This document shows positions 1 through 64,000 of a stretch of DNA of 64,000 nucleotides, one piece after another. A program made the translations under genes and the position numbers. This DNA comes from an uncultured bacterium (GTDB lineage: Bacteria > Verrucomicrobiota > Verrucomicrobiia > Verrucomicrobiales > DEV007). The notes under the pieces are model-generated. The model did no database searches. It saw only the letters and a program-made list of their open reading frames with translations, and was not told where the DNA came from. Every line of letters begins with the position of its first letter. Position 1 is the stretch's first letter. The DNA lies in contig CAXBMO010000003.1 in the NCBI GenBank assembly GCA_963977015.1, positions 256,001 to 320,000 on the forward strand, read 5' to 3'.

Positions 1-3000
1 GTTCCGCCCCCCGTTGTCGTCAACGCCCCACCGACATGAATTCCCGCTGAAGTGGCAGTCAGCAATATATTGCCGCCCCCTCCACCGACGCCTCCTTGGA
101 TATCAATTGTCCCGGCGCTCACCGTGAGGTTATTCCCCCCGCTGGTGACCGCGCCTATCAAGTTAACACTGCCTCCTGACAACGTTCGATTTCCCGAAAG
201 CGACACGGCGTCATTGTAAGTCTGGCTCCCACTGGTCGTCACGCTTCCTGCCAGCACGACGGAACCATCTGCGTTTGTCGTCAACGAGGCGAGATCGAAC
301 ACCCCGCCAACCGTGCTTCCAAAGGTCGTCACACCATCGCCACTGGTATTGACAACGAGCGCACGCTTCGTGCCTTCGGAATCGGAATCCAATTTGCCTT
401 CAAACGTGATATTGGTCCCTGCCAGGGTCACCGCCGAAGTAAGCGTTACCGCACCATCAAACGTTTGTTCGCCGGCCGATGTCACATCCGCTCCGATATT
501 GATCGTCTCCGCCTGAATCGTCACGTCTCCCGCGAACGTAATCGGTGCCGGTCCACTGAACGTGAACGAGTCCGTTCCGTTGTCGCCAACATCCCCGGTG
601 AAGTCGCTGTTCACGATCAAACCACCCGTGACGGGGCTCACCCTGACATGGATCTCGTTTTCGCTGACCCGGTTCACATCAGCAGCTGCGATGGAAGTGC
701 TCATCGACAGCGATGGCGAGTTCGTATCTTTGATCACGTAGTAATCGACCGTGTCGATCGTCTGGACCGAAACATCGATTTGATCCGCTGATTCCTGGTT
801 GATGTCAGTGATCACGAGATCCAGTGTGCTCCCGTTCGAAACCAATTCTACGCTCGTTTCTGCGATGCCGTGGCTGACGAGAACCACGTTATTGCCGTTC
901 GTGTCGCTCTCCGCAGTTTCCTTGTCGTAATGGATTGTAAAGACGTAGTCGTTCGTTCCATCGTTCAGCGTTAAGGCGGCCCCATTGGGCAAGCCGGCGA
1001 ACGCCCCGCTCACGGTATCCCCGGGGGTCGTGCCATCACCATCGTTATCGATCAGGACAAAAATCGCTCCATCGCCCGGATTGACTCCGGGATTCAAGGT
1101 CAGGTTGAGGGTCGCGCCAGTGCCTGCATCCGAGTTCAAGTCCACCGTTCCGGTGACGTCAAGCTGGTCGTAGCCTGCGTTGACGCCCGGTGTCAGACCA
1201 TTGATTTGGAACGTCAGAGTCGAAGCGCTATCGAGCGTCAGCGATCCCGTTCCGAGATCCTCCGCCAGTCCCAATTCCGGACTCACGGTTCCGCCAACCG
1301 AAGTGACCGTTCCCGCGACCGCGCCATCTCCGCCGAGGGTCGTTCCGGCGTTTCTCACCGTGACGTTTCCACTTCCCGTGGCTGACCCTGCCGCGTTATC
1401 CGCGAGCAATATCCCCGCTTCAACATCAGTCGCGCTCACGTAAGTGCTGGCACCTTGAAGCGTCAGTGATCCGGCGCCATTTTTCACCAGCGTGCCGCCT
1501 GCGGTTCCGCCGATGATTTCAGCAGCGGTTTGGAATTCGCCGGATTGACCCGCGTCAATCAAGATGATCTGGGTTCCGGTCCCAACCAGGTTGATGTCCA
1601 CGTCAACATTGGTCAGGTCTTGACCGGTCAGGTTCTGAATCGTGCCCGCGCTCCAATTGAAGGCCGACGTTCCGCCTCCTTGACTCAGGGTGCCGAACTG
1701 GAGAACGCCGCCGTTCAAATTGATCGTTCCCTGGGTCGCGGCATCGTTCGATGACGTGCCCCCAATGTCGGTGTCTGCGAGGACGATGGCGTTGGCGGAG
1801 ACTGTGCCGGCTTCAAAGGTCAGTTCTCCTTTGCCGCTGCCGCTACCGTTATTGTGCAGTCCGATGGCGAGTTGGTCCAAAGTTGCGTTGAAGGTTCCAC
1901 CGGAAAGATCCAGGTGACTGGACTGCGGGTTGGTTCCCGTGCCAGGGGCATCGTTATTGTCCCCGATTCGCAAATCGGTTTCCGCATTGGAGTTTCCACG
2001 AAGGGTGAAGGTTCCTCCACTGACGATATCCACGGTGGCCGGGCTCTTCAGATCACCGACGACAAATGTGTCGACGTTAAAGGTGTTGTCGGCACCACCC
2101 AGATGAAGAGAAGTTCTCACTGCCTGATTGTTGGCGGAGGTGGTGTAGCCCAATCGGACATTGTCAGCCACCACCGTATTGTCCCCAACGGAGGACAACG
2201 TGAGCGTTCCCTTTGAACCTCCCACACTGGCCCGTGAGGGATCGGCGCTGTAGCCGGCCAACACATCGTCGACCAAGATGATGACGGAATCCGCACCTGA
2301 AAAATCGACCGTGCCAACCGTATCACCCGAAGGCGTTCCGTCGTCGCGATAGCCGATCAAAAACTGTCCATCTCCATCGCCGATGGCGACATCACCGTCG
2401 CTCACTGTGAGAGTCGCTGTTCCTGTTTCGTAGCCCACACGGAGGTCATCGACGTCGAAGCCATTGCCAACCGTCATCGTTCCATCGTCCACCAGCAGTT
2501 GCCCCTCGCCTACGCCGTTGGTGACGGCGTTATTCACCGTGACATTTCCGTCGTTAATGATTTGAAGGATACCCGCTTCCATCACGACGGAATCGGTCTG
2601 CGTGATCGAACCGCCATCCACTTGGAGCGTACCAACACTCACGGTCGTGGTGCCGGCATAGGTGTTCGTCCCGGTCAGAGTTAGAGTGCCAACCCCGTCT
2701 TTCGTGAGTGTGTTGTTGGGAGTAACCGGCGTAACGAGGCCTTGATTGTAGTGATTTTCGATGGTGGTGGCGTCGAGAGCCGCGCCGTAGATGGCAACCT
2801 CGGCCATGTCGCCAACGAAGCCCTGGAAAGTCTGGCCATTGTTGTTAAGAGCTCCGTCCTGTTCCCATCCAGCCACGAATTGCCCCGAGCTGCTTAAATC
2901 CGCGTCCCAACTGTTGTTGGTCACCGTTTCCTTAAACTGGCCATCGAGATATATACTGGCTGAGCCAGATCCTGTCCCGGAGGAATCAAACGTGATGGCG

Positions 3001-6000
3001 AGGTGGCGCCAGTTGCCATTGAAGAGTTCTCCCTTGGTGATTGAAGTGGAGGAAGTGGCTCCGTTCGCGACAATATCAAGATTGTTGCCCGAAATAATCG
3101 CGATGAACTCATTCCCGCTGCCTCCGGCACCGGATCCTTCATACGAAAACAACGCGGGATCGTATGAGCCTCCAGCATGCGGGTCCGCATCCCCGCGAAA
3201 CCATCCTTCAAAGGTCGCGGTCGTGCCCGGGAAATTTGCTGTGAAGGATCTGCCGACCCCCTCTTTGAGATCTCCCCGGATGGCAATGGCGTCACCACCA
3301 GCAATCGGCGAATCCGCAGCGGGATCGATCGTTCCGCTCGTATCCAGATAGGTTCCGTTGCCAGCCGTCCCAAGGGTGCTAGCTTGCGTGGCTGCGTTGA
3401 CCGCGGTAGCACCGTTTGACTGATCGGCATCGCCAAACCGCCAGTAGATCAGCGGATCGTCGGCGATGACCGTAGCGTCGTAAACGTTGACCACCTCGGT
3501 TCCAGCCAGAATATCGCCACTGACCACGGTGTCACCGTCGCCATCGATTGTAATCCCGGCAACCTCAAGAGATACGTCTCCACTGATGGTAAGTGTATCC
3601 GCGAGCGACTCGATTCGGATTTCGCCCGTCGCCGAGGCTTCCGCAAAGAGATTCCCGCTAACGGTATTGTCGCCCACCACGTTTCTGAGCACGCCGGGAT
3701 TGGTGGCATCCGCCCCCAGGGTGATGTTTTCGGCGATGGTGAGATTCGTGGCCGGAATCGTGTTATCCAGCGCCAACACCGCGCCGTCCGCCACGATGGT
3801 GCCGGCGTCCAGAGTTCCCAGTGCATTGTCGTTGGCCACCGCCAGTGTTCCTTCGGCCACCGTGGTGACGCCGCTATAGGTGTTGGCATTCGTGAGCGTT
3901 AACGTGCCCGTGCCGCTTTTCACGACCTCGCCGGGGTGCTGGATTGCCGACAAGGCGGTCACCCGGAAATCATCGACCGCAACGTCGCTGGAATAGGTCG
4001 AACCCGTGACATTGGTCACCTGCAGCCGGACGTTACTGGAGCCAACGAACGGCGTCAGATCGACGATGGCCTGGAGATAGGACTCAGCCTGGTTCTCTTG
4101 TTGTTCTCCCGTCAGGCTGAACAGATCGCCCGACCAAGTCGCTCCATCGTCGGTGCTGGCCTGCACGGAGAGCGTCCCGATCGTGTTCCCCCACATGTGA
4201 TAGAAAAAATCGAGCTGGGCAGCAGTGAAACCCGTCAGATCGATCTGCGGAGAGATCATTCGCGCGGTCTTCCCGCCCGCTGAAGCACCGGAGGCTTCGA
4301 CGTACATGTAGGTTCCGGATGTCGTCCCCAGCGTGTGATCCACACTCGGGCCCGTATCGCCCGAGCCGGTTCCGCCCTTGTCGGAAACCCAGTCCACGTC
4401 ATCCGTGGTGTCGTTAACCCAGCCTTCGATGAGCGTCTGGGAAGCGCCGATGCCATCCGGTCCATCCCCAAAATTCTCGAAGTTCTGCGAGAGCAAAACC
4501 TCGGCGGAAAAGCCATTCATCAGCTGGCCATTTACCACGCTATCGCCGTCTCCGTCGAAGGTCAGTTGGGCGAAGGTCGCATCGCCCGCAATCGTGAGCG
4601 TATCGGCGTCCGAGGCAATGGTCGCGTGCCCCGCCCCCAACGAGCCGACGCCCATCACATCGATCGTGCCGGTCAGGGTGTTGCTGCCAACGTCGTTGCG
4701 AATCACTCCGGTTCCTCCCACGCCATTGCCGATGATCGTGAGGTCTTCAGCGATCGTCAGGCCCGCTCCGCCCTGATTGTCCAGGGCGAGGGTAGCACCG
4801 GAGGCCACCGTCGTGCCTCCAGCCAGTGATCCAAGCGCATTGTCGTGCGAGGCAACCAGAGTCCCGGCCGAAACGGTCGTTTCCCCTTCGTAACTGTTGT
4901 TCCCGGCGAGTGTGAGTTCTCCCGCACCCAGTTTGGTGATGGTTGATCCCGGGCCGGTTCCCGACACATCACCGTGAATCGAGACATTCCCGGCTCCGGT
5001 CACGTCGATTCCGGAAATATCCAGATTCACCGCGCCATTGAGTGTCAATTCCCCTGCAACCGCAGTCAGGTGAGCCGTGCCGATGGCTCCAGCATAGCCG
5101 GTATTCTGTTCCAACGTGACGGCTTGCAGCACAGGATTATCGTCTCCTGCGCCCCCCAATTGAAAGGTGTGCGACGTGGCTGTGGCGATGAATTCGTAGC
5201 TAAATACACTGCCTACATTCGTGGACACGCCAGCGGCGTATTCTTCGATCAACAGTTTCCCATCGAGGTAGATATCAAAGGTACGATTGGCGTTCTCCTC
5301 GTAGAACATCAACTGGGCCTTATAGGGTTCTCCCACGGTCAGTCCATTGAATTCCACGTCCATCGTTGCGCCGCCGCTTCCCCCGTGGCGGATCGATTGC
5401 ATGATCACATCCAAGTTGTCATCATTCGCGCTCGCACCAAAATTCGGAGTCTTCCACGCAAGAACGTCGGAGTTGGCGATGATGGTTACATTTGGCTCAT
5501 TTCCCTCCGTGGTAAAATTTGCGTCCCCGACCGGCAGTTCTGCCGTTCCACGAACATTGACGGCATAGAGGAAGTCCCCTAAAAGATCGAGACCTTCCCC
5601 GTTATCGCCTCCTGTGAAGGTGCCTACTACAGGATCGGAATCGCTCATAACTTGGATCGATCCATCGAACGAATTGTTTCCGCTCAGATTCCCAACCGTT
5701 CCTCCTTCCGCCGTCCCCGAAACCGTGATCGCCTCAAGGGTGGTGTAATCGAACCCGCCATCGAAGTACAATGCACTTCCGGTTTCGACCGTGGTTCCCG
5801 CACCGCCGCTCGCCCCCAACCCGCCGTCACGGGTAACAATCAGGGTGCCACTGTCGATCGAGGTCTGGCCCAAATAGGTATTTTGCGAGGTCAGCGTCGC
5901 CGTTCCAGTCCCTCCTTTCTCCAACCCACCGGCCGCGAGACCGCTAATGATCCCATTGACTACGAAGTCACCGGTTCCGTCCAGTTCCAAAACATGGTCC

Positions 6001-9000
6001 AACGTATCGAGCCCAGTATCGAGGGTAAGCGTGCCACCAACCGATCGAATCGTGGCGTCATCGGTCAAATTCACGGTGACGGCTGCACCGATCGTGGTAT
6101 CGCCACCCGAACTGCGTAGAGCACCTGACCCACTTTCTCCAAGTCCGGCGATATTGATGGTTTCCGCGATGGTAAGGTCCACCGCGCCGGAAATTTCCAG
6201 GGTGCCTCCCGAGGAGACATTGGTTGCTCCGCTGGTGTTACCGAGCGCTCCATCTACGGTGACCAGCAAGGTCCCGTTGGTGACATCCGCATCACCACTG
6301 AAATCATTGAGACTGTTAGTTAGAGTGAGCGTGTTGTTGCCAGTCTTCCGAAGGGTTCCGGCTCCCGTGACGATTCCATCGATGATCAATCCGCGTTCGT
6401 CGGTGAGAATCGTCCCGGTTCCTCCAACCAGAGTCACGCTGCCGTTGAGCGTGGGGCCAACGCCGCTACTGGAGCCATTGACCGTAATGTCACCTCCGTC
6501 CTGAAGGAGAATGTTGACTGCCTGGGCTTCGTTGTTATCCCAGAAATCGAGATCCGCACCTCCGGCAACCGTGATGGTTCCCGTGCCATTGAAGGAAACG
6601 GCCCCCTCAATGCGGAAGATACCCTCGGTGATCTCGACATCGCCCGGATTTTGGATGTCGGTCGATGCAATGACAAGCTCACTTGCCCCGATCTTGGTCA
6701 GGTTAAACCCTGCCATATCGAAAACAGAGGCTCCCCCACTGGCCCGCATATCCCAGCGATTCTCGGCACCGAAGGTCGCGTCATTGGTCAGCGTAATGTT
6801 TCGAAACGCGGAAATTTGGCCCGCTCCCGTGTTAACGATGGCGCCTTGTCCGCCAACGCCAGCCCCTTCCACTTGAACGAACTCATTCCCGGTTGCACCG
6901 GCGCGCTGACCGTTGATGTCGAGGGTTCCCCCACTTTCGATGACCGTCCCCGAATCGATGGTCCCCTCAACGCCGAGCCCCGCATCGTTCCCCAATTGGA
7001 TCGTTGCTCCGGCTTTGATCGTGGTGATTCCGGTATACGTATTCGCGGTGGGGAGAAACACGGTGCCGCTTCCCGAGGCGGTAAAGCCAGGATCACCTGA
7101 CACATTGTTCAGGGTGACCTGCGGATTGCCCGTCATGCTAATGGTAACCTCTTCCGTGGCAGCGCCGCTCATGAGCGTGTTGGTGAATTCCAGGTTCTGA
7201 CCTGCGTCAGCCGCTTCCACGGACAACGTTCTGTCGGCTCCACCCGTGACCACCAGATCGCCCAGTACAGCCCCCGGAAGTCCGCTCAACATCGAAATCG
7301 TTGAATCGCTCGTCATGGTGACGTCGTGAGCCACCGTTCCAACTTGGGGAGCCACGGGAGCAATGAACCCAAACAGTTCACCTTGGCTGCCAGCGAAACG
7401 GATATCATCGAAGAGAATCCCGGCGTTTTGATCGCCATTGTCCGATCCTCCCTTATGCCCCTGGAAGCGGAACTGGTTCAGAGTGTCTCCCGAGCGGACC
7501 ACATCATGCGTAACGTTCAGAGTCTGCGCCGCAGTGGCGGCGATCTGCGCCCGAGTCGTGACGTCGGTCGGATCGAGGAAATAGGTGATGGTGTCATCCC
7601 CGGTCCTGTTGACATCGATCACTCCGACGATGAGGTGGGTGGTAGCCGCAGAAAATGCGGTGCCGGTGACTGTCTGGGTGGAACTCCCATCCGCAGCTTC
7701 CAGGATGGCGTTCCCTGCCGTATCGAAACCGAGTCGGACGCTCCGGTCCAGATTCGCCTCCGAACCGAAATTGAGGACAAACTCGCCAAAGATGGTTCCT
7801 CCTCCCACCGTAGGAGCCTCCAGCAGGCCGCTGAACCAATACTCGTCCGTAGCGTCGGAATCTCCGAGATCCATCAATCTGGCGAGGTTGCTGTTGTCGT
7901 TGGCCTTGTGGTAGTTGACGAGGCTGTTTCCAGTGCCGGGTGTGTAATCGGGTGCTGCCGTGAAAGTCAAACTGCCGCTGTTAATCCTCACGTACGAAGT
8001 TCGGCCGCCGGTTCCGCCGTCCAGATTCCAGTCGGTGTCCCAACGACCCGTAAATCCATCGATCGGAACATCGCCGGTATCGTTGCCTCCTCCGCCAAAG
8101 TCACCAAGCCTACTGTCATTGCTGCCGGAATTGTCATAGACACCGTTGGCATTGTCTTGCGTGGCCGCACCGGCAAAACTGTCAGTCGTCAAGATCCCTG
8201 ACGCCTGGTTCAGGTCATCCAATTCCAGGATTCCCCCATTGAGGTTGATGGCGACATTCTCATGGCCCAATGAACTGTCATTCCCATCAATGTGAGCCGT
8301 CAGGGTAGCTCCGGCTTCCACGGTCCAGGAACTCCCACCTAAATCCCCGAGATCATTGGTGTGATCCACCAACTCGACTGAGCCGGCATTGATCAGTCCA
8401 GTGAACGTGTTCCCGGTCATCGTTCCTGAGATGGTTAGATCCCCAGTCCCATTCATCACCAGCGAGCCTCCCGCATTCACCGTTCCATTCATGGAACTCG
8501 CCATGACTCCAGTTCCGCTGACATCCAGTGTCAGGATCTGCGAATTCAAGTTCACCGTATCACTAAACGTCACGGTGACCGCCGTTAAACCAGTGGCCGA
8601 ATCGACGATGACGGCTCCGTTGTAGGTCTGATTGCCGGTCGTCACTACATCGGCATCCAGATTGATCGATGGAAGATTGACGGTGAACGTAGCCGCACCA
8701 AGGTCCAGGTCATTGGCGATCGTGAGGGTATCGCCGACGCCGCCGTTGATGGTGACCGAACCACTCGGAGCCGTGAATGTGGTTAGTTCAAAATGGACCG
8801 GTGAATCGGTGCTCTCCAGGGTCAATTCGCCGGTTCCTGAATTTTGGGTCAACCGTGCGTTGTCCGTCCCGGCCGGCAGGTTGAAAATCAGGTCGTCCAC
8901 CGTGCTACCAGTCATGTCGACCGGTTCCAGACCGGTGTAGGTCAAATCGGTGATTCCATCTCCGTCCAGATCCAGGTTTCCGGAATCCCCGGCGATGAGG

Positions 9001-12000
9001 TTATGGGTTACGGCTCCAAAAGTGCCGTTGGTGATGACGAGCTGATCCCCCTGGCCTGCGACCGGGTCCATCCCGTTCACCGTGATCCTTGCCTGAAGCA
9101 ATTTCGGGTCGGAGTAATCGAGGATAAAGGTGTCGTTGCCTTCGCCGCCTGCGGCTCCGTCGTCACCGTTGATTTCGATGTGGGCCGCGGCGAGTGGCCG
9201 GGTCGCAATCACCTCGGGCGTGCCATTGGGATCCTTGACGACTTGCACCGTGTTACCCACGACTTGCACGGCGAACTCGGTGGGTCCATCCAGACCATCC
9301 ACGACTACCGGAGCCGGATTCGCGGTATCGAAGAACGAAAGGGTGACATCGTTGCCGTCGCCACCGTTGTAGGAAATGTAGGCTTTGATGTCGCCACTCG
9401 CCAGAGAGGTGACTTCATCGCCGTCAGCCAAGCCGGTAAACGTTCCGGTAACCGCGCTGCCGCTTTGGTTGTCGATCAGGGTCAGTTGAACCCCGTCCGC
9501 CGCGGCAAATCCCCCGATCGTGATCGGGTTCAAGGTGACATCCGTCAAATTCACGGTGTCGGTGACGACAACGGCGTCATTACTGCCGCTGTTCAACTCT
9601 GCGGTAAAGGTGCTGCTTGCGGTGCTGGTCAGGCTGGCCATCGCCAAGACTCCCGCCACGCCGGTTCCTGCCGGATCGATCTCGCCTCCGTCCGCGATGA
9701 CGTTGCCACTGACGACACCGGCACCACCAAGAACACCGTCGGTTTCAACCGTGACGTCGCCGGTTCCGGTCGCCGAACCCGTTGCGTTTGCGGCCAGCAG
9801 AGTGCCTGACTGGATGGTCGTTCCACCACTGTAGGTGTTCGCACCGGTCAGAGTAAGGGTGCCTCCTCCCTGCTGAACGAGACTGTTGTCTGGTTGGTAG
9901 GTACCAACCAATTCCTGACCAGGCATGATCACGTTGTCCAGCCGGACCCAGCCCCAGCCACCATCGAAGAAATCGACGAATTCAGCGGTGTAGATCGCAT
10001 CAGGATCCGCGATGTAAAGCGCAGTGAGATCCATGGTTAAACCATCGCTGTTCGCGCCGTCACTGACATTTGCCCGAGACATCACGTAATCGCCCGTAGC
10101 CACGTTGCGGATGGCCAGTCCCTGAAAGCCGCTCTGACCTTGCGAACTCGCAGGCAGATCGGCCAAATTGTCCACATCTGCACCACCGATGTCCCGCCCG
10201 TTGCTGTCGCCGCCGTGAAGATCGAAGGTGATGACGTTGTTGATGCCGTCGAGTTTGAACTCCGGAGAAACCAACCGCAGCGTTGGATGGGCTGCGTCGC
10301 CTCCAGAACTGCCGCCAAGGGTGCCGCCCGATGTGGCGACGGCTTCAACTTCGCCGGATCTGTCTGAGGCAAGGAAGCCGGACGCGAGGGTCCATCCGCC
10401 GGTGTCGCCCGTACTCGTGTTGTCAAAGGTAAACGTGCCCGCAAAGGGAGCCAGAATATCTTGGGAACCGGTATTTCCGCTGATCACGCCGGTCATGACG
10501 ATGTCGCCAGGGCCGTAGACGTTGAGTTTGGAAAATTCCAGATCGATGTCGGCTGCGATCGTCAGGGTATCGGCCAAGGAGCCAATGCCAATTTCACCGA
10601 GGGATGCGAGTTCCGCGACGAGCGTCGTCGTGGCCTCGATCGTGTTGTTACCCGCGATGTTCACCAAGGCTCCACTCCCCGTGCCGTTCCCATTCAGAGT
10701 CATGGTTTCGCCAGCGATGGTGAGAGCCGAACCGGCCAACGTATCGTCCAGAGCAAGAACAGCCCCGTCGGCTACGGTCGTAGTCCCCGAGGAATCGCCC
10801 ACCGCAGTGTTGCTTGCGGCAACCAGGGTTCCTTCCGTCACGGAGTAGCTCGCTTCGTAAAGGGAGTTGTCCCCCGCCAAGGTCGCCGTTCCGGTTCCCG
10901 TTTTGATCAGTTCTTTGATCGGGTCCGTCACCAAGACCAAATCGACTCCGCTCTGCATGTTTCCGGGATCCAGGATTTGCCATCCGTTTCCATCTCCCAC
11001 GTCGATCTGAGGCTGAAAATTCGACCCGCCGCCGCCTTCACGGTGGCGGAGTTTGATATCGTAGATTCCAGGAGCGATCGATACGGTGACTTCGGGGACA
11101 TTGGTGGTGTAGCCGTCCTGATTGAGAATTAATTCACCGCTTTCGAAGGCTCCATCGCCGCTGGTGTCGAGGTAGATCTGAAGTCCGTCATCCGCCGTGA
11201 TGCCGGTAAACTTGACGTCGTATGGCGCTCCGGCATTGAGGTCCGGAATCACCAGTTTTCCGATGAACGTGGCTGCGTAATTGTCGTTCCGGTTCAGATC
11301 CGAGAACATGGCGTTGAAGTCCGCGTCACCGTTCAGATCCAACAAATCACTGGTCAAGATTTCCTGGATCTGATCGGCATCTCCCGGTTCACCGTAGGCA
11401 TTGTTGGCAAAGACGTAACCGCGGATGCCAGAGACCACCCCCGATACCGTTTCGCCCGAAATGTCGCTGTTCACGACCACATTCCCAGCCCCAGTCAGGT
11501 TCAATCTCGCGAATCCAACGTCCATGACGTGACTTCCCGCCGTTCCCAACGTGAGCGTTCCGGACTCCGAGGAAATGGTCAAGTCCAGCTCCGAAGGACT
11601 GGTGGATGCCGTGATGTTGCCCAAAAAGGCGTTGTCCCCGTCCAGATTCACGATCGTGCCGCTCCGAGTCGCATCCCTGCCATCCAGGCCGGAGATGTTT
11701 TCCCCGGTGACCGTGACTCCGCCACTGAACGCAATCGTCGCACCACTGGAAAGGTTCACCACATCGCTACCGGCATCGGGAACAGAATCCGAACCAAGTC
11801 CGAGCGCATTGTCGTGCCCCACGATGAGGGTGCCGCCCTCCACGTTGACCTCTCCGGTGTAGCTGTTGTCGCCGGAAAGCGAGATGGTTCCGGAGCCTGT
11901 CTTGGTGATGTCGTTGGAAAAAGCAGGGACTTGGAAGCTTCCCGCGATCGCGTATTTGCTGGCGAGATACGCCTCGACGGCCAACTTTTCGTTTACGCTC

Positions 12001-15000
12001 AACTGGTGATCGAACGCGATCACTTCGGCGGTATCGAACAGGGAGTTACTCCAGGCATCCGTTCGGTTGCCGACGATGTATTCCCGGACCTGAGTTCCGT
12101 TATTGGGCCCGGCCGCGACTTGGAGAACCATGTATTCGCCCATGCTGGCGTTCCCCGTGGTTGCCGACATGTCGAAATTACTGGCCGAGGGAATCTCAAC
12201 CCCGTTTCGGGTCACAGAAGCGGGCAGCTCGCTCCCCCAGAACCGGTCTTGGTTGCCCTCTAACATCCACATGCGGTCGTTATCGTCGCCGTCTTTGACG
12301 CCAATCGGAGCTCCCCAACTAGGACCAAAGGTGGTCCTGTTGTCTCCGGCCCGAAACACCAAATAGACGTCACCGGCGAAGTATTCTTTATTCGTCACGG
12401 CCGGATCAATCTGCAGATTCTCGTTGTTGGCGTCGAATCTGACGGCGGGCAACCCATTGATTTCGTTGGTCTCGAACGTGGGACTTCCCGTGTAGCTGAC
12501 CAGATGACGTCCATTGCCTGATTGATCGGCCCACGCGGTAACCACATCGCCATCGTTGAGACTCAGGGTCGAAGCATCGTACCAGGCTTGCAAACCATTG
12601 ATGTCACTCGGCGAAGCCACAAAGCCGGTATTGACGTCGCCGACAATGTCACCGGTGACAACGAAATCTCCGTCGCCGCTAAAAACCAGACTACCGAGCC
12701 CCATATCCAGTGGGTTGGCGATTGTGAGCCGCGCATCGGTTCCCGAACCGAGCTCTGAAGCGCCTCCTAAATTGAGGGTGAACGTCTCGCCCATCAACAC
12801 TTCGCCACTGACAAGGTCGAACTTACCGCCGTTGAGAGTGAGCGCATTCAGTGTCGAGGTGGCATCGAAAGTCACTGGGCCAATCGCCCCGAAGTCCAAC
12901 TCGAGGGCTTCACCGCTGTCGATTCCAAGACTGGTGGTACCTCCGAGACCATCCTCTTGATGAATCCGGACCGAACCGCCACCGAGCAGGAAGTTGCTCA
13001 TGGAATTGCTCTGGTGGAGATCCAACAGACCCGCACCCGATTTCGTCAGTTCAAAGCCCCCTGTGACGGCACCGGTGACGGTGAGCGAGACGTCATTGAC
13101 ATGGATTGACGCGTCACCGGTCATGGTGATCGACCCGTTGATGGTGTTGGAGTTGTTGTCGTTGCGAATGGCGCCCTCGGTTCCACGCCCATCGCCCTCA
13201 ATGAAGAAGTCCTTTTCGAACGTGCGACCGTTGCGCAAAACAAGGGTTCCTTCGGAACCCCGGATGTGGACGCTTCCCACATTGGAACCCAACCCATTTG
13301 CAGCGTGAACATCGAGCCGTCCCCAGACTTCGTGACCATCCGAGCCGTCACTTCCCACGCTGATGGTTCCGTGAAAATCAGGAATGCCGACTTCCATATC
13401 CACCCGGTCCGTGCCGCTAATTTGTAAGGTAGTGGTGCTGTCTCCGGTGATCGACGCACTGCTGCGAAAGTTGAGGCGATTATCGGCATCCAGCGTAAGC
13501 GTTTTGCCACTGGCGATGGAGATCACGCCAGCGTCGAACAACCATTCATTTCCGCCGGTTGAGCGGATTTCGGCATCGTCAACCACCGTTACGTTCGCAT
13601 TCCAGAACACGTTTCCGTCCGTTCCTTTCGTCAACGCCCCTTCGGAGTTGGCATTGCCAGATCCGCTAATGAAGATGTCCGAGGTGTAGGTTCCCGTTGC
13701 GGCAATTAGAGAACCTCCATTCTCCACCGTGATGGTTCCGTCTCCCAGAGAGGTGGGACCGGCCAGACTCAAGGTCGCGTCATCAGTAACCGTCGTGGTG
13801 CCGGAATAGGTATTGGCAGCTGTAAACTCAAAGACCGCGTTGCCTTCAAACGACAAGTCGGCTGCGGCTGTTTCCATCAGGCCTCCGAGGGTGACATTGA
13901 CAGCATTATTGCCGGCAAACGTCGCGTCACCTTGGACTTGCACTGAAGCCGCCGTCCACTTTTGACCGAAATCCGCTGAATTTGTGGTCACGGTGGCCCC
14001 GGCCGTGGTGACCAGGCTCGTGATCGTCGCCTCGCGGAACCCGGTGGAGAGATCGATGACGGATGCGTTCGAAACCGTGACGGTTCCATTGAAAACGCCC
14101 TGCGGAACGGCATCGGTTTTCAAATCAAAGCGCTCCCAGGTGGCACCGTTGTCGAAACTCACCTCCGGCTGAAGCCGTGAACTGCCACCGCCCTCCCGCG
14201 CTTGGATCGCCACGTTGTAAGTCTGGCCAGCGGTTACCGCTATGGCGCTCGTGGTGTAGGTTCCCCCACGATCCGCTCCGTAGGGATCTTCCGCGCCGGA
14301 ATCAAAGGTTCCATTCCCGTCTAGATCAATCCGAATCCGGTTGGCGTCATCCGCTGAGGTATGGCGAAAAAGGGTGGTCGTCGCCGTGACGGGAACGGTC
14401 AACCTCCCGACAAAGGTCTGCCCAAAACTGTTGGGATCCGAAGGATTCCCTGAATTGTTCAATCCAAGCAATTCATTCCCCCAAAACGCGAGGAAATCAG
14501 ACTCTTGAGCAAAATAGACCTCGCCCCCCAATATCTTGGTGGCTAATTGAGTCGAATCACCGGGTAAATCGGTATCGTTGCCATTAAAGAGATACGCCAT
14601 GGCACCTTGAATCTCCGTCGACGCCGCGGGAAGTAGCTCGAACGTCGCGCCGTCCAGATTCACATTCAAATTTCCCGCCGCGCCGCCGGATGCGTCCAGT
14701 ACCGCGCCAAACGTCGCTCCGGTTGTGGCCGTGACTGTGCCGGTGAGGTCGTTGTTCGGATTGTGAAGGTTCAACTGACCAGCCGTCAGGGTGAAATCCG
14801 TCGCGGTGTCGATTTCCACAAACAGATCAACCGTCCCGCCGCCGCTCATGGTAATCGTGTTGGCAATCAGCGTGCCGTTGGTGACGGTCAGCGTCCCCGA
14901 TGTCTCGAATTGGACTTCATCCACCGTGATCGTCGCCCCGCCCAAGTCGACCGTCCCATCAACCACGCGGAAAACCGCGACCTCTGTTCCCGTGTCCGGA

Positions 15001-17021
15001 ACCCCGTTGTTCTGATCCCAGTTCGTGGCATCAGACCAGTTTCCGTCCCCCAGATCATTATCCCAGACGTAAGTGCTGGATGTGACTGGATTCACGAAGG
15101 AAACCAAGCGATCCCCTGAACCCTCGGCATCCTCCGGGTCCGTTACTGTGAAGCGGATTTGTCGAGCGGTGGTTTCGGGAGTTCCGTTGGCGTTCACGTA
15201 GCTAACGGCTCGCAGGGCGGCCTCGTAATCCGCCACCGAAGCGGTGCCGGTGAAAACGATGCGATCCTGCGTCGTACTAGGATCCAACGTAATCCCTACC
15301 GGCAACGCTCCCGCCGCCAGAACATCCTCAGGGAGTCCCCCGCCGACGATCTCCACGACGGCACCCGCCAGATTTGCATCATTGCCATCGCTGACCGTGA
15401 TCCCGGCATCGATCACTTGAGCGCCAGAGGAAGGTGTGTAGGACAAATTGCCAGCGCTGGTCGTGACCACCGGTACTTCGTTGGCACTGCCGACCCAGAC
15501 TTCCACGTTTCGGATTGCGTAGCTACCCGTTCCCGGCCCGAACGTCCAATCCGGGGCACTCCCGCCGCTCGGACCGTATTGGTCCCCAATGCCTGCTCCG
15601 CCGCCACGAGTGATGCCGAAGAGCGTAGTGGCTTGCGTTTTCTCGGGATTGGTGAAGGCAAAAACCTGAAATGAACCGTGTCCGCTGCCGGTGCCGCCTC
15701 CCCCGTCCTTCCAGTCGTAACGGCTGTCGCTGGAGCCATACAATCCACCTCCATTTCCACCGTAGTTGCTCGCCCAAAACTCGATAATGCCGTCCGCGTA
15801 TTCGCCCGCAACCACATTCGGGTGATTGGTCTCGACGTGCAGATTGGTGACCAGGGTGCCCGGCTCCAAAATATTGCTGCCCGCCTTGGGAACGCCAAGC
15901 TTGGTCGGGTCGGTCGCCCCGCCGGACTGGAAATTGGAGACATCCATGGATACCCAGACCCAATAGTCTGTCGCCCCGCCGGATGCGCCTTGCCCCAACT
16001 CGATGAAATAGCCAACCCGGTCGTAGCTGTAGGTGCCGGCGGTGATGTCCGATTGGATGGCTGACGCGTTGTCTTTCGTATACGCGTCCTCAAAATCGAA
16101 CTGACCGTCATCCACCGCATACAACAACCGAACCCCGCTCATCCCGGTATCGCTAACCACTCCCCCCGGAGCGGCCGTCAAGTAATGCGCGTGATCCAGC
16201 GAATGAACCTCCGAGTCCTGAGCCAGGTCCGCCTCAGGGAGTCGACGGACGCCCTCGGACAGCACCTCGTCCATGAGTTCACTTCCGTGGTGGGAAATCC
16301 CGAGAATGTGCCCCTGCTCATGCATCAGTGTGGTGAGCAAATCGATCCGGTTCTCAGACTCGGGTGCCATCGCAACCATCTGAGTGTTCCCGTCGCTCAA
16401 GGCGGAGAATTCTTCGTCATCTAGAGGCGTTTCATCAACGAACCATGCCTTACCTCCAGCGTCGATATCGATCGTGATGACATTCCCCTCTGTCGCGCCG
16501 AGGTAATTTCCGGGCAAATCCACCAGCTGGTATACGACATTAGCCAACGCAAGAGATTGCTCCTCGCTCAGCCCTGTCAGGCGCCAACGTTCCGCAGCGG
16601 CGGCAGCAACCTGTTCCAGTTGTTCAGGCGTCAAAGTTTCAATTGCCGAATCAGCGGACACAACGATTTCGCCTTCCGCCTCTCCTGCCACCTCATCATC
16701 CCCATCGGTCGCCAATTCGCTCTCTTCTGCCAAAACATAAACCTCCGTTTCGAGCAACGCCTCCGAAGTGCTATCGAGTGCTGCCGGTGCCTCTGCCTGA
16801 GATTCCGCCGACGCCTGATTATCAGCTGCGGTATCCGGTGCTTCCTGAGAAGGTTCTGGAGTCGATTCCGATTCTGCGTCCGGCACACCTCCATCCACAG
16901 GAGCGGCAGAGTAAAGAATGCGTGGCTCGAGGTTTTCGAGGAGCATTTTGCCATCGGCAGACTTTTTGGGTTCGGATTTACCACGGCCCAAAAGGCGGTC
17001 CAGGAAGGGGTTATGTTTCAT
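1..17021 (-). CDS. Giant LEPR-XLL-type surface/adhesin protein A (partial, 3' end outside the window, >5670 aa)
   Basis: Hand translation from ATG at 17021 gives MKHNPFLDRLLGRGKSEPKKSADGKMLLENLEPRILYSAAPV, paralogous to the starts of genes B and C. The same frame reads sensibly at 16290-16322 (HEQGHILGISH) and at the window edge (..IHVGGALTTTGGG). Its absence from the ORF track fits having no stop codon inside the window. It contains many K.G.GTLTL.G.NTY.G.T.V..G autotransporter-associated beta-strand repeats. Not every codon was checked by hand. Confidence 0.93.
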   Translation of the reverse strand, partial: MKHNPFLDRLLGRGKSEPKKSADGKMLLENLEPRILYSAAPVDGGVPDAESESTPEPSQEAPDTAADNQASAESQAEAPAALDSTSEALLETEVYVLAEESELATDGDDEVAGEAEGEIVVSADSAIETLTPEQLEQVAAAAAERWRLTGLSEEQSLALANVVYQLVDLPGNYLGATEGNVITIDIDAGGKAWFVDETPLDDEEFSALSDGNTQMVAMAPESENRIDLLTTLMHEQGHILGISHHGSELMDEVLSEGVRRLPEADLAQDSEVHSLDHAHYLTAAPGGVVSDTGMSGVRLLYAVDDGQFDFEDAYTKDNASAIQSDITAGTYSYDRVGYFIELGQGASGGATDYWVWVSMDVSNFQSGGATDPTKLGVPKAGSNILEPGTLVTNLHVETNHPNVVAGEYADGIIEFWASNYGGNGGGLYGSSDSRYDWKDGGGGTGSGHGSFQVFAFTNPEKTQATTLFGITRGGGAGIGDQYGPSGGSAPDWTFGPGTGSYAIRNVEVWVGSANEVPVVTTSAGNLSYTPSSGAQVIDAGITVSDGNDANLAGAVVEIVGGGLPEDVLAAGALPVGITLDPSTTQDRIVFTGTASVADYEAALRAVSYVNANGTPETTARQIRFTVTDPEDAEGSGDRLVSFVNPVTSSTYVWDNDLGDGNWSDATNWDQNNGVPDTGTEVAVFRVVDGTVDLGGATITVDEVQFETSGTLTVTNGTLIANTITMSGGGTVDLFVEIDTATDFTLTAGQLNLHNPNNDLTGTVTATTGATFGAVLDASGGAAGNLNVNLDGATFELLPAASTEIQGAMAYLFNGNDTDLPGDSTQLATKILGGEVYFAQESDFLAFWGNELLGLNNSGNPSDPNSFGQTFVGRLTVPVTATTTLFRHTSADDANRIRIDLDGNGTFDSGAEDPYGADRGGTYTTSAIAVTAGQTYNVAIQAREGGGSSRLQPEVSFDNGATWERFDLKTDAVPQGVFNGTVTVSNASVIDLSTGFREATITSLVTTAGATVTTNSADFGQKWTAASVQVQGDATFAGNNAVNVTLGGLMETAAADLSFEGNAVFEFTAANTYSGTTTVTDDATLSLAGPTSLGDGTITVENGGSLIAATGTYTSDIFISGSGNANSEGALTKGTDGNVFWNANVTVVDDAEIRSTGGNEWLFDAGVISIASGKTLTLDADNRLNFRSSASITGDSTTTLQISGTDRVDMEVGIPDFHGTISVGSDGSDGHEVWGRLDVHAANGLGSNVGSVHIRGSEGTLVLRNGRTFEKDFFIEGDGRGTEGAIRNDNNSNTINGSITMTGDASIHVNDVSLTVTGAVTGGFELTKSGAGLLDLHQSNSMSNFLLGGGSVRIHQEDGLGGTTSLGIDSGEALELDFGAIGPVTFDATSTLNALTLNGGKFDLVSGEVLMGETFTLNLGGASELGSGTDARLTIANPLDMGLGSLVFSGDGDFVVTGDIVGDVNTGFVASPSDINGLQAWYDASTLSLNDGDVVTAWADQSGNGRHLVSYTGSPTFETNEINGLPAVRFDANNENLQIDPAVTNKEYFAGDVYLVFRAGDNRTTFGPSWGAPIGVKDGDDNDRMWMLEGNQDRFWGSELPASVTRNGVEIPSASNFDMSATTGNASMGEYMVLQVAAGPNNGTQVREYIVGNRTDAWSNSLFDTAEVIAFDHQLSVNEKLAVEAYLASKYAIAGSFQVPAFSNDITKTGSGTISLSGDNSYTGEVNVEGGTLIVGHDNALGLGSDSVPDAGSDVVNLSSGATIAFSGGVTVTGENISGLDGRDATRSGTIVNLDGDNAFLGNITASTSPSELDLTISSESGTLTLGTAGSHVMDVGFARLNLTGAGNVVVNSDISGETVSGVVSGIRGYVFANNAYGEPGDADQIQEILTSDLLDLNGDADFNAMFSDLNRNDNYAATFIGKLVIPDLNAGAPYDVKFTGITADDGLQIYLDTSGDGAFESGELILNQDGYTTNVPEVTVSIAPGIYDIKLRHREGGGGSNFQPQIDVGDGNGWQILDPGNMQSGVDLVLVTDPIKELIKTGTGTATLAGDNSLYEASYSVTEGTLVAASNTAVGDSSGTTTVADGAVLALDDTLAGSALTIAGETMTLNGNGTGSGALVNIAGNNTIEATTTLVAELASLGEIGIGSLADTLTIAADIDLEFSKLNVYGPGDIVMTGVISGNTGSQDILAPFAGTFTFDNTSTGDTGGWTLASGFLASDRSGEVEAVATSGGTLGGSSGGDAAHPTLRLVSPEFKLDGINNVITFDLHGGDSNGRDIGGADVDNLADLPASSQGQSGFQGLAIRNVATGDYVMSRANVSDGANSDGLTMDLTALYIADPDAIYTAEFVDFFDGGWGWVRLDNVIMPGQELVGTYQPDNSLVQQGGGTLTLTGANTYSGGTTIQSGTLLAANATGSATGTGDVTVETDGVLGGAGVVSGNVIADGGEIDPAGTGVAGVLAMASLTSTASSTFTAELNSGSNDAVVVTDTVNLTDVTLNPITIGGFAAADGVQLTLIDNQSGSAVTGTFTGLADGDEVTSLASGDIKAYISYNGGDGNDVTLSFFDTANPAPVVVDGLDGPTEFAVQVVGNTVQVVKDPNGTPEVIATRPLAAAHIEINGDDGAAGGEGNDTFILDYSDPKLLQARITVNGMDPVAGQGDQLVITNGTFGAVTHNLIAGDSGNLDLDGDGITDLTYTGLEPVDMTGSTVDDLIFNLPAGTDNARLTQNSGTGELTLESTDSPVHFELTTFTAPSGSVTINGGVGDTLTIANDLDLGAATFTVNLPSINLDADVVTTGNQTYNGAVIVDSATGLTAVTVTFSDTVNLNSQILTLDVSGTGVMASSMNGTVNAGGSLVMNGTGDLTISGTMTGNTFTGLINAGSVELVDHTNDLGDLGGSSWTVEAGATLTAHIDGNDSSLGHENVAINLNGGILELDDLNQASGILTTDSFAGAATQDNANGVYDNSGSNDSRLGDFGGGGNDTGDVPIDGFTGRWDTDWNLDGGTGGRTSYVRINSGSLTFTAAPDYTPGTGNSLVNYHKANDNSNLARLMDLGDSDATDEYWFSGLLEAPTVGGGTIFGEFVLNFGSEANLDRSVRLGFDTAGNAILEAADGSSTQTVTGTAFSAATTHLIVGVIDVNRTGDDTITYFLDPTDVTTRAQIAATAAQTLNVTHDVVRSGDTLNQFRFQGHKGGSDNGDQNAGILFDDIRFAGSQGELFGFIAPVAPQVGTVAHDVTMTSDSTISMLSGLPGAVLGDLVVTGGADRTLSVEAADAGQNLEFTNTLMSGAATEEVTISMTGNPQVTLNNVSGDPGFTASGSGTVFLPTANTYTGITTIKAGATIQLGNDAGLGVEGTIDSGTVIESGGTLDINGQRAGATGNEFVQVEGAGVGGQGAIVNTGAGQISAFRNITLTNDATFGAENRWDMRASGGASVFDMAGFNLTKIGASELVIASTDIQNPGDVEITEGIFRIEGAVSFNGTGTITVAGGADLDFWDNNEAQAVNILLQDGGDITVNGSSSGVGPTLNGSVTLVGGTGTILTDERGLIIDGIVTGAGTLRKTGNNTLTLTNSLNDFSGDADVTNGTLLVTVDGALGNTSGATNVSSGGTLEISGAVDLTIAETINIAGLGESGSGALRSSGGDTTIGAAVTVNLTDDATIRSVGGTLTLDTGLDTLDHVLELDGTGDFVVNGIISGLAAGGLEKGGTGTATLTSQNTYLGQTSIDSGTLIVTRDGGLGASGGAGTTVETGSALYFDGGFDYTTLEAITVSGTAEGGTVGNLSGNNSFDGSIQVMSDSDPVVGTFTGGDNGEGLDLLGDFLYAVNVRGTAELPVGDANFTTEGNEPNVTIIANSDVLAWKTPNFGASANDDNLDVIMQSIRHGGSGGATMDVEFNGLTVGEPYKAQLMFYEENANRTFDIYLDGKLLIEEYAAGVSTNVGSVFSYEFIATATSHTFQLGGAGDDNPVLQAVTLEQNTGYAGAIGTAHLTAVAGELTLNGAVNLDISGIDVTGAGNVSIHGDVSGTGPGSTITKLGAGELTLAGNNSYEGETTVSAGTLVASHDNALGSLAGGTTVASGATLALDNQGGAGLTIAEDLTIIGNGVGGTGVIRNDVGSNTLTGTIDVMGVGSLGAGHATIASDADTLTIAGDATFAQLTFDGDGDSVVNGQLMNGFSAEVLLSQNFENFGDGPDGIGASQTLIEGWVNDTTDDVDWVSDKGGTGSGDTGPSVDHTLGTTSGTYMYVEASGASAGGKTARMISPQIDLTGFTAAQLDFFYHMWGNTIGTLSVQASTDDGATWSGDLFSLTGEQQENQAESYLQAIVDLTPFVGSSNVRLQVTNVTGSTYSSDVAVDDFRVTALSAIQHPGEVVKSGTGTLTLTNANTYSGVTTVAEGTLAVANDNALGTLDAGTIVADGAVLALDNTIPATNLTIAENITLGADATNPGVLRNVVGDNTVSGNLFAEASATGEIRIESLADTLTISGDVSLEVAGITIDGDGDTVVSGDILAGTEVVNVYDATVIADDPLIYWRFGDADQSNGATAVNAATQASTLGTAGNGTYLDTSGTIDPAADSPIAGGDAIAIRGDLKEGVGRSFTANFPGTTATFEGWFRGDADPHAGGSYDPALFSYEGSGAGGSGNEFIAIISGNNLDIVANGATSSTSITKGELFNGNWRHLAITFDSSGTGSGSASIYLDGQFKETVTNNSWDADLSSSGQFVAGWEQDGALNNNGQTFQGFVGDMAEVAIYGAALDATTIENHYNQGLVTPVTPNNTLTKDGVGTLTLTGTNTYAGTTTVSVGTLQVDGGSITQTDSVVMEAGILQIINDGNVTVNNAVTNGVGEGQLLVDDGTMTVGNGFDVDDLRVGYETGTATLTVSDGDVAIGDGDGQFLIGYRDDGTPSGDTVGTVDFSGADSVIILVDDVLAGYSADPSRASVGGSKGTLTLSSVGDNTVVADNVRLGYTTSANNQAVRTSLHLGGADNTFNVDTFVVGDLKSPATVDIVSGGTFTLRGNSNAETDLRIGDNNDAPGTGTNPQSSHLDLSGGTFNATLDQLAIGLHNNGSGSGKGELTFEAGTVSANAIVLADTDIGGTSSNDAATQGTINLNGGVLQFGTLSQGGGTSAFNWSAGTIQNLTGQDLTNVDVDINLVGTGTQIILIDAGQSGEFQTAAEIIGGTAGGTLVKNGAGSLTLQGASTYVSATDVEAGILLADNAAGSATGSGNVTVRNAGTTLGGDGAVAGTVTSVGGTVSPELGLAEDLGTGSLTLDSASTLTFQINGLTPGVNAGYDQLDVTGTVDLNSDAGTGATLNLTLNPGVNPGDGAIFVLIDNDGDGTTPGDTVSGAFAGLPNGAALTLNDGTNDYVFTIHYDKETAESDTNGNNVVLVSHGIAETSVELVSNGSTLDLVITDINQESADQIDVSVQTIDTVDYYVIKDTNSPSLSMSTSIAAADVNRVSENEIHVRVSPVTGGLIVNSDFTGDVGDNGTDSFTFSGPAPITFAGDVTIQAETINIGADVTSAGEQTFDGAVTLTSAVTLAGTNITFEGKLDSDSEGTKRALVVNTSGDGVTTFGSTVGGVFDLASLTTNADGSVVLAGSVTTSGSQTYNDAVSLSGNRTLSGGSVNLIGAVTSGGNNLTVSAGTIDIQGGVGGGGGNILLTATSAGIHVGGALTTTGGG
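2750..3485 (-). other. LamG/concanavalin-A-like domain within gene A (approximate bounds)
   Basis: Translation YDATVIADDPLIYWRFGD...NWRHLAITFD...IYLDGQ...FVGDMAEVAIYGAALDATTIENHY matches the Laminin-G3-like pattern. Confidence 0.8.
3962..4484 (-). other. MAM domain within gene A (approximate bounds)
   Basis: DDVDW...TGSGDTGPSVDHT.GTTSGTYMYVEAS...ARMISP..D......LDFFYHMWGNTIGTLSV...DVAVDDFRV is the typical MAM signature. Confidence 0.85.
10990..11430 (-). other. PA14-like domain within gene A (a second copy lies at about 14150-14600)
   Basis: NYAATFIGKLVIP...TADDGLQIYLD...GIYDIKLRHREGGGG. The second copy reads GQTFVGRLTVP...SADDANRIRID...GQTYNVAIQAREGGG. Both have the DD dipeptide and E.GG motif of PA14 domains. 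Confidence 0.75.
11950..12600 (-). other. LamG-like domain within gene A (approximate bounds)
   Basis: GLQAWYDAS...VTAWADQSGNG...PTF....INGLPAVRFD...AEVIAFDHQLS..EKLAVEAYLASKY. Confidence 0.7.
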
Positions 17022-17095
17022 GTGTAGACAGGTGCGGATCCTCCAATCACAAAAATTGGCGGAGCAAAGGGGGTTTTGAGAAAATGGGGTGTATT

Positions 17096-17539
17096 TTAGG
17101 CACGAAAAAAGCCTGCATGTGGCTTAGTCGTACATTGCAGGCTGTTCGCTGAATCTTGGTTCCAAAAGGAAAGTGAAAAAGAGGGTTTGCTTCCTCGGGG
17201 CTGAAAATTCCCGCCAAAAAGCAGGGCGTAGCGCCTACGCATTCCGGAAAGAGTTCGCCCAACCGCATCGGCTCGTCGGCGAATCTGGCTGGAAATCGTC
17301 GAAACCCTTCTCTCCACGAAACGGAATTCTCCGATCTCGAAATGAGGCAACCACGAGAAAAAACAGATTGATTGTCCAGGCGCCGGAGCCGTGTCCGTCG
17401 ATTCGCGCTCCGGTGAAGGCTCCGACGAGAAGACTTCTGGCAGATCTCCCACCGCATCCTCATCCACCAACAGGGACCGGTTCGGCACAGGGGCTGCGAA
17501 AACCGTCCAAGTGGATAATTGAGGTGTGGAGATTACCAT
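17096..17539 (-). CDS. Leader protein A (147 aa), unknown family, paralog of 38225..38734 and 58231..58734
   Basis: Gap-free alignment of about 110 residues with the two paralogs: MV.S, W11, DED, PERE, CF[FY]SWL, RRA[DN]..GR, Y..LFGG. Conserved residues use synonymous codons (DED = GAT GAG GAT here, GAC GAA GAC in the others). Confidence 0.75.
   Translation of the reverse strand: MVISTPQLSTWTVFAAPVPNRSLLVDEDAVGDLPEVFSSEPSPERESTDTAPAPGQSICFFSWLPHFEIGEFRFVERRVSTISSQIRRRADAVGRTLSGMRRRYALLFGGNFQPRGSKPSFSLSFWNQDSANSLQCTTKPHAGFFRA
17105..17143 (-). terminator. Intrinsic terminator-like hairpin in the leader of gene A (putative attenuator)
   Basis: Minus strand reads AGCCTGC-AATGTACGACTAAGCCACAT-GCAGGC-TTTTTT. 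The loop can also pair ATGT with ACAT. It ends about 83 nt before the ATG of gene A. Confidence 0.7.
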
Positions 17540-17623
17540 TTCTGTAAGCTTTTATAGCTATCCAGCCTGCCAATTTGGTGAATCTGGCACCGAAGCGCAG
17601 GCATCACGATTGACTAAGGGCAC

Positions 17624-17680
17624 AGTTTAGCGGCAATCCGCCGAATTGCGCAACAGATTAGCTATTATCCTTTTGTATAG
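17624..17680 (-). promoter_or_regulatory. Conserved box CTATACAAAAG-N16-TTGCGC, followed 18 nt later by TAAACT (putative activator site plus sigma70-like promoter)
   Basis: Box at 17670-17680, TTGCG at 17649-17653, TAAACT at 17624-17629. The box and 16-nt spacing recur upstream of the other two leaders. Confidence 0.65.
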
Positions 17681-17746
17681 ATGCGCCAGCCAAAACACAG
17701 CTTCCTCAGGAGAACCCAACTACCTAACTTTTCTTAACCATCGCAT

Positions 17747-17767
17747 TGAAATAAGGCGGTTATTTCA
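17747..17767. repeat. Perfect 8-bp inverted repeat right after the stop codon of gene B
   Basis: TGAAATAA-GGCGG-TTATTTCA. No U-tract follows on the minus strand, so it is at most a weak terminator or a 3' stabilising hairpin. Confidence 0.5.
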
Positions 17768-17770
17768 CCG

Positions 17771-20700
17771 CTATTGCTCCAACTGAAGGATGGCGTCTTC
17801 GGGGTTGGTGGCGTCGATGATCAATCCGTAGATATCCCCCAGGGTCAGCTCTTCCTCCGTGCTCAATCCCGGAATCAAGCCGCCTCGGAAGCTTCCGGCC
17901 CGGAAGATGGACGAACTCCCTCCTTCCATCGCGAATATCGGCGAGACTTCCTGAATCGTAATGCTGTAGACGCGGTCTTCCAACGTCACCCCGGACAGGG
18001 ATGCCGACCAGTTGCCCGCCGCATCGGCTTGAACGGTCGTCGTGTAACTGAAACCACCAGCTCCATCGCTGATCGTCACGACAATCTGAGCGCCCACCGC
18101 TGAGGTGCCGGCGAAGAACGGCGTCAGCGAGAATGCCGGCGGCAAGGTTGGCAACACGCTGGATTCCCCACTCCGGATCGTTGACGGATCAATGACCACT
18201 CCCTCGGGAGTGATCAACTGTCCGTTGAGGAACTGGTAACCGGAACTGCCATCCAGCACCTCATCGAGACGCACCCCGGCAAAGACGCCGGAGTCGCCAA
18301 AGCTGTTCAGAAGGCTCTGCAAATTGCTCAATTCTCCAGCCGCACTTTCTTCCCCGGCAGGAGTCGTTCCCGTTGCCGTCGCCGGTGTATCCCCGGTATT
18401 GGTCCCGGCTGCGGACGCCGGTTTGGTCTTGCCTTCCTGGATCACCGAAACCTGCAGCGCATTGCTTCGGTCGGTGCCGTCTTGAACTTCGACCACGAAC
18501 CACCTCGTTCCCGCGGCCGGATCGCTAACGTCCTTATTGCTGTAGGCCACCGCGCGCAAGGCTTGTTCCATCGCCTTGGACGACACCCCGCCTGGTCCCG
18601 CCGAAATGGTCAGGGTGCCGGAGCTTCGATCGAATCTTTGGCTCAACCCGGCCGGCAAGGCGATCGCAGAAAGGCGGTCCTCGTCCGGCTGATAGCCGCC
18701 GTGAATCTGAATGGTGGCCGATATCACCAAGTTGGCTTGGGTAACCTGGATGTTCGGGAAAAGCGCAATCGGTCCCTGCCCCACCCCGTGGACCAGGCTG
18801 TCACGGATGCTGACACCGAGCAGGACCGGCACCAGATTGTCGGATTCGATGCTGGTGAAGTGAACGGGCAGCAAAGCCGGATTGGCGGCGGGGAAGGTGT
18901 AGTTGCCTTCGCCGGATCCGGTCGAATTAAGCTGGGGGTCGGGCCCCAGAACCACCAGTGCGTCGCCGGGCAACGTCGTCGGATCGAGCCCGTGAACGGT
19001 GATTTCCGTAGTTTCGCTCGGTTGGACGCGGAAGGCGTCTTCTGCAGTGCCGCCGTAGATCGTTACCGCTGCGGCATTGACCGTACCGAGCCAGTTCACG
19101 AAAACTCCGTCTGCTTCCGGGGTGGTGCTGTTACTATGGTCGGCATAGACGGTAATGCTTCCAACCCCGGCATCCAGAGCCGCCGTGCTCAGCAGCGTGA
19201 AATTGCCCGCCGTCGTCAGGATCTGATCGCCGGTCGTGGTGATGTCGACTCCAATGTCCAGGGACGCGCCGCTGGTCACGTTGAGGCCGCCCAGATTCAG
19301 CGCGCTTGCGAAGGTGGTGACGCCGGTGCTGACCGTGGTCAGGTCAAACGCACCGCCGATCGCCTGAGTGGACAGAGTTCCTCCGATTAACGACACATGA
19401 TCCGTCAACGTGATGGCGCCGCCGTAAGTTTGCGCCCCGGATGTGGCCACATTTCCTCCCAGCTCGCTTACGCCGGTCACGTCGACCGAAGCGGCGCTGA
19501 TCGTCGATTCACTATCAATCCGGTCGGCGCGAAGAACGCCCACTCCACTGATTGCTTCTGCAACGCCGGCGCCTCCGCTCAAGGTCAGGTTGTTCCCGCT
19601 ACCGGCTACCGTGTTCGCAAAGTCGACTCCTTCACCGTCCGAATCGGTATCCACAGCCGTCAGGGACACATTCGCAGTCAGGGTAACCGGTCCGTTGAAC
19701 TCCTGTTCGCCTCCGGTCATCAGATTGGCGCCAAGGTTGATGCTGCCGGCATTCACCGTCAATCTCCCGGCCAAGCTCGAAGCCGCGGTGAAATCGACTC
19801 GATCCGCCGAAACCACCTCCAGATCATTGAACACACCGCTGTCCAGGGTGCCGGCGGTGAGCGTCACACTGTCGCCCGCTCCGCGAAAGACAATGTCGTG
19901 CTTCCCATCGGGATTGGCGTCTCCGCTGTCGTTGTCGACCCCCGCTCCGTTGGTCAAAACCGAATTCGCGATGCTTCGAAGTAGCGTGCCGTTCACGCTG
20001 ATCTCCAGGTTCCCGCAGTTCATCACAATACTGGCCGTATCCGGTGAAAACGAAGCCGGGTCGCCGCCAAATCCCGGAGGGAACACCTTGTCCGTTTCGA
20101 TCTCGATTGCCCCTTTACCGCTCACGGTGATTGACACCGTTGCAGTATGGGTTGCCGATTCATCGTCACTGATGGTGTAGGTGAAGGTGTCGACAATGGT
20201 TTCCCCCTCGGCGAGGGTCTGGAGGTAGGCTGATTCCCGAGGGTCGTAGCTGAAGCCGCCATCCGGATCGACTGAAACCGCCGCGCCGTACTGGCTGAGC
20301 GGGTCAAAGTCTGAAACCAGAACATTCGTTCCGACCACGTCCCCGGCATCCGCGTCGGAGTCATTCGCCAGCAACCCTTCGGCCACCGAAACGGTCAACT
20401 TGGTGTCTTCGTCGGTTGCTCCACTGTCGTTGGCCGCCACGGGGTCGTCATTCCTTCCCTGGACTTCGATCGTCAGTATACCCGTATCTTCGGCCCCGGC
20501 CTGATACCCATTGATCACCAGATTATCCAAACGACTAATGTAGCCTGAGACTCCCGAATTATCCGACCAGGTGAACCGGAACGTGACCGGAGATGAGACG
20601 TCCCGGAACTCATCGCCTAGCTCCAACTCATAGGCGGGATAGTTGATGAAGGAATCGTTTCGCGTTGTCGGGTTGAATGAGCCTAACACTGGATTGCTAC

Positions 20701-23700
20701 TTCCGAAGTCGCCAACACTCGACTGAAAATAGAGATGGCTGTCGAAGGTTCCGTTCGAGATTCCCGCTTCGAACTCAATTGACGTCAGGGTCACGGATTC
20801 ACCGATAGCCGGTGTGACGATAAATTCGAAATAGTTGGTACCGGTCCCGTCCAGCAGGTTGTCAAGCGCGGCATCCTCGCTGCCTGGCGCCGCGCTCGCC
20901 CGAATCAACGCGGTTTTTGAAGATCCGGAGACGAAGATCTCTCCTGAACTTCCTTTGGCCTGCAGAGATACCGATACAAGATCGGCAGCTTCGCTGTCCG
21001 GAGCGATGTTCTGGGTGCTGGAGGAAGGGTTCAGGTCGAACCGCGCCAGCTCCTCCGTGTTGGCTATCGTATAGGTGAATTCCTCGTCTGCGGTGTCTCC
21101 CGAATTCAGGGAATCTGACGCACCGGGATCCACCGTGTAGGAGTAACTCCCGTCCGGATTAATCGTCAACTGCCCGTAGGCGCCGTCAACAACGGTTGCT
21201 CCATTGACCCTGCCGCCTGCATTGGAACCAACAGGCGTCCCGCTCCCGGTGTATTCGGCCTGCGTAACCACCACGCTGCCATTTCCGGCTGCTGGGTCGT
21301 CGTCACCATCAACATCCAGGTCCGCTCCGTCATTCGGAGAAACTCCGTCCCCCCCCATCACATTGCCTTTGGTTCCGCTGGAGGTCTCACCGTCTCCACC
21401 GACGACGACCGTCTGGTTATTTTCCCCACCGGGTTCGACCGCGAAGTTTTCATCGTCTACAATCTGCGGTGCGTCGTTGGCCCCTTGGATCGTTACGGTG
21501 AGGGTTGCAAACTGGGAATTGATCCCGGTGACGTCCAGCATCTCCCCACCCAGGAGAATGTTGTCGAGGAGTGAATCCCGGTAGGCCGCGATCCCCAGTG
21601 ACGTAATTTCCTGTTGCGCGGCTATCGCCGTCCCGTGCAACGCTCCTGAATAGTTCGCCTCGGGTAGTTCGGGATTGTCCGTTAAATTCGGATCCACCCA
21701 AACATCAATCGTTTCGACACCATCGACCAAATTCAGGCGTCCAACAACGAGGTGCGTCTGGCCGGGCGTAAACAAGCCTTCCCTTACTTCAAAACTACCT
21801 TCGGTCACCCCGACAACGAGATCCCCTCCGCTGGCGAACACCCCAAAGTCATTTTCTGGCTCGTAATTCAGAATGCCATTCGCGTCATTGGCTTTTGAAT
21901 TGAAAGTGATTCCCCCGACGCCGTCGTCGTTCTGATCATCCACGTTCTGCACCAGGAAGGAGAACCAGACTTCGCTGGCCATCGGTTCCTGCAGATTTGC
22001 AACCACCTGCCGCGGACCGCCGTAATCACCCTCCGCGGCCTTGTCCGATGGCGGGATGTTGTAAAGCTCGGAAACCAATCCGTCGCTCACCGCATTGATC
22101 GTAGATGTACCTCCCCACGCGCCGTTCAGGCCTTGACCGTGGGTGGTCCCGATACTGGCGCCGTCAGACAGGGATGAAAAATCAACTTTCACACTCGGGT
22201 TCGCCGTCGTGGTATCCTGCACCTTGTAGACAAATGTGTCGGTCAAGGTGTCGCCCGAATCCAGCGCCTGGACCGCCGCATTGGCATCATCAACCGTGTA
22301 GGTGAACGACCCATTGGCTCCGATCTGAATCGACCCAAAGTTGCCCGTGGCGGTATCTCCCGCCGCGGTCGTGGCGTCGCCGGAATCACTGCCGCTTCCG
22401 AAAGCGACGACCGACAAATTCCCGACATCGTCGGTATCGATATCACTATCGTTGCTCAACACATTTCCCGTCCCGGTGAAACCCGTCCGGATTCCCGCCT
22501 CCACCGCGATGGACGTGTCGCTGACTGCAACCGGAATGTCGTTCGTTCCCCGAACTTCGATGGCAAGGTTGCCCGTGTCCGTGCTGACTTCACCCACGAT
22601 TCCGCGGACCACCAGATTGTCCAACCGGTTGATGAACTCGTTGTCGATGGAATCGTCCGAAAAGGTGAAGCGGAACGTCACCGGGCCGGTCAGGTTCTGG
22701 AATTCGCTTCCCAGGTTCAAAACGGACGTCTCTCGCGTGACAGCATTTACGTCCCCCACGTCCTGGAACGGTTGAACGAATGCGTCGGCATCATGCAACG
22801 CCGTCTGAAAATTGTCGAGGCTCGACGACCAATGCACGCGGGAGCTTGTCCCGCTGGTTACCGTCCCCGCATTGTTGGCAAAATGCTCGAATTCCAGCGC
22901 CGTCAGCGAAATCGTCTCACCGGGATTCGGCGTAATGGTGAACTCAAAGTAGTCATCGTCCGTCAAGGCTGATGCCTGGTCCGAAGCAGTGCCATCGCCA
23001 CGAATCAAGGCAGTGTAGGTGGAACCGGAAATGAAGGTATCGCCTGTATTCGCAGTCGACGATACGCTGACGCTTCCTGCATCGATGGCAGCATGTGGCG
23101 AACTCGGCGAACCATTTCCCTGAAACGCATAGGTCGTCAGCGTTGTTTCGGTGAGTCCGGGCTGATCGGAAACGGTGTAGACGAATTCCTCAACCGGTGC
23201 GTCTCCCGCGTCCAACTGATCTGCCACGGTTTCATCAACCGTGTAGGTGTAGCTGCCATCGGACCAGATTTCGAGGGAACCATAGGCTCCATCGACGCGG
23301 ACCGAACCGTCCACAGCCACCGCGCCGCCAAAATAGGTCGCGCCGCTAAACGGAGCCCCGGAAAACGTGACATTGGTCACATAGAGTTTCTCCCTAACCT
23401 TCAGATCGGCGTCGGTGTCGGGAACATCGCCCGCACTGGCTCCGCTGCCGCCGCCCAACGATCCGATCACGTTGCCGCTGGGATTGATCCCCAAAATCCC
23501 GTTTTCGACGCCCCCGGCTTCCACCGCGATATTCGTGTCGTCGTTAGCGACGGGCGCATCGTTGTTCCCCTGGACCGTAATCGTCAGAGTATCGGAGTCA
23601 CTGGCCGACTGAACTCCGGCGATGTAAACCGGATCGACCGCATTCGCGACACCACTGCTGTAACGCAGATAGCGGAAGCTCTCCACGCCAAACCGGTCGG

Positions 23701-26700
23701 CCGTCAACGCAAGACCGCGAACCGCGACGGTTGTGCCGTAAGGCGTTTTCGTAAAGGTGCCATTTTCTACGTCATTTAGAGTGTTCGGCACACTTCCCAT
23801 CTCGAAGACCTCAACCGCTACCGACGAAACGTTGTCCCACCAATAATCCCCGCTGGCGAAGCTTACGGCATCGGACCAGTTCACCCCATCCAGACTGACT
23901 TGGGCCACAATCGGATCTCCATCCCCCACTTCGAAAAACAGGGCGGAATTCACCGAACGGTCGAACTCGACCGTCATTCCGACATTGGTGCCGGCTTCCA
24001 ATTCCGATGCCGTGGCATATTTCGGGTTGGCAAGGCCGGTATCAAAGGCGTCATCCTCGAGGGCCAAGGCGCGATCTCCCTGCGCAGGCACGCCGGTTGC
24101 TCCACCTTCCGTGAAGAGAACGGAAGCATTCTCCCCACGAAATTGCGTCACTTGAACGCCGACCAGGTCGCCGGATGTCAGGACAAACGAGTCACCGGAC
24201 GCATTCTCCACGGTGATATTGGCAAGTTGATTGTTCCCATCGAGTTCCAACCCGATGATGGCCGACACCTCCACTTCGTCTTCTCCTCCATCCTCGATCG
24301 TGTAAGTAAAGGTCTCCGTGATGCTCTCATCACCGGCAAGTTCATCGGCCACAGCCTGATCGATCGTGTAAGTGTAGCTGCCGTTCGGCGAAATCGTCAG
24401 GTAGCCGTATTGCCCATCGACGACCGTTGCGCCCGAAACATCGCCACCGGCATTTGATCCCCGCGGCGTTCCTTCGCCACTGTATCGAATCTGGGTAACC
24501 GCGACGTTGGTTCCATCGAGCGCATCATCCGCGTCCGTGTCGGCGGCATCGGCAAATCCGTCTCCGTAATCGGTGTCGATCAAGACATTCCCGCTGGCCG
24601 TCCCCGGGGTGGAACCGCCTCCCCCGGCGATCTGCTCACCGTTCGCTGTCGCACCATGCTCGACCGCGAAGTTTGTGTCGGCATTGGCGACCGGGGCATC
24701 GTTCGTGCCGGTGATGGTCACGGTCAGGGTCGCGTAGTTGGCTGGCTGCAGTGTTGCGGGATCAGCCACGCCGGTCACGTCATGCTGACTTTCGCCCAGA
24801 AGGATGTTGTCCAGATTCCCATTGCCGTAAGCCACAATCCCAAGAGAGGCGATCTCCTGTGCCAGTGCGGAGGCGGATCCGGACCAGGTGGCGGTTGGCA
24901 AGACCGGGTCGCCGGTCAAATTCGGATCGACCCAAATATCGAGGGATTCCGTCCCGACTTCGAGATTCAACCGCCCAACCACCAGATGCGTAACGCTTCC
25001 TGTGGTATCAAAAACGTTGTCCGTCTCATTGCCGTTCACCGCCAGTTTCGATCCGCTGGCCAGAATCCCGAAATCATAGTCAGGATCGTAAACCGGTCCG
25101 GATGACGGATTATTCGGATTGAGCGTGATCCCCGAAACTGCGCTGGAACTGTTGTTCCGCACCAGGAAAGAGAACCACACCTCACCTTGCATTGCCGTTT
25201 CCAGATCCGCTACGACTTGCCGGTGATTGGTGTCATGCCCCGTCGCCGAAACATTATCCGATTGCGTCACATTATAGAGGGACGACGACAGACCTCCAGT
25301 CTTGGAATAGACGTTCGAAGAGCCGTCCCAACTCCCCGTGATTCCGTCCCCAAACGATTTCCCCTTGAAGCCGCCGCTTACGTCGCTGAAATCGACCGCC
25401 ACAGAGGGCTCCGCATCCCCGGGTGCCGGAGCTGTGGCATCCTGCGAATCTCCATCCTGAACGTTGTAGATAAACGTGTCCGTCAGCGTTTCTCCGGACA
25501 AAAGTCCATCAACCGTGGAGTTGGAATCATCGACCGTGTAGGTATAAGCCCCGTCCGCGTTCAACTGAAGGGTGCCGTAATTTCCCGCCACAGAACCGCC
25601 CGCATCCGTGGTCGCCCCCGCGACCTCATCGCCACTTCCGAAACGAACAACTCCAAACTCGCCGGCGGCATCGTCGACATCAGAATCATTGGTGAGCACA
25701 TTGCCAGTGGCTTTGGAACCGGGAGACGCTCCCCTTTCCTTCGCCTGTGCGGTGTCATCGGCCGCCACGGGCAAGTCGTTAACCGCAACTACTGCGGTAT
25801 CCACCACAACCCCTCCGCTCACTTCTCCAGAGAGCGTTAAGTTATCGAACTCCAATCGGTTGCCGTTTCCGGGAGCGTAGACGTAAATTCGCGCCTCTAA
25901 ATCTCCGCTCAGGTTCTTCAGGGCGCCGTAGGTCGAAAGATCGACGTCAAACGGCGTCTGCGCGTGTCGCGACGTCGTGATGTCCTGGCTCACCACCTCG
26001 GTGTAGCTGGAGAAGTCGTCGTCGCTAAACCGAATGCTGATCCCACGGGTTCCGCTTCCGCCTTTGGAAACCTCAAACTGTAACTGAGTAAGATTGTAAG
26101 GCGTCGCACCCGATGAGATCGAAAACTCAACATAGGTGTCGTTTTCAACCGCATCCGCCAATGTCGGGGAATTGGAATCCGCTGGTGAAACCCCGAGAAC
26201 CTTTGAAGGGTAGCTTCCCTGATAATCGGTCGCGAAATACAGCACATTTCCTTTGGATATGTCGGAAATCGTGAATCCGTCTCCCTCGACATCCGGGGCG
26301 AAGTCAGCATTTCCGTCTTGAAAGTCCCAGCTTGCCAATGTCAGGCTCGTTCCCGGATTTGTGGCCAGATCACCGTCAAAGAATCGAAAGGAAACCTCCC
26401 GGTTCGGAGAGGTGGTGGGGTTTTCGCTGACATTCTCGAAAGTGATTTTCCGCAGTGCATCTTGGAAATCGGCAAGTGTAGCATTGGAATTGGATGCTGC
26501 GATTTCGATGTGGTCCGCGCTGAACGAAACGCTCAAATTCGAACTGATCTCATTCACATCGAGGTAAAGCTGATCCTCGCCCGGGACAAAACCGGATGTG
26601 ATCGTTGCGGATGCCACATAGTTGGAAGAGTCCAAACTCGCACGACTATCGCCATCCGCGAGGTCATTGGTATCCGGATCAGTCAGCGTCAGGCCGGGAT

Positions 26701-29700
26701 GGATCGCTGTCGGTCCATCGTTTTCGGTGAAGCTCAGAGTTGCATCAGAAGCGATGGTTGCCGCGTCATCAGCCCCTTGCACCGTGATCGTTACCGTTGC
26801 TGTGCCGGTTTCTCCGTTCCCGTCGGAAACGGTGTAGGTGAATGTGTCTTCGACGCTTTGGCCTGGCAACAACCCCTGAAATTCAGCCACCCCGGTTGGA
26901 TCATACGAGAACGAGCCGTCACTATCGACCACAACGGTGGCACCTTTCACCGACGAAGCATCAAAACCTACCACCTGAAGACTGTCGTTCTCCGGATCGG
27001 TGTCATTGTCCAAAACACCATCGGTCACATCGATTTCCAAAACCGTATCCTCATCGGCATCAAAACTGTCGTCCACCGGATTTGGTGGATCGTTAACGGG
27101 CACGATGCTTGTGTCGACAACAACACTGTGACCAACCTCCCCAGTGAGCGAAAAATTATCGAACTCCAATCGATTGCCGTTTCCGGGAGCGTAGACGTAA
27201 ATGCGCGCCTTGAGATCTCCGTTCAGGTTTTTCAGAGCGTCGTAGGTCGAAAGATCGACGTCAAACGGAGTCTGCGCGTGTCGCGACGTTGTGATGTCCT
27301 GGCTCACCACCTCGGTGTAGCTGGAGAAGTCGTCGTCGCTAAACCGAATGCTGATCCCACGGGTTCCGCTTCCGCCTTTGGAAACTTCAAACGCCAGGCG
27401 AGATAGATTGTAGGCCGCTCCATTCGAAGAAATAGTGAACTCAACGTAGGTATTGTTCGCAACCGCTTGTGCCAGCGTCGGAGAGTTCGTATCCGCAGGT
27501 GAAACGCCGAGAACCTTTGAGGGGTAGTCTCCCTTATAATCCGTCGCAAAATAAAGCACATTGCCCTTGGTGATGTCGGAGATTGTGAACCCGGTCGCAG
27601 TGACATCCGGGCTGAAATCAGCATTACCGTCTTCAAAATCCCAATTCGCAATGGTCTGAGAAGTCGTTGGGTCCGTAATCTGATCTCCATCGAAAAAGCC
27701 GAAGACAATTTCGCGGTTCGAAATGGTGGGGTTGTCACTGGTGTTTTCGAAAGTGACCTTTCGCAGGGCATCTTCAAAATCCGCAAGCGTCGAACTCGAA
27801 TTGTCAGCCGTAATCGTAACGAAACTCTTATCCGCACTAACCGAGACATTCAGATTCGAACTGATGGATCCGGTATCGAGTGCCAATTGGTCTTGCCCAT
27901 CAACAAATCCGGTTCCGATTGCCGCTATTGCCACGAAGTTCGATGTATCGAGATTCGACCTTGCGTCACCATCGGCGATGTCGTTCGTGTCCGGGTCGGT
28001 CAGGCTCAACGTGGGATGAACCACGGTGGGACCTTCACCTTCCGTAAATGTGAGTACCGAGTCCGCGGAAATTGCGGGGCCGTCATCAGCTCCCTGCACG
28101 GTGATGGTAACGGTAGCCGTGTCGGTCCCACCGTTCCCGTCGCTATTGGTGTAGGTGAAGGTGTCATTCACGGTTTGCCCGGGCAAAAGTCCCTGCAATT
28201 CGGCAGAACCAGTCGGATCATAAGAGAAGCTGCCGTTTGCGTTCATCGAAACAACAGCCCCTTTGTCAGACGTCGCATCAAAAGCCTGAACTTGAAGCGT
28301 GTCGTTATCCACATCCGTATCGTTATTTAGGACACCACTCGCAACATCAACATCCAAGACAGTGTCTTCGCTGGTGGTATAGGTGTCGTCCACCGCATCC
28401 GGAGCATCGTTCCGCCCCTCAACCGTAACCGTCACCTCCGCAGAGGCAGCACCGATCACTGCATACGCGGAATTGTCCATCCGAATGGCATCGACAATGC
28501 CGCCTTCCGCAGGAGATGAGCTTGACCACTCCGCATTCGTTGCATAGCTGACAATACCGAGGCGGCTGATGCTGTCACCGAAATCGCCAGTGCCTGAGTA
28601 AGCCGGACCTTGCGTCGTGCCGTTGACGGGATCGGGATCCACCCATACTTCGATCGTATCATTGGCCCCAGCACCGATATTCAGGCGTCCCACGACCAAT
28701 GAAGTCTGGCCATCCGTAAACTGGTTGGGGACCGTGACATCCGTGGTCCCAGTACCGTTGGGCAGTCGAATCTGAAGCCCCGTCCCATTTGCCACAACTT
28801 GGAACGTCGCCGCATCGTAGTCGGTGGAATCCGTCAAATTAAAGGCCAGCCCGCCTTTCGCATCTTCGCCAACCGGATTCTGCACGAGATAGGAAAACCA
28901 CACTTCCCCGTCGAGGGGCGTGGTTAGGGCACGGTTCAGGTTTTTGAACTGGGTGTAATCGCCTTGCACGGCCCGGCTATTGCCTTCCTGCGTCACGTTG
29001 TAACCCGGGTAAGTAAGGTCCATCCCCACCACCCGGATGGTACCGGTTCCGCCTCCCCAACTTCCACTTAGCCCGGTTCCGCCTCCCTGGCCGCTCATGT
29101 TCGAAGTGGTGCCCAGGTCATTGGCGTCAAACATCACCGCGGCGTCCCCGGGTTGATTCCCATCGCTCACAAAATAGGTGAAGGTGTCGGTCACGGTTTG
29201 GCCCGGAAGCAAGCTTTGAAGCTCGGCTGACGCGGTGGGATCGTAGGTAAAGCCGCCATTCACATCCACGGTCACGGCCGCTCCGTTCGCGGAAACGGTT
29301 GTCCAAGGTACGATGCTGATGCTGTCGCCATCTGGGTCGCTGTCGTTCGTGAGGATACCTTTCGGATCCGTCAGTTTGGCGACATCCGGTGTCGAAAGCG
29401 CGGTATCCCAGAAGGCGGCTTCATCGATGAGGCCGCCAAAATCGCGATCTCCATTGTTGTTGGTGGGGCTTCCAAGCCGGATATTATTCAGATTGAAGGT
29501 GTTTCCGGTGTGCTGACTGCTGAGCTCCTCCGCACCATCGACATGAAGCTTGACCTCATTCGCGGTCTTATCCCAGGAGAAGATGATTTGGTGCCATTGG
29601 CCGTCGCGATAATCCGTTCCCGAGGTGAAAGCATTGACACTACTTGCGCCCTGAATGTACATCTGCAATTCACCATCGGCCCGGAGATTGACATGCATTT

Positions 29701-32700
29701 CGTTCTCTCCGCCGAATCCATCGCCGCCGGCAGATCCCGCCCAGAAAAGGTGTGAGGTACCGGAATCATCCGCCGCGGAAGCATTGAAGTAGAACGAAAC
29801 CGTTCCGCTGGCGCTCGTCATCTGCGTCCCTTCCAAAGTGCCGGGAATCACAATGTGATTGTTGCTCACAGAGGCCGACTTGTCGAAATCCGCGGCGGTA
29901 TTGGTCGTCTCGAACAGCCCCGTATTCTGTCCGGCAACTCCCAACGTCACCGCGGACCCCACCGTGGCGGCATCATTGACCGTTCCGGCGCTGTCTTGCA
30001 CCGTGCCGGATCCTGCCGCGTCGTTAAAGCGGTAGTAGGCCAGCGGATTCAACGCCTGAATCGTCGGTGAGATGACGCCACTCACGAGCACCGTGTCCTC
30101 ATCCGTGCTGGCGTTGTCGACCGTGCCGACTGGAGCGCGGTTGACCACCGTGAGCGCGATGTCATTGCCGCTTCCCTCCGTGCCCGATGCGGCGTCGTAA
30201 TTGTAGGACACGCTGAACTGGTTGAGACCATCCAGTGACGTGACCAGCGTGTCGTCGCCATTGGCGTTGGTGAAAAATCCCGTGGCATCGGCATCGTCGT
30301 TGACCACGATCACGAAGGTATCGCCCGGCTGCGGATCGAAACCGGGCGTGGTGATCTGAAGCGTGCCCGAACTGACGTCCACCAATCCGTTGACGTTGAC
30401 CTGATCGACCTGGCCCGCGCCCGTGCCGGTCAGTTCCACCTCGTAGATTCCGTCGATGTCGAGATCGCCCGTATTGAGGACGCCGGGGCTGAGTCCCGGC
30501 CCAATCAGGGCGCCCGCGTCCACCGTCACCGTGCCGGCGAACGTTCCGGTTCCCGCGAGCGTTCCTTCGTCAATGTTGGTTCCGCCGCCAAACGTGGCGT
30601 TGCCTTCGAAAATCAGGGTTCCCGTTCCATCCTTGTCCAGCGTGGCATCGTCGGAATCGCCATCGGTGTCCGTGATGCTGCTGGCCGCGGCAAAGGTCGC
30701 AACTTGGCCGGCATCAACCGTAAGTCGATGCACGCCCACGCCGGTGAGGTTCATGAGCACATTGGTATTATCGAGATCCTGCCCGCTGAGATTCTGGATG
30801 ATCGCGCCGGATGCCCAGTTGAATTCGTAGGTTCCGCCGAGCTCGGAAAGGGTCCCGAATTGAAGCGTGCCCCCGTTCAGGTTGAAGATCCCATCGGTTT
30901 CACCCGGGTTAGTCCCGCTGTCAGCGTTGGCGAGTTGAATCGTCTTAGCCGATACCATACCCGCGTCCATGGTGAACGTTCCGTTGCCACTTCCGCTTCC
31001 CGAGCCCCGATACCGGCCCACTGCGAGTAGATCGATCGTGGCATTGATGATGGTTCCTCCCGTCATATCAAAGACACCTTCGTTGTCCGTGCCCGTGCCA
31101 CTGGCATTGTTATACCCCACATACAAATCCGCGTCCGTTCCGGCGCCACCCTTGCCATTGAGGATCAAAATCCCGTCATCAGCGATGGTCACTGATCCGC
31201 TTGCCTTGCGGTAACCAACATCAAAGGTATTCACATTCAGCGTGTTGGTAGTGCTGCCTAAGATCAGTTTGCTGACGACGCCCGAATTTCCGGGAGGGTT
31301 TGAGTCAGCTATGAGAATGCGGTCGGCGGTGATCTCATTGTCACCGGAGCTGGAGAGGGTCAGGCTTCCCACCGTACCGCTGCCACTACTATAGCTATTG
31401 ACACCGATATGAACATTGCTGACGTCAACGGTCACGGAATCCGCGTTGGAAAAGTCCACCGATCCGCTCCCCACCGCGGAACTGCCACTATTGGAGTAGC
31501 CAATCCTGAAATTCCCCGCACTATCGCCAATGTTGACCGCCCCTCCGGTGACAGTCAACGCTCCCGTGCCCGAATATCCGACCCGGATTTCATCGACCAT
31601 CAGGCCGTTCGCGACCGTCAGGGTCCCATCGTCGATGTTGAGCACGCTGTCGCCGCCATTGTCCGTGACGGCATTGAAAATCGTGCCCGTGGCGGCGTCT
31701 TCAAGCGCAAAAGTAGCCGTCGTCCCGGTTTCGCTGAGCACAACGTCCTTCACCAGGACCGTATCATGCGCCGTGACGACTCCGGTATCGACGTCGAGGG
31801 TTTCGACATCGAGCAGAGCATTGAAATCCGCGGCATTGGCGTTGATGCTCAGCGTGCCCAAGCGGCTCAGATTCTTGATCGCGGCAGGCCCCGTTCCCGT
31901 CGGTGCCGCCAAGCTCGCCAACTGAAAGACAAAAGCGTCGATCGCCACCCCATCCTCGCGTTCGGAGAAGCGAACCGTAAACGTGCCTCCGTGGTCATCG
32001 ATATCCTGCTGGGTTATTTCCCAGGTAGCGTCCTGTTTCGGAGTGCCTCCTGAGTTGTTGACTTCAAATCCGCCTTCACCATCCCACGGAGTAGTGGCAA
32101 AGTTATGGTCCGTGCCATGTTGAAACTCATAGTGATCCGGATGTATGCCCCCCACGCCGTCCTTCAACTGCACGATGTCGGCATAAAACGAATCGGAAGC
32201 GCCGTCTTCTCCATCCCACCTCACATAAAGCTGATATGTCCCAGGGGTCGTAACGGTCAGGTCATATTCGATGGTCGGATCATTGGTCGGTCCTCCGGCA
32301 CTGCCACTCCCATCAGCGAGCAGTTGAACATATTCTCCTCCCCTGGCATTGCTCATCAGCACAGTGCCTTCCGCGTTCAGGTCTAGTCCGGTTGGCGCTA
32401 CCTTCCACTCCGTTCCGTCCGTTGCAGTAGTGGTTCTCGCCGAATCATCTTCTCCTTCCACCACGGAAATTCCACCGGTGACGTTTCCGTTGAAAGTGAC
32501 ATTCCCAACGCCCGCGTTCATCGAGAGACTCTGGCCGGCAGCATCGCCCGCCACGATCCCCTCAAAAATCACATCACTCCCGCTCGCCGAGGTATCCACG
32601 ATAACATCCCCGCCGACCACGACCGTGGCGTCAAAGGTGACAACGCCACCCGCCCTAATATTGTGGTCCAGATCCACCCGCCCGATGTCAAAAGTCACGT

Positions 32701-35700
32701 CGGCCGTAAGATCCAGATCAGTGGAAATCACGACCCGGTCGTCAGACGCTCCCAAAATCGTCAGCAGGCCCGAAGGCTTCGCGATCGTGGTGGACTCACC
32801 CGCGGTCGAATCGATCGTGAGCGTGTTGTCAACGTTTTCGGTTACGGTAATGACCTCACTTTCCGATGACGTAAACTCAAGCGTCACATCTCCGGTGGGG
32901 TTGATCGATTCAATCGGTTCGAGCCCCGTGTAGGTGATCGTCGACGTGCCGTTGAGCAGGATGGAGCCGTCGTTTTCGCTGGTGTAAGTGTAAACCGCGG
33001 AAGCGAACGAACCGTTCTCAATCACCAATTGGTCGCCCATCCCGCCATTGTCGCCTTGACCGTTGACCTCGATATCCACGTTCAACAGCGCAGCATTGGA
33101 ATAGTCGATCGTGAAAGTGTCGTTGCCAGTGCCTCCATTGTCGCCATTGATGACCAGCTTGTCGACTGCGTCGAGCGGCCGCGAATCGACCACGACGTTG
33201 TTCTGGAGAACCTGTACGGTCGATTCCACGATCCGGACCTGGAACTGGGTGTCACCGTTCGGGCCCTGGACCGTGGTCGGGGTCGAATCATTCGTGTCGA
33301 TGAAGGAAATGGTGACGTCGTTGCCGTCCCCGCCAAAATAGGAGATGAAAGCGTCGATCGTCCCCGAGGAGAGCGCGTCGATCCGGGTTCCGTCGGCGAG
33401 CCCCGCGAACGTGCCGGAAACTGCGTTGGTTCCCTGATTGTCGATCAGGGTCAACTGGCTTCCGTGCGAACTGCTGAACCCGCTCAGAGTCGCCAGCGAG
33501 AGAGAGACGTTGGTCAGGACCACGTCGCCGGTCACTTCCACCAGATCATTCGCGCCGCTTTCGACCTCCAGGCTCAGATCGCCGCTGTTGCTGCCTGAAG
33601 TCGAGTCAAAAACTAGATCCCCGTTGATCCGCAGAGTCGCCGTGGCCCCGGACCCGCCCACTTCGACCTCGCCCAGGTTGACGTCCACGTTTCCGGTCAC
33701 CGTGCCCGAACCGGCCAGGACGTCGCCACCGGCCATGGACAAGCCATTGCTGACGGTGAGGGTCCCCCCGCTGATCGTGATGTCGCCGACTGAAGCCGCG
33801 TCCGAATCCAGGATGGTGACGGCCTCTCCGGCCACATCCAGCGTTCCATTGAAACTGAATCCCGTACTGGAGCCGTCGCCGAGGCTCAGGGTTCCCGTCG
33901 CGGTGATCGCCGCGGTGGTCGAGGTGCCCGCGATCGGAGCGTTGATGACGCCGCTGCCCGCCAGGGTCGCGCCGGTCCCGATCGTCAGGGTGTCCGCCGG
34001 CCCGCCATTGCCGATCTCTCCATTCACCACCAGCATCCCGTCCTCAATGTCCGTGGTCCCGAGATAGGTGTTCGTACCGGAGAGGGTCAACGTGCCAGTG
34101 CCGTCTTTCACCAGGGAAACCGACCCGTTGATTTCACCCACGTAGGTGGTGTTCGTCGACTGGTCGATTGTCAACGTCGCGGCCGTTGCCGAGGTGATTT
34201 GAGAACCCGAGTCATTTGGTGTGGTGGCATCCGTGTATAATCTCGCGATCGTCTGGGCAAAACCGTTCAGGTTCAGGGTGCCGCCGCTGCTGCCGAAGTG
34301 ACGGAACGTGGCGTTGGTAGGAAGAGCGTTGGCCACTCCGAGGCTCAGAGTCCCGTTTTTCAAGAAGGTGGTGCCCCATGTGTTGCCGTCCACGCCTAGA
34401 ACGGTAAGTCCGTTCGAGTCCGTGTAGAATTGACCGCTGCTCCCGATGTCGATCGGATTGGTGGTGAACTCGATCGAGCCGCCGGAGGCATTGATGACAA
34501 AGAACGTATTGGTGCCGGTGATGCCTCCGGTGAAGGTGAGACTGCCACCGTCGGATTTCACCCGAATGTTCCCGGGAAGCGACACCTCTCCGCTGATGAC
34601 GTTGTCTCCGCTAACATTGCGCAAAGCGTTGTTCAAACCACTGCCGGTGAAGCTGATGGCATCCGCCACCGTGATGCTTCCACTCAGGTCGAGCCGAGCA
34701 TTGTTAGCTTTGTTGACGGTAGTCCCGCCTGCGGTGGAACCGAGAGCGTTGCTGTGAGAGATCGCCAGCACTCCGTCATCCACCAGGGTGTCTCCTTGGT
34801 AACTGTTATCTCCGGAAAATGCCAGAGTTCCCGATCCCGTCTTGGTGATCCCTCCGGTTCCGGCAATCGCGCCTCCAAAATTCCCGCTACTCAATGTCAG
34901 CGTCGTCGGTGTGTTGTGAACTCCATCCACCCCGCCCAGCTCGACCGTCACATTCGACCCGCCGGTCAAGGAACCGATGCTACTGTCGCCCTCGATGAAT
35001 TTGACGATGACGGAGTCGGTAAAGCTGCTCAGATCAAGGTCTTCGGCGCTGTAGTCGCCCTGATTCACGATGAGGGTGAGGGGTTCGTCGGTCGCGGCTG
35101 CGGCCAGAGCATCGGCAATCGTCTCAAACCGCGTTCCTGGCTGCTCCCCGGCGATCTCGTCGTCCACATCAGGAACGTCTGTTGCGAAACTACCAGGGAC
35201 CCGGAGAAATGTGATACCGTCGGCGATCACATAGCCGTTTGCCCCATTCGATATCGTTACCTTCCCCGCATTTCCGGGGGAGAATTCGAATTCTCCCAAG
35301 AAAAGATCTCCCCCCGTTGTCTGATCGACTGATCGATCGTGGGAACCGTTCATATCGACAATGGTGACCGGAGTAGTCGATGCACGATCCGCCCTTGCAG
35401 CCCATTGTATCGACACTTCGTAGGTTCCTCCCAAAAGTTCCGGCCTAAACTCCACCGATTTACTACCCTTGTCCGTATTGCCATCGTGGAGATAGCTGCT
35501 TCCCTGATAGCCAGGCGCCGATGTGCTTTGTGCCCAACTCCCTGTCAGGGTAATCGCAGCATTCCCGGAGTGGTCCTCGCTGTCCAGGACAATCTCTTCG
35601 GCAACAAAATCAGGATTGACGTAAAAAACCTGTCCGTAGGTCAGAACGACATCGTTCCCGTCTCCGCCCGCATAACTGATGTCGTAGTCGATCCCATCTA

Positions 35701-38206
35701 CGCTGACGGTACCCCCTTCTGCGATGACGTTACCGAGGCTGTCTTTGAAGAATCCGGTCGTCGTGCCGGAGGTATTGTTGATCAGGGTATAGGCATGGGC
35801 GCCAGTTGGCACCATAGCCAGCGATGCCACGTCCAGTGTCGCCACTCCCGCACCCAGATCCACATCACCCGAGACATTGACGACATCGTTTCCTGCTCCG
35901 GCGAGCATGGTGCCATCTCCATGGATCTGGACTTGAAAGGCGGAACCAGGAGCGAACGTCAGGGCCCCTACATCGAGGCTTTCGACAGGCGATGCCGCGT
36001 TCCCGGGCGACAGCGTGCCGCGAATCGTGACGGCCCCATCCGTGGAGCCGGTTCCGCTCAATGTGGATGTCTCGCCGATGAAATAGTCGCCTGCATTGGT
36101 GTGGGTTCCGTCGAGGATCAAAGTAGGACTGTCCTGAACGATGCCAGCCCAGACGTTGTCCAACTGTCCTTCAAAAGGACTCGAAGATCTGGAGCCACCT
36201 GCTCCGAATGCAATGAAATAGTCCAAATCTCCAGTGGCTCCATCAAAGTTCAGAGTGCCGCCCTGCTGAACACCGCCGACGAAGACTTCGTAGGTCTTGG
36301 CGGTATGATCGATGAGCAGTTCGATGTGATGCCATTCGTTGATATCCACTCCCGTTGCCAGGGTGACCAATCCCGTTCCGCTGTCTCCCGCGACCAAATT
36401 CACCTTGTCATCACCTGCTGCTGCGTCTTTTACGAAGCCGACATAGGCCCGCATATCGGAGAGACTCCTTGGTTGTGCCCCATTATTTCCGACATCCTCC
36501 ACTCGCCCGTCGATCCTTTCAGTCACTCCGTAATACCACTCACCACCATCATGAGTGACTCGAGCATCGAACGTCACGACTCCGGAGGAATTCTCCCCGA
36601 TTGCAGCGTCCTCCAGGTTTCGGTGTATTCCCCGATACGCTGTGCTTGCTCCGATTGTCGTTGAATTCAATCCGCCGTCATACCCGAAAGTCATGAAATT
36701 CCCGTCACTGTCGGACGCGACGGCCACTCTTCCTGTCGTATTTCGATTCCACACCGTATCCGCGCCCGCATTGCCCGTCGAATACGACTCAAAATCATCG
36801 GAAATGCTAACGAGACCGACCGTGGTCTCCTGGACATAACTATTGTCCCCCGCGAACGTCACGGAATGGTCTCCGACGATTTTTACGGCATCCGTCACGA
36901 CGCTGCCAACGTGCGAAATATCGCCGCCCACGACGATGTCTCCGGTATCCGCATCGAAGACCAACCCCGTGTTTTGATCGGTGCGATGGATCAACCTGGT
37001 ATTGATCGTCTGAGTATCGGTCGAATTATTGACGACAACTGCGGAAGCCGCGTCTCCTCCCTCTCCCAACATATCGAAGTAGGCCGGGCCATTGATCGTG
37101 AATGCGCCCGCTCCCGCCGCGAATTCCAGGCTGTCCGCATTCCAACCCGCAGCCGCTCCCGCCTGATCCATGGTAACGGTCGTATTGGCGGTTCCATCAA
37201 AGACAAAAGTATGGAAGCTCCCATCATCCAAGGGAACCACATCGCCATCCCAGTTTTCCTTGGTCGACCAATTTCCATCCGCGCCACCGCCATCCCAGGT
37301 ACCGATAAGGGTCGCGTAGTGAACTCCTTCCAAACTCCCCGCAATCGCCCCTTCCGCCTGCCCGTCCGAGATAAGCCGGCGTTCCCCGGTCTCGAAAAAG
37401 GCATACATGATGCCTTGTGAGGAGGAACCGTAGACATCGCTTAAGCCCAGGATGTGCCCCTGCTCGTGCAGCAATACACTGAGCAAATCCACACGGTCGT
37501 TCGCCGCAGAATCGATATCCGCGATCATCTGGGTGCTCCCGAGGCTCGCCGAGATGTATTCTTCGTCGTCCAACGGCGTTTCGTCGAGAAACCAGGTTCG
37601 ACCTGCTGCGTCAAGGTCGATCGTGATGATACTATTCTCCGCCGAGCCGAGATAATTCCCGGGCAGATCCACCACCTGGTAAACCACGTTGGCCAGCGCG
37701 AGTGATTGTTCCTCGGTCAGTCCGGTCATGCGCCATCGCTCCGCCGCCGCCTCAGCCATCCAGTTCACCATATCCGGGTTCAGGTCAGATTCCGGTGCTT
37801 CAGCCGAATACTGGCCCCATTCATCGACCTCCAGTAGGCTTTCGCCAATCACTTCCATCGGAGCCTCTCCCTCCACGCTCGGCGCTGCATCAAAGACCTC
37901 GCTCTCGTCCGTCAACAGGTAGACCTCGGTATCAAGCACCGACTCCGGCGCGGCATCGAACGCTTCCTGCGCCTCGATCTGGGACTCCGCAGATGGTTGC
38001 CCACTTTGCGAAGCCAACAAGGGTGCCTCGTGGGCTGGTTCGGAACCCAATTCTGCATCGGGAGTACATCCCCCATCAACCGGCGCGGCCGAGTAGAGAA
38101 TCCGTGGCTCGAGGTTCTCGAGAAGCATCCTGCTGCCTACCGGCTTTTCCGAGTCCGGTTTGTTACGGCCAAAGTGGCGTTCGAGGAAGTTCGGTTTCTT
38201 TTTCAT
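17771..38206 (-). CDS. Giant LEPR-XLL-type surface/adhesin protein B (6811 aa)
   Basis: Complete ORF in the track. It has LLENLEPRILYSAAP, HEQGHILGLSD, autotransporter-associated beta-strand repeats, a golvesin/xanthan-lyase CBM-like module (about 35205-35570), LamG (about 29380-30060), many VCBS/Ig9-type domains (L..G....DTFTY...T..VT..G.ND.P), and a C-terminal Ig-like domain (TPFFAGT...ADAAGNWS). Confidence 0.96.
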   Translation of the reverse strand: MKKKPNFLERHFGRNKPDSEKPVGSRMLLENLEPRILYSAAPVDGGCTPDAELGSEPAHEAPLLASQSGQPSAESQIEAQEAFDAAPESVLDTEVYLLTDESEVFDAAPSVEGEAPMEVIGESLLEVDEWGQYSAEAPESDLNPDMVNWMAEAAAERWRMTGLTEEQSLALANVVYQVVDLPGNYLGSAENSIITIDLDAAGRTWFLDETPLDDEEYISASLGSTQMIADIDSAANDRVDLLSVLLHEQGHILGLSDVYGSSSQGIMYAFFETGERRLISDGQAEGAIAGSLEGVHYATLIGTWDGGGADGNWSTKENWDGDVVPLDDGSFHTFVFDGTANTTVTMDQAGAAAGWNADSLEFAAGAGAFTINGPAYFDMLGEGGDAASAVVVNNSTDTQTINTRLIHRTDQNTGLVFDADTGDIVVGGDISHVGSVVTDAVKIVGDHSVTFAGDNSYVQETTVGLVSISDDFESYSTGNAGADTVWNRNTTGRVAVASDSDGNFMTFGYDGGLNSTTIGASTAYRGIHRNLEDAAIGENSSGVVTFDARVTHDGGEWYYGVTERIDGRVEDVGNNGAQPRSLSDMRAYVGFVKDAAAGDDKVNLVAGDSGTGLVTLATGVDINEWHHIELLIDHTAKTYEVFVGGVQQGGTLNFDGATGDLDYFIAFGAGGSRSSSPFEGQLDNVWAGIVQDSPTLILDGTHTNAGDYFIGETSTLSGTGSTDGAVTIRGTLSPGNAASPVESLDVGALTFAPGSAFQVQIHGDGTMLAGAGNDVVNVSGDVDLGAGVATLDVASLAMVPTGAHAYTLINNTSGTTTGFFKDSLGNVIAEGGTVSVDGIDYDISYAGGDGNDVVLTYGQVFYVNPDFVAEEIVLDSEDHSGNAAITLTGSWAQSTSAPGYQGSSYLHDGNTDKGSKSVEFRPELLGGTYEVSIQWAARADRASTTPVTIVDMNGSHDRSVDQTTGGDLFLGEFEFSPGNAGKVTISNGANGYVIADGITFLRVPGSFATDVPDVDDEIAGEQPGTRFETIADALAAAATDEPLTLIVNQGDYSAEDLDLSSFTDSVIVKFIEGDSSIGSLTGGSNVTVELGGVDGVHNTPTTLTLSSGNFGGAIAGTGGITKTGSGTLAFSGDNSYQGDTLVDDGVLAISHSNALGSTAGGTTVNKANNARLDLSGSITVADAISFTGSGLNNALRNVSGDNVISGEVSLPGNIRVKSDGGSLTFTGGITGTNTFFVINASGGSIEFTTNPIDIGSSGQFYTDSNGLTVLGVDGNTWGTTFLKNGTLSLGVANALPTNATFRHFGSSGGTLNLNGFAQTIARLYTDATTPNDSGSQITSATAATLTIDQSTNTTYVGEINGSVSLVKDGTGTLTLSGTNTYLGTTDIEDGMLVVNGEIGNGGPADTLTIGTGATLAGSGVINAPIAGTSTTAAITATGTLSLGDGSSTGFSFNGTLDVAGEAVTILDSDAASVGDITISGGTLTVSNGLSMAGGDVLAGSGTVTGNVDVNLGEVEVGGSGATATLRINGDLVFDSTSGSNSGDLSLEVESGANDLVEVTGDVVLTNVSLSLATLSGFSSSHGSQLTLIDNQGTNAVSGTFAGLADGTRIDALSSGTIDAFISYFGGDGNDVTISFIDTNDSTPTTVQGPNGDTQFQVRIVESTVQVLQNNVVVDSRPLDAVDKLVINGDNGGTGNDTFTIDYSNAALLNVDIEVNGQGDNGGMGDQLVIENGSFASAVYTYTSENDGSILLNGTSTITYTGLEPIESINPTGDVTLEFTSSESEVITVTENVDNTLTIDSTAGESTTIAKPSGLLTILGASDDRVVISTDLDLTADVTFDIGRVDLDHNIRAGGVVTFDATVVVGGDVIVDTSASGSDVIFEGIVAGDAAGQSLSMNAGVGNVTFNGNVTGGISVVEGEDDSARTTTATDGTEWKVAPTGLDLNAEGTVLMSNARGGEYVQLLADGSGSAGGPTNDPTIEYDLTVTTPGTYQLYVRWDGEDGASDSFYADIVQLKDGVGGIHPDHYEFQHGTDHNFATTPWDGEGGFEVNNSGGTPKQDATWEITQQDIDDHGGTFTVRFSEREDGVAIDAFVFQLASLAAPTGTGPAAIKNLSRLGTLSINANAADFNALLDVETLDVDTGVVTAHDTVLVKDVVLSETGTTATFALEDAATGTIFNAVTDNGGDSVLNIDDGTLTVANGLMVDEIRVGYSGTGALTVTGGAVNIGDSAGNFRIGYSNSGSSAVGSGSVDFSNADSVTVDVSNVHIGVNSYSSGSGTVGSLTLSSSGDNEITADRILIADSNPPGNSGVVSKLILGSTTNTLNVNTFDVGYRKASGSVTIADDGILILNGKGGAGTDADLYVGYNNASGTGTDNEGVFDMTGGTIINATIDLLAVGRYRGSGSGSGNGTFTMDAGMVSAKTIQLANADSGTNPGETDGIFNLNGGTLQFGTLSELGGTYEFNWASGAIIQNLSGQDLDNTNVLMNLTGVGVHRLTVDAGQVATFAAASSITDTDGDSDDATLDKDGTGTLIFEGNATFGGGTNIDEGTLAGTGTFAGTVTVDAGALIGPGLSPGVLNTGDLDIDGIYEVELTGTGAGQVDQVNVNGLVDVSSGTLQITTPGFDPQPGDTFVIVVNDDADATGFFTNANGDDTLVTSLDGLNQFSVSYNYDAASGTEGSGNDIALTVVNRAPVGTVDNASTDEDTVLVSGVISPTIQALNPLAYYRFNDAAGSGTVQDSAGTVNDAATVGSAVTLGVAGQNTGLFETTNTAADFDKSASVSNNHIVIPGTLEGTQMTSASGTVSFYFNASAADDSGTSHLFWAGSAGGDGFGGENEMHVNLRADGELQMYIQGASSVNAFTSGTDYRDGQWHQIIFSWDKTANEVKLHVDGAEELSSQHTGNTFNLNNIRLGSPTNNNGDRDFGGLIDEAAFWDTALSTPDVAKLTDPKGILTNDSDPDGDSISIVPWTTVSANGAAVTVDVNGGFTYDPTASAELQSLLPGQTVTDTFTYFVSDGNQPGDAAVMFDANDLGTTSNMSGQGGGTGLSGSWGGGTGTIRVVGMDLTYPGYNVTQEGNSRAVQGDYTQFKNLNRALTTPLDGEVWFSYLVQNPVGEDAKGGLAFNLTDSTDYDAATFQVVANGTGLQIRLPNGTGTTDVTVPNQFTDGQTSLVVGRLNIGAGANDTIEVWVDPDPVNGTTQGPAYSGTGDFGDSISRLGIVSYATNAEWSSSSPAEGGIVDAIRMDNSAYAVIGAASAEVTVTVEGRNDAPDAVDDTYTTSEDTVLDVDVASGVLNNDTDVDNDTLQVQAFDATSDKGAVVSMNANGSFSYDPTGSAELQGLLPGQTVNDTFTYTNSDGNGGTDTATVTITVQGADDGPAISADSVLTFTEGEGPTVVHPTLSLTDPDTNDIADGDARSNLDTSNFVAIAAIGTGFVDGQDQLALDTGSISSNLNVSVSADKSFVTITADNSSSTLADFEDALRKVTFENTSDNPTISNREIVFGFFDGDQITDPTTSQTIANWDFEDGNADFSPDVTATGFTISDITKGNVLYFATDYKGDYPSKVLGVSPADTNSPTLAQAVANNTYVEFTISSNGAAYNLSRLAFEVSKGGSGTRGISIRFSDDDFSSYTEVVSQDITTSRHAQTPFDVDLSTYDALKNLNGDLKARIYVYAPGNGNRLEFDNFSLTGEVGHSVVVDTSIVPVNDPPNPVDDSFDADEDTVLEIDVTDGVLDNDTDPENDSLQVVGFDASSVKGATVVVDSDGSFSYDPTGVAEFQGLLPGQSVEDTFTYTVSDGNGETGTATVTITVQGADDAATIASDATLSFTENDGPTAIHPGLTLTDPDTNDLADGDSRASLDSSNYVASATITSGFVPGEDQLYLDVNEISSNLSVSFSADHIEIAASNSNATLADFQDALRKITFENVSENPTTSPNREVSFRFFDGDLATNPGTSLTLASWDFQDGNADFAPDVEGDGFTISDISKGNVLYFATDYQGSYPSKVLGVSPADSNSPTLADAVENDTYVEFSISSGATPYNLTQLQFEVSKGGSGTRGISIRFSDDDFSSYTEVVSQDITTSRHAQTPFDVDLSTYGALKNLSGDLEARIYVYAPGNGNRLEFDNLTLSGEVSGGVVVDTAVVAVNDLPVAADDTAQAKERGASPGSKATGNVLTNDSDVDDAAGEFGVVRFGSGDEVAGATTDAGGSVAGNYGTLQLNADGAYTYTVDDSNSTVDGLLSGETLTDTFIYNVQDGDSQDATAPAPGDAEPSVAVDFSDVSGGFKGKSFGDGITGSWDGSSNVYSKTGGLSSSLYNVTQSDNVSATGHDTNHRQVVADLETAMQGEVWFSFLVRNNSSSAVSGITLNPNNPSSGPVYDPDYDFGILASGSKLAVNGNETDNVFDTTGSVTHLVVGRLNLEVGTESLDIWVDPNLTGDPVLPTATWSGSASALAQEIASLGIVAYGNGNLDNILLGESQHDVTGVADPATLQPANYATLTVTITGTNDAPVANADTNFAVEHGATANGEQIAGGGGSTPGTASGNVLIDTDYGDGFADAADTDADDALDGTNVAVTQIRYSGEGTPRGSNAGGDVSGATVVDGQYGYLTISPNGSYTYTIDQAVADELAGDESITETFTYTIEDGGEDEVEVSAIIGLELDGNNQLANITVENASGDSFVLTSGDLVGVQVTQFRGENASVLFTEGGATGVPAQGDRALALEDDAFDTGLANPKYATASELEAGTNVGMTVEFDRSVNSALFFEVGDGDPIVAQVSLDGVNWSDAVSFASGDYWWDNVSSVAVEVFEMGSVPNTLNDVENGTFTKTPYGTTVAVRGLALTADRFGVESFRYLRYSSGVANAVDPVYIAGVQSASDSDTLTITVQGNNDAPVANDDTNIAVEAGGVENGILGINPSGNVIGSLGGGSGASAGDVPDTDADLKVREKLYVTNVTFSGAPFSGATYFGGAVAVDGSVRVDGAYGSLEIWSDGSYTYTVDETVADQLDAGDAPVEEFVYTVSDQPGLTETTLTTYAFQGNGSPSSPHAAIDAGSVSVSSTANTGDTFISGSTYTALIRGDGTASDQASALTDDDYFEFTITPNPGETISLTALEFEHFANNAGTVTSGTSSRVHWSSSLDNFQTALHDADAFVQPFQDVGDVNAVTRETSVLNLGSEFQNLTGPVTFRFTFSDDSIDNEFINRLDNLVVRGIVGEVSTDTGNLAIEVRGTNDIPVAVSDTSIAVEAGIRTGFTGTGNVLSNDSDIDTDDVGNLSVVAFGSGSDSGDATTAAGDTATGNFGSIQIGANGSFTYTVDDANAAVQALDSGDTLTDTFVYKVQDTTTANPSVKVDFSSLSDGASIGTTHGQGLNGAWGGTSTINAVSDGLVSELYNIPPSDKAAEGDYGGPRQVVANLQEPMASEVWFSFLVQNVDDQNDDGVGGITFNSKANDANGILNYEPENDFGVFASGGDLVVGVTEGSFEVREGLFTPGQTHLVVGRLNLVDGVETIDVWVDPNLTDNPELPEANYSGALHGTAIAAQQEITSLGIAAYRDSLLDNILLGGEMLDVTGINSQFATLTVTIQGANDAPQIVDDENFAVEPGGENNQTVVVGGDGETSSGTKGNVMGGDGVSPNDGADLDVDGDDDPAAGNGSVVVTQAEYTGSGTPVGSNAGGRVNGATVVDGAYGQLTINPDGSYSYTVDPGASDSLNSGDTADEEFTYTIANTEELARFDLNPSSSTQNIAPDSEAADLVSVSLQAKGSSGEIFVSGSSKTALIRASAAPGSEDAALDNLLDGTGTNYFEFIVTPAIGESVTLTSIEFEAGISNGTFDSHLYFQSSVGDFGSSNPVLGSFNPTTRNDSFINYPAYELELGDEFRDVSSPVTFRFTWSDNSGVSGYISRLDNLVINGYQAGAEDTGILTIEVQGRNDDPVAANDSGATDEDTKLTVSVAEGLLANDSDADAGDVVGTNVLVSDFDPLSQYGAAVSVDPDGGFSYDPRESAYLQTLAEGETIVDTFTYTISDDESATHTATVSITVSGKGAIEIETDKVFPPGFGGDPASFSPDTASIVMNCGNLEISVNGTLLRSIANSVLTNGAGVDNDSGDANPDGKHDIVFRGAGDSVTLTAGTLDSGVFNDLEVVSADRVDFTAASSLAGRLTVNAGSINLGANLMTGGEQEFNGPVTLTANVSLTAVDTDSDGEGVDFANTVAGSGNNLTLSGGAGVAEAISGVGVLRADRIDSESTISAASVDVTGVSELGGNVATSGAQTYGGAITLTDHVSLIGGTLSTQAIGGAFDLTTVSTGVTTFASALNLGGLNVTSGASLDIGVDITTTGDQILTTAGNFTLLSTAALDAGVGSITVYADHSNSTTPEADGVFVNWLGTVNAAAVTIYGGTAEDAFRVQPSETTEITVHGLDPTTLPGDALVVLGPDPQLNSTGSGEGNYTFPAANPALLPVHFTSIESDNLVPVLLGVSIRDSLVHGVGQGPIALFPNIQVTQANLVISATIQIHGGYQPDEDRLSAIALPAGLSQRFDRSSGTLTISAGPGGVSSKAMEQALRAVAYSNKDVSDPAAGTRWFVVEVQDGTDRSNALQVSVIQEGKTKPASAAGTNTGDTPATATGTTPAGEESAAGELSNLQSLLNSFGDSGVFAGVRLDEVLDGSSGYQFLNGQLITPEGVVIDPSTIRSGESSVLPTLPPAFSLTPFFAGTSAVGAQIVVTISDGAGGFSYTTTVQADAAGNWSASLSGVTLEDRVYSITIQEVSPIFAMEGGSSSIFRAGSFRGGLIPGLSTEEELTLGDIYGLIIDATNPEDAILQLEQ
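17775..19035 (-). repeat. Direct repeat, copy 1: 3' end of gene B, highly similar to the 3' end of gene C (about 38972-40225)
   Basis: By direct comparison, 17892-18147 is identical to 39089-39344 (256 bp, offset 21197). The flanks are very similar with mostly synonymous changes. Confidence 0.95.
25780..28410 (-). repeat. Internal tandem duplication in gene B, two units of about 1.31 kb (about 438 aa)
   Basis: The protein repeats ND.P..VDD...DISKGNVLYFATDY.G.YPSKVLGVSPAD...RIYVYAPGNGNRLEFDN. At DNA level 25927-26071 and 27241-27385 differ at 2 of 145 positions (offset 1314). Confidence 0.92.
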
Positions 38207-38224
38207 TTAGGTCATGGCGATCAT

Positions 38225-38734
38225 TCAATCGCCGGAGTTGGAGAGGGAATTGAAAGGAACAATCCAGATTGGGTCGGATTGTCTGACACAAAAAAAGCCT
38301 GCATTTAGCTGAAGAGCACCTGGCAGGCTGTTCGCGGGAACTAACGGGTTTTGATGAGACACAAGTGGACGAAGGGGGGAGGTTCTCTCCCACGGCCAGG
38401 ATTTACCCCCGAAAAGCAGGGAGTAACGCCGCAGTAGTCCGAAGAGAGTTCGCCCGATGGTATTGGCCCGCCGGAAGGTCTGACTGCAAATTGCCGAAAC
38501 CCGCCTTTCCCAAATGCGCAACTGTGCGCCGTCCAATTGGAGCAGCCACGAGAAAAAACAGACCGGTCGCCACAAAACCGCCGACAGCACTGTTGACTCG
38601 CGTTCCGGGGGAGCACTCGAGGTCAACACGTCAGACTGTTCCGTAACCGAGTCTTCGTCCAAAAACGTGACACGTTCCGGCACAGAGGCTACGGAAAGGA
38701 TCCAAGTTGGTAGATGTTCGCAAGAAATAACCAT
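38225..38734 (-). CDS. Leader protein B (169 aa), unknown family
   Basis: Paralog of the other two leader ORFs with the same motifs at the same positions. Its stop codon is 18 nt upstream of the gene B ATG. Confidence 0.75.
   Translation of the reverse strand: MVISCEHLPTWILSVASVPERVTFLDEDSVTEQSDVLTSSAPPERESTVLSAVLWRPVCFFSWLLQLDGAQLRIWERRVSAICSQTFRRANTIGRTLFGLLRRYSLLFGGKSWPWERTSPLRPLVSHQNPLVPANSLPGALQLNAGFFCVRQSDPIWIVPFNSLSNSGD
38290..38329 (-). terminator. Intrinsic terminator-like hairpin in the leader of gene B (putative attenuator)
   Basis: Minus strand reads AGCCTGC-CAGGTGCTCTTCAGCTAAAT-GCAGGC-TTTTTTT. Confidence 0.7.
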
Positions 38735-38843
38735 GTCAGCGAGCTTCCAAAGTTATTCAGCCCTGCCAATTTCGTGAATCCAGACACCCGCCTCTTCATC
38801 ACACGTGAAACTATCTTTGCCATTTGCCTCAACCCAAGGGACT

Positions 38844-38876
38844 ACGCAATCGCGAGATTGTAATCCTTTCGTATAG
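38844..38876 (-). promoter_or_regulatory. Conserved box CTATACGAAAG-N16-TTGCGT upstream of leader B
   Basis: Box at 38866-38876 and TTGCG at 38845-38849. No clean -10 hexamer is visible in this copy. Confidence 0.6.
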
Positions 38877-38961
38877 GCGCCGGACACAGCCCCTCATCCT
38901 CTGACAGAACTCAACACGGCTTCAGGTGCACCTTTTTCATCAATCTCAGCGTTTCCAATCT

Positions 38962-41900
38962 TCAGAGTTTTTGCTCCAGCTGAAGGATGGCGTCTTCGGG
39001 AATGGTGGCGTCGATGATCAATCCGTAGATATCTCCCAGGGTCAGCTCTTCCTCCGTGCTCAATCCCGGAATCAAGCCACCTCGGAAACTTCCGGCCCGG
39101 AAGATGGACGAACTCCCTCCTTCCATCGCGAATATCGGCGAGACTTCCTGAATCGTAATGCTGTAGACGCGGTCTTCCAACGTCACCCCGGACAGGGATG
39201 CCGACCAGTTGCCCGCCGCATCGGCTTGAACGGTCGTCGTGTAACTGAAACCACCAGCTCCATCGCTGATCGTCACGACAATCTGAGCGCCCACCGCTGA
39301 GGTGCCGGCGAAGAACGGCGTCAGCGAGAATGCCGGCGGCAAGGACGGCAACACGCTGGATTCCCCACTCCGGATCGTTGACGGATCGATCACGACACCA
39401 TCCGGATTGATCAATTGTCCGTTCAGGAACTGATAGGCGGAGGTGCCATCCAGCACCTCATCGAGCCGCACCCCGGCAAAGACGCCGGAGTCGCCAAAGC
39501 TGTTCAGAAGGCTCTGTAGATTGCTCAATTCTCCAGACGCACCTTCTTTCCCGGCTGGAGTGGTCCCTGCAGTTGGCGGAGGGGTGCCCTCGGCTTCGAC
39601 TGCGGACGCCGGTTTGGCTTTGCCTTCCTGGATCACCGAAACCTGCAGGGCATTGCTTCGGTCGGTGCCGTCCTGAACCTCGACCACGAACCACCTCGTT
39701 CCCGGTGTCGGATCGCTCAGATCCTTGTTGCTGTAGGCAACCGCTCGTAACGCCTGTTCCATGGCCTTGGCCGAAACGCCGCCCGGTCCCGCCGAAATGG
39801 TCAGGGTGCCCGAGCTTCGATCGAACCTCTGGCTCAATCCGGCCGGCAAGACGATCGCAGAAAGGCGGTCCTCGTCCGGCTGATAGCCGCCGTGAATCTG
39901 AATCGTGGCTGAGGTCACCAAGTTGGCCTGCGTAACCTGAATGTTGGAAAAAAGAGCAATCGGTCCCTGCCCCACTCCATGGACCAGGCTGTCACTGATG
40001 CTGACGCCAAGCAGGACCGGTACCAGATTGTCGGACTCGATCCCCGTGAAGTGGACCGGCTGCAAAGCCGGATTGGCCGTCGGGAAGGTATAGGTCCCCT
40101 TGCCGGTTCCGGTGGAAGCAAGTTGAGGGTTGGGGCCGAGCACCACCAGCGCGTCACCGGGCAACGTCGTCGGATCGTGCCCGTGGACGGTGATCTCTGT
40201 CGTCTCGCTTGGTTGAATGCGGAAGACGTCCTCATCCTGGCCGCCGTTGATGACAGCTGCACTCGCATCGATCCGGCCGAGGAAATTGACGACCACCCCG
40301 GTTCCATCCGCCACTCCCGGATCCAGATTCACCTCAACGGCTCCGGCCGCATTCAGGACGGCCCTCACATCGAAGGTGAAATTCCCCGACGCATTCAGCG
40401 TCATGCCGCCCGTGGTCGAGGTAACGATGACGTCCGCAGCGATGTTCAGATCGCCGCTCGTGGCCGTCGCCGCCAAATCGCCGCCAACCGTGGAATCTCG
40501 CAAGTCGATCCCCGTGGCGTTGACGATCGTGGCCGTGCCCGAGGCGTTCAATGCGATGGAACCCGTCACATCCAGTTGGTCCAGGATGATGTCCGCGGAA
40601 CCGCTGGTCGTGGTCAAATCCGCGGTCCCGCCGATGCTGATGAAGCCCGCACCAATGTCGGTAATGGAGCCGGTGTTGGTGTCGATCGCCAGATTCCCGG
40701 TTGTGGTCAGGACCGCCAACGTCACGGCGCCATCGGCGTCAATGTCGATGTCACCACTTCCCGCATCGATCACAGCAGACGCAGCCATGCTCACGGAGCC
40801 ACCGGCCGCCGCCGCATTCAGCGTCACGCCGCTCGCGGTCAGGTTCTCATTCACCACGATGGTCTGAGCATTGATGACGGCCTCACCAGTCAGCGTCAAT
40901 TCACTGGCGATGGTGACGGATCCCACGGCGAACGTTGGCGTCGCGCTGGCCGCGTTAACGATCAGTCCGCCGGTTACCTTGGCCGTTGCAACCCGGACCG
41001 TAGAGGCATTCGGGCGCATGATATCAGAGCGTTCGATGCCAGTGGTCGAAAAGACACGCGAGCTGTCGCTGTCGCTGATTTCGTAGTATTCGGTGCTATC
41101 GATCGTCACTCTGGAGATCGTCAGATCATCCGAGGAATCACTGCCGATGTCGCTGATGACGAGGTTTCCGCTCCCATCGATGGCGACATTCGCGTCCGCC
41201 ACACCGCCAAACAGCACCACGTCGTTCCCATCGCCGCCCACGTAGCTGATGGTGAACTTCTCACCGCCCGTCGCGGTGACGGTGGCGCTTTCAGCCAGAT
41301 TTCTGAACATACCAGTTACCGCGTCGGCGGTCCCGTCGTTATCCACGATGACGTAGGACGCTCCGGCAACCGGTCCGCTGGTGACCGTGACCTCCAGCGT
41401 TGGGCTCAGCAATTCGCCAACTGCGCGTTGCAGGACCAGATGGCCTTCCGGTGTGAGTATTTCCACATTGTGGCCGGTCCAGCTGCCGATAAAAATCCGG
41501 TCTCCACCAGCCACCCGTCCGTCTGCGCCAAGGGCGTCGCCCGCATTCCAACGGGCCGCGATGATGTGTCCGCCTGAACCACCGGTGGCGAGAATCTTTC
41601 CGTCGCCAACCCCTGCACTAACGATGGCATCGTAGTTGGAGTTGTAGAGATCAGCTGGAGTTGCCACCCCTTCAAAGAGCGGATCGCTCCGGCCAGAGGT
41701 AGTGACAGCGGTTTCGTTACCTGCCGCAGATAGGTTCGAGGCAAGTCCGCCGGTGTCCACCCAATCCCAGCGACTGCTTCGCGCGAGAAAAGAACTCATC
41801 AGAATTGTCGGCGTTTCCAGGGTTTCCCAAAACGCGGTTTCGGCCTCGCTATTCGTGTAGTCACCGCTGTTCGTGGCTCGGCTCACGATAACGAGATCCG

Positions 41901-44900
41901 CCGCTTCAAGAATATCTTGTTCCGCTTGGCTAAAGGAACTGAACAGCCCCGTCGTGACGTTGGCTCCGAAATTCGTGGTTAGAAAGTCAATCGTATCCTG
42001 ATCCTCTGCCAGTCTATTGGTGACGAGAACCACGTTTGGCGTGAGCTTCAGATCGATCGAACCGGTCACAGCCACTTGGTCATGATGACCCGACCCGTCA
42101 CCCGGCGTGATTCCGTCGATCTCCACCGTGTAGGTTGAACCGGCCCCGAGATTGAGGTCGCCCGTCGCCAAATCACCAAAGGTGATTCCCGGATTCACCG
42201 TGCCCGCTGCGTTGATCGTGGCGTTGGTTATGCCAGTGCCGCCGAGCGTTGCATCGCCTTGAACGGTGATGGTGCCGGGCGTGCCGCTGATCAGTGATCC
42301 GTTGAGGAGGAAGGTTCCTTCTGCGATGACCGTCGGTGCGTCGTAGGTGTTGGCGCCGGTCAGGTCCAGGGTCCCCTCACCGGCCTTCGTGTATCCTCCG
42401 GTCCCGGAAAGGACGCCAGCTACGGTGATGGTTTGGCTCGCCTCCGCATCAAAGACCTGATTATTGGCTCCCGTCACGGAAATCGACACATCGCTCTCGA
42501 TGGAAAGATCGCTACCCGCCAGGTTCGCGATGGTGCCGCCGGTCCAGTTGAAGGTCACCGCCGTGCCGTCGCCGGCGTCGATCGTGGTCGCCTCCAATCT
42601 GCCTGCCGCCAAGTTGTAGATCGCGGTCGCGTCGCCCGCCTGCTCGTCGGCCAGGATCAAGGTTCCGACCGTAAGGGTGCCGCCGTTTTGATTCAGCGTC
42701 CCCGTGCCGAGGTGGTCGGTTCCCACCTCGGAGGTTCTGCCCACGCTCAGGCTGGTCGCGTCGAGGGTTCCGGCCTCAAAGGTGAGGATCCCGATTCCAC
42801 CAGCTCGATTTGTCGCATCGCCAAGGAAGACTTCATCAAGCAACGCGTCCACCGTGCCGCCGGTCAAATCCAGCGTCCCGGTATTCGCGGTATTCTGGGT
42901 GCCACCCATTCCCACGATCAGATCTGCCCGACCCGTTCCGGCTAGGTCACGGATCGTCAAGACGGGGGCGGTGAGTCCGCTCTGGAAAGAAATCTCAGAT
43001 TGTCCTCCATTCGCATTCCCGGCGGCGGATGGCAGATTGCCTCCGAGGGTGATGGTGTCGGCATGGATGAACGTAGTCTCTCCTAGCTTCATGGTAGGAG
43101 TGCTGTTCCAGCCCCCCAGGGAGACCGCGTCCGCCGTGATGGTGGAGGTCGCCGCCAAGATCAGATCCGCGTCGTCTCTTCCTCCGGGGCTCAGGTAAAA
43201 GGTTCCCGTCGTCGTCGCCTCGAACTCGTTCAATCCCGTGAGATCGAGCGTATAATTTCGGCGTTCGTTTCCGAACTGGGAATCAACGATTCCGATACTG
43301 ATATCCGTCGAACCGCTGTTAACGACAAACTTCCCGCCCGTCATCGTCAAGGTCGCGGCGGTCGTGGTGGAATCGGAATGGGTTCCCGAGTCCACGATGC
43401 CATTGATAAATCCGCCCGTCGTGAGCGTCGCCGCTGACGCGATATTCGTGGTATTGCCAATCACCGTGCCGGTGATGTCGAACCGGTAGTTCAACTGCGC
43501 GAGCGTCTGGTCGGAATTCACGTTCAACTCCGTATCGAACGCCGTGCCGCCCGCGCGGCCGATCGAAAGCGTGTTCGTCGCAGCCAACGTATTGCCCGCG
43601 GTCGCATCCAGCGTCAGGGTCCCATTGGTCAGCAAGATCTCGCCGTCGAAGGTGTTCTGGGCCGTGAAAATCAACTCGCCGCCGTCATGCTTCTCCAACA
43701 CGCCACTCCCACTGATCACTCCATTGATCGTCATGGTGGTGCCCCCCCGGACGTCGATTCGTCCACCAGAGGCCGTCACCGTAACACCGCGGTTGGCAAC
43801 CAGATCGACCGAAGGACCATTGTTCTTCAGGATCCCGCCGTTGAGCGTGATGTTGGCCCCGTCGAAAGCGCCGGGAACCGCGCCCAGCGAGCCGTCCGCC
43901 TGAATTCGAATTGTTCCCTGTTCGATCACCGTCCCGCCGGTGTAGGTATTGGAAGTCCCCGTTAAATAAAGCAGCGATGATCCCGTCTTGGTCAAACTGC
44001 CGCTCCCAGAGATAACCCCGGAAATTGTGCTATTGGTGGAGTTGCCTACCGTCAGATGGACCGCTGTCCCGTGCTGCCCCAGAACAACGGTGTCACCGCT
44101 GCCCGACTGAAGCGATCCGATCGTGACGGTGGATTCCGTGTTTTCGGAGTCGTTCACCAATTGCAGGGCCACATTCCCAACCGTGGCGTTCAAATCGACC
44201 GCGTCGGAGCTGTAGTCGCCGCCATTGACGATGATGGTTCCCGAATTGGAACCGAGCGCGTTGACCGCGGCTTGAATCGAGCCAAATGCTGTATAACCAA
44301 CAACCGCGTCCTCCGCCGTCCCGGTCGTTTCCAAATCTCCATCGACTACAATCCCGTCGCCCAGACTGCTCCATTGATCGTTCACGTAGACGATCGTGGG
44401 GCTCGCCTTGACCAACATGACATCGTTCCCGTCACCGCCGTTGTAGACGATTTCGTAATCCACACCACCCACATCCACGATGGCCCCACTCACGTTGGCA
44501 TTGGTGAACACTCCGCTGAGCGTGTCGGCATTGTCAATCAGGTCGATTAACAGATAGACGTCCCGGTCTGGCGACACGCCGGTCACGGTCAGCGTTCCGC
44601 CAAGGGTCGCATTTCCGTCCACCTGGAGCACGTCGGTGATCGCGTCGATGATATCGACTTCCAAATCCCCCGAGCTTGTCGTTAAATCGCCCGCGATTTC
44701 CATCGTGCCGGTGGCGGCATCTCCCCCAATCTGAAGATCCCCTCCCGTCTGGGTGTAGGCGCGGTTGAACTCGCCCACATCTTCAAGTCTTCCGCTGGTG
44801 AAGGTAAAGGTCCCAATCGGGTTGGCCAGGGTGCCGATGTCGTTCCCTCCCAGACTCAGAGTGGCTCCCTTCAAATCTATCACAGCGTTTTGGGTGCCGA

Positions 44901-47900
44901 TCCCGGCAGCGTCCACCGTAATATCGCCGCCGACGTTCACCTCTCCTCCAATGAGGTTAAGGGTGCCGCTCGAAACGCTGTCAACACTGCCGGTTGCGCT
45001 GGCCAGGCTAATCCCACCGGTCACGTTGACCGTTCCGCCGGACACATTGATCGTTGCGGTGGCCCCCCCGTTCGCTGAGGTTGCCGAGCTCGAATTGAGG
45101 CCCATCGCAATGGCCCCGAACGTCGCCGTCCCTCCCTCAAGGTTCAGGATCGAGGTAACCTGCCCGGACACATTGCTGCCCTTGCGGTTGGACATCGTCA
45201 GGCTGGTGACGTCGAGGCTCCCTTGGTTGAAGGAAAGCGTCGCCGTCGTACCTCCCGAACCGCGATCACGGCCCCCAATGATCAGGTCGTCGATCAGCAA
45301 ATCCGCGCCGTGATCGAGGAAATCGACCGTTCCCGTCGGGCTTCCACTCGTTCCCGTCGTTCCATTGGCAATCTGCAAATCGGCGCGAGAACTGCCACCC
45401 GCGGCCCCCCGGATCGTGACCGATCCACTGCTTGTCCCAAAATCAAGGGTTCCACTGGACCGCGTTCCCGTGTAGTCCCCCGGTCCCACCAAGATGGTAT
45501 TCGCGTTGAGGGTGTTCTCGATCGAACCAAGGTGCAGCCTCTGCATCGCAACCCCACCCGTGTGCGCACCCACGCTAATGGTAGCGGCAGTGACCGTGCT
45601 GGTATCAGCGAGAATGAGTGTCGATGCCGCTCCTCCGCCGGAATTGCCGGCAAAGCCGACGCGCAACGTGCCGCTGGAACCCAGGTCGATATCCGCGCTG
45701 GCCAGGTCGCTCATGTCCACCGTGGCGCCTCCGTAGTTCGAACCGGTGGCACCGCCCAACTGAAACAAGGAAGAGCCATTGCCGTTGACGTCCAGGCTAC
45801 CTTCCCCGGTGAACAGGACATTCGTCGTGGAGCCACCGGCGATATTCGGCCCGAAAATCACATCAACGGGCGTGGTGCCGTCGCCCACGGTCAACGTCTT
45901 GCCCGCCCCAATCGTGACGACGTTATGAAGCGGCGAGTGCGTGAAAAAATAGAGATTCGAAACGGCGGCGCTAAACGCTGATAGGTCCAGGGCTCCCACG
46001 GTGGTCGTTGCAGGCGAGCTGGCGTCACTTGAACCGAAGTAGAGATCTCCGGAACCGATCCCGGTGTCCGATCCGGCGACCACGGTTCCGTCAACAATCA
46101 CGGTCGTTCCGCTGTAGGAGTTGTCTCCGCTCAGGGTGAGCGTGCCCGCCCCGACTTTCTCAAGCGAAACCACGCCCATCCCGACTCCATCCTCGATCTT
46201 CCCGGTGATGTTCACGTTGCCAGCACCCTGATTCGGAGCGCCAATCGTTAAGGTGACGGGTCCGGCGGTTCCGTTCACGATATCTCCCGAGATCGTCCCG
46301 TTGGTGGTCTGGATTCCCAAGATGGTGTCGCCCAACAACGTGATCTGCCCGGAAAGACTGCCGTTGAGACGGATGGCTCCCCGAGTCTCGGTATTTCCGC
46401 TGCCGGAAACCTCGATCTTGCTCACGATCGTGCCGCTCGAGAAAAGCTGAGTTCCCTCGTTAATCCGGATCGTGGCGCTGGCGTCGAGACCAGGGTTGCC
46501 GCTGAGTTTGTTGCCGGTCGGGCTTCCGTCGGTTTCCAACTCCAGCAATCCGGTGAATCCGGAATTGGCCCCCAAAAGGCTGGTGTTGCCCGATGCGCCG
46601 GAAAGAGTCACCAGGATGCGACCGTCTCCGCTAAACGCATTATCAAAATCGTTGATCCCGTCGCTGAGCAAATGGAGCGTCGCGTCGGTTGAAACGGAGG
46701 CGGTCCCCGGAAGCGCGGAAGGTTGGGTCACTTCAAGCGTGCCTGTCTCGATGACGCTGGTGTCGCCGGAGTAGGTGTTGTCCTGGCTCAACGTCCAGGT
46801 ACCACTACCAGCCTTCACCAGATTCCCTTCGCCGCTGACGATGCCTTGGGCCTCACCAGTTCCGGTGTTCGTAATGGTGAGGGTGTGAGTGCCGGTATCG
46901 ACCGTTGAGGTGAAGTTGACGTCTTCACCGGTCAAGATGTAGTCGCCTCCCATCGTCACCGCGTGGTTCACCGTTACATCACCAGTGGTCGCGGTGGCAG
47001 TGAACGCGCCGCCGATGGAACTGGTGGATTTCAGGTCAATTGACGTGGCATTGACCACGGTGGCGTCGCCATTGGTTTCAACCCCAATCTCACCTGTCAC
47101 GGCAAGGGTGTTGGTTCCTCCCAGTTCGATCACCGATTCGTGCGAATACCCAACCTGGAAAATCGCAAGCATTTCCTCCAGTTGTTCATCGGTGAGCAAT
47201 CCATCGTGGAAGCTGGCAAAATCGAGTTGCCCCTCGAAGCTGTCCAGGCTTCCAATCCCGCTTGAACCATCGCCTCCAATCCGAAAGTCGGTGGCATTAC
47301 TCAGCCCGTCGGTTCCCGATGCGCTACCGGTGAGAGCCGGCCCGTCTGCGATCGTGCCGTCTTTGGTCGTGACAAAGGACTCCAATGACTTGTCCGTATG
47401 ATCGTAGCGCAATGTTATAAGGTACCAGTCGCCAGCTGTTAGCGGTTCACTTCCGCCAAACGTTCCGCCCGGCGATGTCAGCTGCCCCTGAAGGTTGCCA
47501 CTCACATTCTGATACCGAAAACGGTTCGACCCTAACAGGGTATCATAGCCATAGTTCGGGTTGGTTCGCATTTGAGCGACTGAAAAGGTGAAACTTCCTC
47601 CGGAGTAGACACTGTTCGGAATGCTCAGAACATTTTGAGAATTGTCGAATTGAGCCACGTTCCCATCTGCCAATTCGCTGGGAGTCCATCCATTGCCACT
47701 ATCAGTCGCCGTAACAAACGTCGGGAGAGATGACCCGGCAGCCGACAAGGTGTAACCGTTGCCGTACTTATCAGCCAGCGGATCGGAACCATCAAAATCC
47801 CAAACCGCTGTCAGAGCCGATAAATCACCGGCTCCTCCTGTCGCTTGAAAATTGGCCATCCCGGCTACGGAAACGGTTCCCCCTTCATTGGTGATGTTTC

Positions 47901-50900
47901 CACTCGTCGCGGTTACGTCGAGATCCCCTCCGATGTCAGTGGATGAAAAGTCGATTGTCCCAGTATTGACGATCAGTGCGTTGCCACCGGAACCTGTGGT
48001 GTTGAGTCCAATCGAGCCACTCACCGCCAATTGATCGAGCTCCAGATCCGCATCCACCTGAGTTGAGGCGAATTGGGCACCTCCCGTTACGGCAACGGTG
48101 CCCGAATCGGTAATGCTACCATTGGCACGAGCGGAGAGATCGCCTCCGATCGTGCTGGCGCCGAGCGCAAGATCTCCGTTGTTCGTCACCGAAGCGTTGC
48201 CTGCGGATGTCAACGAGAGCAGGTCTCCAAAAACCACTGCGTTCGTGCCGCCGAGATCGATGCTTGTGCCGATTAAACTGGCGAGTCCCGTTGCCGTCAC
48301 CGTTCCTGCGGTATTGGAAATCGCACCACTAGCGACAACATCGAGTTCGGACACATTGCTGGTCTTGAAGTCGATCGCTCCGACGCTGTTGATCGTCGCA
48401 CTTCCCGTCGTCAGGCCAAGCGCACCACCTACTTCAAGAGTGTTGCCGTCCCCTCCAAGGTTCACCGCCGCAACATTCCCGTTACCCGTGGTGAACTTGC
48501 TGAACATCTGCTGCACTTCGGAGTCGTCGAGCGCCTCATTGTGGAACGCGATAAAATCCAACTCTCCCCTCCAACCATCGAATCCGCCGATTCCGCTAAT
48601 TCCGTCTCCTCCGATGCGGAATTTTTCGATCGGATTGGTTGCCAGCCAGGTTTCCATGAGAACGGGCTCTCCGGCAATTCCCGTATTCGTGCTAACAAAT
48701 ACTTCGATCAAACCGGTCGCCTTGGTATAACGCATCGTGGTGAGATACCAATCATTATCGGTGTAGATGCCACTAACCACATCGTCGCCGTCGGAAGGTG
48801 ACTGGGTCCGAAGTCGCAGGCTGCCACTGTGGTTGAGCAAAGCTAAATCGTCCGAGGCCAGCATCACCCTCCAAGTACCGGTATTGGAACGCCCGGCGAT
48901 CGTGAATGTGAAATCATCACCGGTGTAGGCACTCGCGGGGATGTCCAAATAGTCATTCCCATTAAACGTTGCTGAGTTCCCGAGATTCGTAGGAGCCCAG
49001 CCGTTTCCACTGGCCGAAACGGCCCCAATCACGGGACGCTGGTCCGTTGTACCCGATTGAGTAAGGTCGTTTCCGTTGCTGGACTTGTCGGCAAGCGGAG
49101 TTCCACCCTCGAAATCCCAGAAGCCGCCCACATTTGCCAGAGAGGGCAGTTGATTCACGATTCCTCCTCTTCCTGGATCTACCGTGGTCGCGTTAAAGTC
49201 AGCCATTCCGCCGACAGTGAGTGCGCCTCCCGTGTTTGTGATGTCACCTATCGTCGCTGTGGCATTGAGGTCACCGCCAATCGTCGTCGTGGCGAAATCA
49301 ATCCCCGTCGCATTCTCCAAGGAAGCGTCACCACTGGTCACCAGAGCGATTTTGCCACTCACATCTGCTCCCGGCAGCGAGATCGTGCCCGTTCCGGCAT
49401 CGATATCGAGATTGCCGGTCGTCTTCACCGTTCCGGCGAGATTCACCGCGCCGTCCGCGTCGATCTCGATGGTTCCCGAACCGGAATCGAGCGTCGCAGT
49501 CGCCAACTGTGTCACCGTTCCACCGGTCGCACTCAAGGTGAAGCCCGTTGCCGTGATGTCGGCATTCAGGTTGATCGTTTCGGCGTTGACCGAAAGCAAA
49601 CCGCTGAAGCTTGAAGCGCTGGAACCACTGAAGGTGACCATGTCCGCCCCACCGTTGGCGTTGATCGTGACGTTGGCAAAGTTGCCCACTCCCAAATCGC
49701 CAATCGCAATCGCATCCACGTCTCCGGACCCTTGGATGTCCAGATCCGGGGTATTTCCCAGCACGGTTGCGGAGACGGTCCGCAAGAGGGTGCCGTTCAC
49801 CTGGATTTCCAGATCGCCGGAGGCGTTCAAAGCCACGGAAACCGTGTCCACCGTTCCGTCGTCGCCCGGGGCGCGATTGGCAAACGTATCCGGCATCGAC
49901 AGCCGCGTATCGATCTCGATCGCGCCTTCACCGGTCACCGTGATCCGCACCGTGGCGGTTCTTTCCTCTCCGGAACTGTCTTCCATGGTGTAGGTGAAGG
50001 TGTCCTCCACCGTTTCACCGTCGGCCAGGGCCTGGAGCGCGGCTGCACTGGTCGCGTCATAGCTGAAAATGCCTCCGCCGGTATGGCTCACCGCGGCACC
50101 CAACTCGCTCAACCCGGTCAACGTGGTTGACCCGTTCAGTTCGACCACGGTTTTGGTATCACCCGAATCCGCATCGGTGTCGTTGGCCAGCACGTCGATG
50201 TCGATCGCTGCGGCGTCTTCCGTCGTCGCCGCGGTGTCGTCCACCACAACCGGCGCATCGTTGGTTCCCGTGATCGTGATGGTCACGGTATGCTCGTCGA
50301 CCCCTCCCTGACTGTCATTTGCCTCTACGGTGTATTCCAGGGTTAACACCTCCCCATCCGAGAGATGGTCAAACCGTTCGCTGTTGCTGTTGAACGTCCA
50401 GGTAATCTGCCCGGAAGTGGCACTGCCATTGACCGGAGCCGCAGGCGCCACTGTCAGCATCGCCTCCAAGTCCCCATTGGAAACCGGCGTCTGGCCGTTT
50501 GCCACGGTCACGCCGGTTACCTCCGCCGACACCGTGTCGGTGAAGTCTGGATCAGACACGGTCAGCGTGTCGCTTGCCGACAGCGTCCCATTTCCTTCCG
50601 TCAACGCCGCTGAATCCGCGTCACCGGAAGCGGTTTCCACCGTGATCTGAGGAACATCGTTGGTCCCATTGACCGTGATCGTCAGCGTTGATTCGGATTC
50701 GGGGGCAACCGTCGGAATGAAGTTCAACAACAGACCGCTGAGCGGCGTTTCCCGATCGGAAGCCGCAGTGCCGTCGAACAGAATAATTACATCATTGGTT
50801 CCATCGGCCACGAAGCTGAACTGCGCTGCGGTGGACTCGACATCGGCATCAGTAAGGCCATTCACTCCGCCGAATGCCACATTTGCATTGCCAGTCTGGC

Positions 50901-53900
50901 CGGTATTCACCAATCCGTTGCCGTCTCCATTATCCACCAAGACCTGAATCGCTTCGCTTTGCGTATGCTGGGCGTCCGCATGATAGGAGGTCACTTCGTA
51001 GGTTCCGGCCGGCAATTCGCCCAAGGTCACTCGAATGATCCCGCTGCTGTTCTTGACAAAATCTTCAGCCAGTTTGGCTAGGTCACTGGTTAAGTTGCTG
51101 TCCCCTCGATCCCTCCAGTCGACACTCCCTGCATCGTTCCCGATCGCGTTTGTGTCTTCGATCGACAACGTGAAGCTCAACCCATTCGCAGTCGTATAGG
51201 CACGGTCAACAAAACCTTCATTCCCGGCAAAATTGGCTCCACCTTCCACGGAAATCGCGCCGTCGGCGGTCCTTCCTCCATCGGCCTGAATATCGATCAG
51301 GATCTGTTGCGCCTGTTCATTTGCGCTCCCGTAGGTAAACACATCGGACACGCTTTGCCCCGTTGCCAGGTGGTCCGTGGCTTCTTGGTCCGGCACGTAG
51401 GTGTAGGAGCCATCCGGACGAATCGTCAATCTTCCGTATTGACCGTCCACGATCGTTTCGCCATCGACGGTGCCTCCGCCATTGGTCCCCAGCGGAGAGC
51501 CGCCACCGGAATATTCAATGGTTACCACGGCAACATCGTCATTGAAATCGGCATCGACATCCGTTCCGCCGTTGGTGGTACCGGTTCCCGTGAGCACATT
51601 GCCTTCGGCGTTTTCGGCGGGCGTCGAGTTGCCATCCCCTCCCGCTTCGGTGGCCTCGTCCGTATCGGCCGTTGCCACGGGAACATCGTTGGTTCCGGTG
51701 ATCGTGATGGTCACCGTCTCGGAATCACTGAGCGGAGCCGCGGCGTCATCGGTCGCGGTGAGGGTATAGGTCAGGACCAAGCTTTGACCTTCGGGCAGGT
51801 AGTCGAACGCTTGTGAACCGCTGTCAAAGGTCCAGTTCAGCGTCTTGGTCGTTTCCGATCCGCTCAACCATTGTCCTGGCGTCGCGGGGTCTACCGAAAA
51901 CATGGCCAGAAGCTCGGCGTCGCTGGGCCGGGAAGGATCAGCAGGATCGTCACCGCTTACCGCAAGCGACACGGCTCCGGTCACGATGTCGGATTGATCC
52001 GGGTCGGTTACCGTCAACGAACCGCTGGTCGAAAGCCCAGCGTTGGTCTCGGTTAGTTCCGCGGAATCGGGTCCGCCGGTAATTTCCGGCGCGTCATTCG
52101 ATCCCTGAACCATGACCGTCAGCGTGGATGCAGACACCGCGTTCACATCCGGAAGGTAAAACAACTGAAGCCCGTTGAGCGGCGTCTCAGCCTTATTCGT
52201 CCCCTCGGTTCCATCAAACCGAATGATCACATCATTGGTCCCGTCCGCGGTAAAGGTGAAATGTGCCGCCGTTGCCGCCAAATTTTCCTCGGACAATCCA
52301 GAAACCCCCGGAGCCGAAAGGCCGGCTGTTCCACGCTGACCGGTATCCACCAGTCCGCTGCCGTCTCCATTATTCACCAAGACCTTGATCGTATCGCTCT
52401 GCTCAAACTGGGGATCCCGATGATAGGAAGTCGCAAGGTAGGTTCCCGCAGGAAGAGTACCGAGCGTCACTTCAATGATGCCATGATTGTTCTTGATGAA
52501 ATCCTCGCCCAAATCCACCGGTGAATCCGCGCTACCATCAGCTCTTCGGTCTCGCCAATCGACGGATCCCGTTCCCGCTGCATCGATCGCGACGGAAAAC
52601 GCCTGGCCGGTTTGAGAGATGAAGGACTGCTCGCTCAAGTTTCCGCTGGTGTTTCGAGCATATCCGTTGATCGAGATCGCGTTGGTCGCCGTTTGTCCGC
52701 CGTTGGGTTCAATATCCAGCAACGCGAATTCCTCGGGCGTTTCGTTGGCGATCCGGTAGGTGAACTCATCCGTGGCAAATTCGTCCTCAGCCAGAGTGTC
52801 CGACGTATTGTCGTCCAGCGTGTAAACATAGGAACCATTCGGTTGAATCGTCAGGAAACCGTACTGCCCGTCCACGACCGTCTCGCCGCTCATCTGGCCG
52901 CCAGAGTTGCCTCCCACCGGCGTGCCACCACCTGAGTACTGTGCGCTAACCACCAGAACGCTGCCGTCGTCCGCGGACGGGTCGTCGTCGGTATCGACAT
53001 CGAAGTCCGTTCCTCCATTCGTCGTTCCGACACCCGTGATCACGTTCCCCTCCGCATTAACTGCGGCGATGCCGTTGGATTCTCCCCCGGCTTCCACCGA
53101 TTCGTCGGTATCGGCATGAGCCTCGGGCGCGTCGTTGGTGCCGTTGATCGTGATCGTGACGGTATGCTCTCCGAAACCGGTATCGTCATCCGTGGCGCGA
53201 ATTGTGTAGGCGAGCATCAGCGATTCCCCATCCGCCAGGTGATCGAATGCTTCGCTGCCGCTGCTGAAATCCCAATCGATCGTGCCAACTCCGCTCGCGT
53301 CGAGCGTTAACGAATCAGATGAGAAGCCGAGCATTCCCTGCAAGGTAGCGTCGGCAATCCCATTGGCATCCCCGGTTACGAGAACCGATTCGACGGTGAG
53401 ATCTTCCGTGTCCAGCACGCCTGCATCCGTGACCGTTAGCGTTCCCGAAGCCGAAATCCCGGCGTCGGTCTCGCTAAGCGTTTCCGCATTCGAATCGCCC
53501 GTCCCCACCGAAATGACCGGCGCTGCATTCGATACGGTGGTGGTTACGGAAACGGTCTGGCTGAAAATGTTTTCCGTCGGAATCGTGGCTCCACCAAACA
53601 ACTGTCCCACTTCGTCGCCCGAAAGCGCGCGGCTCCAGATCCCGATATCGTCCATCAGACCATTGATCGCGTCTGCAGTACTTTTTCCCAAGAGTTGAAG
53701 CACATCGGTATTCGAAAGGCCATTCCCGTGACGATAGGTCTGCGAATGGTTGAGACTACCATCGATGTATTCCGAACTGGTGCCGTTATCGAGGACGTAG
53801 GTGACGTGGTGCCAATTTCCATCGAGCACCGCCCCTCCTCGGTTGTAATTCAGATTCTGGTTGTGATCCCCCGTCACGTCGTCATTGGGAAAGGTATCAA

Positions 53901-56900
53901 CCCGAATGTTTACTTGATCGGTGCTACCGGAGCGATTGATGAACCAAGTGGGCGTGCCGTCACTTCCGCTTTCATTCCCTTTCCGCAAAAAGCGAAACCA
54001 GGATTTATTGATGGCTTGATCATCAACAGGCGCCTCAGCCTTGATCCAGAAAGAAACCGTGAGTTGATCGTCGATCTCACCAAGGGAATCGGAGTGCGGC
54101 ACTTCAATGTAACCCGTTCCCGATCCGGAAACGACTCCCCCGCGTTCAGGATCGTCGATGAACGCAATCCCCGAACCGTGAATGGTACTTCCGTCATTAT
54201 TGTTCGTCGTAGAATCGTTGGCATTCCCTGCGTCGAAACCATAGAGCGCCTGGAGCTGATATCCGAGCGTCTCCGTGACCTGCACATTGACGGTATAGGT
54301 GTTCGAGGAATCGGAACTGGGATCATCATCCGCGTAGGTGTGCCAAAGCTCGAACTCTCCGGTCGTTGCATTGTAGGTGCCATTGGCACCTAGGTCCGCC
54401 AAGTCATAAGTCTTGGTGCCGGAATCGTTGGGATCAGCCCAGTCAACCGCAATCGTGTACCCGTCACCATTGAACTCGGCGTCGAGAATGGTCCCGGACA
54501 GCCTAGTTTGCGTGCCCTCATCCCCGCTGGTGATTTGAACATTGCTGAGTTCTGGAGCGTCGTTCACCGCAACCAGCACGACATCGGAACCATCCACCCC
54601 AAAGTCGTTCACTTGAACCTCGAAAGTGTAGCCGCCTACGGTGACCGTCCCGTTGGAGAACGCTCCAGATATGGTCCCGGTCGACTTGATGATGGTGAAC
54701 TGGTCGCCAGTCGTCACATCATTCGGCAGCGTATAATTCAGGCTCAGCTCTCCGGCCAAGGTGACATCACCATTGACGATCAGGTAGTCGTTCCCGGTGT
54801 CCACCGTTCCCGCATCGCGCGAATTGGCATCATCCGCGCCGAAGAAGTCCACTTCCAAGATCCCGCCGACTTGCAGTTCATAGTTTCCTTCGATGGTCGC
54901 GCTGTCGACCGCATCGTCCGCGCCAATCTGCACAGTGCCGCCCTGTTGAATGACCGTGCCCATGGTTCCCCCATCGAGAATGAGACGGCCAGACTCAACA
55001 ACCACTGATCCGGTGTAGGTATTCTCTCCCCCAAGGGTAAGAACTCCCGAGCCGGTCTTGGTCAACTCCCCAATCCCGCTAAGGACTCCAGAGAAGTCGC
55101 CGCTTTCGATGGCGAGCGTCGTTGCATCATTGTGAACCCCATCGACGCCGCCAAGCTCGATCGTGACATTGTCGCCGCCGATAAGCCCGCCGAGCGTGCT
55201 GTTCCCCTCCACGAATTTCACCGTGATGTCGTTGCTAAATGCGCTTAGGTCGAGCGTTTCTCCACTGTAATCCCCCTCGTTCACAATGAGAGTAACATCC
55301 CGGAGGGTATCGATGGCATCAACCGCATCCTGCAGCGTACCAAAGGCGTTGTTGCCGAAGGTGGCGGTCTGCGTGCCGACGGCCTCCAGGTCGCCGTCCC
55401 CGTTTGTGATGTCGGATTGGTTAGTCCAACTATCGTTGACGTAGACGGCTCGCACCGGATTGGCGATGGCGGCAATATCATCGGGCAACACCAGCGAATT
55501 GTAGAAAACGACGTCGTCGACCCGACCGGTCATCGGACGGTTGCCACTTTCCTGTGCTCCGAGGTTGAGCATCAGGCCTGCGCTGAAATCGGGCCGCAAG
55601 GCATTGGTGTTGGCAGCGACTTCGATTCCGTCTACGTAGGCACGGACCACGCCACGGCCTGTTGTCGGACTGGCATCGGCATCGAAGGTCAGTGCGAGAT
55701 GGTGCCAACCTGCCCCAAGTGCGCCCGTTCTGTAGATCGTTTGCTCCGTTGATTTGAAGGTGACCGCAGTCGTATTGTCATCGAACTCGAAAAACGGATC
55801 GAGGATCCTGTCATACTGCGACTGATTGCCGTCAATGTAGACTGAAGCTGCAACCGTGAAATCCGAGTCTATCCCGATGGTTCCGGCGGGAATGGAGTAC
55901 GTAACCACGTTATTGTTTTCATCGAACTGGGCGGCGAGTTCTCCTGTAACCGTGCTGTCCGCATAGGTGAGGGAGCCCGAAACTGTCGCGTTGCCGCCGA
56001 GGGAACCGGAATTGGCTGTGCCGGTGAGGGAATCGCCTGAGCTGGCCGAATCAGCGTCGAAGGTAAGATTGACCAACGGGTCGGTGACCGCAGGAAGCGC
56101 GATCGCGCTGAACGAGATATTGTCGTAGTAGATCTCGGCAGGAATGGACGAATCGCCTGAACCCGTGTTCCAGAACTCCAGCCTCATGCTGGAAAATTGC
56201 CCCTGTTCAAAGACATTCACGCCGGTAGGCGTTTCCCCCGGCGCGACGATCGTGAGTATGGCTGGATTTTTTGCCGAGGTTCCCGCGTTATTTTCCGTGG
56301 AGATGGAGACATGGGAAAAGGCATTGTCCCCACTATCATCTCCAGGCGCGGCACTTCCGAGACCTCCGTGGCCGACGTTGTGGACCCGCCAAAAGTTTGC
56401 ACCACCACGCGAGTCGCCCGAGCCGCCGTTAACGCCATTCAGCGTTAATCCAAATTTGGCGTTTTTCTCAACGACATACTGGTCGTATTCCGTAACCAAT
56501 TGGTAATCGCCTGGCGTCAAGGCATTGAGAGCGGCGAGGGCCGCACCGGAGTCGTAGGAACTGGCGTTGAAGGTAAGCGTGGCGGTCGAGAATTCGTTGC
56601 CCACTTCGCTCTTCATTCCCCAGACCGTATCGGTCGCGCCGGCGCCGGTGTTGTTAGTTGCGCCCAAAGCTGCCACGGAGTTATCCACGCTGCTGGCACC
56701 GCTACCACCTGATATGAAAAGGCTCGAACCCGGATTATCCTCGAAATCCAGCGTAAAGATGGTCGAGGAGGGATGAACCAATCCGTAAACCGAAACCGCG
56801 TCCAGACCGGAATTGTTTCCCCCACCCTGTCCCACACTGGAAATCCTCAACTCATAGCTTTCCCCATTCGAAAGCCGGAGTGGAGCGGGGAAATCAAAGG

Positions 56901-58212
56901 CTATCTCTCCTGCCGCCGAGGTATTCTCCACAGTCTGGACCAGCATACTACCGGACGAGGTCCCGAAGACTTCAACCGTGAAGTCCATGTCGTTGACTTG
57001 GGTTATGCCGGAATTGCTGAACGCTTGAACGTCCAAAATCGCACGAGTCAGGGTAATGCTCGGCTCGGTCAGCACAATCGGGACCGAAACCTGCCAGGTT
57101 CCCTCGGTGTGGATATTCAAATCCGGAGCAAAATGGCCTTCAGCGCCCACTGTATCATGGAAGCCGTTGAGTTCCTCACTTCCATCATCCACCTCGGTGA
57201 CGGTGAGATCCCCCGGATCCTGAACCCCATTGGTCGTCCACGTGATATTGCTTGCCGTCGTTCCTGAAACCACACGATCGGTGAAATCGGTGGAGAGGAT
57301 CACTTCATCAACCGCAGCCAAGGCGAAATGCTCGCCGTCGAGACTGCCTGGCGCAGCGCCCTCCGCTTGGCTGATCATCGGAACGCGTCGCTCACTGGTC
57401 TCGAAAACCTGATACATGATCGACGCTGAATCTGCGGATTCTTCCAAGCCCATGATGTGCCCCTGCTCGTGCATCAAAACGCTGAGCAAATCGAGACGGT
57501 TATCCGCCGCGGATTCGAACACGGCGATCATCTGGGTGTCGCCTTCGCTCAGCGAAATGTACTCTTCATCGTCCAGTGGCGTTTCATCGAAAAACCAGGT
57601 TCGACCGGCCGCATCAATATCGATCGTGATGATGTTATTCTCTGCCAAGCCGAGATAGTCCCCGGGCAAATCCACCACCTGATAAACCACATTGTTCAGA
57701 GCGAGGGATTGCTCCTCGGTCAACCCCGTCATTCGCCAACGTTCCGCCGCGGCCTCCGCCATCCAATTTACCACATCCGGACTCAACTCTGAACCCTGCG
57801 CTTCATCCGAAAACTGTCCCCATTCATCGACCTCCAACAAACTCTCCCCTATCACCTCCATCGCATTCTCTTCTGCGTCGCTCTCGATCGGAGCTGCGAA
57901 CTCCCCGCTCTCTTCTCCCAACAGGTAAACTTCTGTCTCAAGAACAGACTCCGTCGTGACATCCAGATTATCCTGAGCCACGGGCTGGGATTGGGACGAT
58001 GACTGTTCGCTCTGTGAAACAACATCGGGTGCGTCTTGAGCCGGCTCTGAACCCAATTCCGCATCTGGAGCACTGCCTCCGTCAACGGGCGCAGCCGAGT
58101 AGAGAATCCGTGGTTCAAGGTTTTCGAGAAGCATCTTGCTGCCTGCCGGCTTTTCTGAGCTGGGTTTCTTGCTGCCGATGTGACGATCGAGGGAGGTCGG
58201 TTTCTTTTTCAT
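38962..58212 (-). CDS. Giant LEPR-XLL-type surface/adhesin protein C (6416 aa)
   Basis: Complete ORF in the track. It has LLENLEPRILYSAAP, HEQGHIMGLEE, four LamG-like modules (about 55460-56080, 53600-54260, 48490-49130, 47160-47810), VCBS domains, long beta-helical repeat tracts, and nearly the same C-terminal 400 aa as gene B. Confidence 0.96.
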   Translation of the reverse strand: MKKKPTSLDRHIGSKKPSSEKPAGSKMLLENLEPRILYSAAPVDGGSAPDAELGSEPAQDAPDVVSQSEQSSSQSQPVAQDNLDVTTESVLETEVYLLGEESGEFAAPIESDAEENAMEVIGESLLEVDEWGQFSDEAQGSELSPDVVNWMAEAAAERWRMTGLTEEQSLALNNVVYQVVDLPGDYLGLAENNIITIDIDAAGRTWFFDETPLDDEEYISLSEGDTQMIAVFESAADNRLDLLSVLMHEQGHIMGLEESADSASIMYQVFETSERRVPMISQAEGAAPGSLDGEHFALAAVDEVILSTDFTDRVVSGTTASNITWTTNGVQDPGDLTVTEVDDGSEELNGFHDTVGAEGHFAPDLNIHTEGTWQVSVPIVLTEPSITLTRAILDVQAFSNSGITQVNDMDFTVEVFGTSSGSMLVQTVENTSAAGEIAFDFPAPLRLSNGESYELRISSVGQGGGNNSGLDAVSVYGLVHPSSTIFTLDFEDNPGSSLFISGGSGASSVDNSVAALGATNNTGAGATDTVWGMKSEVGNEFSTATLTFNASSYDSGAALAALNALTPGDYQLVTEYDQYVVEKNAKFGLTLNGVNGGSGDSRGGANFWRVHNVGHGGLGSAAPGDDSGDNAFSHVSISTENNAGTSAKNPAILTIVAPGETPTGVNVFEQGQFSSMRLEFWNTGSGDSSIPAEIYYDNISFSAIALPAVTDPLVNLTFDADSASSGDSLTGTANSGSLGGNATVSGSLTYADSTVTGELAAQFDENNNVVTYSIPAGTIGIDSDFTVAASVYIDGNQSQYDRILDPFFEFDDNTTAVTFKSTEQTIYRTGALGAGWHHLALTFDADASPTTGRGVVRAYVDGIEVAANTNALRPDFSAGLMLNLGAQESGNRPMTGRVDDVVFYNSLVLPDDIAAIANPVRAVYVNDSWTNQSDITNGDGDLEAVGTQTATFGNNAFGTLQDAVDAIDTLRDVTLIVNEGDYSGETLDLSAFSNDITVKFVEGNSTLGGLIGGDNVTIELGGVDGVHNDATTLAIESGDFSGVLSGIGELTKTGSGVLTLGGENTYTGSVVVESGRLILDGGTMGTVIQQGGTVQIGADDAVDSATIEGNYELQVGGILEVDFFGADDANSRDAGTVDTGNDYLIVNGDVTLAGELSLNYTLPNDVTTGDQFTIIKSTGTISGAFSNGTVTVGGYTFEVQVNDFGVDGSDVVLVAVNDAPELSNVQITSGDEGTQTRLSGTILDAEFNGDGYTIAVDWADPNDSGTKTYDLADLGANGTYNATTGEFELWHTYADDDPSSDSSNTYTVNVQVTETLGYQLQALYGFDAGNANDSTTNNNDGSTIHGSGIAFIDDPERGGVVSGSGTGYIEVPHSDSLGEIDDQLTVSFWIKAEAPVDDQAINKSWFRFLRKGNESGSDGTPTWFINRSGSTDQVNIRVDTFPNDDVTGDHNQNLNYNRGGAVLDGNWHHVTYVLDNGTSSEYIDGSLNHSQTYRHGNGLSNTDVLQLLGKSTADAINGLMDDIGIWSRALSGDEVGQLFGGATIPTENIFSQTVSVTTTVSNAAPVISVGTGDSNAETLSETDAGISASGTLTVTDAGVLDTEDLTVESVLVTGDANGIADATLQGMLGFSSDSLTLDASGVGTIDWDFSSGSEAFDHLADGESLMLAYTIRATDDDTGFGEHTVTITINGTNDAPEAHADTDESVEAGGESNGIAAVNAEGNVITGVGTTNGGTDFDVDTDDDPSADDGSVLVVSAQYSGGGTPVGGNSGGQMSGETVVDGQYGFLTIQPNGSYVYTLDDNTSDTLAEDEFATDEFTYRIANETPEEFALLDIEPNGGQTATNAISINGYARNTSGNLSEQSFISQTGQAFSVAIDAAGTGSVDWRDRRADGSADSPVDLGEDFIKNNHGIIEVTLGTLPAGTYLATSYHRDPQFEQSDTIKVLVNNGDGSGLVDTGQRGTAGLSAPGVSGLSEENLAATAAHFTFTADGTNDVIIRFDGTEGTNKAETPLNGLQLFYLPDVNAVSASTLTVMVQGSNDAPEITGGPDSAELTETNAGLSTSGSLTVTDPDQSDIVTGAVSLAVSGDDPADPSRPSDAELLAMFSVDPATPGQWLSGSETTKTLNWTFDSGSQAFDYLPEGQSLVLTYTLTATDDAAAPLSDSETVTITITGTNDVPVATADTDEATEAGGDGNSTPAENAEGNVLTGTGTTNGGTDVDADFNDDVAVVTIEYSGGGSPLGTNGGGTVDGETIVDGQYGRLTIRPDGSYTYVPDQEATDHLATGQSVSDVFTYGSANEQAQQILIDIQADGGRTADGAISVEGGANFAGNEGFVDRAYTTANGLSFTLSIEDTNAIGNDAGSVDWRDRGDSNLTSDLAKLAEDFVKNSSGIIRVTLGELPAGTYEVTSYHADAQHTQSEAIQVLVDNGDGNGLVNTGQTGNANVAFGGVNGLTDADVESTAAQFSFVADGTNDVIILFDGTAASDRETPLSGLLLNFIPTVAPESESTLTITVNGTNDVPQITVETASGDADSAALTEGNGTLSASDTLTVSDPDFTDTVSAEVTGVTVANGQTPVSNGDLEAMLTVAPAAPVNGSATSGQITWTFNSNSERFDHLSDGEVLTLEYTVEANDSQGGVDEHTVTITITGTNDAPVVVDDTAATTEDAAAIDIDVLANDTDADSGDTKTVVELNGSTTLTGLSELGAAVSHTGGGIFSYDATSAAALQALADGETVEDTFTYTMEDSSGEERTATVRITVTGEGAIEIDTRLSMPDTFANRAPGDDGTVDTVSVALNASGDLEIQVNGTLLRTVSATVLGNTPDLDIQGSGDVDAIAIGDLGVGNFANVTINANGGADMVTFSGSSASSFSGLLSVNAETINLNADITATGFTLSATGGTVTQLATATLDSGSGTIEIDADGAVNLAGTVKTTGNLDIDAGTGTISLPGADVSGKIALVTSGDASLENATGIDFATTTIGGDLNATATIGDITNTGGALTVGGMADFNATTVDPGRGGIVNQLPSLANVGGFWDFEGGTPLADKSSNGNDLTQSGTTDQRPVIGAVSASGNGWAPTNLGNSATFNGNDYLDIPASAYTGDDFTFTIAGRSNTGTWRVMLASDDLALLNHSGSLRLRTQSPSDGDDVVSGIYTDNDWYLTTMRYTKATGLIEVFVSTNTGIAGEPVLMETWLATNPIEKFRIGGDGISGIGGFDGWRGELDFIAFHNEALDDSEVQQMFSKFTTGNGNVAAVNLGGDGNTLEVGGALGLTTGSATINSVGAIDFKTSNVSELDVVASGAISNTAGTVTATGLASLIGTSIDLGGTNAVVFGDLLSLTSAGNASVTNNGDLALGASTIGGDLSARANGSITDSGTVAVTGGAQFASTQVDADLELDQLAVSGSIGLNTTGSGGNALIVNTGTIDFSSTDIGGDLDVTATSGNITNEGGTVSVAGMANFQATGGAGDLSALTAVWDFDGSDPLADKYGNGYTLSAAGSSLPTFVTATDSGNGWTPSELADGNVAQFDNSQNVLSIPNSVYSGGSFTFSVAQMRTNPNYGYDTLLGSNRFRYQNVSGNLQGQLTSPGGTFGGSEPLTAGDWYLITLRYDHTDKSLESFVTTKDGTIADGPALTGSASGTDGLSNATDFRIGGDGSSGIGSLDSFEGQLDFASFHDGLLTDEQLEEMLAIFQVGYSHESVIELGGTNTLAVTGEIGVETNGDATVVNATSIDLKSTSSIGGAFTATATTGDVTVNHAVTMGGDYILTGEDVNFTSTVDTGTHTLTITNTGTGEAQGIVSGEGNLVKAGSGTWTLSQDNTYSGDTSVIETGTLEVTQPSALPGTASVSTDATLHLLSDGINDFDNAFSGDGRILVTLSGASGNTSLLGANSGFTGLLELETDGSPTGNKLSGNPGLDASATIRINEGTQLFSSGTIVSKIEVSGSGNTETRGAIRLNGSLSGQITLLGDTILGIQTTNGTISGDIVNGTAGPVTLTIGAPNQGAGNVNITGKIEDGVGMGVVSLEKVGAGTLTLSGDNSYSGTTVIVDGTVVAGSDTGIGSGDLYFGSSDASSPATTTVGALDLSAFSAAVSNLYFFTHSPLHNVVTIGAGKTLTVGDGTTPVDVIFGPNIAGGSTTNVLFTGEGSLDVNGNGSSLFQLGGATGSNYGGATVDMSDLASADIDLGSSGTLRVGFAGNSGGGAASTLILADTSTVTAATISVGAHTGGVAMQRLHLGSIENTLNANTILVGPGDYTGTRSSGTLDFGTSSGSVTIRGAAGGSSRADLQIANGTTGTSGSPTGTVDFLDHGADLLIDDLIIGGRDRGSGGTTATLSFNQGSLDVTSLTMSNRKGSNVSGQVTSILNLEGGTATFGAIAMGLNSSSATSANGGATATINVSGGTVNVTGGISLASATGSVDSVSSGTLNLIGGEVNVGGDITVDAAGIGTQNAVIDLKGATLSLGGNDIGTLANPIGTFTFTSGRLEDVGEFNRAYTQTGGDLQIGGDAATGTMEIAGDLTTSSGDLEVDIIDAITDVLQVDGNATLGGTLTVTGVSPDRDVYLLIDLIDNADTLSGVFTNANVSGAIVDVGGVDYEIVYNGGDGNDVMLVKASPTIVYVNDQWSSLGDGIVVDGDLETTGTAEDAVVGYTAFGSIQAAVNALGSNSGTIIVNGGDYSSDAVDLNATVGNVALQLVNDSENTESTVTIGSLQSGSGDTVVLGQHGTAVHLTVGNSTNSTISGVISGSGSLTKTGSSLLYLTGTSNTYTGGTVIEQGTIRIQADGSLGAVPGAFDGANITLNGGILKNNGPSVDLVANRGVTVTASGGRIDVRGGTTMTINGVISGSGVLEKHDGGELIFTAQNTFDGEILLTNGTLTLDATAGNTLAATNTLSIGRAGGTAFDTELNVNSDQTLAQLNYRFDITGTVIGNTTNIASAATLTTGGFINGIVDSGTHSDSTTTAATLTMTGGKFVVNSGSTDISIGIVDSQFGNERRNYTLDLTGLNEFEATTTGTFYLSPGGRDDADLILAATSTITADAVSLGGWNSTPTMKLGETTFIHADTITLGGNLPSAAGNANGGQSEISFQSGLTAPVLTIRDLAGTGRADLIVGMGGTQNTANTGTLDLTGGTVDALLDEVFLGDATNRAGGIGILTFEAGTLDATSLSVGRTSEVGTDHLGTGTLNQNGGTLTVGTLILADEQAGDATAIYNLAAGRLEATTIDAGDGTAVTFNWTGGTIANLAGSDLSIESDVSISVTGANNQVFDAEASQTITVAGVLSGTGGYTKAGEGTLDLTGANTYDAPTVIAEGTFLLNGSLISGTPGTITVQGDATLGGTGITNATINAAGTVNPGITFGDLATGDLNLGAGSTYTVEIDGITPGDGSGHHDQVAVTGSIDLKLTPNVVLVTNRLAEDQDTIDFLTTNFGANVTTGLFSSFSQAEQDILEAADLVIVSRATNSGDYTNSEAETAFWETLETPTILMSSFLARSSRWDWVDTGGLASNLSAAGNETAVTTSGRSDPLFEGVATPADLYNSNYDAIVSAGVGDGKILATGGSGGHIIAARWNAGDALGADGRVAGGDRIFIGSWTGHNVEILTPEGHLVLQRAVGELLSPTLEVTVTSGPVAGASYVIVDNDGTADAVTGMFRNLAESATVTATGGEKFTISYVGGDGNDVVLFGGVADANVAIDGSGNLVISDIGSDSSDDLTISRVTIDSTEYYEISDSDSSRVFSTTGIERSDIMRPNASTVRVATAKVTGGLIVNAASATPTFAVGSVTIASELTLTGEAVINAQTIVVNENLTASGVTLNAAAAGGSVSMAASAVIDAGSGDIDIDADGAVTLAVLTTTGNLAIDTNTGSITDIGAGFISIGGTADLTTTSGSADIILDQLDVTGSIALNASGTATIVNATGIDLRDSTVGGDLAATATSGDLNIAADVIVTSTTGGMTLNASGNFTFDVRAVLNAAGAVEVNLDPGVADGTGVVVNFLGRIDASAAVINGGQDEDVFRIQPSETTEITVHGHDPTTLPGDALVVLGPNPQLASTGTGKGTYTFPTANPALQPVHFTGIESDNLVPVLLGVSISDSLVHGVGQGPIALFSNIQVTQANLVTSATIQIHGGYQPDEDRLSAIVLPAGLSQRFDRSSGTLTISAGPGGVSAKAMEQALRAVAYSNKDLSDPTPGTRWFVVEVQDGTDRSNALQVSVIQEGKAKPASAVEAEGTPPPTAGTTPAGKEGASGELSNLQSLLNSFGDSGVFAGVRLDEVLDGTSAYQFLNGQLINPDGVVIDPSTIRSGESSVLPSLPPAFSLTPFFAGTSAVGAQIVVTISDGAGGFSYTTTVQADAAGNWSASLSGVTLEDRVYSITIQEVSPIFAMEGGSSSIFRAGSFRGGLIPGLSTEEELTLGDIYGLIIDATIPEDAILQLEQKL
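38972..40225 (-). repeat. Direct repeat, copy 2: 3' end of gene C
   Basis: See 17775..19035. 39089-39344 is identical to 17892-18147. Confidence 0.95.
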
Positions 58213-58230
58213 CTAGGTCGTTGCGATCTT

Positions 58231-58734
58231 TCAATCGCTGGAGTCGGAAAGGGAGGGAGTAAAAAGTCCGGTTTGATTTTCGGACACAAAAAGAGCCTGC
58301 TCGAAGCTGGGATGCGGATGGCAGGCTCTTGGCGGAACCCTGCGGTTCCGAATGAGAGAAAAATTCAAGGAATTGATCGTTCTTCTCCGGCGGCCAAGAT
58401 TCCCTCCAAAAAGCCAAGAGTAATCCCGCAACAATCCGGAGATAAATCGTCCGATCGCATCAGCCCGCCGGAAGGCCTGACTGAAAATCGCCGAAATCAG
58501 CTTTTGCGTGATGCGCAACCGCCCATTCTCAAATTGGGGCAGCCACGAGTAAAAGCAGACCGTTTTCCCGACACCTGACAACATGGTCGTTTTCTCACGC
58601 TCAGGAGGCGCTTCCGAGGTTGCAACTTCCGGCAGGGCAGCCACCGAGTCTTCGTCCACAAAAATGACGCGTTCCGGCTCGCTAACACCGCAAATCACCC
58701 AGGTTGTAAGTTGTATCGAGGAGGTTACCATCAT
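58231..58734 (-). CDS. Leader protein C (167 aa; the Met at 58731 aligns with the paralog starts), unknown family
   Basis: Paralog of the other two leader ORFs. Its stop codon is 18 nt upstream of the gene C ATG. Confidence 0.75.
   Translation of the reverse strand: MMVTSSIQLTTWVICGVSEPERVIFVDEDSVAALPEVATSEAPPEREKTTMLSGVGKTVCFYSWLPQFENGRLRITQKLISAIFSQAFRRADAIGRFISGLLRDYSWLFGGNLGRRRRTINSLNFSLIRNRRVPPRACHPHPSFEQALFVSENQTGLFTPSLSDSSD
58288..58330 (-). terminator. Intrinsic terminator-like hairpin in the leader of gene C (putative attenuator)
   Basis: Minus strand reads AAGAGCCTGC-CATCCGCATCCCAGCTTCGA-GCAGGCTCTT-TTT. The stem is extended on both arms relative to copies A and B. Confidence 0.7.
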
Positions 58735-58938
58735 TGCGACAAATCAGGTGGGCAGGAGCGTCCAAACGCCGAATACATCTTAGCTTCGAGGCTCAGAATT
58801 TCAGGCCACCCGACCTGTTGATCGAGCCCCCGCGCCCATCCAACTTTGGAACAAATTCCGGAGAGAATCGCACCCTAGTTGAAAGCTGCCGAGGGGTTTC
58901 AGTCTATAGGGCGGCAACTACCGTATATTCGTGGTGAT

Positions 58939-58971
58939 GCGCAATGGTTCCCTTGTAGTGCTTTCGTATAG
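58939..58971 (-). promoter_or_regulatory. Conserved box CTATACGAAAG-N16-TTGCGC upstream of leader C
   Basis: Box at 58961-58971 and TTGCG at 58940-58944. It lies 144 nt downstream of the response regulator stop codon. Confidence 0.6.
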
Positions 58972-59115
58972 ATCCGGGCGCTTTGACGCCACGAAAGTGG
59001 CCTTTTCCTCGAAGTGCCGCATTTCCGGACATGATGATGGAGATGCCACCGGATTGCGCGAACACGACACGCCACCTCTAACCGCCATCCTTATCTTACC
59101 TTCCCGGTAATGACC

Positions 59116-59772
59116 TCAATCTAGGGAGATCAATCCTCGCCTCAGAGCGATGGTTGCTGCGGAGGTTCGGTCTTGAGCGCCAAGTTTTTCGAACATCCTG
59201 CGCAAGTGCACCTTAACCGTTACCTCAGCAATCCCAAGCTGCTCGCCAATGACCTTATTGGGACAGCCTTTCGCGACGCGTCGTAAAACATCCAACTCGC
59301 GCTCGCTCAGGTCTTTTTGCTGACACCGCCGCTCGTACTTGGCCTCCAATTCTGGCGGAAGAAAGGTTTCACCCTTTGCCACTTTCCGGATCGCTTCCAG
59401 CAGCTGCTCACGCGGCGTCATTTTCGACAAATAGCCGCAGGCCCCCGCTTGCATGGCGCGATAGACGGCTTCCTCAGAATCCTCCGCTGACAGCATTAAC
59501 GCATGGACGCCGGGGAATTTCGCCTGAATCCGAGAAAGCGCAGTTAGCCCGTGTCCATCCGGCAAATTGGCATCGAGCAAGATCACGTCAGGCACGGTTT
59601 GACAGTACCGCTCTACAGCTTCATGAACTGATTCAGCTTCGGCAACGATTTCAAGATCGGATTCCACCTCCAACGACGACGTAAGGCCTGAGCGAACGAA
59701 AAAATGATCGTCCACCAAGAGTAGTCTGATGCGTTTGGCTTCAACTCCGGTCATCTGATTTCTGCTGCTCAT
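59116..59772 (-). CDS. NarL/FixJ-family two-component response regulator (receiver domain plus LuxR HTH)
   Basis: IRLLLVDDH..VR.GL, DVILLDANLP (phospho-acceptor Asp), GACGYLSK, and LSERELDVL..VAKG..NK.I...LGIAE.TVK.H.....KLG...RT.A. Confidence 0.96.
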   Translation of the reverse strand: MSSRNQMTGVEAKRIRLLLVDDHFFVRSGLTSSLEVESDLEIVAEAESVHEAVERYCQTVPDVILLDANLPDGHGLTALSRIQAKFPGVHALMLSAEDSEEAVYRAMQAGACGYLSKMTPREQLLEAIRKVAKGETFLPPELEAKYERRCQQKDLSERELDVLRRVAKGCPNKVIGEQLGIAEVTVKVHLRRMFEKLGAQDRTSAATIALRRGLISLD

Positions 59773-60118
59773 CCCTGCTTCTTGGACTCAGCTTGTCGTT
59801 GTTTAATTCTTGGTTTCCGTCGCATCAGGTATCAACACACCAATGACTCCAGTTGGATTGAGATTCTTACGAAAATTTAGTTTAGACATCTCAGTTTTCC
59901 ATTTTGACACCAGAAATACAGAATTCGGGCGCCTCGCCGATTCGAGCAGATGGATTGAGGCTGCCGCGCTTATCACGGGCGTAAGCGTGCGGTTGTTGCG
60001 CGCCATTCTTCGAAATTCCTAGATTTGGCTTCGCCGCCCTCCAGATCCAAAGCACCGGATCTTCATCAAATCATGATCAAAGCCCTTGGTGCGCTCCATG
60101 TCGCTCATGGGAAAAAGG

Positions 60119-60191
60119 TGGACGGACTGGGACTCGAACCCAGGACCAACCGGTTAAAAGCCGGTTGCTCTACCAACTGAGCTATCCGTCC
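60119..60191 (-). tRNA. tRNA-Lys (anticodon TTT)
   Basis: GGACGGA TA GCTC AGTTGGTA GAGC A ACCGG CT-TTT-AA CCGGT TGGTC CTGGG TTCGAGT CCCAG TCCGTCC A. All four stems pair. It is followed by CCT, so a full CCA end is not encoded. Confidence 0.97.
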
Positions 60192-60227
60192 ATTGAGCTA
60201 GCTTCGATCAGGAGGCTGAAAGGGCGG

Positions 60228-60257
60228 GTATTAACGTCGCAGGAATCGACTTTGCAA
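60228..60257 (-). promoter_or_regulatory. Putative sigma70-like promoter of tRNA-Lys
   Basis: TTGCAA, then 17-18 nt, then TTAATA/TAATAC followed by a GC-rich CCGCCC stretch, about 36 nt upstream of the mature tRNA. Confidence 0.45.
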
Positions 60258-60264
60258 GTAAGAA

Positions 60265-60753
60265 TTACGAATTCTGATCGCTCGAGACACTTTCGCGATT
60301 CTTCTGCCGTTTCTCCAATTCAATTTCGATTCTCTCGATGAGAAACTCCAAATCGTTCAGATTCATCGGTTTCTCCAGAACATCATGTTCCCCAAAATCG
60401 ATCGGGCTGTCAGGAAATACGCGATTGTTGAGGAATGCGGACATGATAATGAAGGGAATCCGAGAAAGCTCGGGGTCCTCCTGAAACGATACGAAGACTT
60501 CTGCCCCGTCCCGTGGTGCCATGATGATGTCCGCCACGACCACGTCCGGTTTCAGATTCCGGGCCTCATGTTCGGCCTCATTGGAATCATGAAGTGGCAC
60601 AACCTGGTAGTTTCCGTGGTCCTCCAACAGCCGCTTGACGAGGCTCGTGAACGCAATGTCATCATCGATCAGAAGAATCTGCCGCTTTGAATCTGAATCC
60701 TTGCCGGACTTGGCCGAACCGCTTTGCCAAGCGGTGTTCGCCTTGGGGTGCAT
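60265..60753 (-). CDS. Single-domain response regulator (receiver only, CheY-like)
   Basis: ILLIDDD, PDVVVADIIM..RDG, IPFIIMSA and LEKP. The track ORF starts at 60819, but the ATG at 60753 (MHPK...) is the more plausible start; the start is uncertain. Confidence 0.88.
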   Translation of the reverse strand: MHPKANTAWQSGSAKSGKDSDSKRQILLIDDDIAFTSLVKRLLEDHGNYQVVPLHDSNEAEHEARNLKPDVVVADIIMAPRDGAEVFVSFQEDPELSRIPFIIMSAFLNNRVFPDSPIDFGEHDVLEKPMNLNDLEFLIERIEIELEKRQKNRESVSSDQNS

Positions 60754-60988
60754 GTCGTAACTGAGGGGTAAGTTTGCGTGGTTGGGTTTCTCCCCAAGAA
60801 ACGACATCGACTTCGACACTCAGCTCCTGGCGACAAACCTCTAAGGCGCAAAAAAGCCCATTTTTCCGTAAAAGCAAAGAAAGTTAGCAATAATGCTATG
60901 GCGTAAAATGGCGAGTCTATTCTCACCTCACTCAAGTGGTCTCCTTCTTTGGGTGTGAGATCGTTCCCTTCGCGCTGACAGGCCATTT

Positions 60989-61867
60989 TCAGAGTGTGGT
61001 AGAATCCTGACTTTCCAAGCTCGGAAACCCCAATTCATTCAACCAAAGTTCGACCTTGCTCATCAGCCATTCGGCTTGCCGGTCATGGAGCGGTTCATGA
61101 AGCGAGTCTTCCACGGTAATGAATGCCTTTCTGCTGACAGGCAAAAGTTCAAACATCTGGCGACTGGCCTGGGGAGAACAAATATGATCAGCCGATCCGT
61201 GGGTCATCAAAAGCCTCAATTTCCCATCCAACTTTTCCACCATTTTGGGCAACGATGCCCCTTTTTGAAGTAACTCAGCCCCAAAGGATGCCGAGACGCG
61301 GCTATGCATCAGCGGATCTTTTTCAACAACCCCAGTTTTCGGATCGCCGTGATGAAGCCATTCGCTGCGCACCCCAGTCCCCAAACTGAGCCAAGGGAGC
61401 CATGGCCCGATCTGCTGCGAAAACTTCACCAGCAGTTGAGGTTGCCGCTCCGATGGATCGATGAGCGGGGAACTAATCCAGGCAAACTCGAAGAGTCCTA
61501 TCCGGCGCGGCAGGTAATCCAAGGCCACCAGCCCTCCCATCGAATGTGCGAACAGCCCCAAAGGGGCGCCTTCCGGCAATCGCCCTCGCAGGAGGAGGCA
61601 ATCGCGGTCCAATAAATCCCCGATCATTTCAAAGGAAGGCACGTGCCCCCGCGCTCCACTGGAATGGCCGTGCCCCGGGAGATCGACGCCGACACACAGG
61701 AACCCTCGCTTGCAAAAGAGCTCTGCAACGTGTCGATATCGCCCCAAATGATCCCCCAATCCGTGAACCATGATTAACCCGCCAATGGGTTTAGCCGTTG
61801 GTGTAAACCAATAACGCTGAAGAGAATGACCCGTTTCGGTTTCGAAACTTTCCGTTTCGCAAGTCAT
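60989..61867 (-). CDS. Alpha/beta hydrolase, lysophospholipase/monoacylglycerol lipase-like
   Basis: VHGLGDH.GRY, DLPGHG.S.G.RGH, nucleophile elbow AHSMGG, THGSAD and HE near the C-terminus. Confidence 0.92.
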   Translation of the reverse strand: MTCETESFETETGHSLQRYWFTPTAKPIGGLIMVHGLGDHLGRYRHVAELFCKRGFLCVGVDLPGHGHSSGARGHVPSFEMIGDLLDRDCLLLRGRLPEGAPLGLFAHSMGGLVALDYLPRRIGLFEFAWISSPLIDPSERQPQLLVKFSQQIGPWLPWLSLGTGVRSEWLHHGDPKTGVVEKDPLMHSRVSASFGAELLQKGASLPKMVEKLDGKLRLLMTHGSADHICSPQASRQMFELLPVSRKAFITVEDSLHEPLHDRQAEWLMSKVELWLNELGFPSLESQDSTTL

Positions 61868-62727
61868 CGATCGTTGTGGGAAAAAAGCGCCGTCTGCAAC
61901 TTTGCTGCAAACTGTTCTTCGGTGCCCAGATTGTTCTGTCGAAACGAATTCTCCAGATTTCTGAGAACTCTCGAAAGAATGGCGCGGGTCGTTGCCGGCT
62001 GTGATACCACCTGATGAACTTCCTGGTCAGCAAGTGGATGATAGAGAATCAGGTCCTTCGCGGAAATGACCCGTCCATCATTGAAGCAGTCCACCAGGAA
62101 TAACTCGCCGCTCCGGGCGCAGGTGGCTCGCGCCAGAAAATGGGCCGGATAATTGCAACCTCCGACATCAAGCTCCAAGCGTTTGCCCACCAAAATGAAA
62201 ACGCATGCCAGGCTGATTGGGTTCCCCTTTTTTCGATACAGAACCCTTTTGAGGTTACTATTGTCTGGGTGGTAATAGCGCTCGGTATCTCCGGTAAACA
62301 TGGCGCTGCTGAACAAGTAATTGGCCAAATTCCGAAATTCAGGGAAGAGCGATTCCTCCAGGAAACCTTCCGCCAACTCATCAAGTTCTTTGGGAATTTG
62401 AACCTCCGATCCCGAAGAGTCCAAGTACCCTGCCAGTAAAACCAATCCCTTTTCGAGATCTTCGCACCGGTCCAGTCCAGTGACGAAATGAAGCCATTGC
62501 CGCAGGAAATCCTCCTGCCGATACTCGCGCTGAAGCTGAACGGCACGCTCGCGCAGGTCCAGATCCGCATCCTGAACCTCCGATTCGAGTAGCGCCCGCA
62601 AATCCTCCCCAAAACTGGCCAGTTTCTCTTTCACAGCGGCCCTCACCGTGGGGTTATCGTCGTCCAGGAGCCGCAAAATAGGTCGAAGTTCAGTACCTTG
62701 TGATGGCATAATTCGTTCTGACATCAT
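61864..62727 (-). CDS. SirB1-like / transglutaminase-core-like protein
   Basis: F.GD...YY.PDNS.L..VL..KKGNPISLA.VF..V..RL.L...G.NYP.HFL...VD.FN.G...IL.RVLRNL. It overlaps the hydrolase start by 4 nt (ATGA), which suggests an operon. Confidence 0.88.
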   Translation of the reverse strand: MMSERIMPSQGTELRPILRLLDDDNPTVRAAVKEKLASFGEDLRALLESEVQDADLDLRERAVQLQREYRQEDFLRQWLHFVTGLDRCEDLEKGLVLLAGYLDSSGSEVQIPKELDELAEGFLEESLFPEFRNLANYLFSSAMFTGDTERYYHPDNSNLKRVLYRKKGNPISLACVFILVGKRLELDVGGCNYPAHFLARATCARSGELFLVDCFNDGRVISAKDLILYHPLADQEVHQVVSQPATTRAILSRVLRNLENSFRQNNLGTEEQFAAKLQTALFSHNDR

Positions 62728-62832
62728 ATCTCGAGAACCGGGATTCTGCCTCTAAAAGATGCTTCCTTTAGATTGCTACATTTCCATTGACCCATCCCCC
62801 GGTGCATGATGTTTTGGCAAGGTACCAACTTC

Positions 62833-64000
62833 ATGGCCAACGACTCTGATTCTACACCACCCAACGATGCATCGTCGGCTCCAGACGTCGAGGGGGGGCG
62901 TTCGCCCGTGAGAATTATTGACAAACTGAAACCGGTTCCTGTCGAATTGCCGGAATCCCCCAAACTTCCCGGCAAGCCAACCATGGAAATCCGGAAGAGC
63001 AAGCCACCGGAAGAATCCCCACCCGACAAGCCCACCCCTCAACCGACGTATCAGGAACCAGAGTTGGCGAGGACGAAACCAGAGACCGAGGAAACCTCAA
63101 GTCCCAAGCCAGAACGCCCCCCTTCAGCGGCAGTTCCCAGCAAACCTCAGGAGCCTCCCGCCAAACCAAACACGCCAAGACTGGGACCCGAGCCGAAGGC
63201 AAGACGCCCCAGAAAACAACAACCTGAGCCCGAACGCCCAGACGCGCCGGCGCTGGAAATCGATTGGGCCGGTGATGACACTGATACCGGGAGAGTTTCC
63301 GCGAAGAAACCCAGGGCGTTGATCGACGTGGATTTGGGAAAAAAGAGGCGGGACGACGACCGGAATCAGGGCGAACGAAGGCCGACAAAAGGCACCGCGC
63401 GTTTTTTGGTGGAACCAAAGACGAAGCCCCGAAAAGAGCCCACCTCCAAGCAGAAAACCAAACCCAAAGCAGCCCCCAAACCTCAGGAGGTCGAAGAAGA
63501 ATTTCATTTGCAGCCAAAGCTTGGCTTGATTGCGAGGTTGGGACTGGGCATTCGAGACTTGATTTTCCTTTTCTTCGCTTCCGTTCCCATCCTCGCTGCA
63601 GCCTGGTTGGTAGATTGGAAGGCGGTCAACGTCCCGTTTGAAGCTGAGTGGGGTCGAGTCGATGTCCTCGCAAAAGTACTCCAAGACCAGCTGACTGTTT
63701 CTGAGTTTCTCGCCCCCGAGAATGGCCAACGCCAACCGGTTGTTCGCGCCGCCTACATTTTCCTTTCGACGCTGACCGATCACGACATCAAGATGGAGGT
63801 CTGGGTTTCCTTCGCAGCCCTGGCGGCGACTGCCGCTGGAATCTTCTTTCTCCTTGGCCGGACGGTTGGATCCGGAATGAAACTAGGAATCACCTTCCTT
63901 CTGGCCAATTTGCTGCTGTTCTCGCCAGCTCACGCCCAAGCAATGCTCTCCGCATCAACGCTCGGAATCCACCTCGCAAACGCCTGTTTGATTTGGGGAA
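62833..64000 (+). CDS. Membrane protein with a long Pro/Lys/Glu-rich disordered N-terminus (partial; not in the ORF track)
   Basis: Hand translation is open from ATG 62833 (in-frame ATGs also at 62806 and 62809) to the window end. About 230 aa of low-complexity sequence precede hydrophobic segments LIFLFFASVPILAAAWLV, VWVSFAALAATAAGIFFLL and LGITFLLANLLLFSP. Confidence 0.85.
   Translation, partial: MANDSDSTPPNDASSAPDVEGGRSPVRIIDKLKPVPVELPESPKLPGKPTMEIRKSKPPEESPPDKPTPQPTYQEPELARTKPETEETSSPKPERPPSAAVPSKPQEPPAKPNTPRLGPEPKARRPRKQQPEPERPDAPALEIDWAGDDTDTGRVSAKKPRALIDVDLGKKRRDDDRNQGERRPTKGTARFLVEPKTKPRKEPTSKQKTKPKAAPKPQEVEEEFHLQPKLGLIARLGLGIRDLIFLFFASVPILAAAWLVDWKAVNVPFEAEWGRVDVLAKVLQDQLTVSEFLAPENGQRQPVVRAAYIFLSTLTDHDIKMEVWVSFAALAATAAGIFFLLGRTVGSGMKLGITFLLANLLLFSPAHAQAMLSASTLGIHLANACLIWG

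Follow-up and report, generated by a model that had tools for sequence, protein, structure and literature searches.

A stem followed by a T-run is the hallmark of intrinsic terminators. Translating ribosomes are reported to repress terminators that lie late in coding regions (PMC4824070), and at rph-pyrE the distance between the rph stop codon and the attenuator loop is reported to set the expression of pyrE (PMC2784333). Here we describe a window of 64,000 nucleotides (the whole stretch of DNA that was analysed), in which giant genes are each preceded by a small gene containing a terminator-like hairpin in its 3′ part. We assign a probability of about 0.5 to the reading that this arrangement works as an attenuator of the rph-pyrE/pyrBI type, occluded by ribosomes, combined with translational coupling. 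The likeness would lie in the occlusion of the attenuator by ribosomes, and the array differs from trp-type attenuation in having no alternative antiterminator pairing.

Organization of the array

All elements of the array lie on the minus strand in the ORF and motif scan of the window. Box, small ORF, hairpin, and giant gene, the ordered cassette of the original prediction, are all present at the following positions, far above chance.

3-17021, minus strand: 5′ part of giant gene 1, running past the window start; full length 8526 aa
17096-17539, minus strand: small ORF 1, 147 aa; stop 74 nt upstream of the giant ATG, 12 nt beyond where the T-run starts
17100-17143, minus strand: hairpin 1 and T-tract, within small ORF 1; -18.5 kcal/mol, z -2.9
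17649-17680, minus strand: Box 1, exact match; sigma-70-like -10 match GATAAT inside
17771-38206, minus strand: giant gene 2, 6811 aa; LEPR-XLL N-terminus
38225-38734, minus strand: small ORF 2, 169 aa; stop 18 nt before the giant ATG
38286-38329, minus strand: hairpin 2 and T-tract, within small ORF 2; -18.9 kcal/mol, z -2.1; T-run 90 nt before the giant ATG
38845-38876, minus strand: Box 2, exact match
38962-58212, minus strand: giant gene 3, 6416 aa; LEPR-XLL N-terminus
58231-58734, minus strand: small ORF 3, 167 aa; in-frame dN/dS 0.25-0.46 versus ~1 off-frame
58284-58329, minus strand: hairpin 3 and T-tract, in the tail of small ORF 3; -20.3 kcal/mol, z -3.1; T-run 80 nt before the giant ATG
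58940-58971, minus strand: Box 3, CTATACGAAAG-N16-TTGCG, exact match, ~205 nt upstream of small ORF 3
59116-59772, minus strand: NarL/FixJ-type response regulator, 218 aa; REC and GerE HTH, upstream of the array

The three repeats initially proposed are present, but the array holds four, the fourth cassette and its giant gene (4990 aa) being located just beyond the window (contig C3:231727-247356). Giant 3 matches LEPR-XLL (NF012209) above the cut-off, as do all four giants of the array, and contains VCBS, PATR, Laminin_G_3, cadherin-like, and matrixin-like domains. Each unit runs from a promoter region through the small gene, with the hairpin and U-tract in its translated 3′ tail, to the stop codon and then the giant gene of 15-38 kb.

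The regulator has Pfam matches (Response_reg, 1.1e-25; GerE, 1.2e-18), and in NCBIfam it scores best against NarL, with 146 bits, below the equivalog cut-off of 250. It had been called an orphan, which is not strictly so, as a REC-only gene adjoins it. The box CTATACRAAAG-N16-TTGCG has three exact matches in the window versus 0.01 expected from shuffles, and the four exact matches in the genome all belong to this array; a further four hits, with one or two mismatches, are not commoner than those of a reversed-pattern control. Box and NarL-type regulator are confined to this one array and are not general parts of the cassette. In the same genome, PAS-AraC regulators precede two other cassettes, and three others have no adjoining regulator gene among the ORFs scanned. 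Within the array, the box is possibly a conserved promoter/operator read by the adjoining NarL-type regulator, adding control of initiation.

Recurrence across genomes

In the four genomes of this genus of marine Verrucomicrobiota, 34 LEPR-XLL giant genes were examined, and the cassette, without the box, was found upstream of 25 (G000, 10/14; G002, 10/13; G001, 3/3; G003, 2/4 of the LEPR-XLL N-termini), a number that overstates independence because the cassettes are related as paralogs. The expected occurrence upstream of related giants is thus seen within the genus, whereas searches of 16 giant loci from other genera and of 401 genomes belonging to the order did not turn up the cassette.

The small ORF family

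Small ORFs 2 and 3 show 44% identity to the first copy, and members of the family range from 139 to 258 aa (median, 169 aa), sharing the motifs [FY]xSW and SYxRLFGG or FERFY. The proteins gave nothing significant in Pfam or NCBIfam, including any RNA-binding or NusG domain, and no match among solved structures. The frame is coding, with dN/dS of 0.25-0.43 in-frame versus 0.97-1.71 off-frame. For the core, dN/dS is 0.17-0.49 where computable (10 codon-aligned pairs), and for the tail 0.32-0.89, which does not indicate a neutral peptide. A protein family of this size and constraint is not a classical leader peptide, as had been supposed; the cassette is indeed ordered and under selection, but the DNA between its elements has not just diverged, as the core of the ORF shows conservation at the protein level. 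Judged from these comparisons, the small gene belongs to a new protein family that is restricted to the genus, is under purifying selection, and has a function of its own.

The AF2 model of small ORF 2 shows one long helix (residues 69-108; block-mean pLDDT, 88-93), the remainder being of low confidence. The segment 60-112 carries a net charge of +4 to +9, and the N-terminus one of -5 to -9. These features would suit an antiterminator or processivity factor comparable to lambda N or the pLS20 system, one that would bind either the polymerase or the hairpin in its own RNA, so that transcription passes through the terminator and the 15-38-kb gene. The small gene always stands directly before the hairpin and a very long gene, proteins and hairpins diverge in step between cassettes, and there is a precedent in pLS20, with a reported two-gene system heading its 32-kb conjugation operon (PMC13401043). 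We regard this role as improbable, however, in view of the missing domain and structure matches and the location of the genome's two NusG-family genes on other contigs; moreover, a trans-acting protein leaves unexplained why its own ORF runs through the hairpin.

The strongly conserved SYxRLFGG motif, 53-106 nt upstream of the hairpin, closes the sole confident helix, as might be expected of an export monitor of the SecM/VemP/MifM kind, in which the nascent protein would stall at SYxRLFGG unless a dedicated exporter engages, the stall uncoupling the polymerase and causing termination at the hairpin. With a median of 169 aa and a model that is largely disordered, the small proteins resemble SecM and VemP. 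Such a monitor is nonetheless quite unlikely here: no hydrophobic signal-like segment is visible by eye in the small ORFs of the window, a profile comparison with the LEPR leader of the giants shows no similarity (hhalign probability, 0.3%), and known export monitors control the exporter gene rather than the substrate gene. To assign an arrest-peptide or processive-antitermination role is speculation.

The hairpin and T-tract

In the window, AGCCTGC-N20-GCAGGCT occurs at 17110-17143, 38296-38329, and 58294-58327 (3 versus 0.08 expected), each hairpin sitting in the 3′ part of its own small ORF and being followed by a T-run (17103-17109, 38289-38295, and 58287-58291). The hairpin and T-run follow the motif by 53-106 nt in 25/25 cassettes. 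Folding energies reach -13.5 kcal/mol or better in 24/25 and -19 or better in 16/25; of 1000 mononucleotide shuffles, only 40 give a fold as good as that of the real sequence, and of 25 LEPR loci that lack the small ORF and served as controls, two reach -15 and none reaches -19. The stem sequences are not the same from cassette to cassette, and the T-run is read in frame 0 in 14, frame 1 in eight, and frame 2 in three of the 25 cassettes; loci L032 and L051 have near-identical hairpins read in different frames. With stems that differ and a T-tract that occurs in each of the three reading frames, the hairpin and T-tract are, on this comparative evidence, constrained as nucleotides, behaving as a conserved RNA-level element of terminator type. 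The hairpins in the window may be weak terminators, given their long loops and moderate energies.

The hairpin lies 38-158 nt upstream of the giant ATG, a distance also compatible with its working after transcription, as a site of RNA processing, as a 3′ end that stabilises the transcript, or as a tuner of termination-reinitiation at the giant start. A second inverted repeat, GCGAT-N6-ATCGC, at the small-ORF stop codon in copies 2 and 3, and flanks (GCGAA and UUCGU) able to lengthen the stem across the U-tract also speak for such a role. We hold it to be very doubtful, since a processing or stability hairpin does not need the T-run that follows the stem in every cassette.

An open frame through the hairpin

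A stop codon between the motif and the T-run is found in the ORF frame in only 1/25 cassettes, versus 15/25 and 9/25 in the other two frames, and shuffles of this stretch are stop-free in 26%. Past the hairpin start, the other frames stay open for about as long (medians near 30 codons), so that the open-frame signal rests chiefly on the motif-hairpin stretch, and this may be no more than a portion of the protein. The stop codon of the small ORF lies beyond the T-run in 24/25 cassettes and inside the hairpin loop in one. The gap from this stop to the giant ATG is 0-99 nt, except in 7/25 cassettes in which the two overlap (-4 or -1 nt), and it is ≤18 nt in 13/25.

This position of the stop bears on another explanation, in which most transcripts end constitutively at the hairpin, with the result that expression of the small gene far exceeds that of the giant or that the units are shielded from one another, and nothing is sensed. 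Weak terminators that set a strongly expressed first gene apart from those after it are common in operons, and a terminator-like hairpin with T-run is present in all 25 cassettes. With the stop past the T-run, however, terminated transcripts would end before reaching it, and the protein made from them would presumably be tagged and degraded, which is the wrong arrangement if a small protein is to be over-produced; a terminator past the stop would serve better, an arrangement seen in 0/25. We thus think passive termination unlikely.

Proposed mechanism

The attenuator reading accommodates these features as follows. As the hairpin precedes the giant ATG and no separate promoter was identified between them, RNA polymerase must cross the hairpin to transcribe the giant gene. 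Since the hairpin is late in the translated ORF, a ribosome close behind the polymerase would cover the 5′ arm and block hairpin formation, whereas an uncoupled polymerase would terminate, leaving a transcript without a stop codon. No antiterminator pairing of the trp type was found (upstream sequence versus 5′ arm, mean z +0.2 in 24 cassettes), as expected for simple occlusion. The same ribosomes would end the small ORF beside the giant start codon and could reinitiate there. We infer from this anatomy termination at the hairpin, its suppression by ribosomes, and a regulatory role. The suggestion that translation of the leader decides read-through fits the containing ORF being held open through the hairpin in 24/25 cassettes, although purifying selection on the protein is not needed for pure occlusion and leaves part of the system unexplained. 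Occlusion and reinitiation together would mean that the giant is made only while the small ORF is translated efficiently; if so, the cassette would form a checkpoint ahead of commitment to a very long mRNA.

Organization of the giant-gene array

All features of the array are located on the minus strand of the window, which spans C3:256001–320000 in a genome (G000) of 6.9 Mb and 51 contigs. Each unit, termed a cassette, is composed of a promoter region, a small ORF with a terminator-type hairpin and a T-tract in its 3′ tail, and a LEPR-XLL giant gene, with copy 1 at the lowest coordinates:

17649–17680, 38845–38876, and 58940–58971, minus strand: exact copies of the box CTATACRAAAG-N16-TTGCG (three matches; 0.01 expected from shuffles)
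17096–17539 (147 aa), 38225–38734 (169 aa), and 58231–58734 (167 aa), minus strand: paralogous small ORFs 1, 2, and 3
17110–17143, 38296–38329, and 58294–58327, minus strand: hairpin AGCCTGC-N20-GCAGGCT (three matches; 0.08 expected)
about 17103–17109, 38289–38295, and 58287–58291, minus strand: T-tracts of hairpins 1, 2, and 3
3–17021, minus strand: giant ORF 1, extending past the window edge (8526 aa in full)
17771–38206, minus strand: giant ORF 2 (6811 aa)
38962–58212, minus strand: giant ORF 3 (6416 aa; LEPR-XLL, NF012209)
59116–59772, minus strand: regulator gene (REC + GerE response regulator)

The boxes, hairpins, paralogous ORFs, giant genes, and regulator named in the original prediction were all confirmed, with counts far above shuffle expectation. 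Its claim of three repeats is correct for the window itself, and the whole-genome search placed a fourth cassette just outside the window on the same contig (C3), in which a small ORF with an exact box at C3:246742–247356 is followed by a giant gene of 4990 aa. In this copy 4, the stop codon of the small ORF lies within the hairpin loop. Small ORFs 1–3 show 44% identity to copy 1 and share 42 invariant columns, with the hairpin near the 3′ end of each. The hairpins are followed by a T-run on the coding strand, and the predicted RNA folds of copies 1, 2, and 3 have energies of −18.5, −18.9, and −20.3 kcal/mol (z = −2.9, −2.1, and −3.1, respectively, against dinucleotide shuffles). In Rfam searches, only the tRNA reached the gathering threshold in the window, and nothing was found for cassette 2 at E ≤ 1. 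Among the sequencing runs listed for 33500–43400, six DNA-type runs contain part of this stretch and none is an RNA run.

Two further elements were observed around the small ORFs. A conserved 5′-UTR block (GATTCACCAAATTGGCAGGCTGGATAGCT-like) is situated 30–55 nt 5′ of the small-ORF ATG in copies 1, 2, and 4 and is partial in copy 3. In copies 2 and 3, the small-ORF stop is overlapped by an inverted repeat, GCGAT-N6-ATCGC, some 9 nt 5′ of the giant ATG; a weaker form is present in copies 1 and 4, and the repeat may influence reinitiation.

17545–17600 and 38740–38795, and in the fourth copy: 5′-UTR block
38215–38232 and 58221–58237, minus strand: inverted repeat at the small-ORF stop

Regulator, box, and neighboring genes

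The protein encoded by the regulator gene, which adjoins the array, matches PF00072 (REC; 1.1e-25) and PF00196 (GerE; 1.2e-18). Its best NCBIfam match is NarL, with 146 bits against an equivalog cut-off of 250, and the protein is therefore regarded as a member of the NarL/FixJ family, not NarL itself. When used as a query for related loci, it retrieved distant regulators only, in unrelated phyla. Two genes are located directly upstream of it, and no histidine kinase was seen within the window:

60117–60191, minus strand: tRNA-Lys (UUU)
60265–60819, minus strand: REC-only response-regulator gene

The box is strongly conserved within intergenic DNA that has otherwise diverged. Genome-wide there are four exact boxes, all in the array, and matches with one or two mismatches are no commoner than those of a reversed control pattern. 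From the adjacency and the four exact boxes, action of the NarL-type regulator on the box is plausible as a candidate link. Because a −10-like GATAAT lies inside the box of copy 1, the box may be a core promoter as much as an operator. A box-like match with one mismatch at the end of contig C17 lies by a reverse-transcriptase-like ORF (C17:926–1975, minus strand; YADD motif), probably of the group II intron type, and was judged a chance match unrelated to the array.

Regulator genes differ among the other cassettes of the genome. PAS + AraC-type regulators are encoded immediately upstream of two of them:

4771–5526 of locus L088 (contig C37): PAS + AraC-type regulator
4214–5038 of locus L089 (contig C23): PAS + AraC-type regulator

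Different arrays hence appear to use different transcription factors. On contigs C14, C6, and C5, the neighbors are genes for a porin, 2OG oxygenase, and FolD, and the ORFs scanned there include no regulator gene next to the cassette. Given this variation, the transcription factor is considered a variable add-on outside the conserved cassette.

Distribution of the cassette and features of the giant proteins

The genome encodes at least 14 LEPR-XLL N-termini, ten of which are preceded by the cassette arrangement. To these we added every listed LEPR match in the three other genomes of the genus (G001–G003), leaving out L078 and L039 (no LEPR-motif match to the search pattern) and L054 (no usable match), and recognized the small ORF by the motifs [FY]xSW and SYxRLFGG or FERFY. 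The original prediction had proposed a search of related genomes for co-occurrence of the cassette elements with LEPR-XLL genes. Within the genus, the small ORF and hairpin were found ahead of 25 of the 34 usable giant loci (G000, 10/14; G002, 10/13; G001, 3/3; G003, 2/4); outside it, 16 LEPR loci in other genera of the family and order have no such small ORF. A profile of 27 members, searched against 401 genomes from 67 genera of the order with the top eight candidates per genome scored, gave matches in this genus only. A second tandem pair of cassette-bearing giants, counted among the ten of G000, lies at C14:86262–151800 (loci L025, L050, L091, and L093), with open frames of 8967 and 12,571 aa, and the second small ORF there begins immediately 3′ of the end of the first giant.

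All four giants of the array exceed the NF012209 (LEPR-XLL) cut-off in a six-frame search. In a separate search, giant 3 scored 19.5 bits against the cut-off of 17; it contains VCBS, PATR, Laminin_G_3, cadherin-like, and matrixin-like regions. Alignment of the first 110 residues of the cassette-linked giants revealed shared features beyond the LEPRILYSAAPV motif, namely a basic MKKKP...LLxRL start, an acidic low-complexity stretch, and the motif VL(E/D)TEVxxL near residue 95. Giants without a cassette on contigs C12 and C11 have LEPRxLF(S/D)A instead. At the other end, giants 2 and 3 share a C-terminus of the type ...EDAILQLEQ, with a looser ...AINQLQEKL in giant 1; the shared C-terminus may be a sorting or secretion signal.

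17771–17800 and 38962–39000 of the window, and C3:247441–247470: giant C-termini

The region 3′ of the fourth giant (C3:214000–232000) encodes an ABC ATPase, an ABC-2 permease, ABC_transp_aux/DUF7088, and DUF4340 in a row on one strand.

A terminator-type hairpin inside the reading frame

A hairpin followed by a T-run was found in 25 of the 25 cassettes, 53–106 nt 3′ of the SYxRLFGG motif and 38–158 nt 5′ of the giant ATG, by a lenient scan that also gives some match in 42% of mononucleotide shuffles. The real hairpins are more stable than 96% of the shuffles (40 of 1000 mononucleotide shuffles equally stable). Their energies range from −13.5 to −36.9 kcal/mol, and 16 of the 25 reach −19; the exception to this range is locus L086, a poor automatic pick, at which a separate fold gave a hairpin of −19.7. 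Among 25 natural controls (LEPR giant loci lacking the small ORF), two reach −15 and none reaches −19.

The stem sequences vary widely among the cassettes, the T-run is read in frame 0 in 14, frame 1 in eight, and frame 2 in three of them, and loci L032 and L051 have nearly identical hairpin nucleotides in different reading frames. It follows that the nucleotides are constrained, and not the peptide they encode. In the stretch from the motif to the T-run, the ORF frame is interrupted by a stop codon in one of the 25 cassettes, compared with 15 and 9 for the remaining two frames, and only 26% of shuffles are stop-free; the paralogous cassettes are not independent of one another. Counted from the hairpin start, open runs in the ORF frame do not exceed those in the other frames. 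The small ORF ends 12–103 nt past the T-run in 24 of the 25 cassettes and in the hairpin loop in one. From its stop codon to the giant ATG the distance is 0–99 nt, with an ATGA-type overlap in seven cassettes and at most 18 nt in 13. Judged from the sequences, the reading frame is held open across the hairpin despite the nucleotide-level constraint.

RNAalifold on a MAFFT alignment of the four array hairpins showed an invariant outer stem with no compensatory pairs, and in a mixed hairpin set the sequences were misaligned. As formal covariation was not obtained, the argument is based on folds of the individual loci, compared with shuffles and natural controls, and is weaker than one from a structural alignment.

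The small-protein family

The small ORFs of the cassettes encode 139–258 aa. For window copies 1–3, dN/dS is 0.25–0.43 in frame, compared with 0.97–1.71 in the other two frames; in ten codon-aligned pairs across the family, it is 0.17–0.49, where computable, for the core up to the LFGG end of the motif, and 0.32–0.89 for the tail. These values indicate that the small ORF is a real gene under purifying selection.

Pfam and NCBIfam searches with the small ORFs gave no significant match, a PDB sequence profile search gave none, and the best score in the ESM Atlas, 0.79, was under the informative level. The large protein collections hold a handful of family members: one family profile (A4) found six matches among 1.84 billion representative sequences, a second (A3) found five in a protein-collection search, and a third (A5) found three, including an NCBI entry from a Verrucomicrobiota MAG that is the sole member with a named source and is labelled ‘hypothetical protein’.

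An AlphaFold2 model from a 27-row alignment (mean pLDDT, 63.5) has a single confident helix at residues 69–108, ending at the motif, an extended N-terminal part, and a tail with pLDDT below 50 (residues 125–163). The protein is acidic over its first 60 residues (net charge, −5 to −9) and basic over segment 60–112, which holds the helix (+4 to +9). SYxRLFGG is conserved in the small proteins, and no signal-like hydrophobic segment was evident by eye in copies 1–3. Prediction of a complex between small protein 2 and the first 110 residues of its giant scored 0.00 and decides neither for nor against an association. The PxRE segment of the small protein was also considered as a mimic of the LEPR leader and was rejected (hhalign probability, 0.3%).

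Ribosome occlusion as a possible mechanism

The hairpin is positioned late in the small ORF, on the sole evident route by which a polymerase starting at the promoter can reach the giant gene. Sequences upstream pair with the 5′ arm of the terminator no better than shuffles do (mean z, +0.2), which leaves a trp-type switch unsupported and fits simple ribosome occlusion. In this mechanism, a polymerase would go on into the giant gene only if closely followed by a ribosome that is translating the small ORF, transcripts ended at the hairpin would carry no stop codon, and ribosomes completing the small ORF would restart at the giant start codon. We give this reading as a whole a probability of about one half. 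The occurrence of one stereotyped small-ORF/terminator device ahead of 25 of the 34 giants examined points to a dedicated gate, by which entry into the giant gene would depend on ongoing translation.

Occlusion attenuators of this kind are represented by rph-pyrE and pyrBI of Escherichia coli. They do not need an alternative antiterminator, in agreement with the absence of 5′-arm pairing here. In both, a terminator hairpin separates a translated upstream ORF from the regulated gene, and read-through is set by the nearness of the ribosome or stop codon to the hairpin, as is proposed for the cassette. In rph-pyrE the ‘leader’ is a full-size protein gene, as in the cassette, and pyrE expression is described as determined by the distance from the rph stop codon to the attenuator loop (PMC2784333). 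A study in E. coli (Li et al. 2016, PMC4824070) reports that a terminator inside the first 100 bp of a coding region works efficiently, whereas translating ribosomes repress one that lies late in the coding region or a few bases past its stop codon; the hairpin here is likewise about 400–560 nt into the ORF, but the tR2 arrangement in that study is engineered, whereas the cassette is a natural and conserved arrangement that serves a single class of genes. Unlike rph-pyrE and pyrBI, the cassette has a new leader family with an ORF reaching 12–103 nt beyond the T-run in 24 of 25 cases, would regulate a giant secreted protein, occurs 25 times in four genomes, and has nothing that ties it to nucleotide pools.

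The original prediction had proposed a leader peptide. The trp and his attenuators also combine a translated upstream ORF with a terminator before the structural gene; the peptides encoded there are short, contain regulatory codons, and are accompanied by a hairpin that serves as an alternative antiterminator. The small ORF departs from this scheme in its length (139–258 aa), its purifying selection (dN/dS, 0.17–0.49), and its lack of antiterminator complementarity, and its interpretation as a leader peptide in the classical sense is not retained. SecM, MifM, and VemP control the translation of exporter genes through a hairpin that masks the ribosome-binding site. They resemble the cassette in the size of the upstream ORF, in a conserved motif close to where the conserved region ends, and in a secretion-related gene downstream; here, however, a T-tract follows the hairpin, the gene downstream encodes a substrate, a signal-like segment is not evident, and stalling is putative.

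Processive antitermination by lambda N, RfaH/LoaP, or the pLS20 factors, the last encoded by the genes that open a 32-kb operon (PMC13401043), likewise involves a device heading a very long transcription unit. Searches of the small ORFs in Pfam, NCBIfam, and PDB gave no NusG NGN/KOW or known RNA-binding domain, although a lambda N-like arginine-rich peptide could escape them; in addition, no recruitment site was found, and the ORF overlaps the terminator. Both NusG-family genes of the genome are on contigs other than that of the array, the main one on C1 and the second at C24:54139–54420 (47.6 bits), which adjoins no giant array examined.

Ribosome occlusion leaves the conservation of the small-protein sequence unexplained. 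The small protein may in addition modulate translation as a nascent chain, interact with the giant as its partner, or function as an antiterminator. We also considered, as a rather unlikely extension, a licensing checkpoint in which the ORF of about 170 codons would be a run-up track. The ribosome would have to reach the polymerase before the embedded terminator, so that only coupled polymerases would enter the 15–38 kb gene, and the SYxRLFGG nascent chain would tune ribosome speed to a cellular signal such as LEPR export capacity. If true, transcription attenuators controlled by a nascent chain would form a new class, here with a single copy ahead of each giant substrate gene.

Novelty and significance

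To our knowledge, bacterial handling of transcription and translation for single genes of 15–38 kb is largely unexplored. No description of the cassette was found in searches of the literature, supplementary files aside, on LEPR-XLL, on giant genes, Verrucomicrobia, and terminators, or on antitermination and leaders of giant proteins, nor is it mentioned in the examined passages of a giant-gene preprint (10.1101/2023.11.21.568195). The mechanism class, ribosome-dependent attenuation, is already known; new are the small-protein family, the predicted terminator placed systematically within the tail that the small ORF would translate, and the apparent dedication to giant genes. Because the cassette is found in one uncultured Verrucomicrobiota genus only, its reach is limited for now. 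If the proposed function is true, the cassette would define a new protein family whose members are now ‘hypothetical’, would provide a compact, portable element suited to reporter constructs, and would show that ribosome-occlusion attenuation reaches beyond operons of nucleotide biosynthesis and includes giant secreted proteins.

Follow-up and report, generated by a model that had tools for sequence, protein, structure and literature searches.

Several bacterial leader genes are known in which translation decides what becomes of the gene downstream. The Escherichia coli pyrBI leader responds to polymerase pausing when UTP is low, and its peptide serves no conserved function. SecM, MifM and VemP begin with an N-terminal signal or membrane anchor and stall a few codons before the end of their ORF; the stall opens a hairpin that hides the ribosome-binding site of the next gene. 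Where the literature deals with coupling to intrinsic termination, coupled ribosomes are described as keeping terminator hairpins from forming (PMC5021804). In those parts of the account of Streptococcus gallolyticus pil1 that concern its leader, a leader peptide reaching a premature terminator raises transcription, and its length is set by phase variation of GCAGA repeats (Danne et al. 2014, PMC3894217).

Analysis of a 64-kb window, the whole 64,000-nucleotide stretch under study, showed a repeated arrangement in which each of three small ORFs sits 5′ of one giant minus-strand ORF. The small ORFs named in the initial annotation, at 17096–17539 (ORF A, 147 aa plus stop), 38225–38734 (ORF B, 169 aa plus stop) and 58231–58734 (ORF C, 167 aa plus stop), were all recovered there and lie on the minus strand; their plus-strand translation is riddled with stops. 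Giant gene A (3–17021, minus strand) is open at the window edge and belongs, in the genome, to a stop-to-stop frame of 8560 codons. Its N-terminus has a basic leader and the motif LEPRILYSAAP. Giant gene B (17771–38206, minus strand, 6811 aa) has the same N-terminal leader, PATR repeats and a Golvesin_C domain, and giant gene C (38962–58212, minus strand, 6416 aa) has the same leader, PATR repeats, and Laminin_G_3 and cadherin-like domains. A fourth copy of the small ORF, D, lies just beyond the window.

The conserved cores of the small ORFs occupy 17210–17539 (codons 1–110 of ORF A, with LFGG at the end), 38405–38734 and 58402–58734, all on the minus strand. As first proposed, the alignment of the three proteins is gap-free over about 110 codons, from Met to LFGG, save for one additional Met in C. 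B and C are each 44% identical to A, and 42 columns are invariant. The DNA alignment also bore out the observation that conserved motifs are written in different synonymous codons: DED as GATGAGGAT or GACGAAGAC, PERE as CCGGAGCGCGAA, CCGGAACGCGAG and CCTGAGCGTGAG, and LFGG as CTTTTTGGCGGG, CTTTTCGGGGGT and CTTTTTGGAGGG. Differences at codon positions 1/2/3 over the first 110 codons numbered 38/24/58, 42/31/57 and 31/31/45 for the three pairs of A–C, with third positions taking most of them. For the same pairs, dN/dS determined by NG86 was 0.36, 0.25 and 0.43 in frame, against 1.03–1.76 in both shifted frames. Core dN/dS was 0.17–0.43 across eight pairs, the only ones with dS below 2 (six among A–D, together with C5–C23 and G1a–G1c); dS was 0.8–1.6, and low ratios were confined to the ORF frame. 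No indel occurs in the 110 core codons, while the flanks are full of them, and all 19 small-ORF frames found in this work are intact. The low in-frame dN/dS supports the earlier claim of protein-level purifying selection on the first ~110 codons, and the small ORFs are, judged by these substitution patterns, protein-coding.

The encoded proteins share a common anatomy of an acidic N-terminal half, an SW motif, a basic spacer of 40–46 residues and a Y..LFGG motif, in ORFs of 142–195 codons present in up to 10 copies per genome. The SW-to-LFG spacing was 40–46 residues in 16/16 members. In three members found later, the spacing is 40 residues (L046), SA replaces SW (L069) and FF replaces LFG (L047). 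The isoelectric point is about 4.1–4.6 for the acidic half and 9–12 for the SW..LFGG half in most members; those whose latter segment is not basic include G1a (pI 5.9). GG is replaced by GN, GD, GC, GS or QG in 6/17 aligned members, and the divergent members have in common only the protein motifs at fixed spacing. AF2 modelling gave a mean pLDDT of 57.9, no globular fold and a single helix at residues 69–107; the protein is predicted to be largely disordered, with an arginine-rich helix in A–D. The absence of a transmembrane segment was confirmed in 17/17 members (top Kyte-Doolittle 19-residue mean ≤1.5), and by this one measure none of the 17 has a hydrophobic N-terminal signal or anchor.

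The family matched nothing in Pfam, NCBIfam or PDB, in agreement with its initial description as unrecognised. NCBIfam returned nothing below E 0.1 for A, B and C, Pfam nothing below E 0.07 for 17 members, and the Protein Atlas unnamed clusters at a feature score of at most 0.83, with no structure matching at TM ≥0.5 by query. Among 1.84 billion representative proteins, the only matches were this genome's own copies and a single metagenomic relative. When the wide profile was used for a second protein search, B itself and P0006 were all that it brought up, and P0006 is almost identical to the L027 member. Scanning of metagenomes yielded four loci with 100% identity to this genome, which are hence not independent; a pattern scan of genome contigs gave none. 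A narrow profile built from the three window copies found no match in 60 relatives; this was a failure of sensitivity, because the widened profile did find congeneric members. The family was invisible to standard profile searches until divergent paralogs had widened the profile.

In a six-frame search of the genome (95,795 open frames), the four strong copies ranked top. The next matches were an alternative frame of the C tail and four frames at E 0.02–0.6, each directly upstream of another giant of the LEPR type. Two further members, C5 and C23, were spotted by eye and then gave E 2e-30 and 3e-32 with the wider profile. In total, six highly divergent copies precede further giants of the same genome, and nine members occur in three congeneric genomes. 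In these three genomes, all six profile matches with E ≤3.7e-4 precede an LEPR-type ORF, and a search starting from the giants found a small ORF at 4/4 loci, one of them an earlier locus again. Inspection of the downstream genes after profile searching showed the family to be tied to giants as expected, with 19/19 loci preceding a giant that carries the N-terminal LEPRILYSAAP motif. The stronger statement that the family stands upstream of every giant gene holds in the window (3/3) but not genome-wide, where 10/14 LEPR-type frames have it. The other four show no remnant upstream (best E 0.09, 12-sequence database), and no homolog was found before the three other >2500-aa frames of the genome, whose N-termini have no LEPR motif. 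Outside the genus, an upstream homolog was found in 0/23 LEPR-type giants. The module is therefore dispensable for making such giants, and on these searches the family is an orphan limited to one genus. For the giants' leader, an exact back-translated LEPRILYSAAP pattern proved too strict, with no match among 400 genomes of the phylum, since a profile search found the leader in 13/30 genera of the taxonomic family. Subfamilies of the small protein are 14–29% identical to B, and the leader of the giants is 32–69% identical.

Downstream of the core, each ORF continues into a tail that is not conserved but contains a terminator-like hairpin. In unit A, the tail (17096–17209, minus strand) includes a predicted hairpin at 17110–17143 (minus strand; stem AGCCUGCA/UGCAGGCU, MFE −18.5 kcal/mol, z −3.16) directly followed by U6 (17104–17109, minus strand), and the TAA of ORF A lies 12 nt past the stem. 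The tail of ORF B crosses the corresponding hairpin (38296–38329, minus strand; MFE −18.9 kcal/mol, z −2.33), which is followed by U7, and the first base of its TGA is 21 nt before the ATG of giant B. The tail of ORF C holds a hairpin with a 9-bp stem followed by U5 (58292–58329, minus strand; MFE −20.7 kcal/mol, z −4.02). Compared with A, B and D, this tail shifts frame right after LFGG, yet is open until 21 nt before the giant ATG. The tail was reported to be free to vary, reading frame included, and this proved correct: the hairpin reads as AGFF in A and B and as QALF in C. The C tail in an alternative frame matches the tail part of the family profile (E 2.9e-5, 100-sequence database). Tail indels that are not multiples of three are tolerated, as is the C frameshift, and computable tail dN/dS values, from noisy alignments, were 0.31–0.97. 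Because the frame shifts between close paralogs while the hairpin is kept, the peptide sequence of the tail is not the selected feature.

The same architecture was found across the family. A stem of at least 6 bp and a T-run ending 105–145 nt after LFG occur in 13/16 members where shuffles expect 0.45, and from LFG to the end of the hairpin there is one in-frame stop in 624 codons against 25 in 1248 codons of the two other frames, figures that overstate significance because the members are paralogs or orthologs and not independent. The single in-frame stop is located in the hairpin loop of D; 15/16 members have none, and the other frames are open in 7/16 and 9/16. In the remaining 3/16 members and the three later ones, a hairpin was identified by RNAfold. 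Hairpins start 78–108 nt beyond the LFG codon, within an LFG-to-LEPR distance of 264–379 nt, and have free energies of −13.5 to −22.6 kcal/mol (11 measured), with stem sequences that differ among members. The ORF covers the 5′ arm in 16/16 members and passes the whole hairpin in 15/16, D being the exception, and the three later members likewise read through it. What the family carries is thus a predicted terminator-like hairpin inside an unconserved but open ORF tail. Off-frame stops are scarce in the tail region, at about 2% per codon.

Beyond the hairpin, the small ORF ends at or near the start of the giant. Counted from the first base of the small-ORF stop to the first ATG of the giant, the gap is −1 in 4/19 loci, where the two codons overlap as ATGA, and ≤52 nt in 17/19, and is at most 102 nt. 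Pairing of upstream sequence with the 5′ arm, as an antiterminator would require, was no better than in shuffles in all 11 members tested (z −1.4 to +1.6), and this fits direct blocking of the hairpin by a ribosome. A read-through fusion of small ORF and giant was considered and rejected: the two share a frame in only some loci (4/10 in the genome), and two stops lie between them in B, where the frame is the same, and in C.

These features place the locus closest in layout to leaders in which the ribosome acts on a terminator directly. As in pil1, to the extent that its leader is described in that report, an upstream ORF reaches a premature stem-loop terminator, which in pil1 is destabilised by the ribosome, and transcription of a large surface-adhesin locus hinges on how far the leader ORF extends and not on the distal peptide sequence (PMC3894217). 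Unlike pil1, the present leaders have a ~110-codon core under purifying selection and no repeat tract, and each ends at or near the start of a single gene of 15–38 kb. The passage of the ORF through a terminator hairpin is also seen in pyrBI, where a close ribosome blocks the hairpin and no antiterminator is needed; here, however, the peptide is conserved, and we identified no U-rich region for pausing. The competing antiterminator and terminator hairpins of the trp and his attenuators were not found in any of the 11 members tested, and no run of regulatory codons is visible in the alignments of these far longer 142–195-codon ORFs. With SecM, MifM, VemP and the RAPP/RAGP class the family shares an ORF of 95–170 codons, an export-related gene downstream, a conserved C-terminal motif and a presumed action in cis. 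It differs from these peptides in having no hydrophobic segment, in a motif placed 33–76 codons before the stop, in a hairpin that is terminator-like and lies beyond the ribosome footprint of the motif, and in a downstream gene that encodes a substrate and not a machine component.

The initial annotation had suggested a cis-acting stalling peptide. The part of this idea that stood is the layout: in every member the ORF extends at least into a terminator-like hairpin and stops at the giant start or close to it, an architecture that favours a cis-acting role. The reading we prefer, to which we would give about an even chance, is that of a translated leader gene, in which ribosomes override the terminator in the tail and pass on to the giant ORF. 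Small ORF and following giant would be parts of one module, with transcription beginning upstream of the small ORF and with a tail that carries an intrinsic-terminator-like hairpin and U-run and stays open to the giant's start codon. A ribosome close behind RNA polymerase would cover the 5′ arm of the hairpin, so that the polymerase could continue into the 15–38 kb gene, and this ribosome, on finishing the leader at or immediately before the giant ATG, would aid initiation there. If leader translation were absent, slow or stalled, the hairpin would form and transcription would stop before the giant. The module would in this way be a coupling checkpoint, similar to the pyrBI and pil1 leaders and unlike the trp leader, allowing commitment to the giant protein only with ribosomes actively trailing the polymerase.

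We infer, then, that the hairpin terminates, that ribosomes suppress it, that the two ORFs are translationally coupled and that the peptide has some role. A pure ribosome-delivery device would have no need of 110 conserved codons and so leaves the role of the peptide unexplained. Most likely, the conserved part acts in cis while still a nascent chain and modulates the gate, for instance through a regulated pause at Y..LFGG. An elongation stall at LFGG, as originally pictured, is purely conjectural. A ribosome stalled at LFG would not reach the hairpin, which begins 78–108 nt further on, and no antiterminator pairing was found in the members tested; the design is thus not of the SecM or trp type. 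A function in trans would be equally compatible with the selection on the core.

Such a function is the most serious alternative, if on balance rather unlikely: the small protein would be a dedicated partner of its giant, for example by helping the N-terminal export leader as an escort or chaperone, or by serving as an adaptor to the export machine. In that case, ATGA overlaps and short gaps would provide one small protein per giant chain, since translational coupling would favour equal amounts of both, and the hairpin would only set transcript ratios. Purifying selection on the core and linkage to LEPR-type giants in 19/19 loci suit this proposal, as does the bipartite acidic/basic charge with one predicted helix, a combination characteristic of proteins that fold upon binding a partner. 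A conserved interface with the leader is harder to reconcile with subfamilies that have diverged to 14–29% identity to B when the leader itself is 32–69% identical. The stop codon, moreover, lies beyond the hairpin in all members save D, so that hairpin-terminated transcripts would contain no stop codon and yield no normal product, and 4/14 giants of the genome and all 23 examined elsewhere have no such protein. Prediction of a complex between residues 1–115 of small protein B and the N-terminal 100 residues of the giant, scored at 0.00 in a run without controls, speaks for neither side. A different action in trans, which we consider improbable, is that of a processive antiterminator like lambda N, whose arginine-rich segment would bind the hairpin RNA just downstream and render polymerase termination-resistant over 15–38 kb. 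Very long genes are known to need antitermination, and the family resembles lambda N with its nut/boxB hairpin in outline: a small (~110 residues), largely disordered, arginine-rich protein, with a helix of this kind in A–D, encoded beside a hairpin, upstream of terminators and, in lambda N, enabling long-range transcription. Each unit has its own hairpin sequence. There is no sequence relationship to lambda N, however; the basic segment is in the C-terminal half, is interrupted by prolines, is not conserved as a helix and is not even basic in some members (G1a, pI 5.9). The hairpin is, in addition, inside the ORF and followed by a U-run, and an antiterminator has no requirement for its ORF to read through its own target.

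Two further proposals bear on what the ORF encodes, if anything. The family could be read as precursor peptides, with a conserved leader up to a double-glycine cleavage site and a hypervariable core, of the bacteriocin, NHLP or Nif11 type or trimmed at GG in ubiquitin-like fashion. The conserved part does end exactly in GG, with a variable tail behind it and many paralogs in the genome, as in double-glycine precursors. This is nevertheless highly unlikely, given that no NCBIfam or Pfam leader family matches, GG is not kept in 6/17 aligned members and neither a beta-grasp nor any other fold was predicted (AF2); the tail, whose hairpin persists while the frame shifts between close paralogs, appears constrained at the RNA and not the peptide level. 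Least probable of all is that the ORFs are untranslated and their similarity reflects a conserved 5′ untranslated RNA or recent duplication. The best four copies are indeed tandem paralogs, with 72% mean column identity in a DNA alignment over ORFs and flanks, but dS of 0.8–1.6 with dN/dS of 0.17–0.43 in this frame alone, a core free of indels between indel-rich flanks, retention of only protein motifs at fixed spacing in divergent members and 19/19 intact frames all speak against it.

A more specific reading, which we regard as doubtful, would make the small ORF a 'monitoring substrate' for the giants' dedicated export route, joined to the transcription-termination gate. Its acidic N-terminal half would be a degenerate copy of the giants' export leader, with PTVYYSTAE, EPVRIFAEAPE and VLTSSAPPE compared to EPRILYSAAPVE of the giants. 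The export machine would engage the nascent chain while the ribosome pauses at Y..LFGG. If free, it would pull, and the ribosome would resume, catch the polymerase at the hairpin and license transcription and translation of the giant; if saturated, the pause would persist and the polymerase would terminate. This would amount to SecM-like logic wired to transcription termination and controlling a substrate, not a machine component. Comparison of profiles gave no significant similarity between the small protein and the giants' leader (probability 0.5%, E 0.12). When the leader was compared by BLOSUM scoring without gaps, 8/17 members ranked within roughly the top 6% relative to 6541 control N-termini, only 3/17 beat 95% of their own shuffles, and the positions of the best matches were inconsistent. 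The resemblance is therefore kept as a lead only.

The bacterial means of transcribing and translating genes of 15–40 kb without premature termination are largely unexplored, and equally little explored is how the start of a costly product that cannot be finished is avoided. If the preferred reading is true, the module would be a concrete device for this giant-gene problem, with a fixed anatomy and 19 natural variants, among them frameshifted tails in which the ORF is still open. Were the conserved peptide to act in regulated arrest or as a sensor, it would represent a new class of regulatory nascent chain.

Transcription signals were also sought around the small ORFs. A scan with the sigma-70 consensus, which may miss the host's promoter type, found nothing promoter-like in the interval from hairpin to giant ATG of units A, B and C. 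Upstream of the small ORFs, the same consensus, possibly not that of the host, gave one weak site (A) and none in B and C. A DNA motif, TTCAC-N-TTGGCA, lies at 17568–17582 (minus strand), 43 nt before the start of ORF A, with an equivalent in unit B at 38764–38778 (minus strand). Defined post hoc from the very sequences scored, it occurs in 4/10 family members of the genome, among 246 matches in the genome overall, and may belong to a promoter or operator.

The small ORFs A, B and C, placed by the initial annotation at 17096-17539, 38225-38734 and 58231-58734, exist at these positions but lie on the minus strand; plus-strand translation of the three intervals is full of stops. In strand order, small C (58734..58231) is followed by giant C (58212..38962, 6416 aa), small B (38734..38225) by giant B (38206..17771, 6811 aa), and small A (17539..17096) by giant A, which runs from 17021 past the window edge, all on the minus strand. 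A fourth unit just outside the window has small D (locus L004:1558-1986, minus strand, 142 aa) with another giant behind it. A response regulator gene with a LuxR/GerE DNA-binding domain (59116-59772) lies directly upstream of the array, and a tRNA gene (60119-60191) and a gene for a stand-alone receiver-domain protein (60265-60819) also lie upstream, all three on the minus strand and candidate regulators of the array. The motif [GT]TCAC-N(2-6)-TTGG[CT][AG] was found 43-113 nt 5′ of four of the ten small-ORF starts in the genome (window 17568-17582 and 38764-38778, minus strand, and two members on contig C14), with 246 matches genome-wide; it was derived after viewing the sequences, and its count is not an independent test. 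Strings resembling GTCAC..TTGGCA or TTGAC..GTCAC occur upstream of small ORFs elsewhere in the genus.

Alignment of A, B and C was gapless up to LFGG, with about 44% identity to A, and the synonymous-codon examples first cited were all correct in the DNA alignment. Differences among the three clustered at third codon positions. For the core, the first ~110 codons, NG86 dN/dS was 0.25-0.43 in frame versus 1.03-1.76 in the two shifted frames, and 0.17-0.43 in all pairs with dS < 2, D and further pairs included. The DNA alignment contained no indels in 110 codons and several right after, some not multiples of three. In the tail, the codons after LFGG, dN/dS was 0.31-0.97, from short and noisy alignments. 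The tail of C is frameshifted relative to the other copies, as an alternative frame of C matches the profile tail, so the reported change of reading frame was also borne out. Taken together, dN/dS, third-position bias and indel pattern uphold both the observation and the proposed protein-level selection on the first ~110 codons.

The N-terminal half of the small protein (~60 residues) is acidic, with a pI of about 4.1-4.6 in most members, and is poorly conserved except for a P..E-type motif. Within the SW motif, S is invariant and W nearly so. The spacer from SW to LFG is mostly basic and measures 40-46 residues in 16 of 16 members, its length being kept and its sequence not. It leads to a motif of the LLxxYxxLFGG type, with variants FERFYG and LFGN/D/C, and then to a tail of 33-76 codons lacking peptide conservation. 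No hydrophobic segment was present in any family member, in agreement with the earlier statement that there is no clear transmembrane segment. AlphaFold2, given an alignment of 17 sequences, returned a mean pLDDT of 57.9 and a sole helix at residues 69-107. Searches against Pfam, NCBIfam and PDB sequences gave no match, as expected of an unrecognised family, and no convincing neighbours were found in the Atlas.

N-terminal stretches such as PTVYYSTAE, EPVRIFAEAPE and VLTSSAPPE resemble the giants' leader motif EPRILYSAAPVE; in the family alignment, leader-like stretches fall at about residues 5-45 in all members. A profile comparison of the small protein with the giants' leader was not significant. 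Ungapped scanning placed eight of 17 members within roughly the top 6% of control N-termini; only three of the 17 outscored their own shuffles at the 5% level, and the best-match positions varied. The likeness is suggestive, a weak lead; if real, it would be a sign that the export route of the giants also recognises the nascent small protein. A SecA-like/HlyD/M50 module has been described from genomes (Kamneva et al. 2015, PMC4452313).

The genome under study contains 15 stop-to-stop frames of >2500 codons, the longest of 12,571, on contig C14 (G000:C14:114064-151779, plus strand) and at 14 other places. On C14, two giants stand in tandem, and a separate small leader ORF belongs to each. Fourteen frames carry the N-terminal motif LE[PA]R[ILV]L[YF][SD]A (LEPR-type), most commonly LEPRILYSAAP, behind a short basic stretch. 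When the genome's 95,795 open frames were all searched with the profile, the four contig C3 copies (A-D) ranked highest, followed by the alternative frame of C's tail and four frames (E 0.02-0.6), each directly upstream of another LEPR-type giant. Members on C5 and C23 were spotted by eye and confirmed by a wider profile (E 2e-30 and 3e-32). The initial claim that the small ORF precedes every giant is true of the window's three; genome-wide, it precedes 10 of 14 LEPR-type genes, with no remnant before the other four (C2, C7, C11, C12), and no giant lacking the motif has one upstream.

Beyond this genome, the narrow profile had no matches in 60 related genomes, and among 5.8 billion clustered proteins and 1.84 billion representatives, the latter scanned with full HMMER, it recovered the genome's own copies and P0005, a metagenomic protein of 191 aa, only. 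Four metagenome contigs found by pattern were 100% identical to the genome under study. A profile widened to 11 sequences identified members in three of three other same-genus genomes, at six loci (E 5e-11 to 3.7e-4), each with the small ORF followed by a LEPR-type ORF running to the locus end. The proposed link to giant genes holds at 19 of 19 family loci in this genome and its genus. Five weaker matches in four other genera (E 0.011-0.086) had no LEPR-type ORF behind them and were dismissed as noise. Searching proteins with the 17-sequence profile yielded one further match, P0006, near-identical to the member at locus L027.

The giants themselves are more widespread: the leader profile detected them in 23 of 61 genomes, spread over 13 of 30 genera of the family. 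The open frame that holds one of them is 18,596 codons long, and a locus outside the genus with a LEPRILYSAAP-like leader is L059 (G071:C8:84194-87451). Of 27 loci with LEPR-type giants inspected for an upstream small ORF, the four same-genus loci, one already known, all had one (E 8e-30 to 3e-9), while none of 23 in other genera did (best E 0.55, database of 195 frames). A hairpin with T-run at comparable distance occurred in only 2 of 22 other-genus loci scanned. Because the small ORF was found in same-genus loci only and the giants more widely, the module is, to judge from this distribution, an innovation of one genus, added before an older, more widespread class of giant gene. On the substitution and search data, the family is genuine and coding, an orphan, and confined to one genus.

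A, B, C and D share a hairpin, AGCCUGC...GCAGGCU, which is situated 78-121 nt past the LFG codon and has five to seven U behind it. Divergent members have hairpins at the same place with unrelated stems, including GUCCUCUGG, GCCACCAA, AAGCGGA, GCCGUGC, AGACGGAA, CCCGCAA and others. By strict criteria, which required a contiguous stem of 6 bp or more with no fewer than 3 GC pairs, a T-run and a 3′ end between +105 and +145, 13 of 16 members qualified, against 0.45 predicted by dinucleotide-preserving shuffles; for the other three, as for three members found later, RNAfold gave a GC-rich hairpin and U-run. Free energies were -13.5 to -22.6 kcal/mol. The small ORF covers the hairpin in every member: from LFG to the hairpin 3′ end, one in-frame stop occurs in 624 codons (in D's loop), compared with 25 in 1248 codons of the other two frames. 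The small-ORF stop overlaps the giant ATG (ATGA) in 4 of 19 members; with these counted, the gap is at most 52 nt in 17 of 19 (maximum 102 nt), and LFG lies 264-379 nt from the LEPR-type motif (284-303 nt in 13 of 19). The small ORF, terminator-like hairpin and giant start codon form a fixed module. In unit B (window 38204-38227, minus strand), TGA is directly followed by ATG-ATC-GCC-ATG-ACC-TAA, whose TAA abuts the giant ATG, possibly a two-step termination-reinitiation relay; in unit C the spacing is identical, yet no ATG follows the TGA.

A frame kept open without a conserved peptide, through the terminator-like hairpin and up to the start codon, would be expected if translating it is in itself the selected function. 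The E. coli pyrBI leader operates by ribosome-based suppression of a terminator, a mechanism like that of pil1. In S. gallolyticus pil1, longer leader peptides boost transcription as ribosomes destabilise a premature stem-loop terminator (PMC3894217), and closely coupled ribosomes prevent intrinsic-terminator hairpins from forming (PMC5021804). The present module resembles the pil1 and pyrBI leaders in combining an ORF, here probably translated, with a terminator-like hairpin. Given this precedent and the open, unconserved tail, the most likely mechanism, to which we give about even credence, is translation-gated read-through together with translational coupling: the translated leader would gate transcription of the giant gene by terminator suppression, and its translation by termination-reinitiation or ATGA coupling. 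Such a coupling check is plausible before an ORF of 15-38 kb.

Read-through and coupling do not explain the conserved 110-residue part. One possibility is that this part works in cis, as a nascent chain; its C-terminal motif is the most conserved element, which fits the ribosome as partner, and if the ribosome paused at LFGG, the polymerase would be some 100-130 nt ahead and uncoupled, exactly at the hairpin site. The stalling peptide first proposed survives only in this modified form, a pause in cis. The SecM, MifM and VemP design does not apply, because the small protein has no targeting segment and the hairpin is beyond reach of a stalled ribosome; nor does the trp-leader design, as there is no antiterminator: pairing that would sequester the hairpin 5′ arm was not found in 11 of 11 members (z -1.4 to +1.6). 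Selection on the core could instead reflect a trans partner of the giant, such as an escort or adaptor, which we hold to be possible though rather unlikely. An N-like antiterminator acting in trans is improbable, and a GG-cleaved precursor, in a family whose motif varies to LFGN/D/C, more improbable still. That the small ORF is not translated is scarcely credible beside the in-frame constraint on its core. Read-through and coupling would represent a known regulatory principle in a new variant.

A search of an open-access library turned up no account of giant genes preceded by a conserved small ORF that contains a terminator; section 17 of PMC4452313 makes no mention of a small upstream ORF, nor do the retrieved passages of a giant-gene preprint (10.1101/2023.11.21.568195), from whose main text 'small protein', 'leader' and 'terminator' are absent.

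Near the N-termini of the giants, at residues about 222-275, Matrixin (Peptidase_M10) matches were detected on the minus strand in C (window about 57388-57540; 32.0 bits, above the cut-off of 24) and B (about 37385-37540; 22.3 bits, below it), which suggests a zinc-protease-like segment behind the leader in both. The final ~55 codons of giants B and C share 96% DNA identity over 163 nt (window 17774-17936 vs 38971-39133); across the C-terminal ~1.2 kb of the giants, identity is about 80%. These ends are far more alike than the small ORFs, a hint that the giants' C-termini have undergone gene conversion or are under strong constraint.
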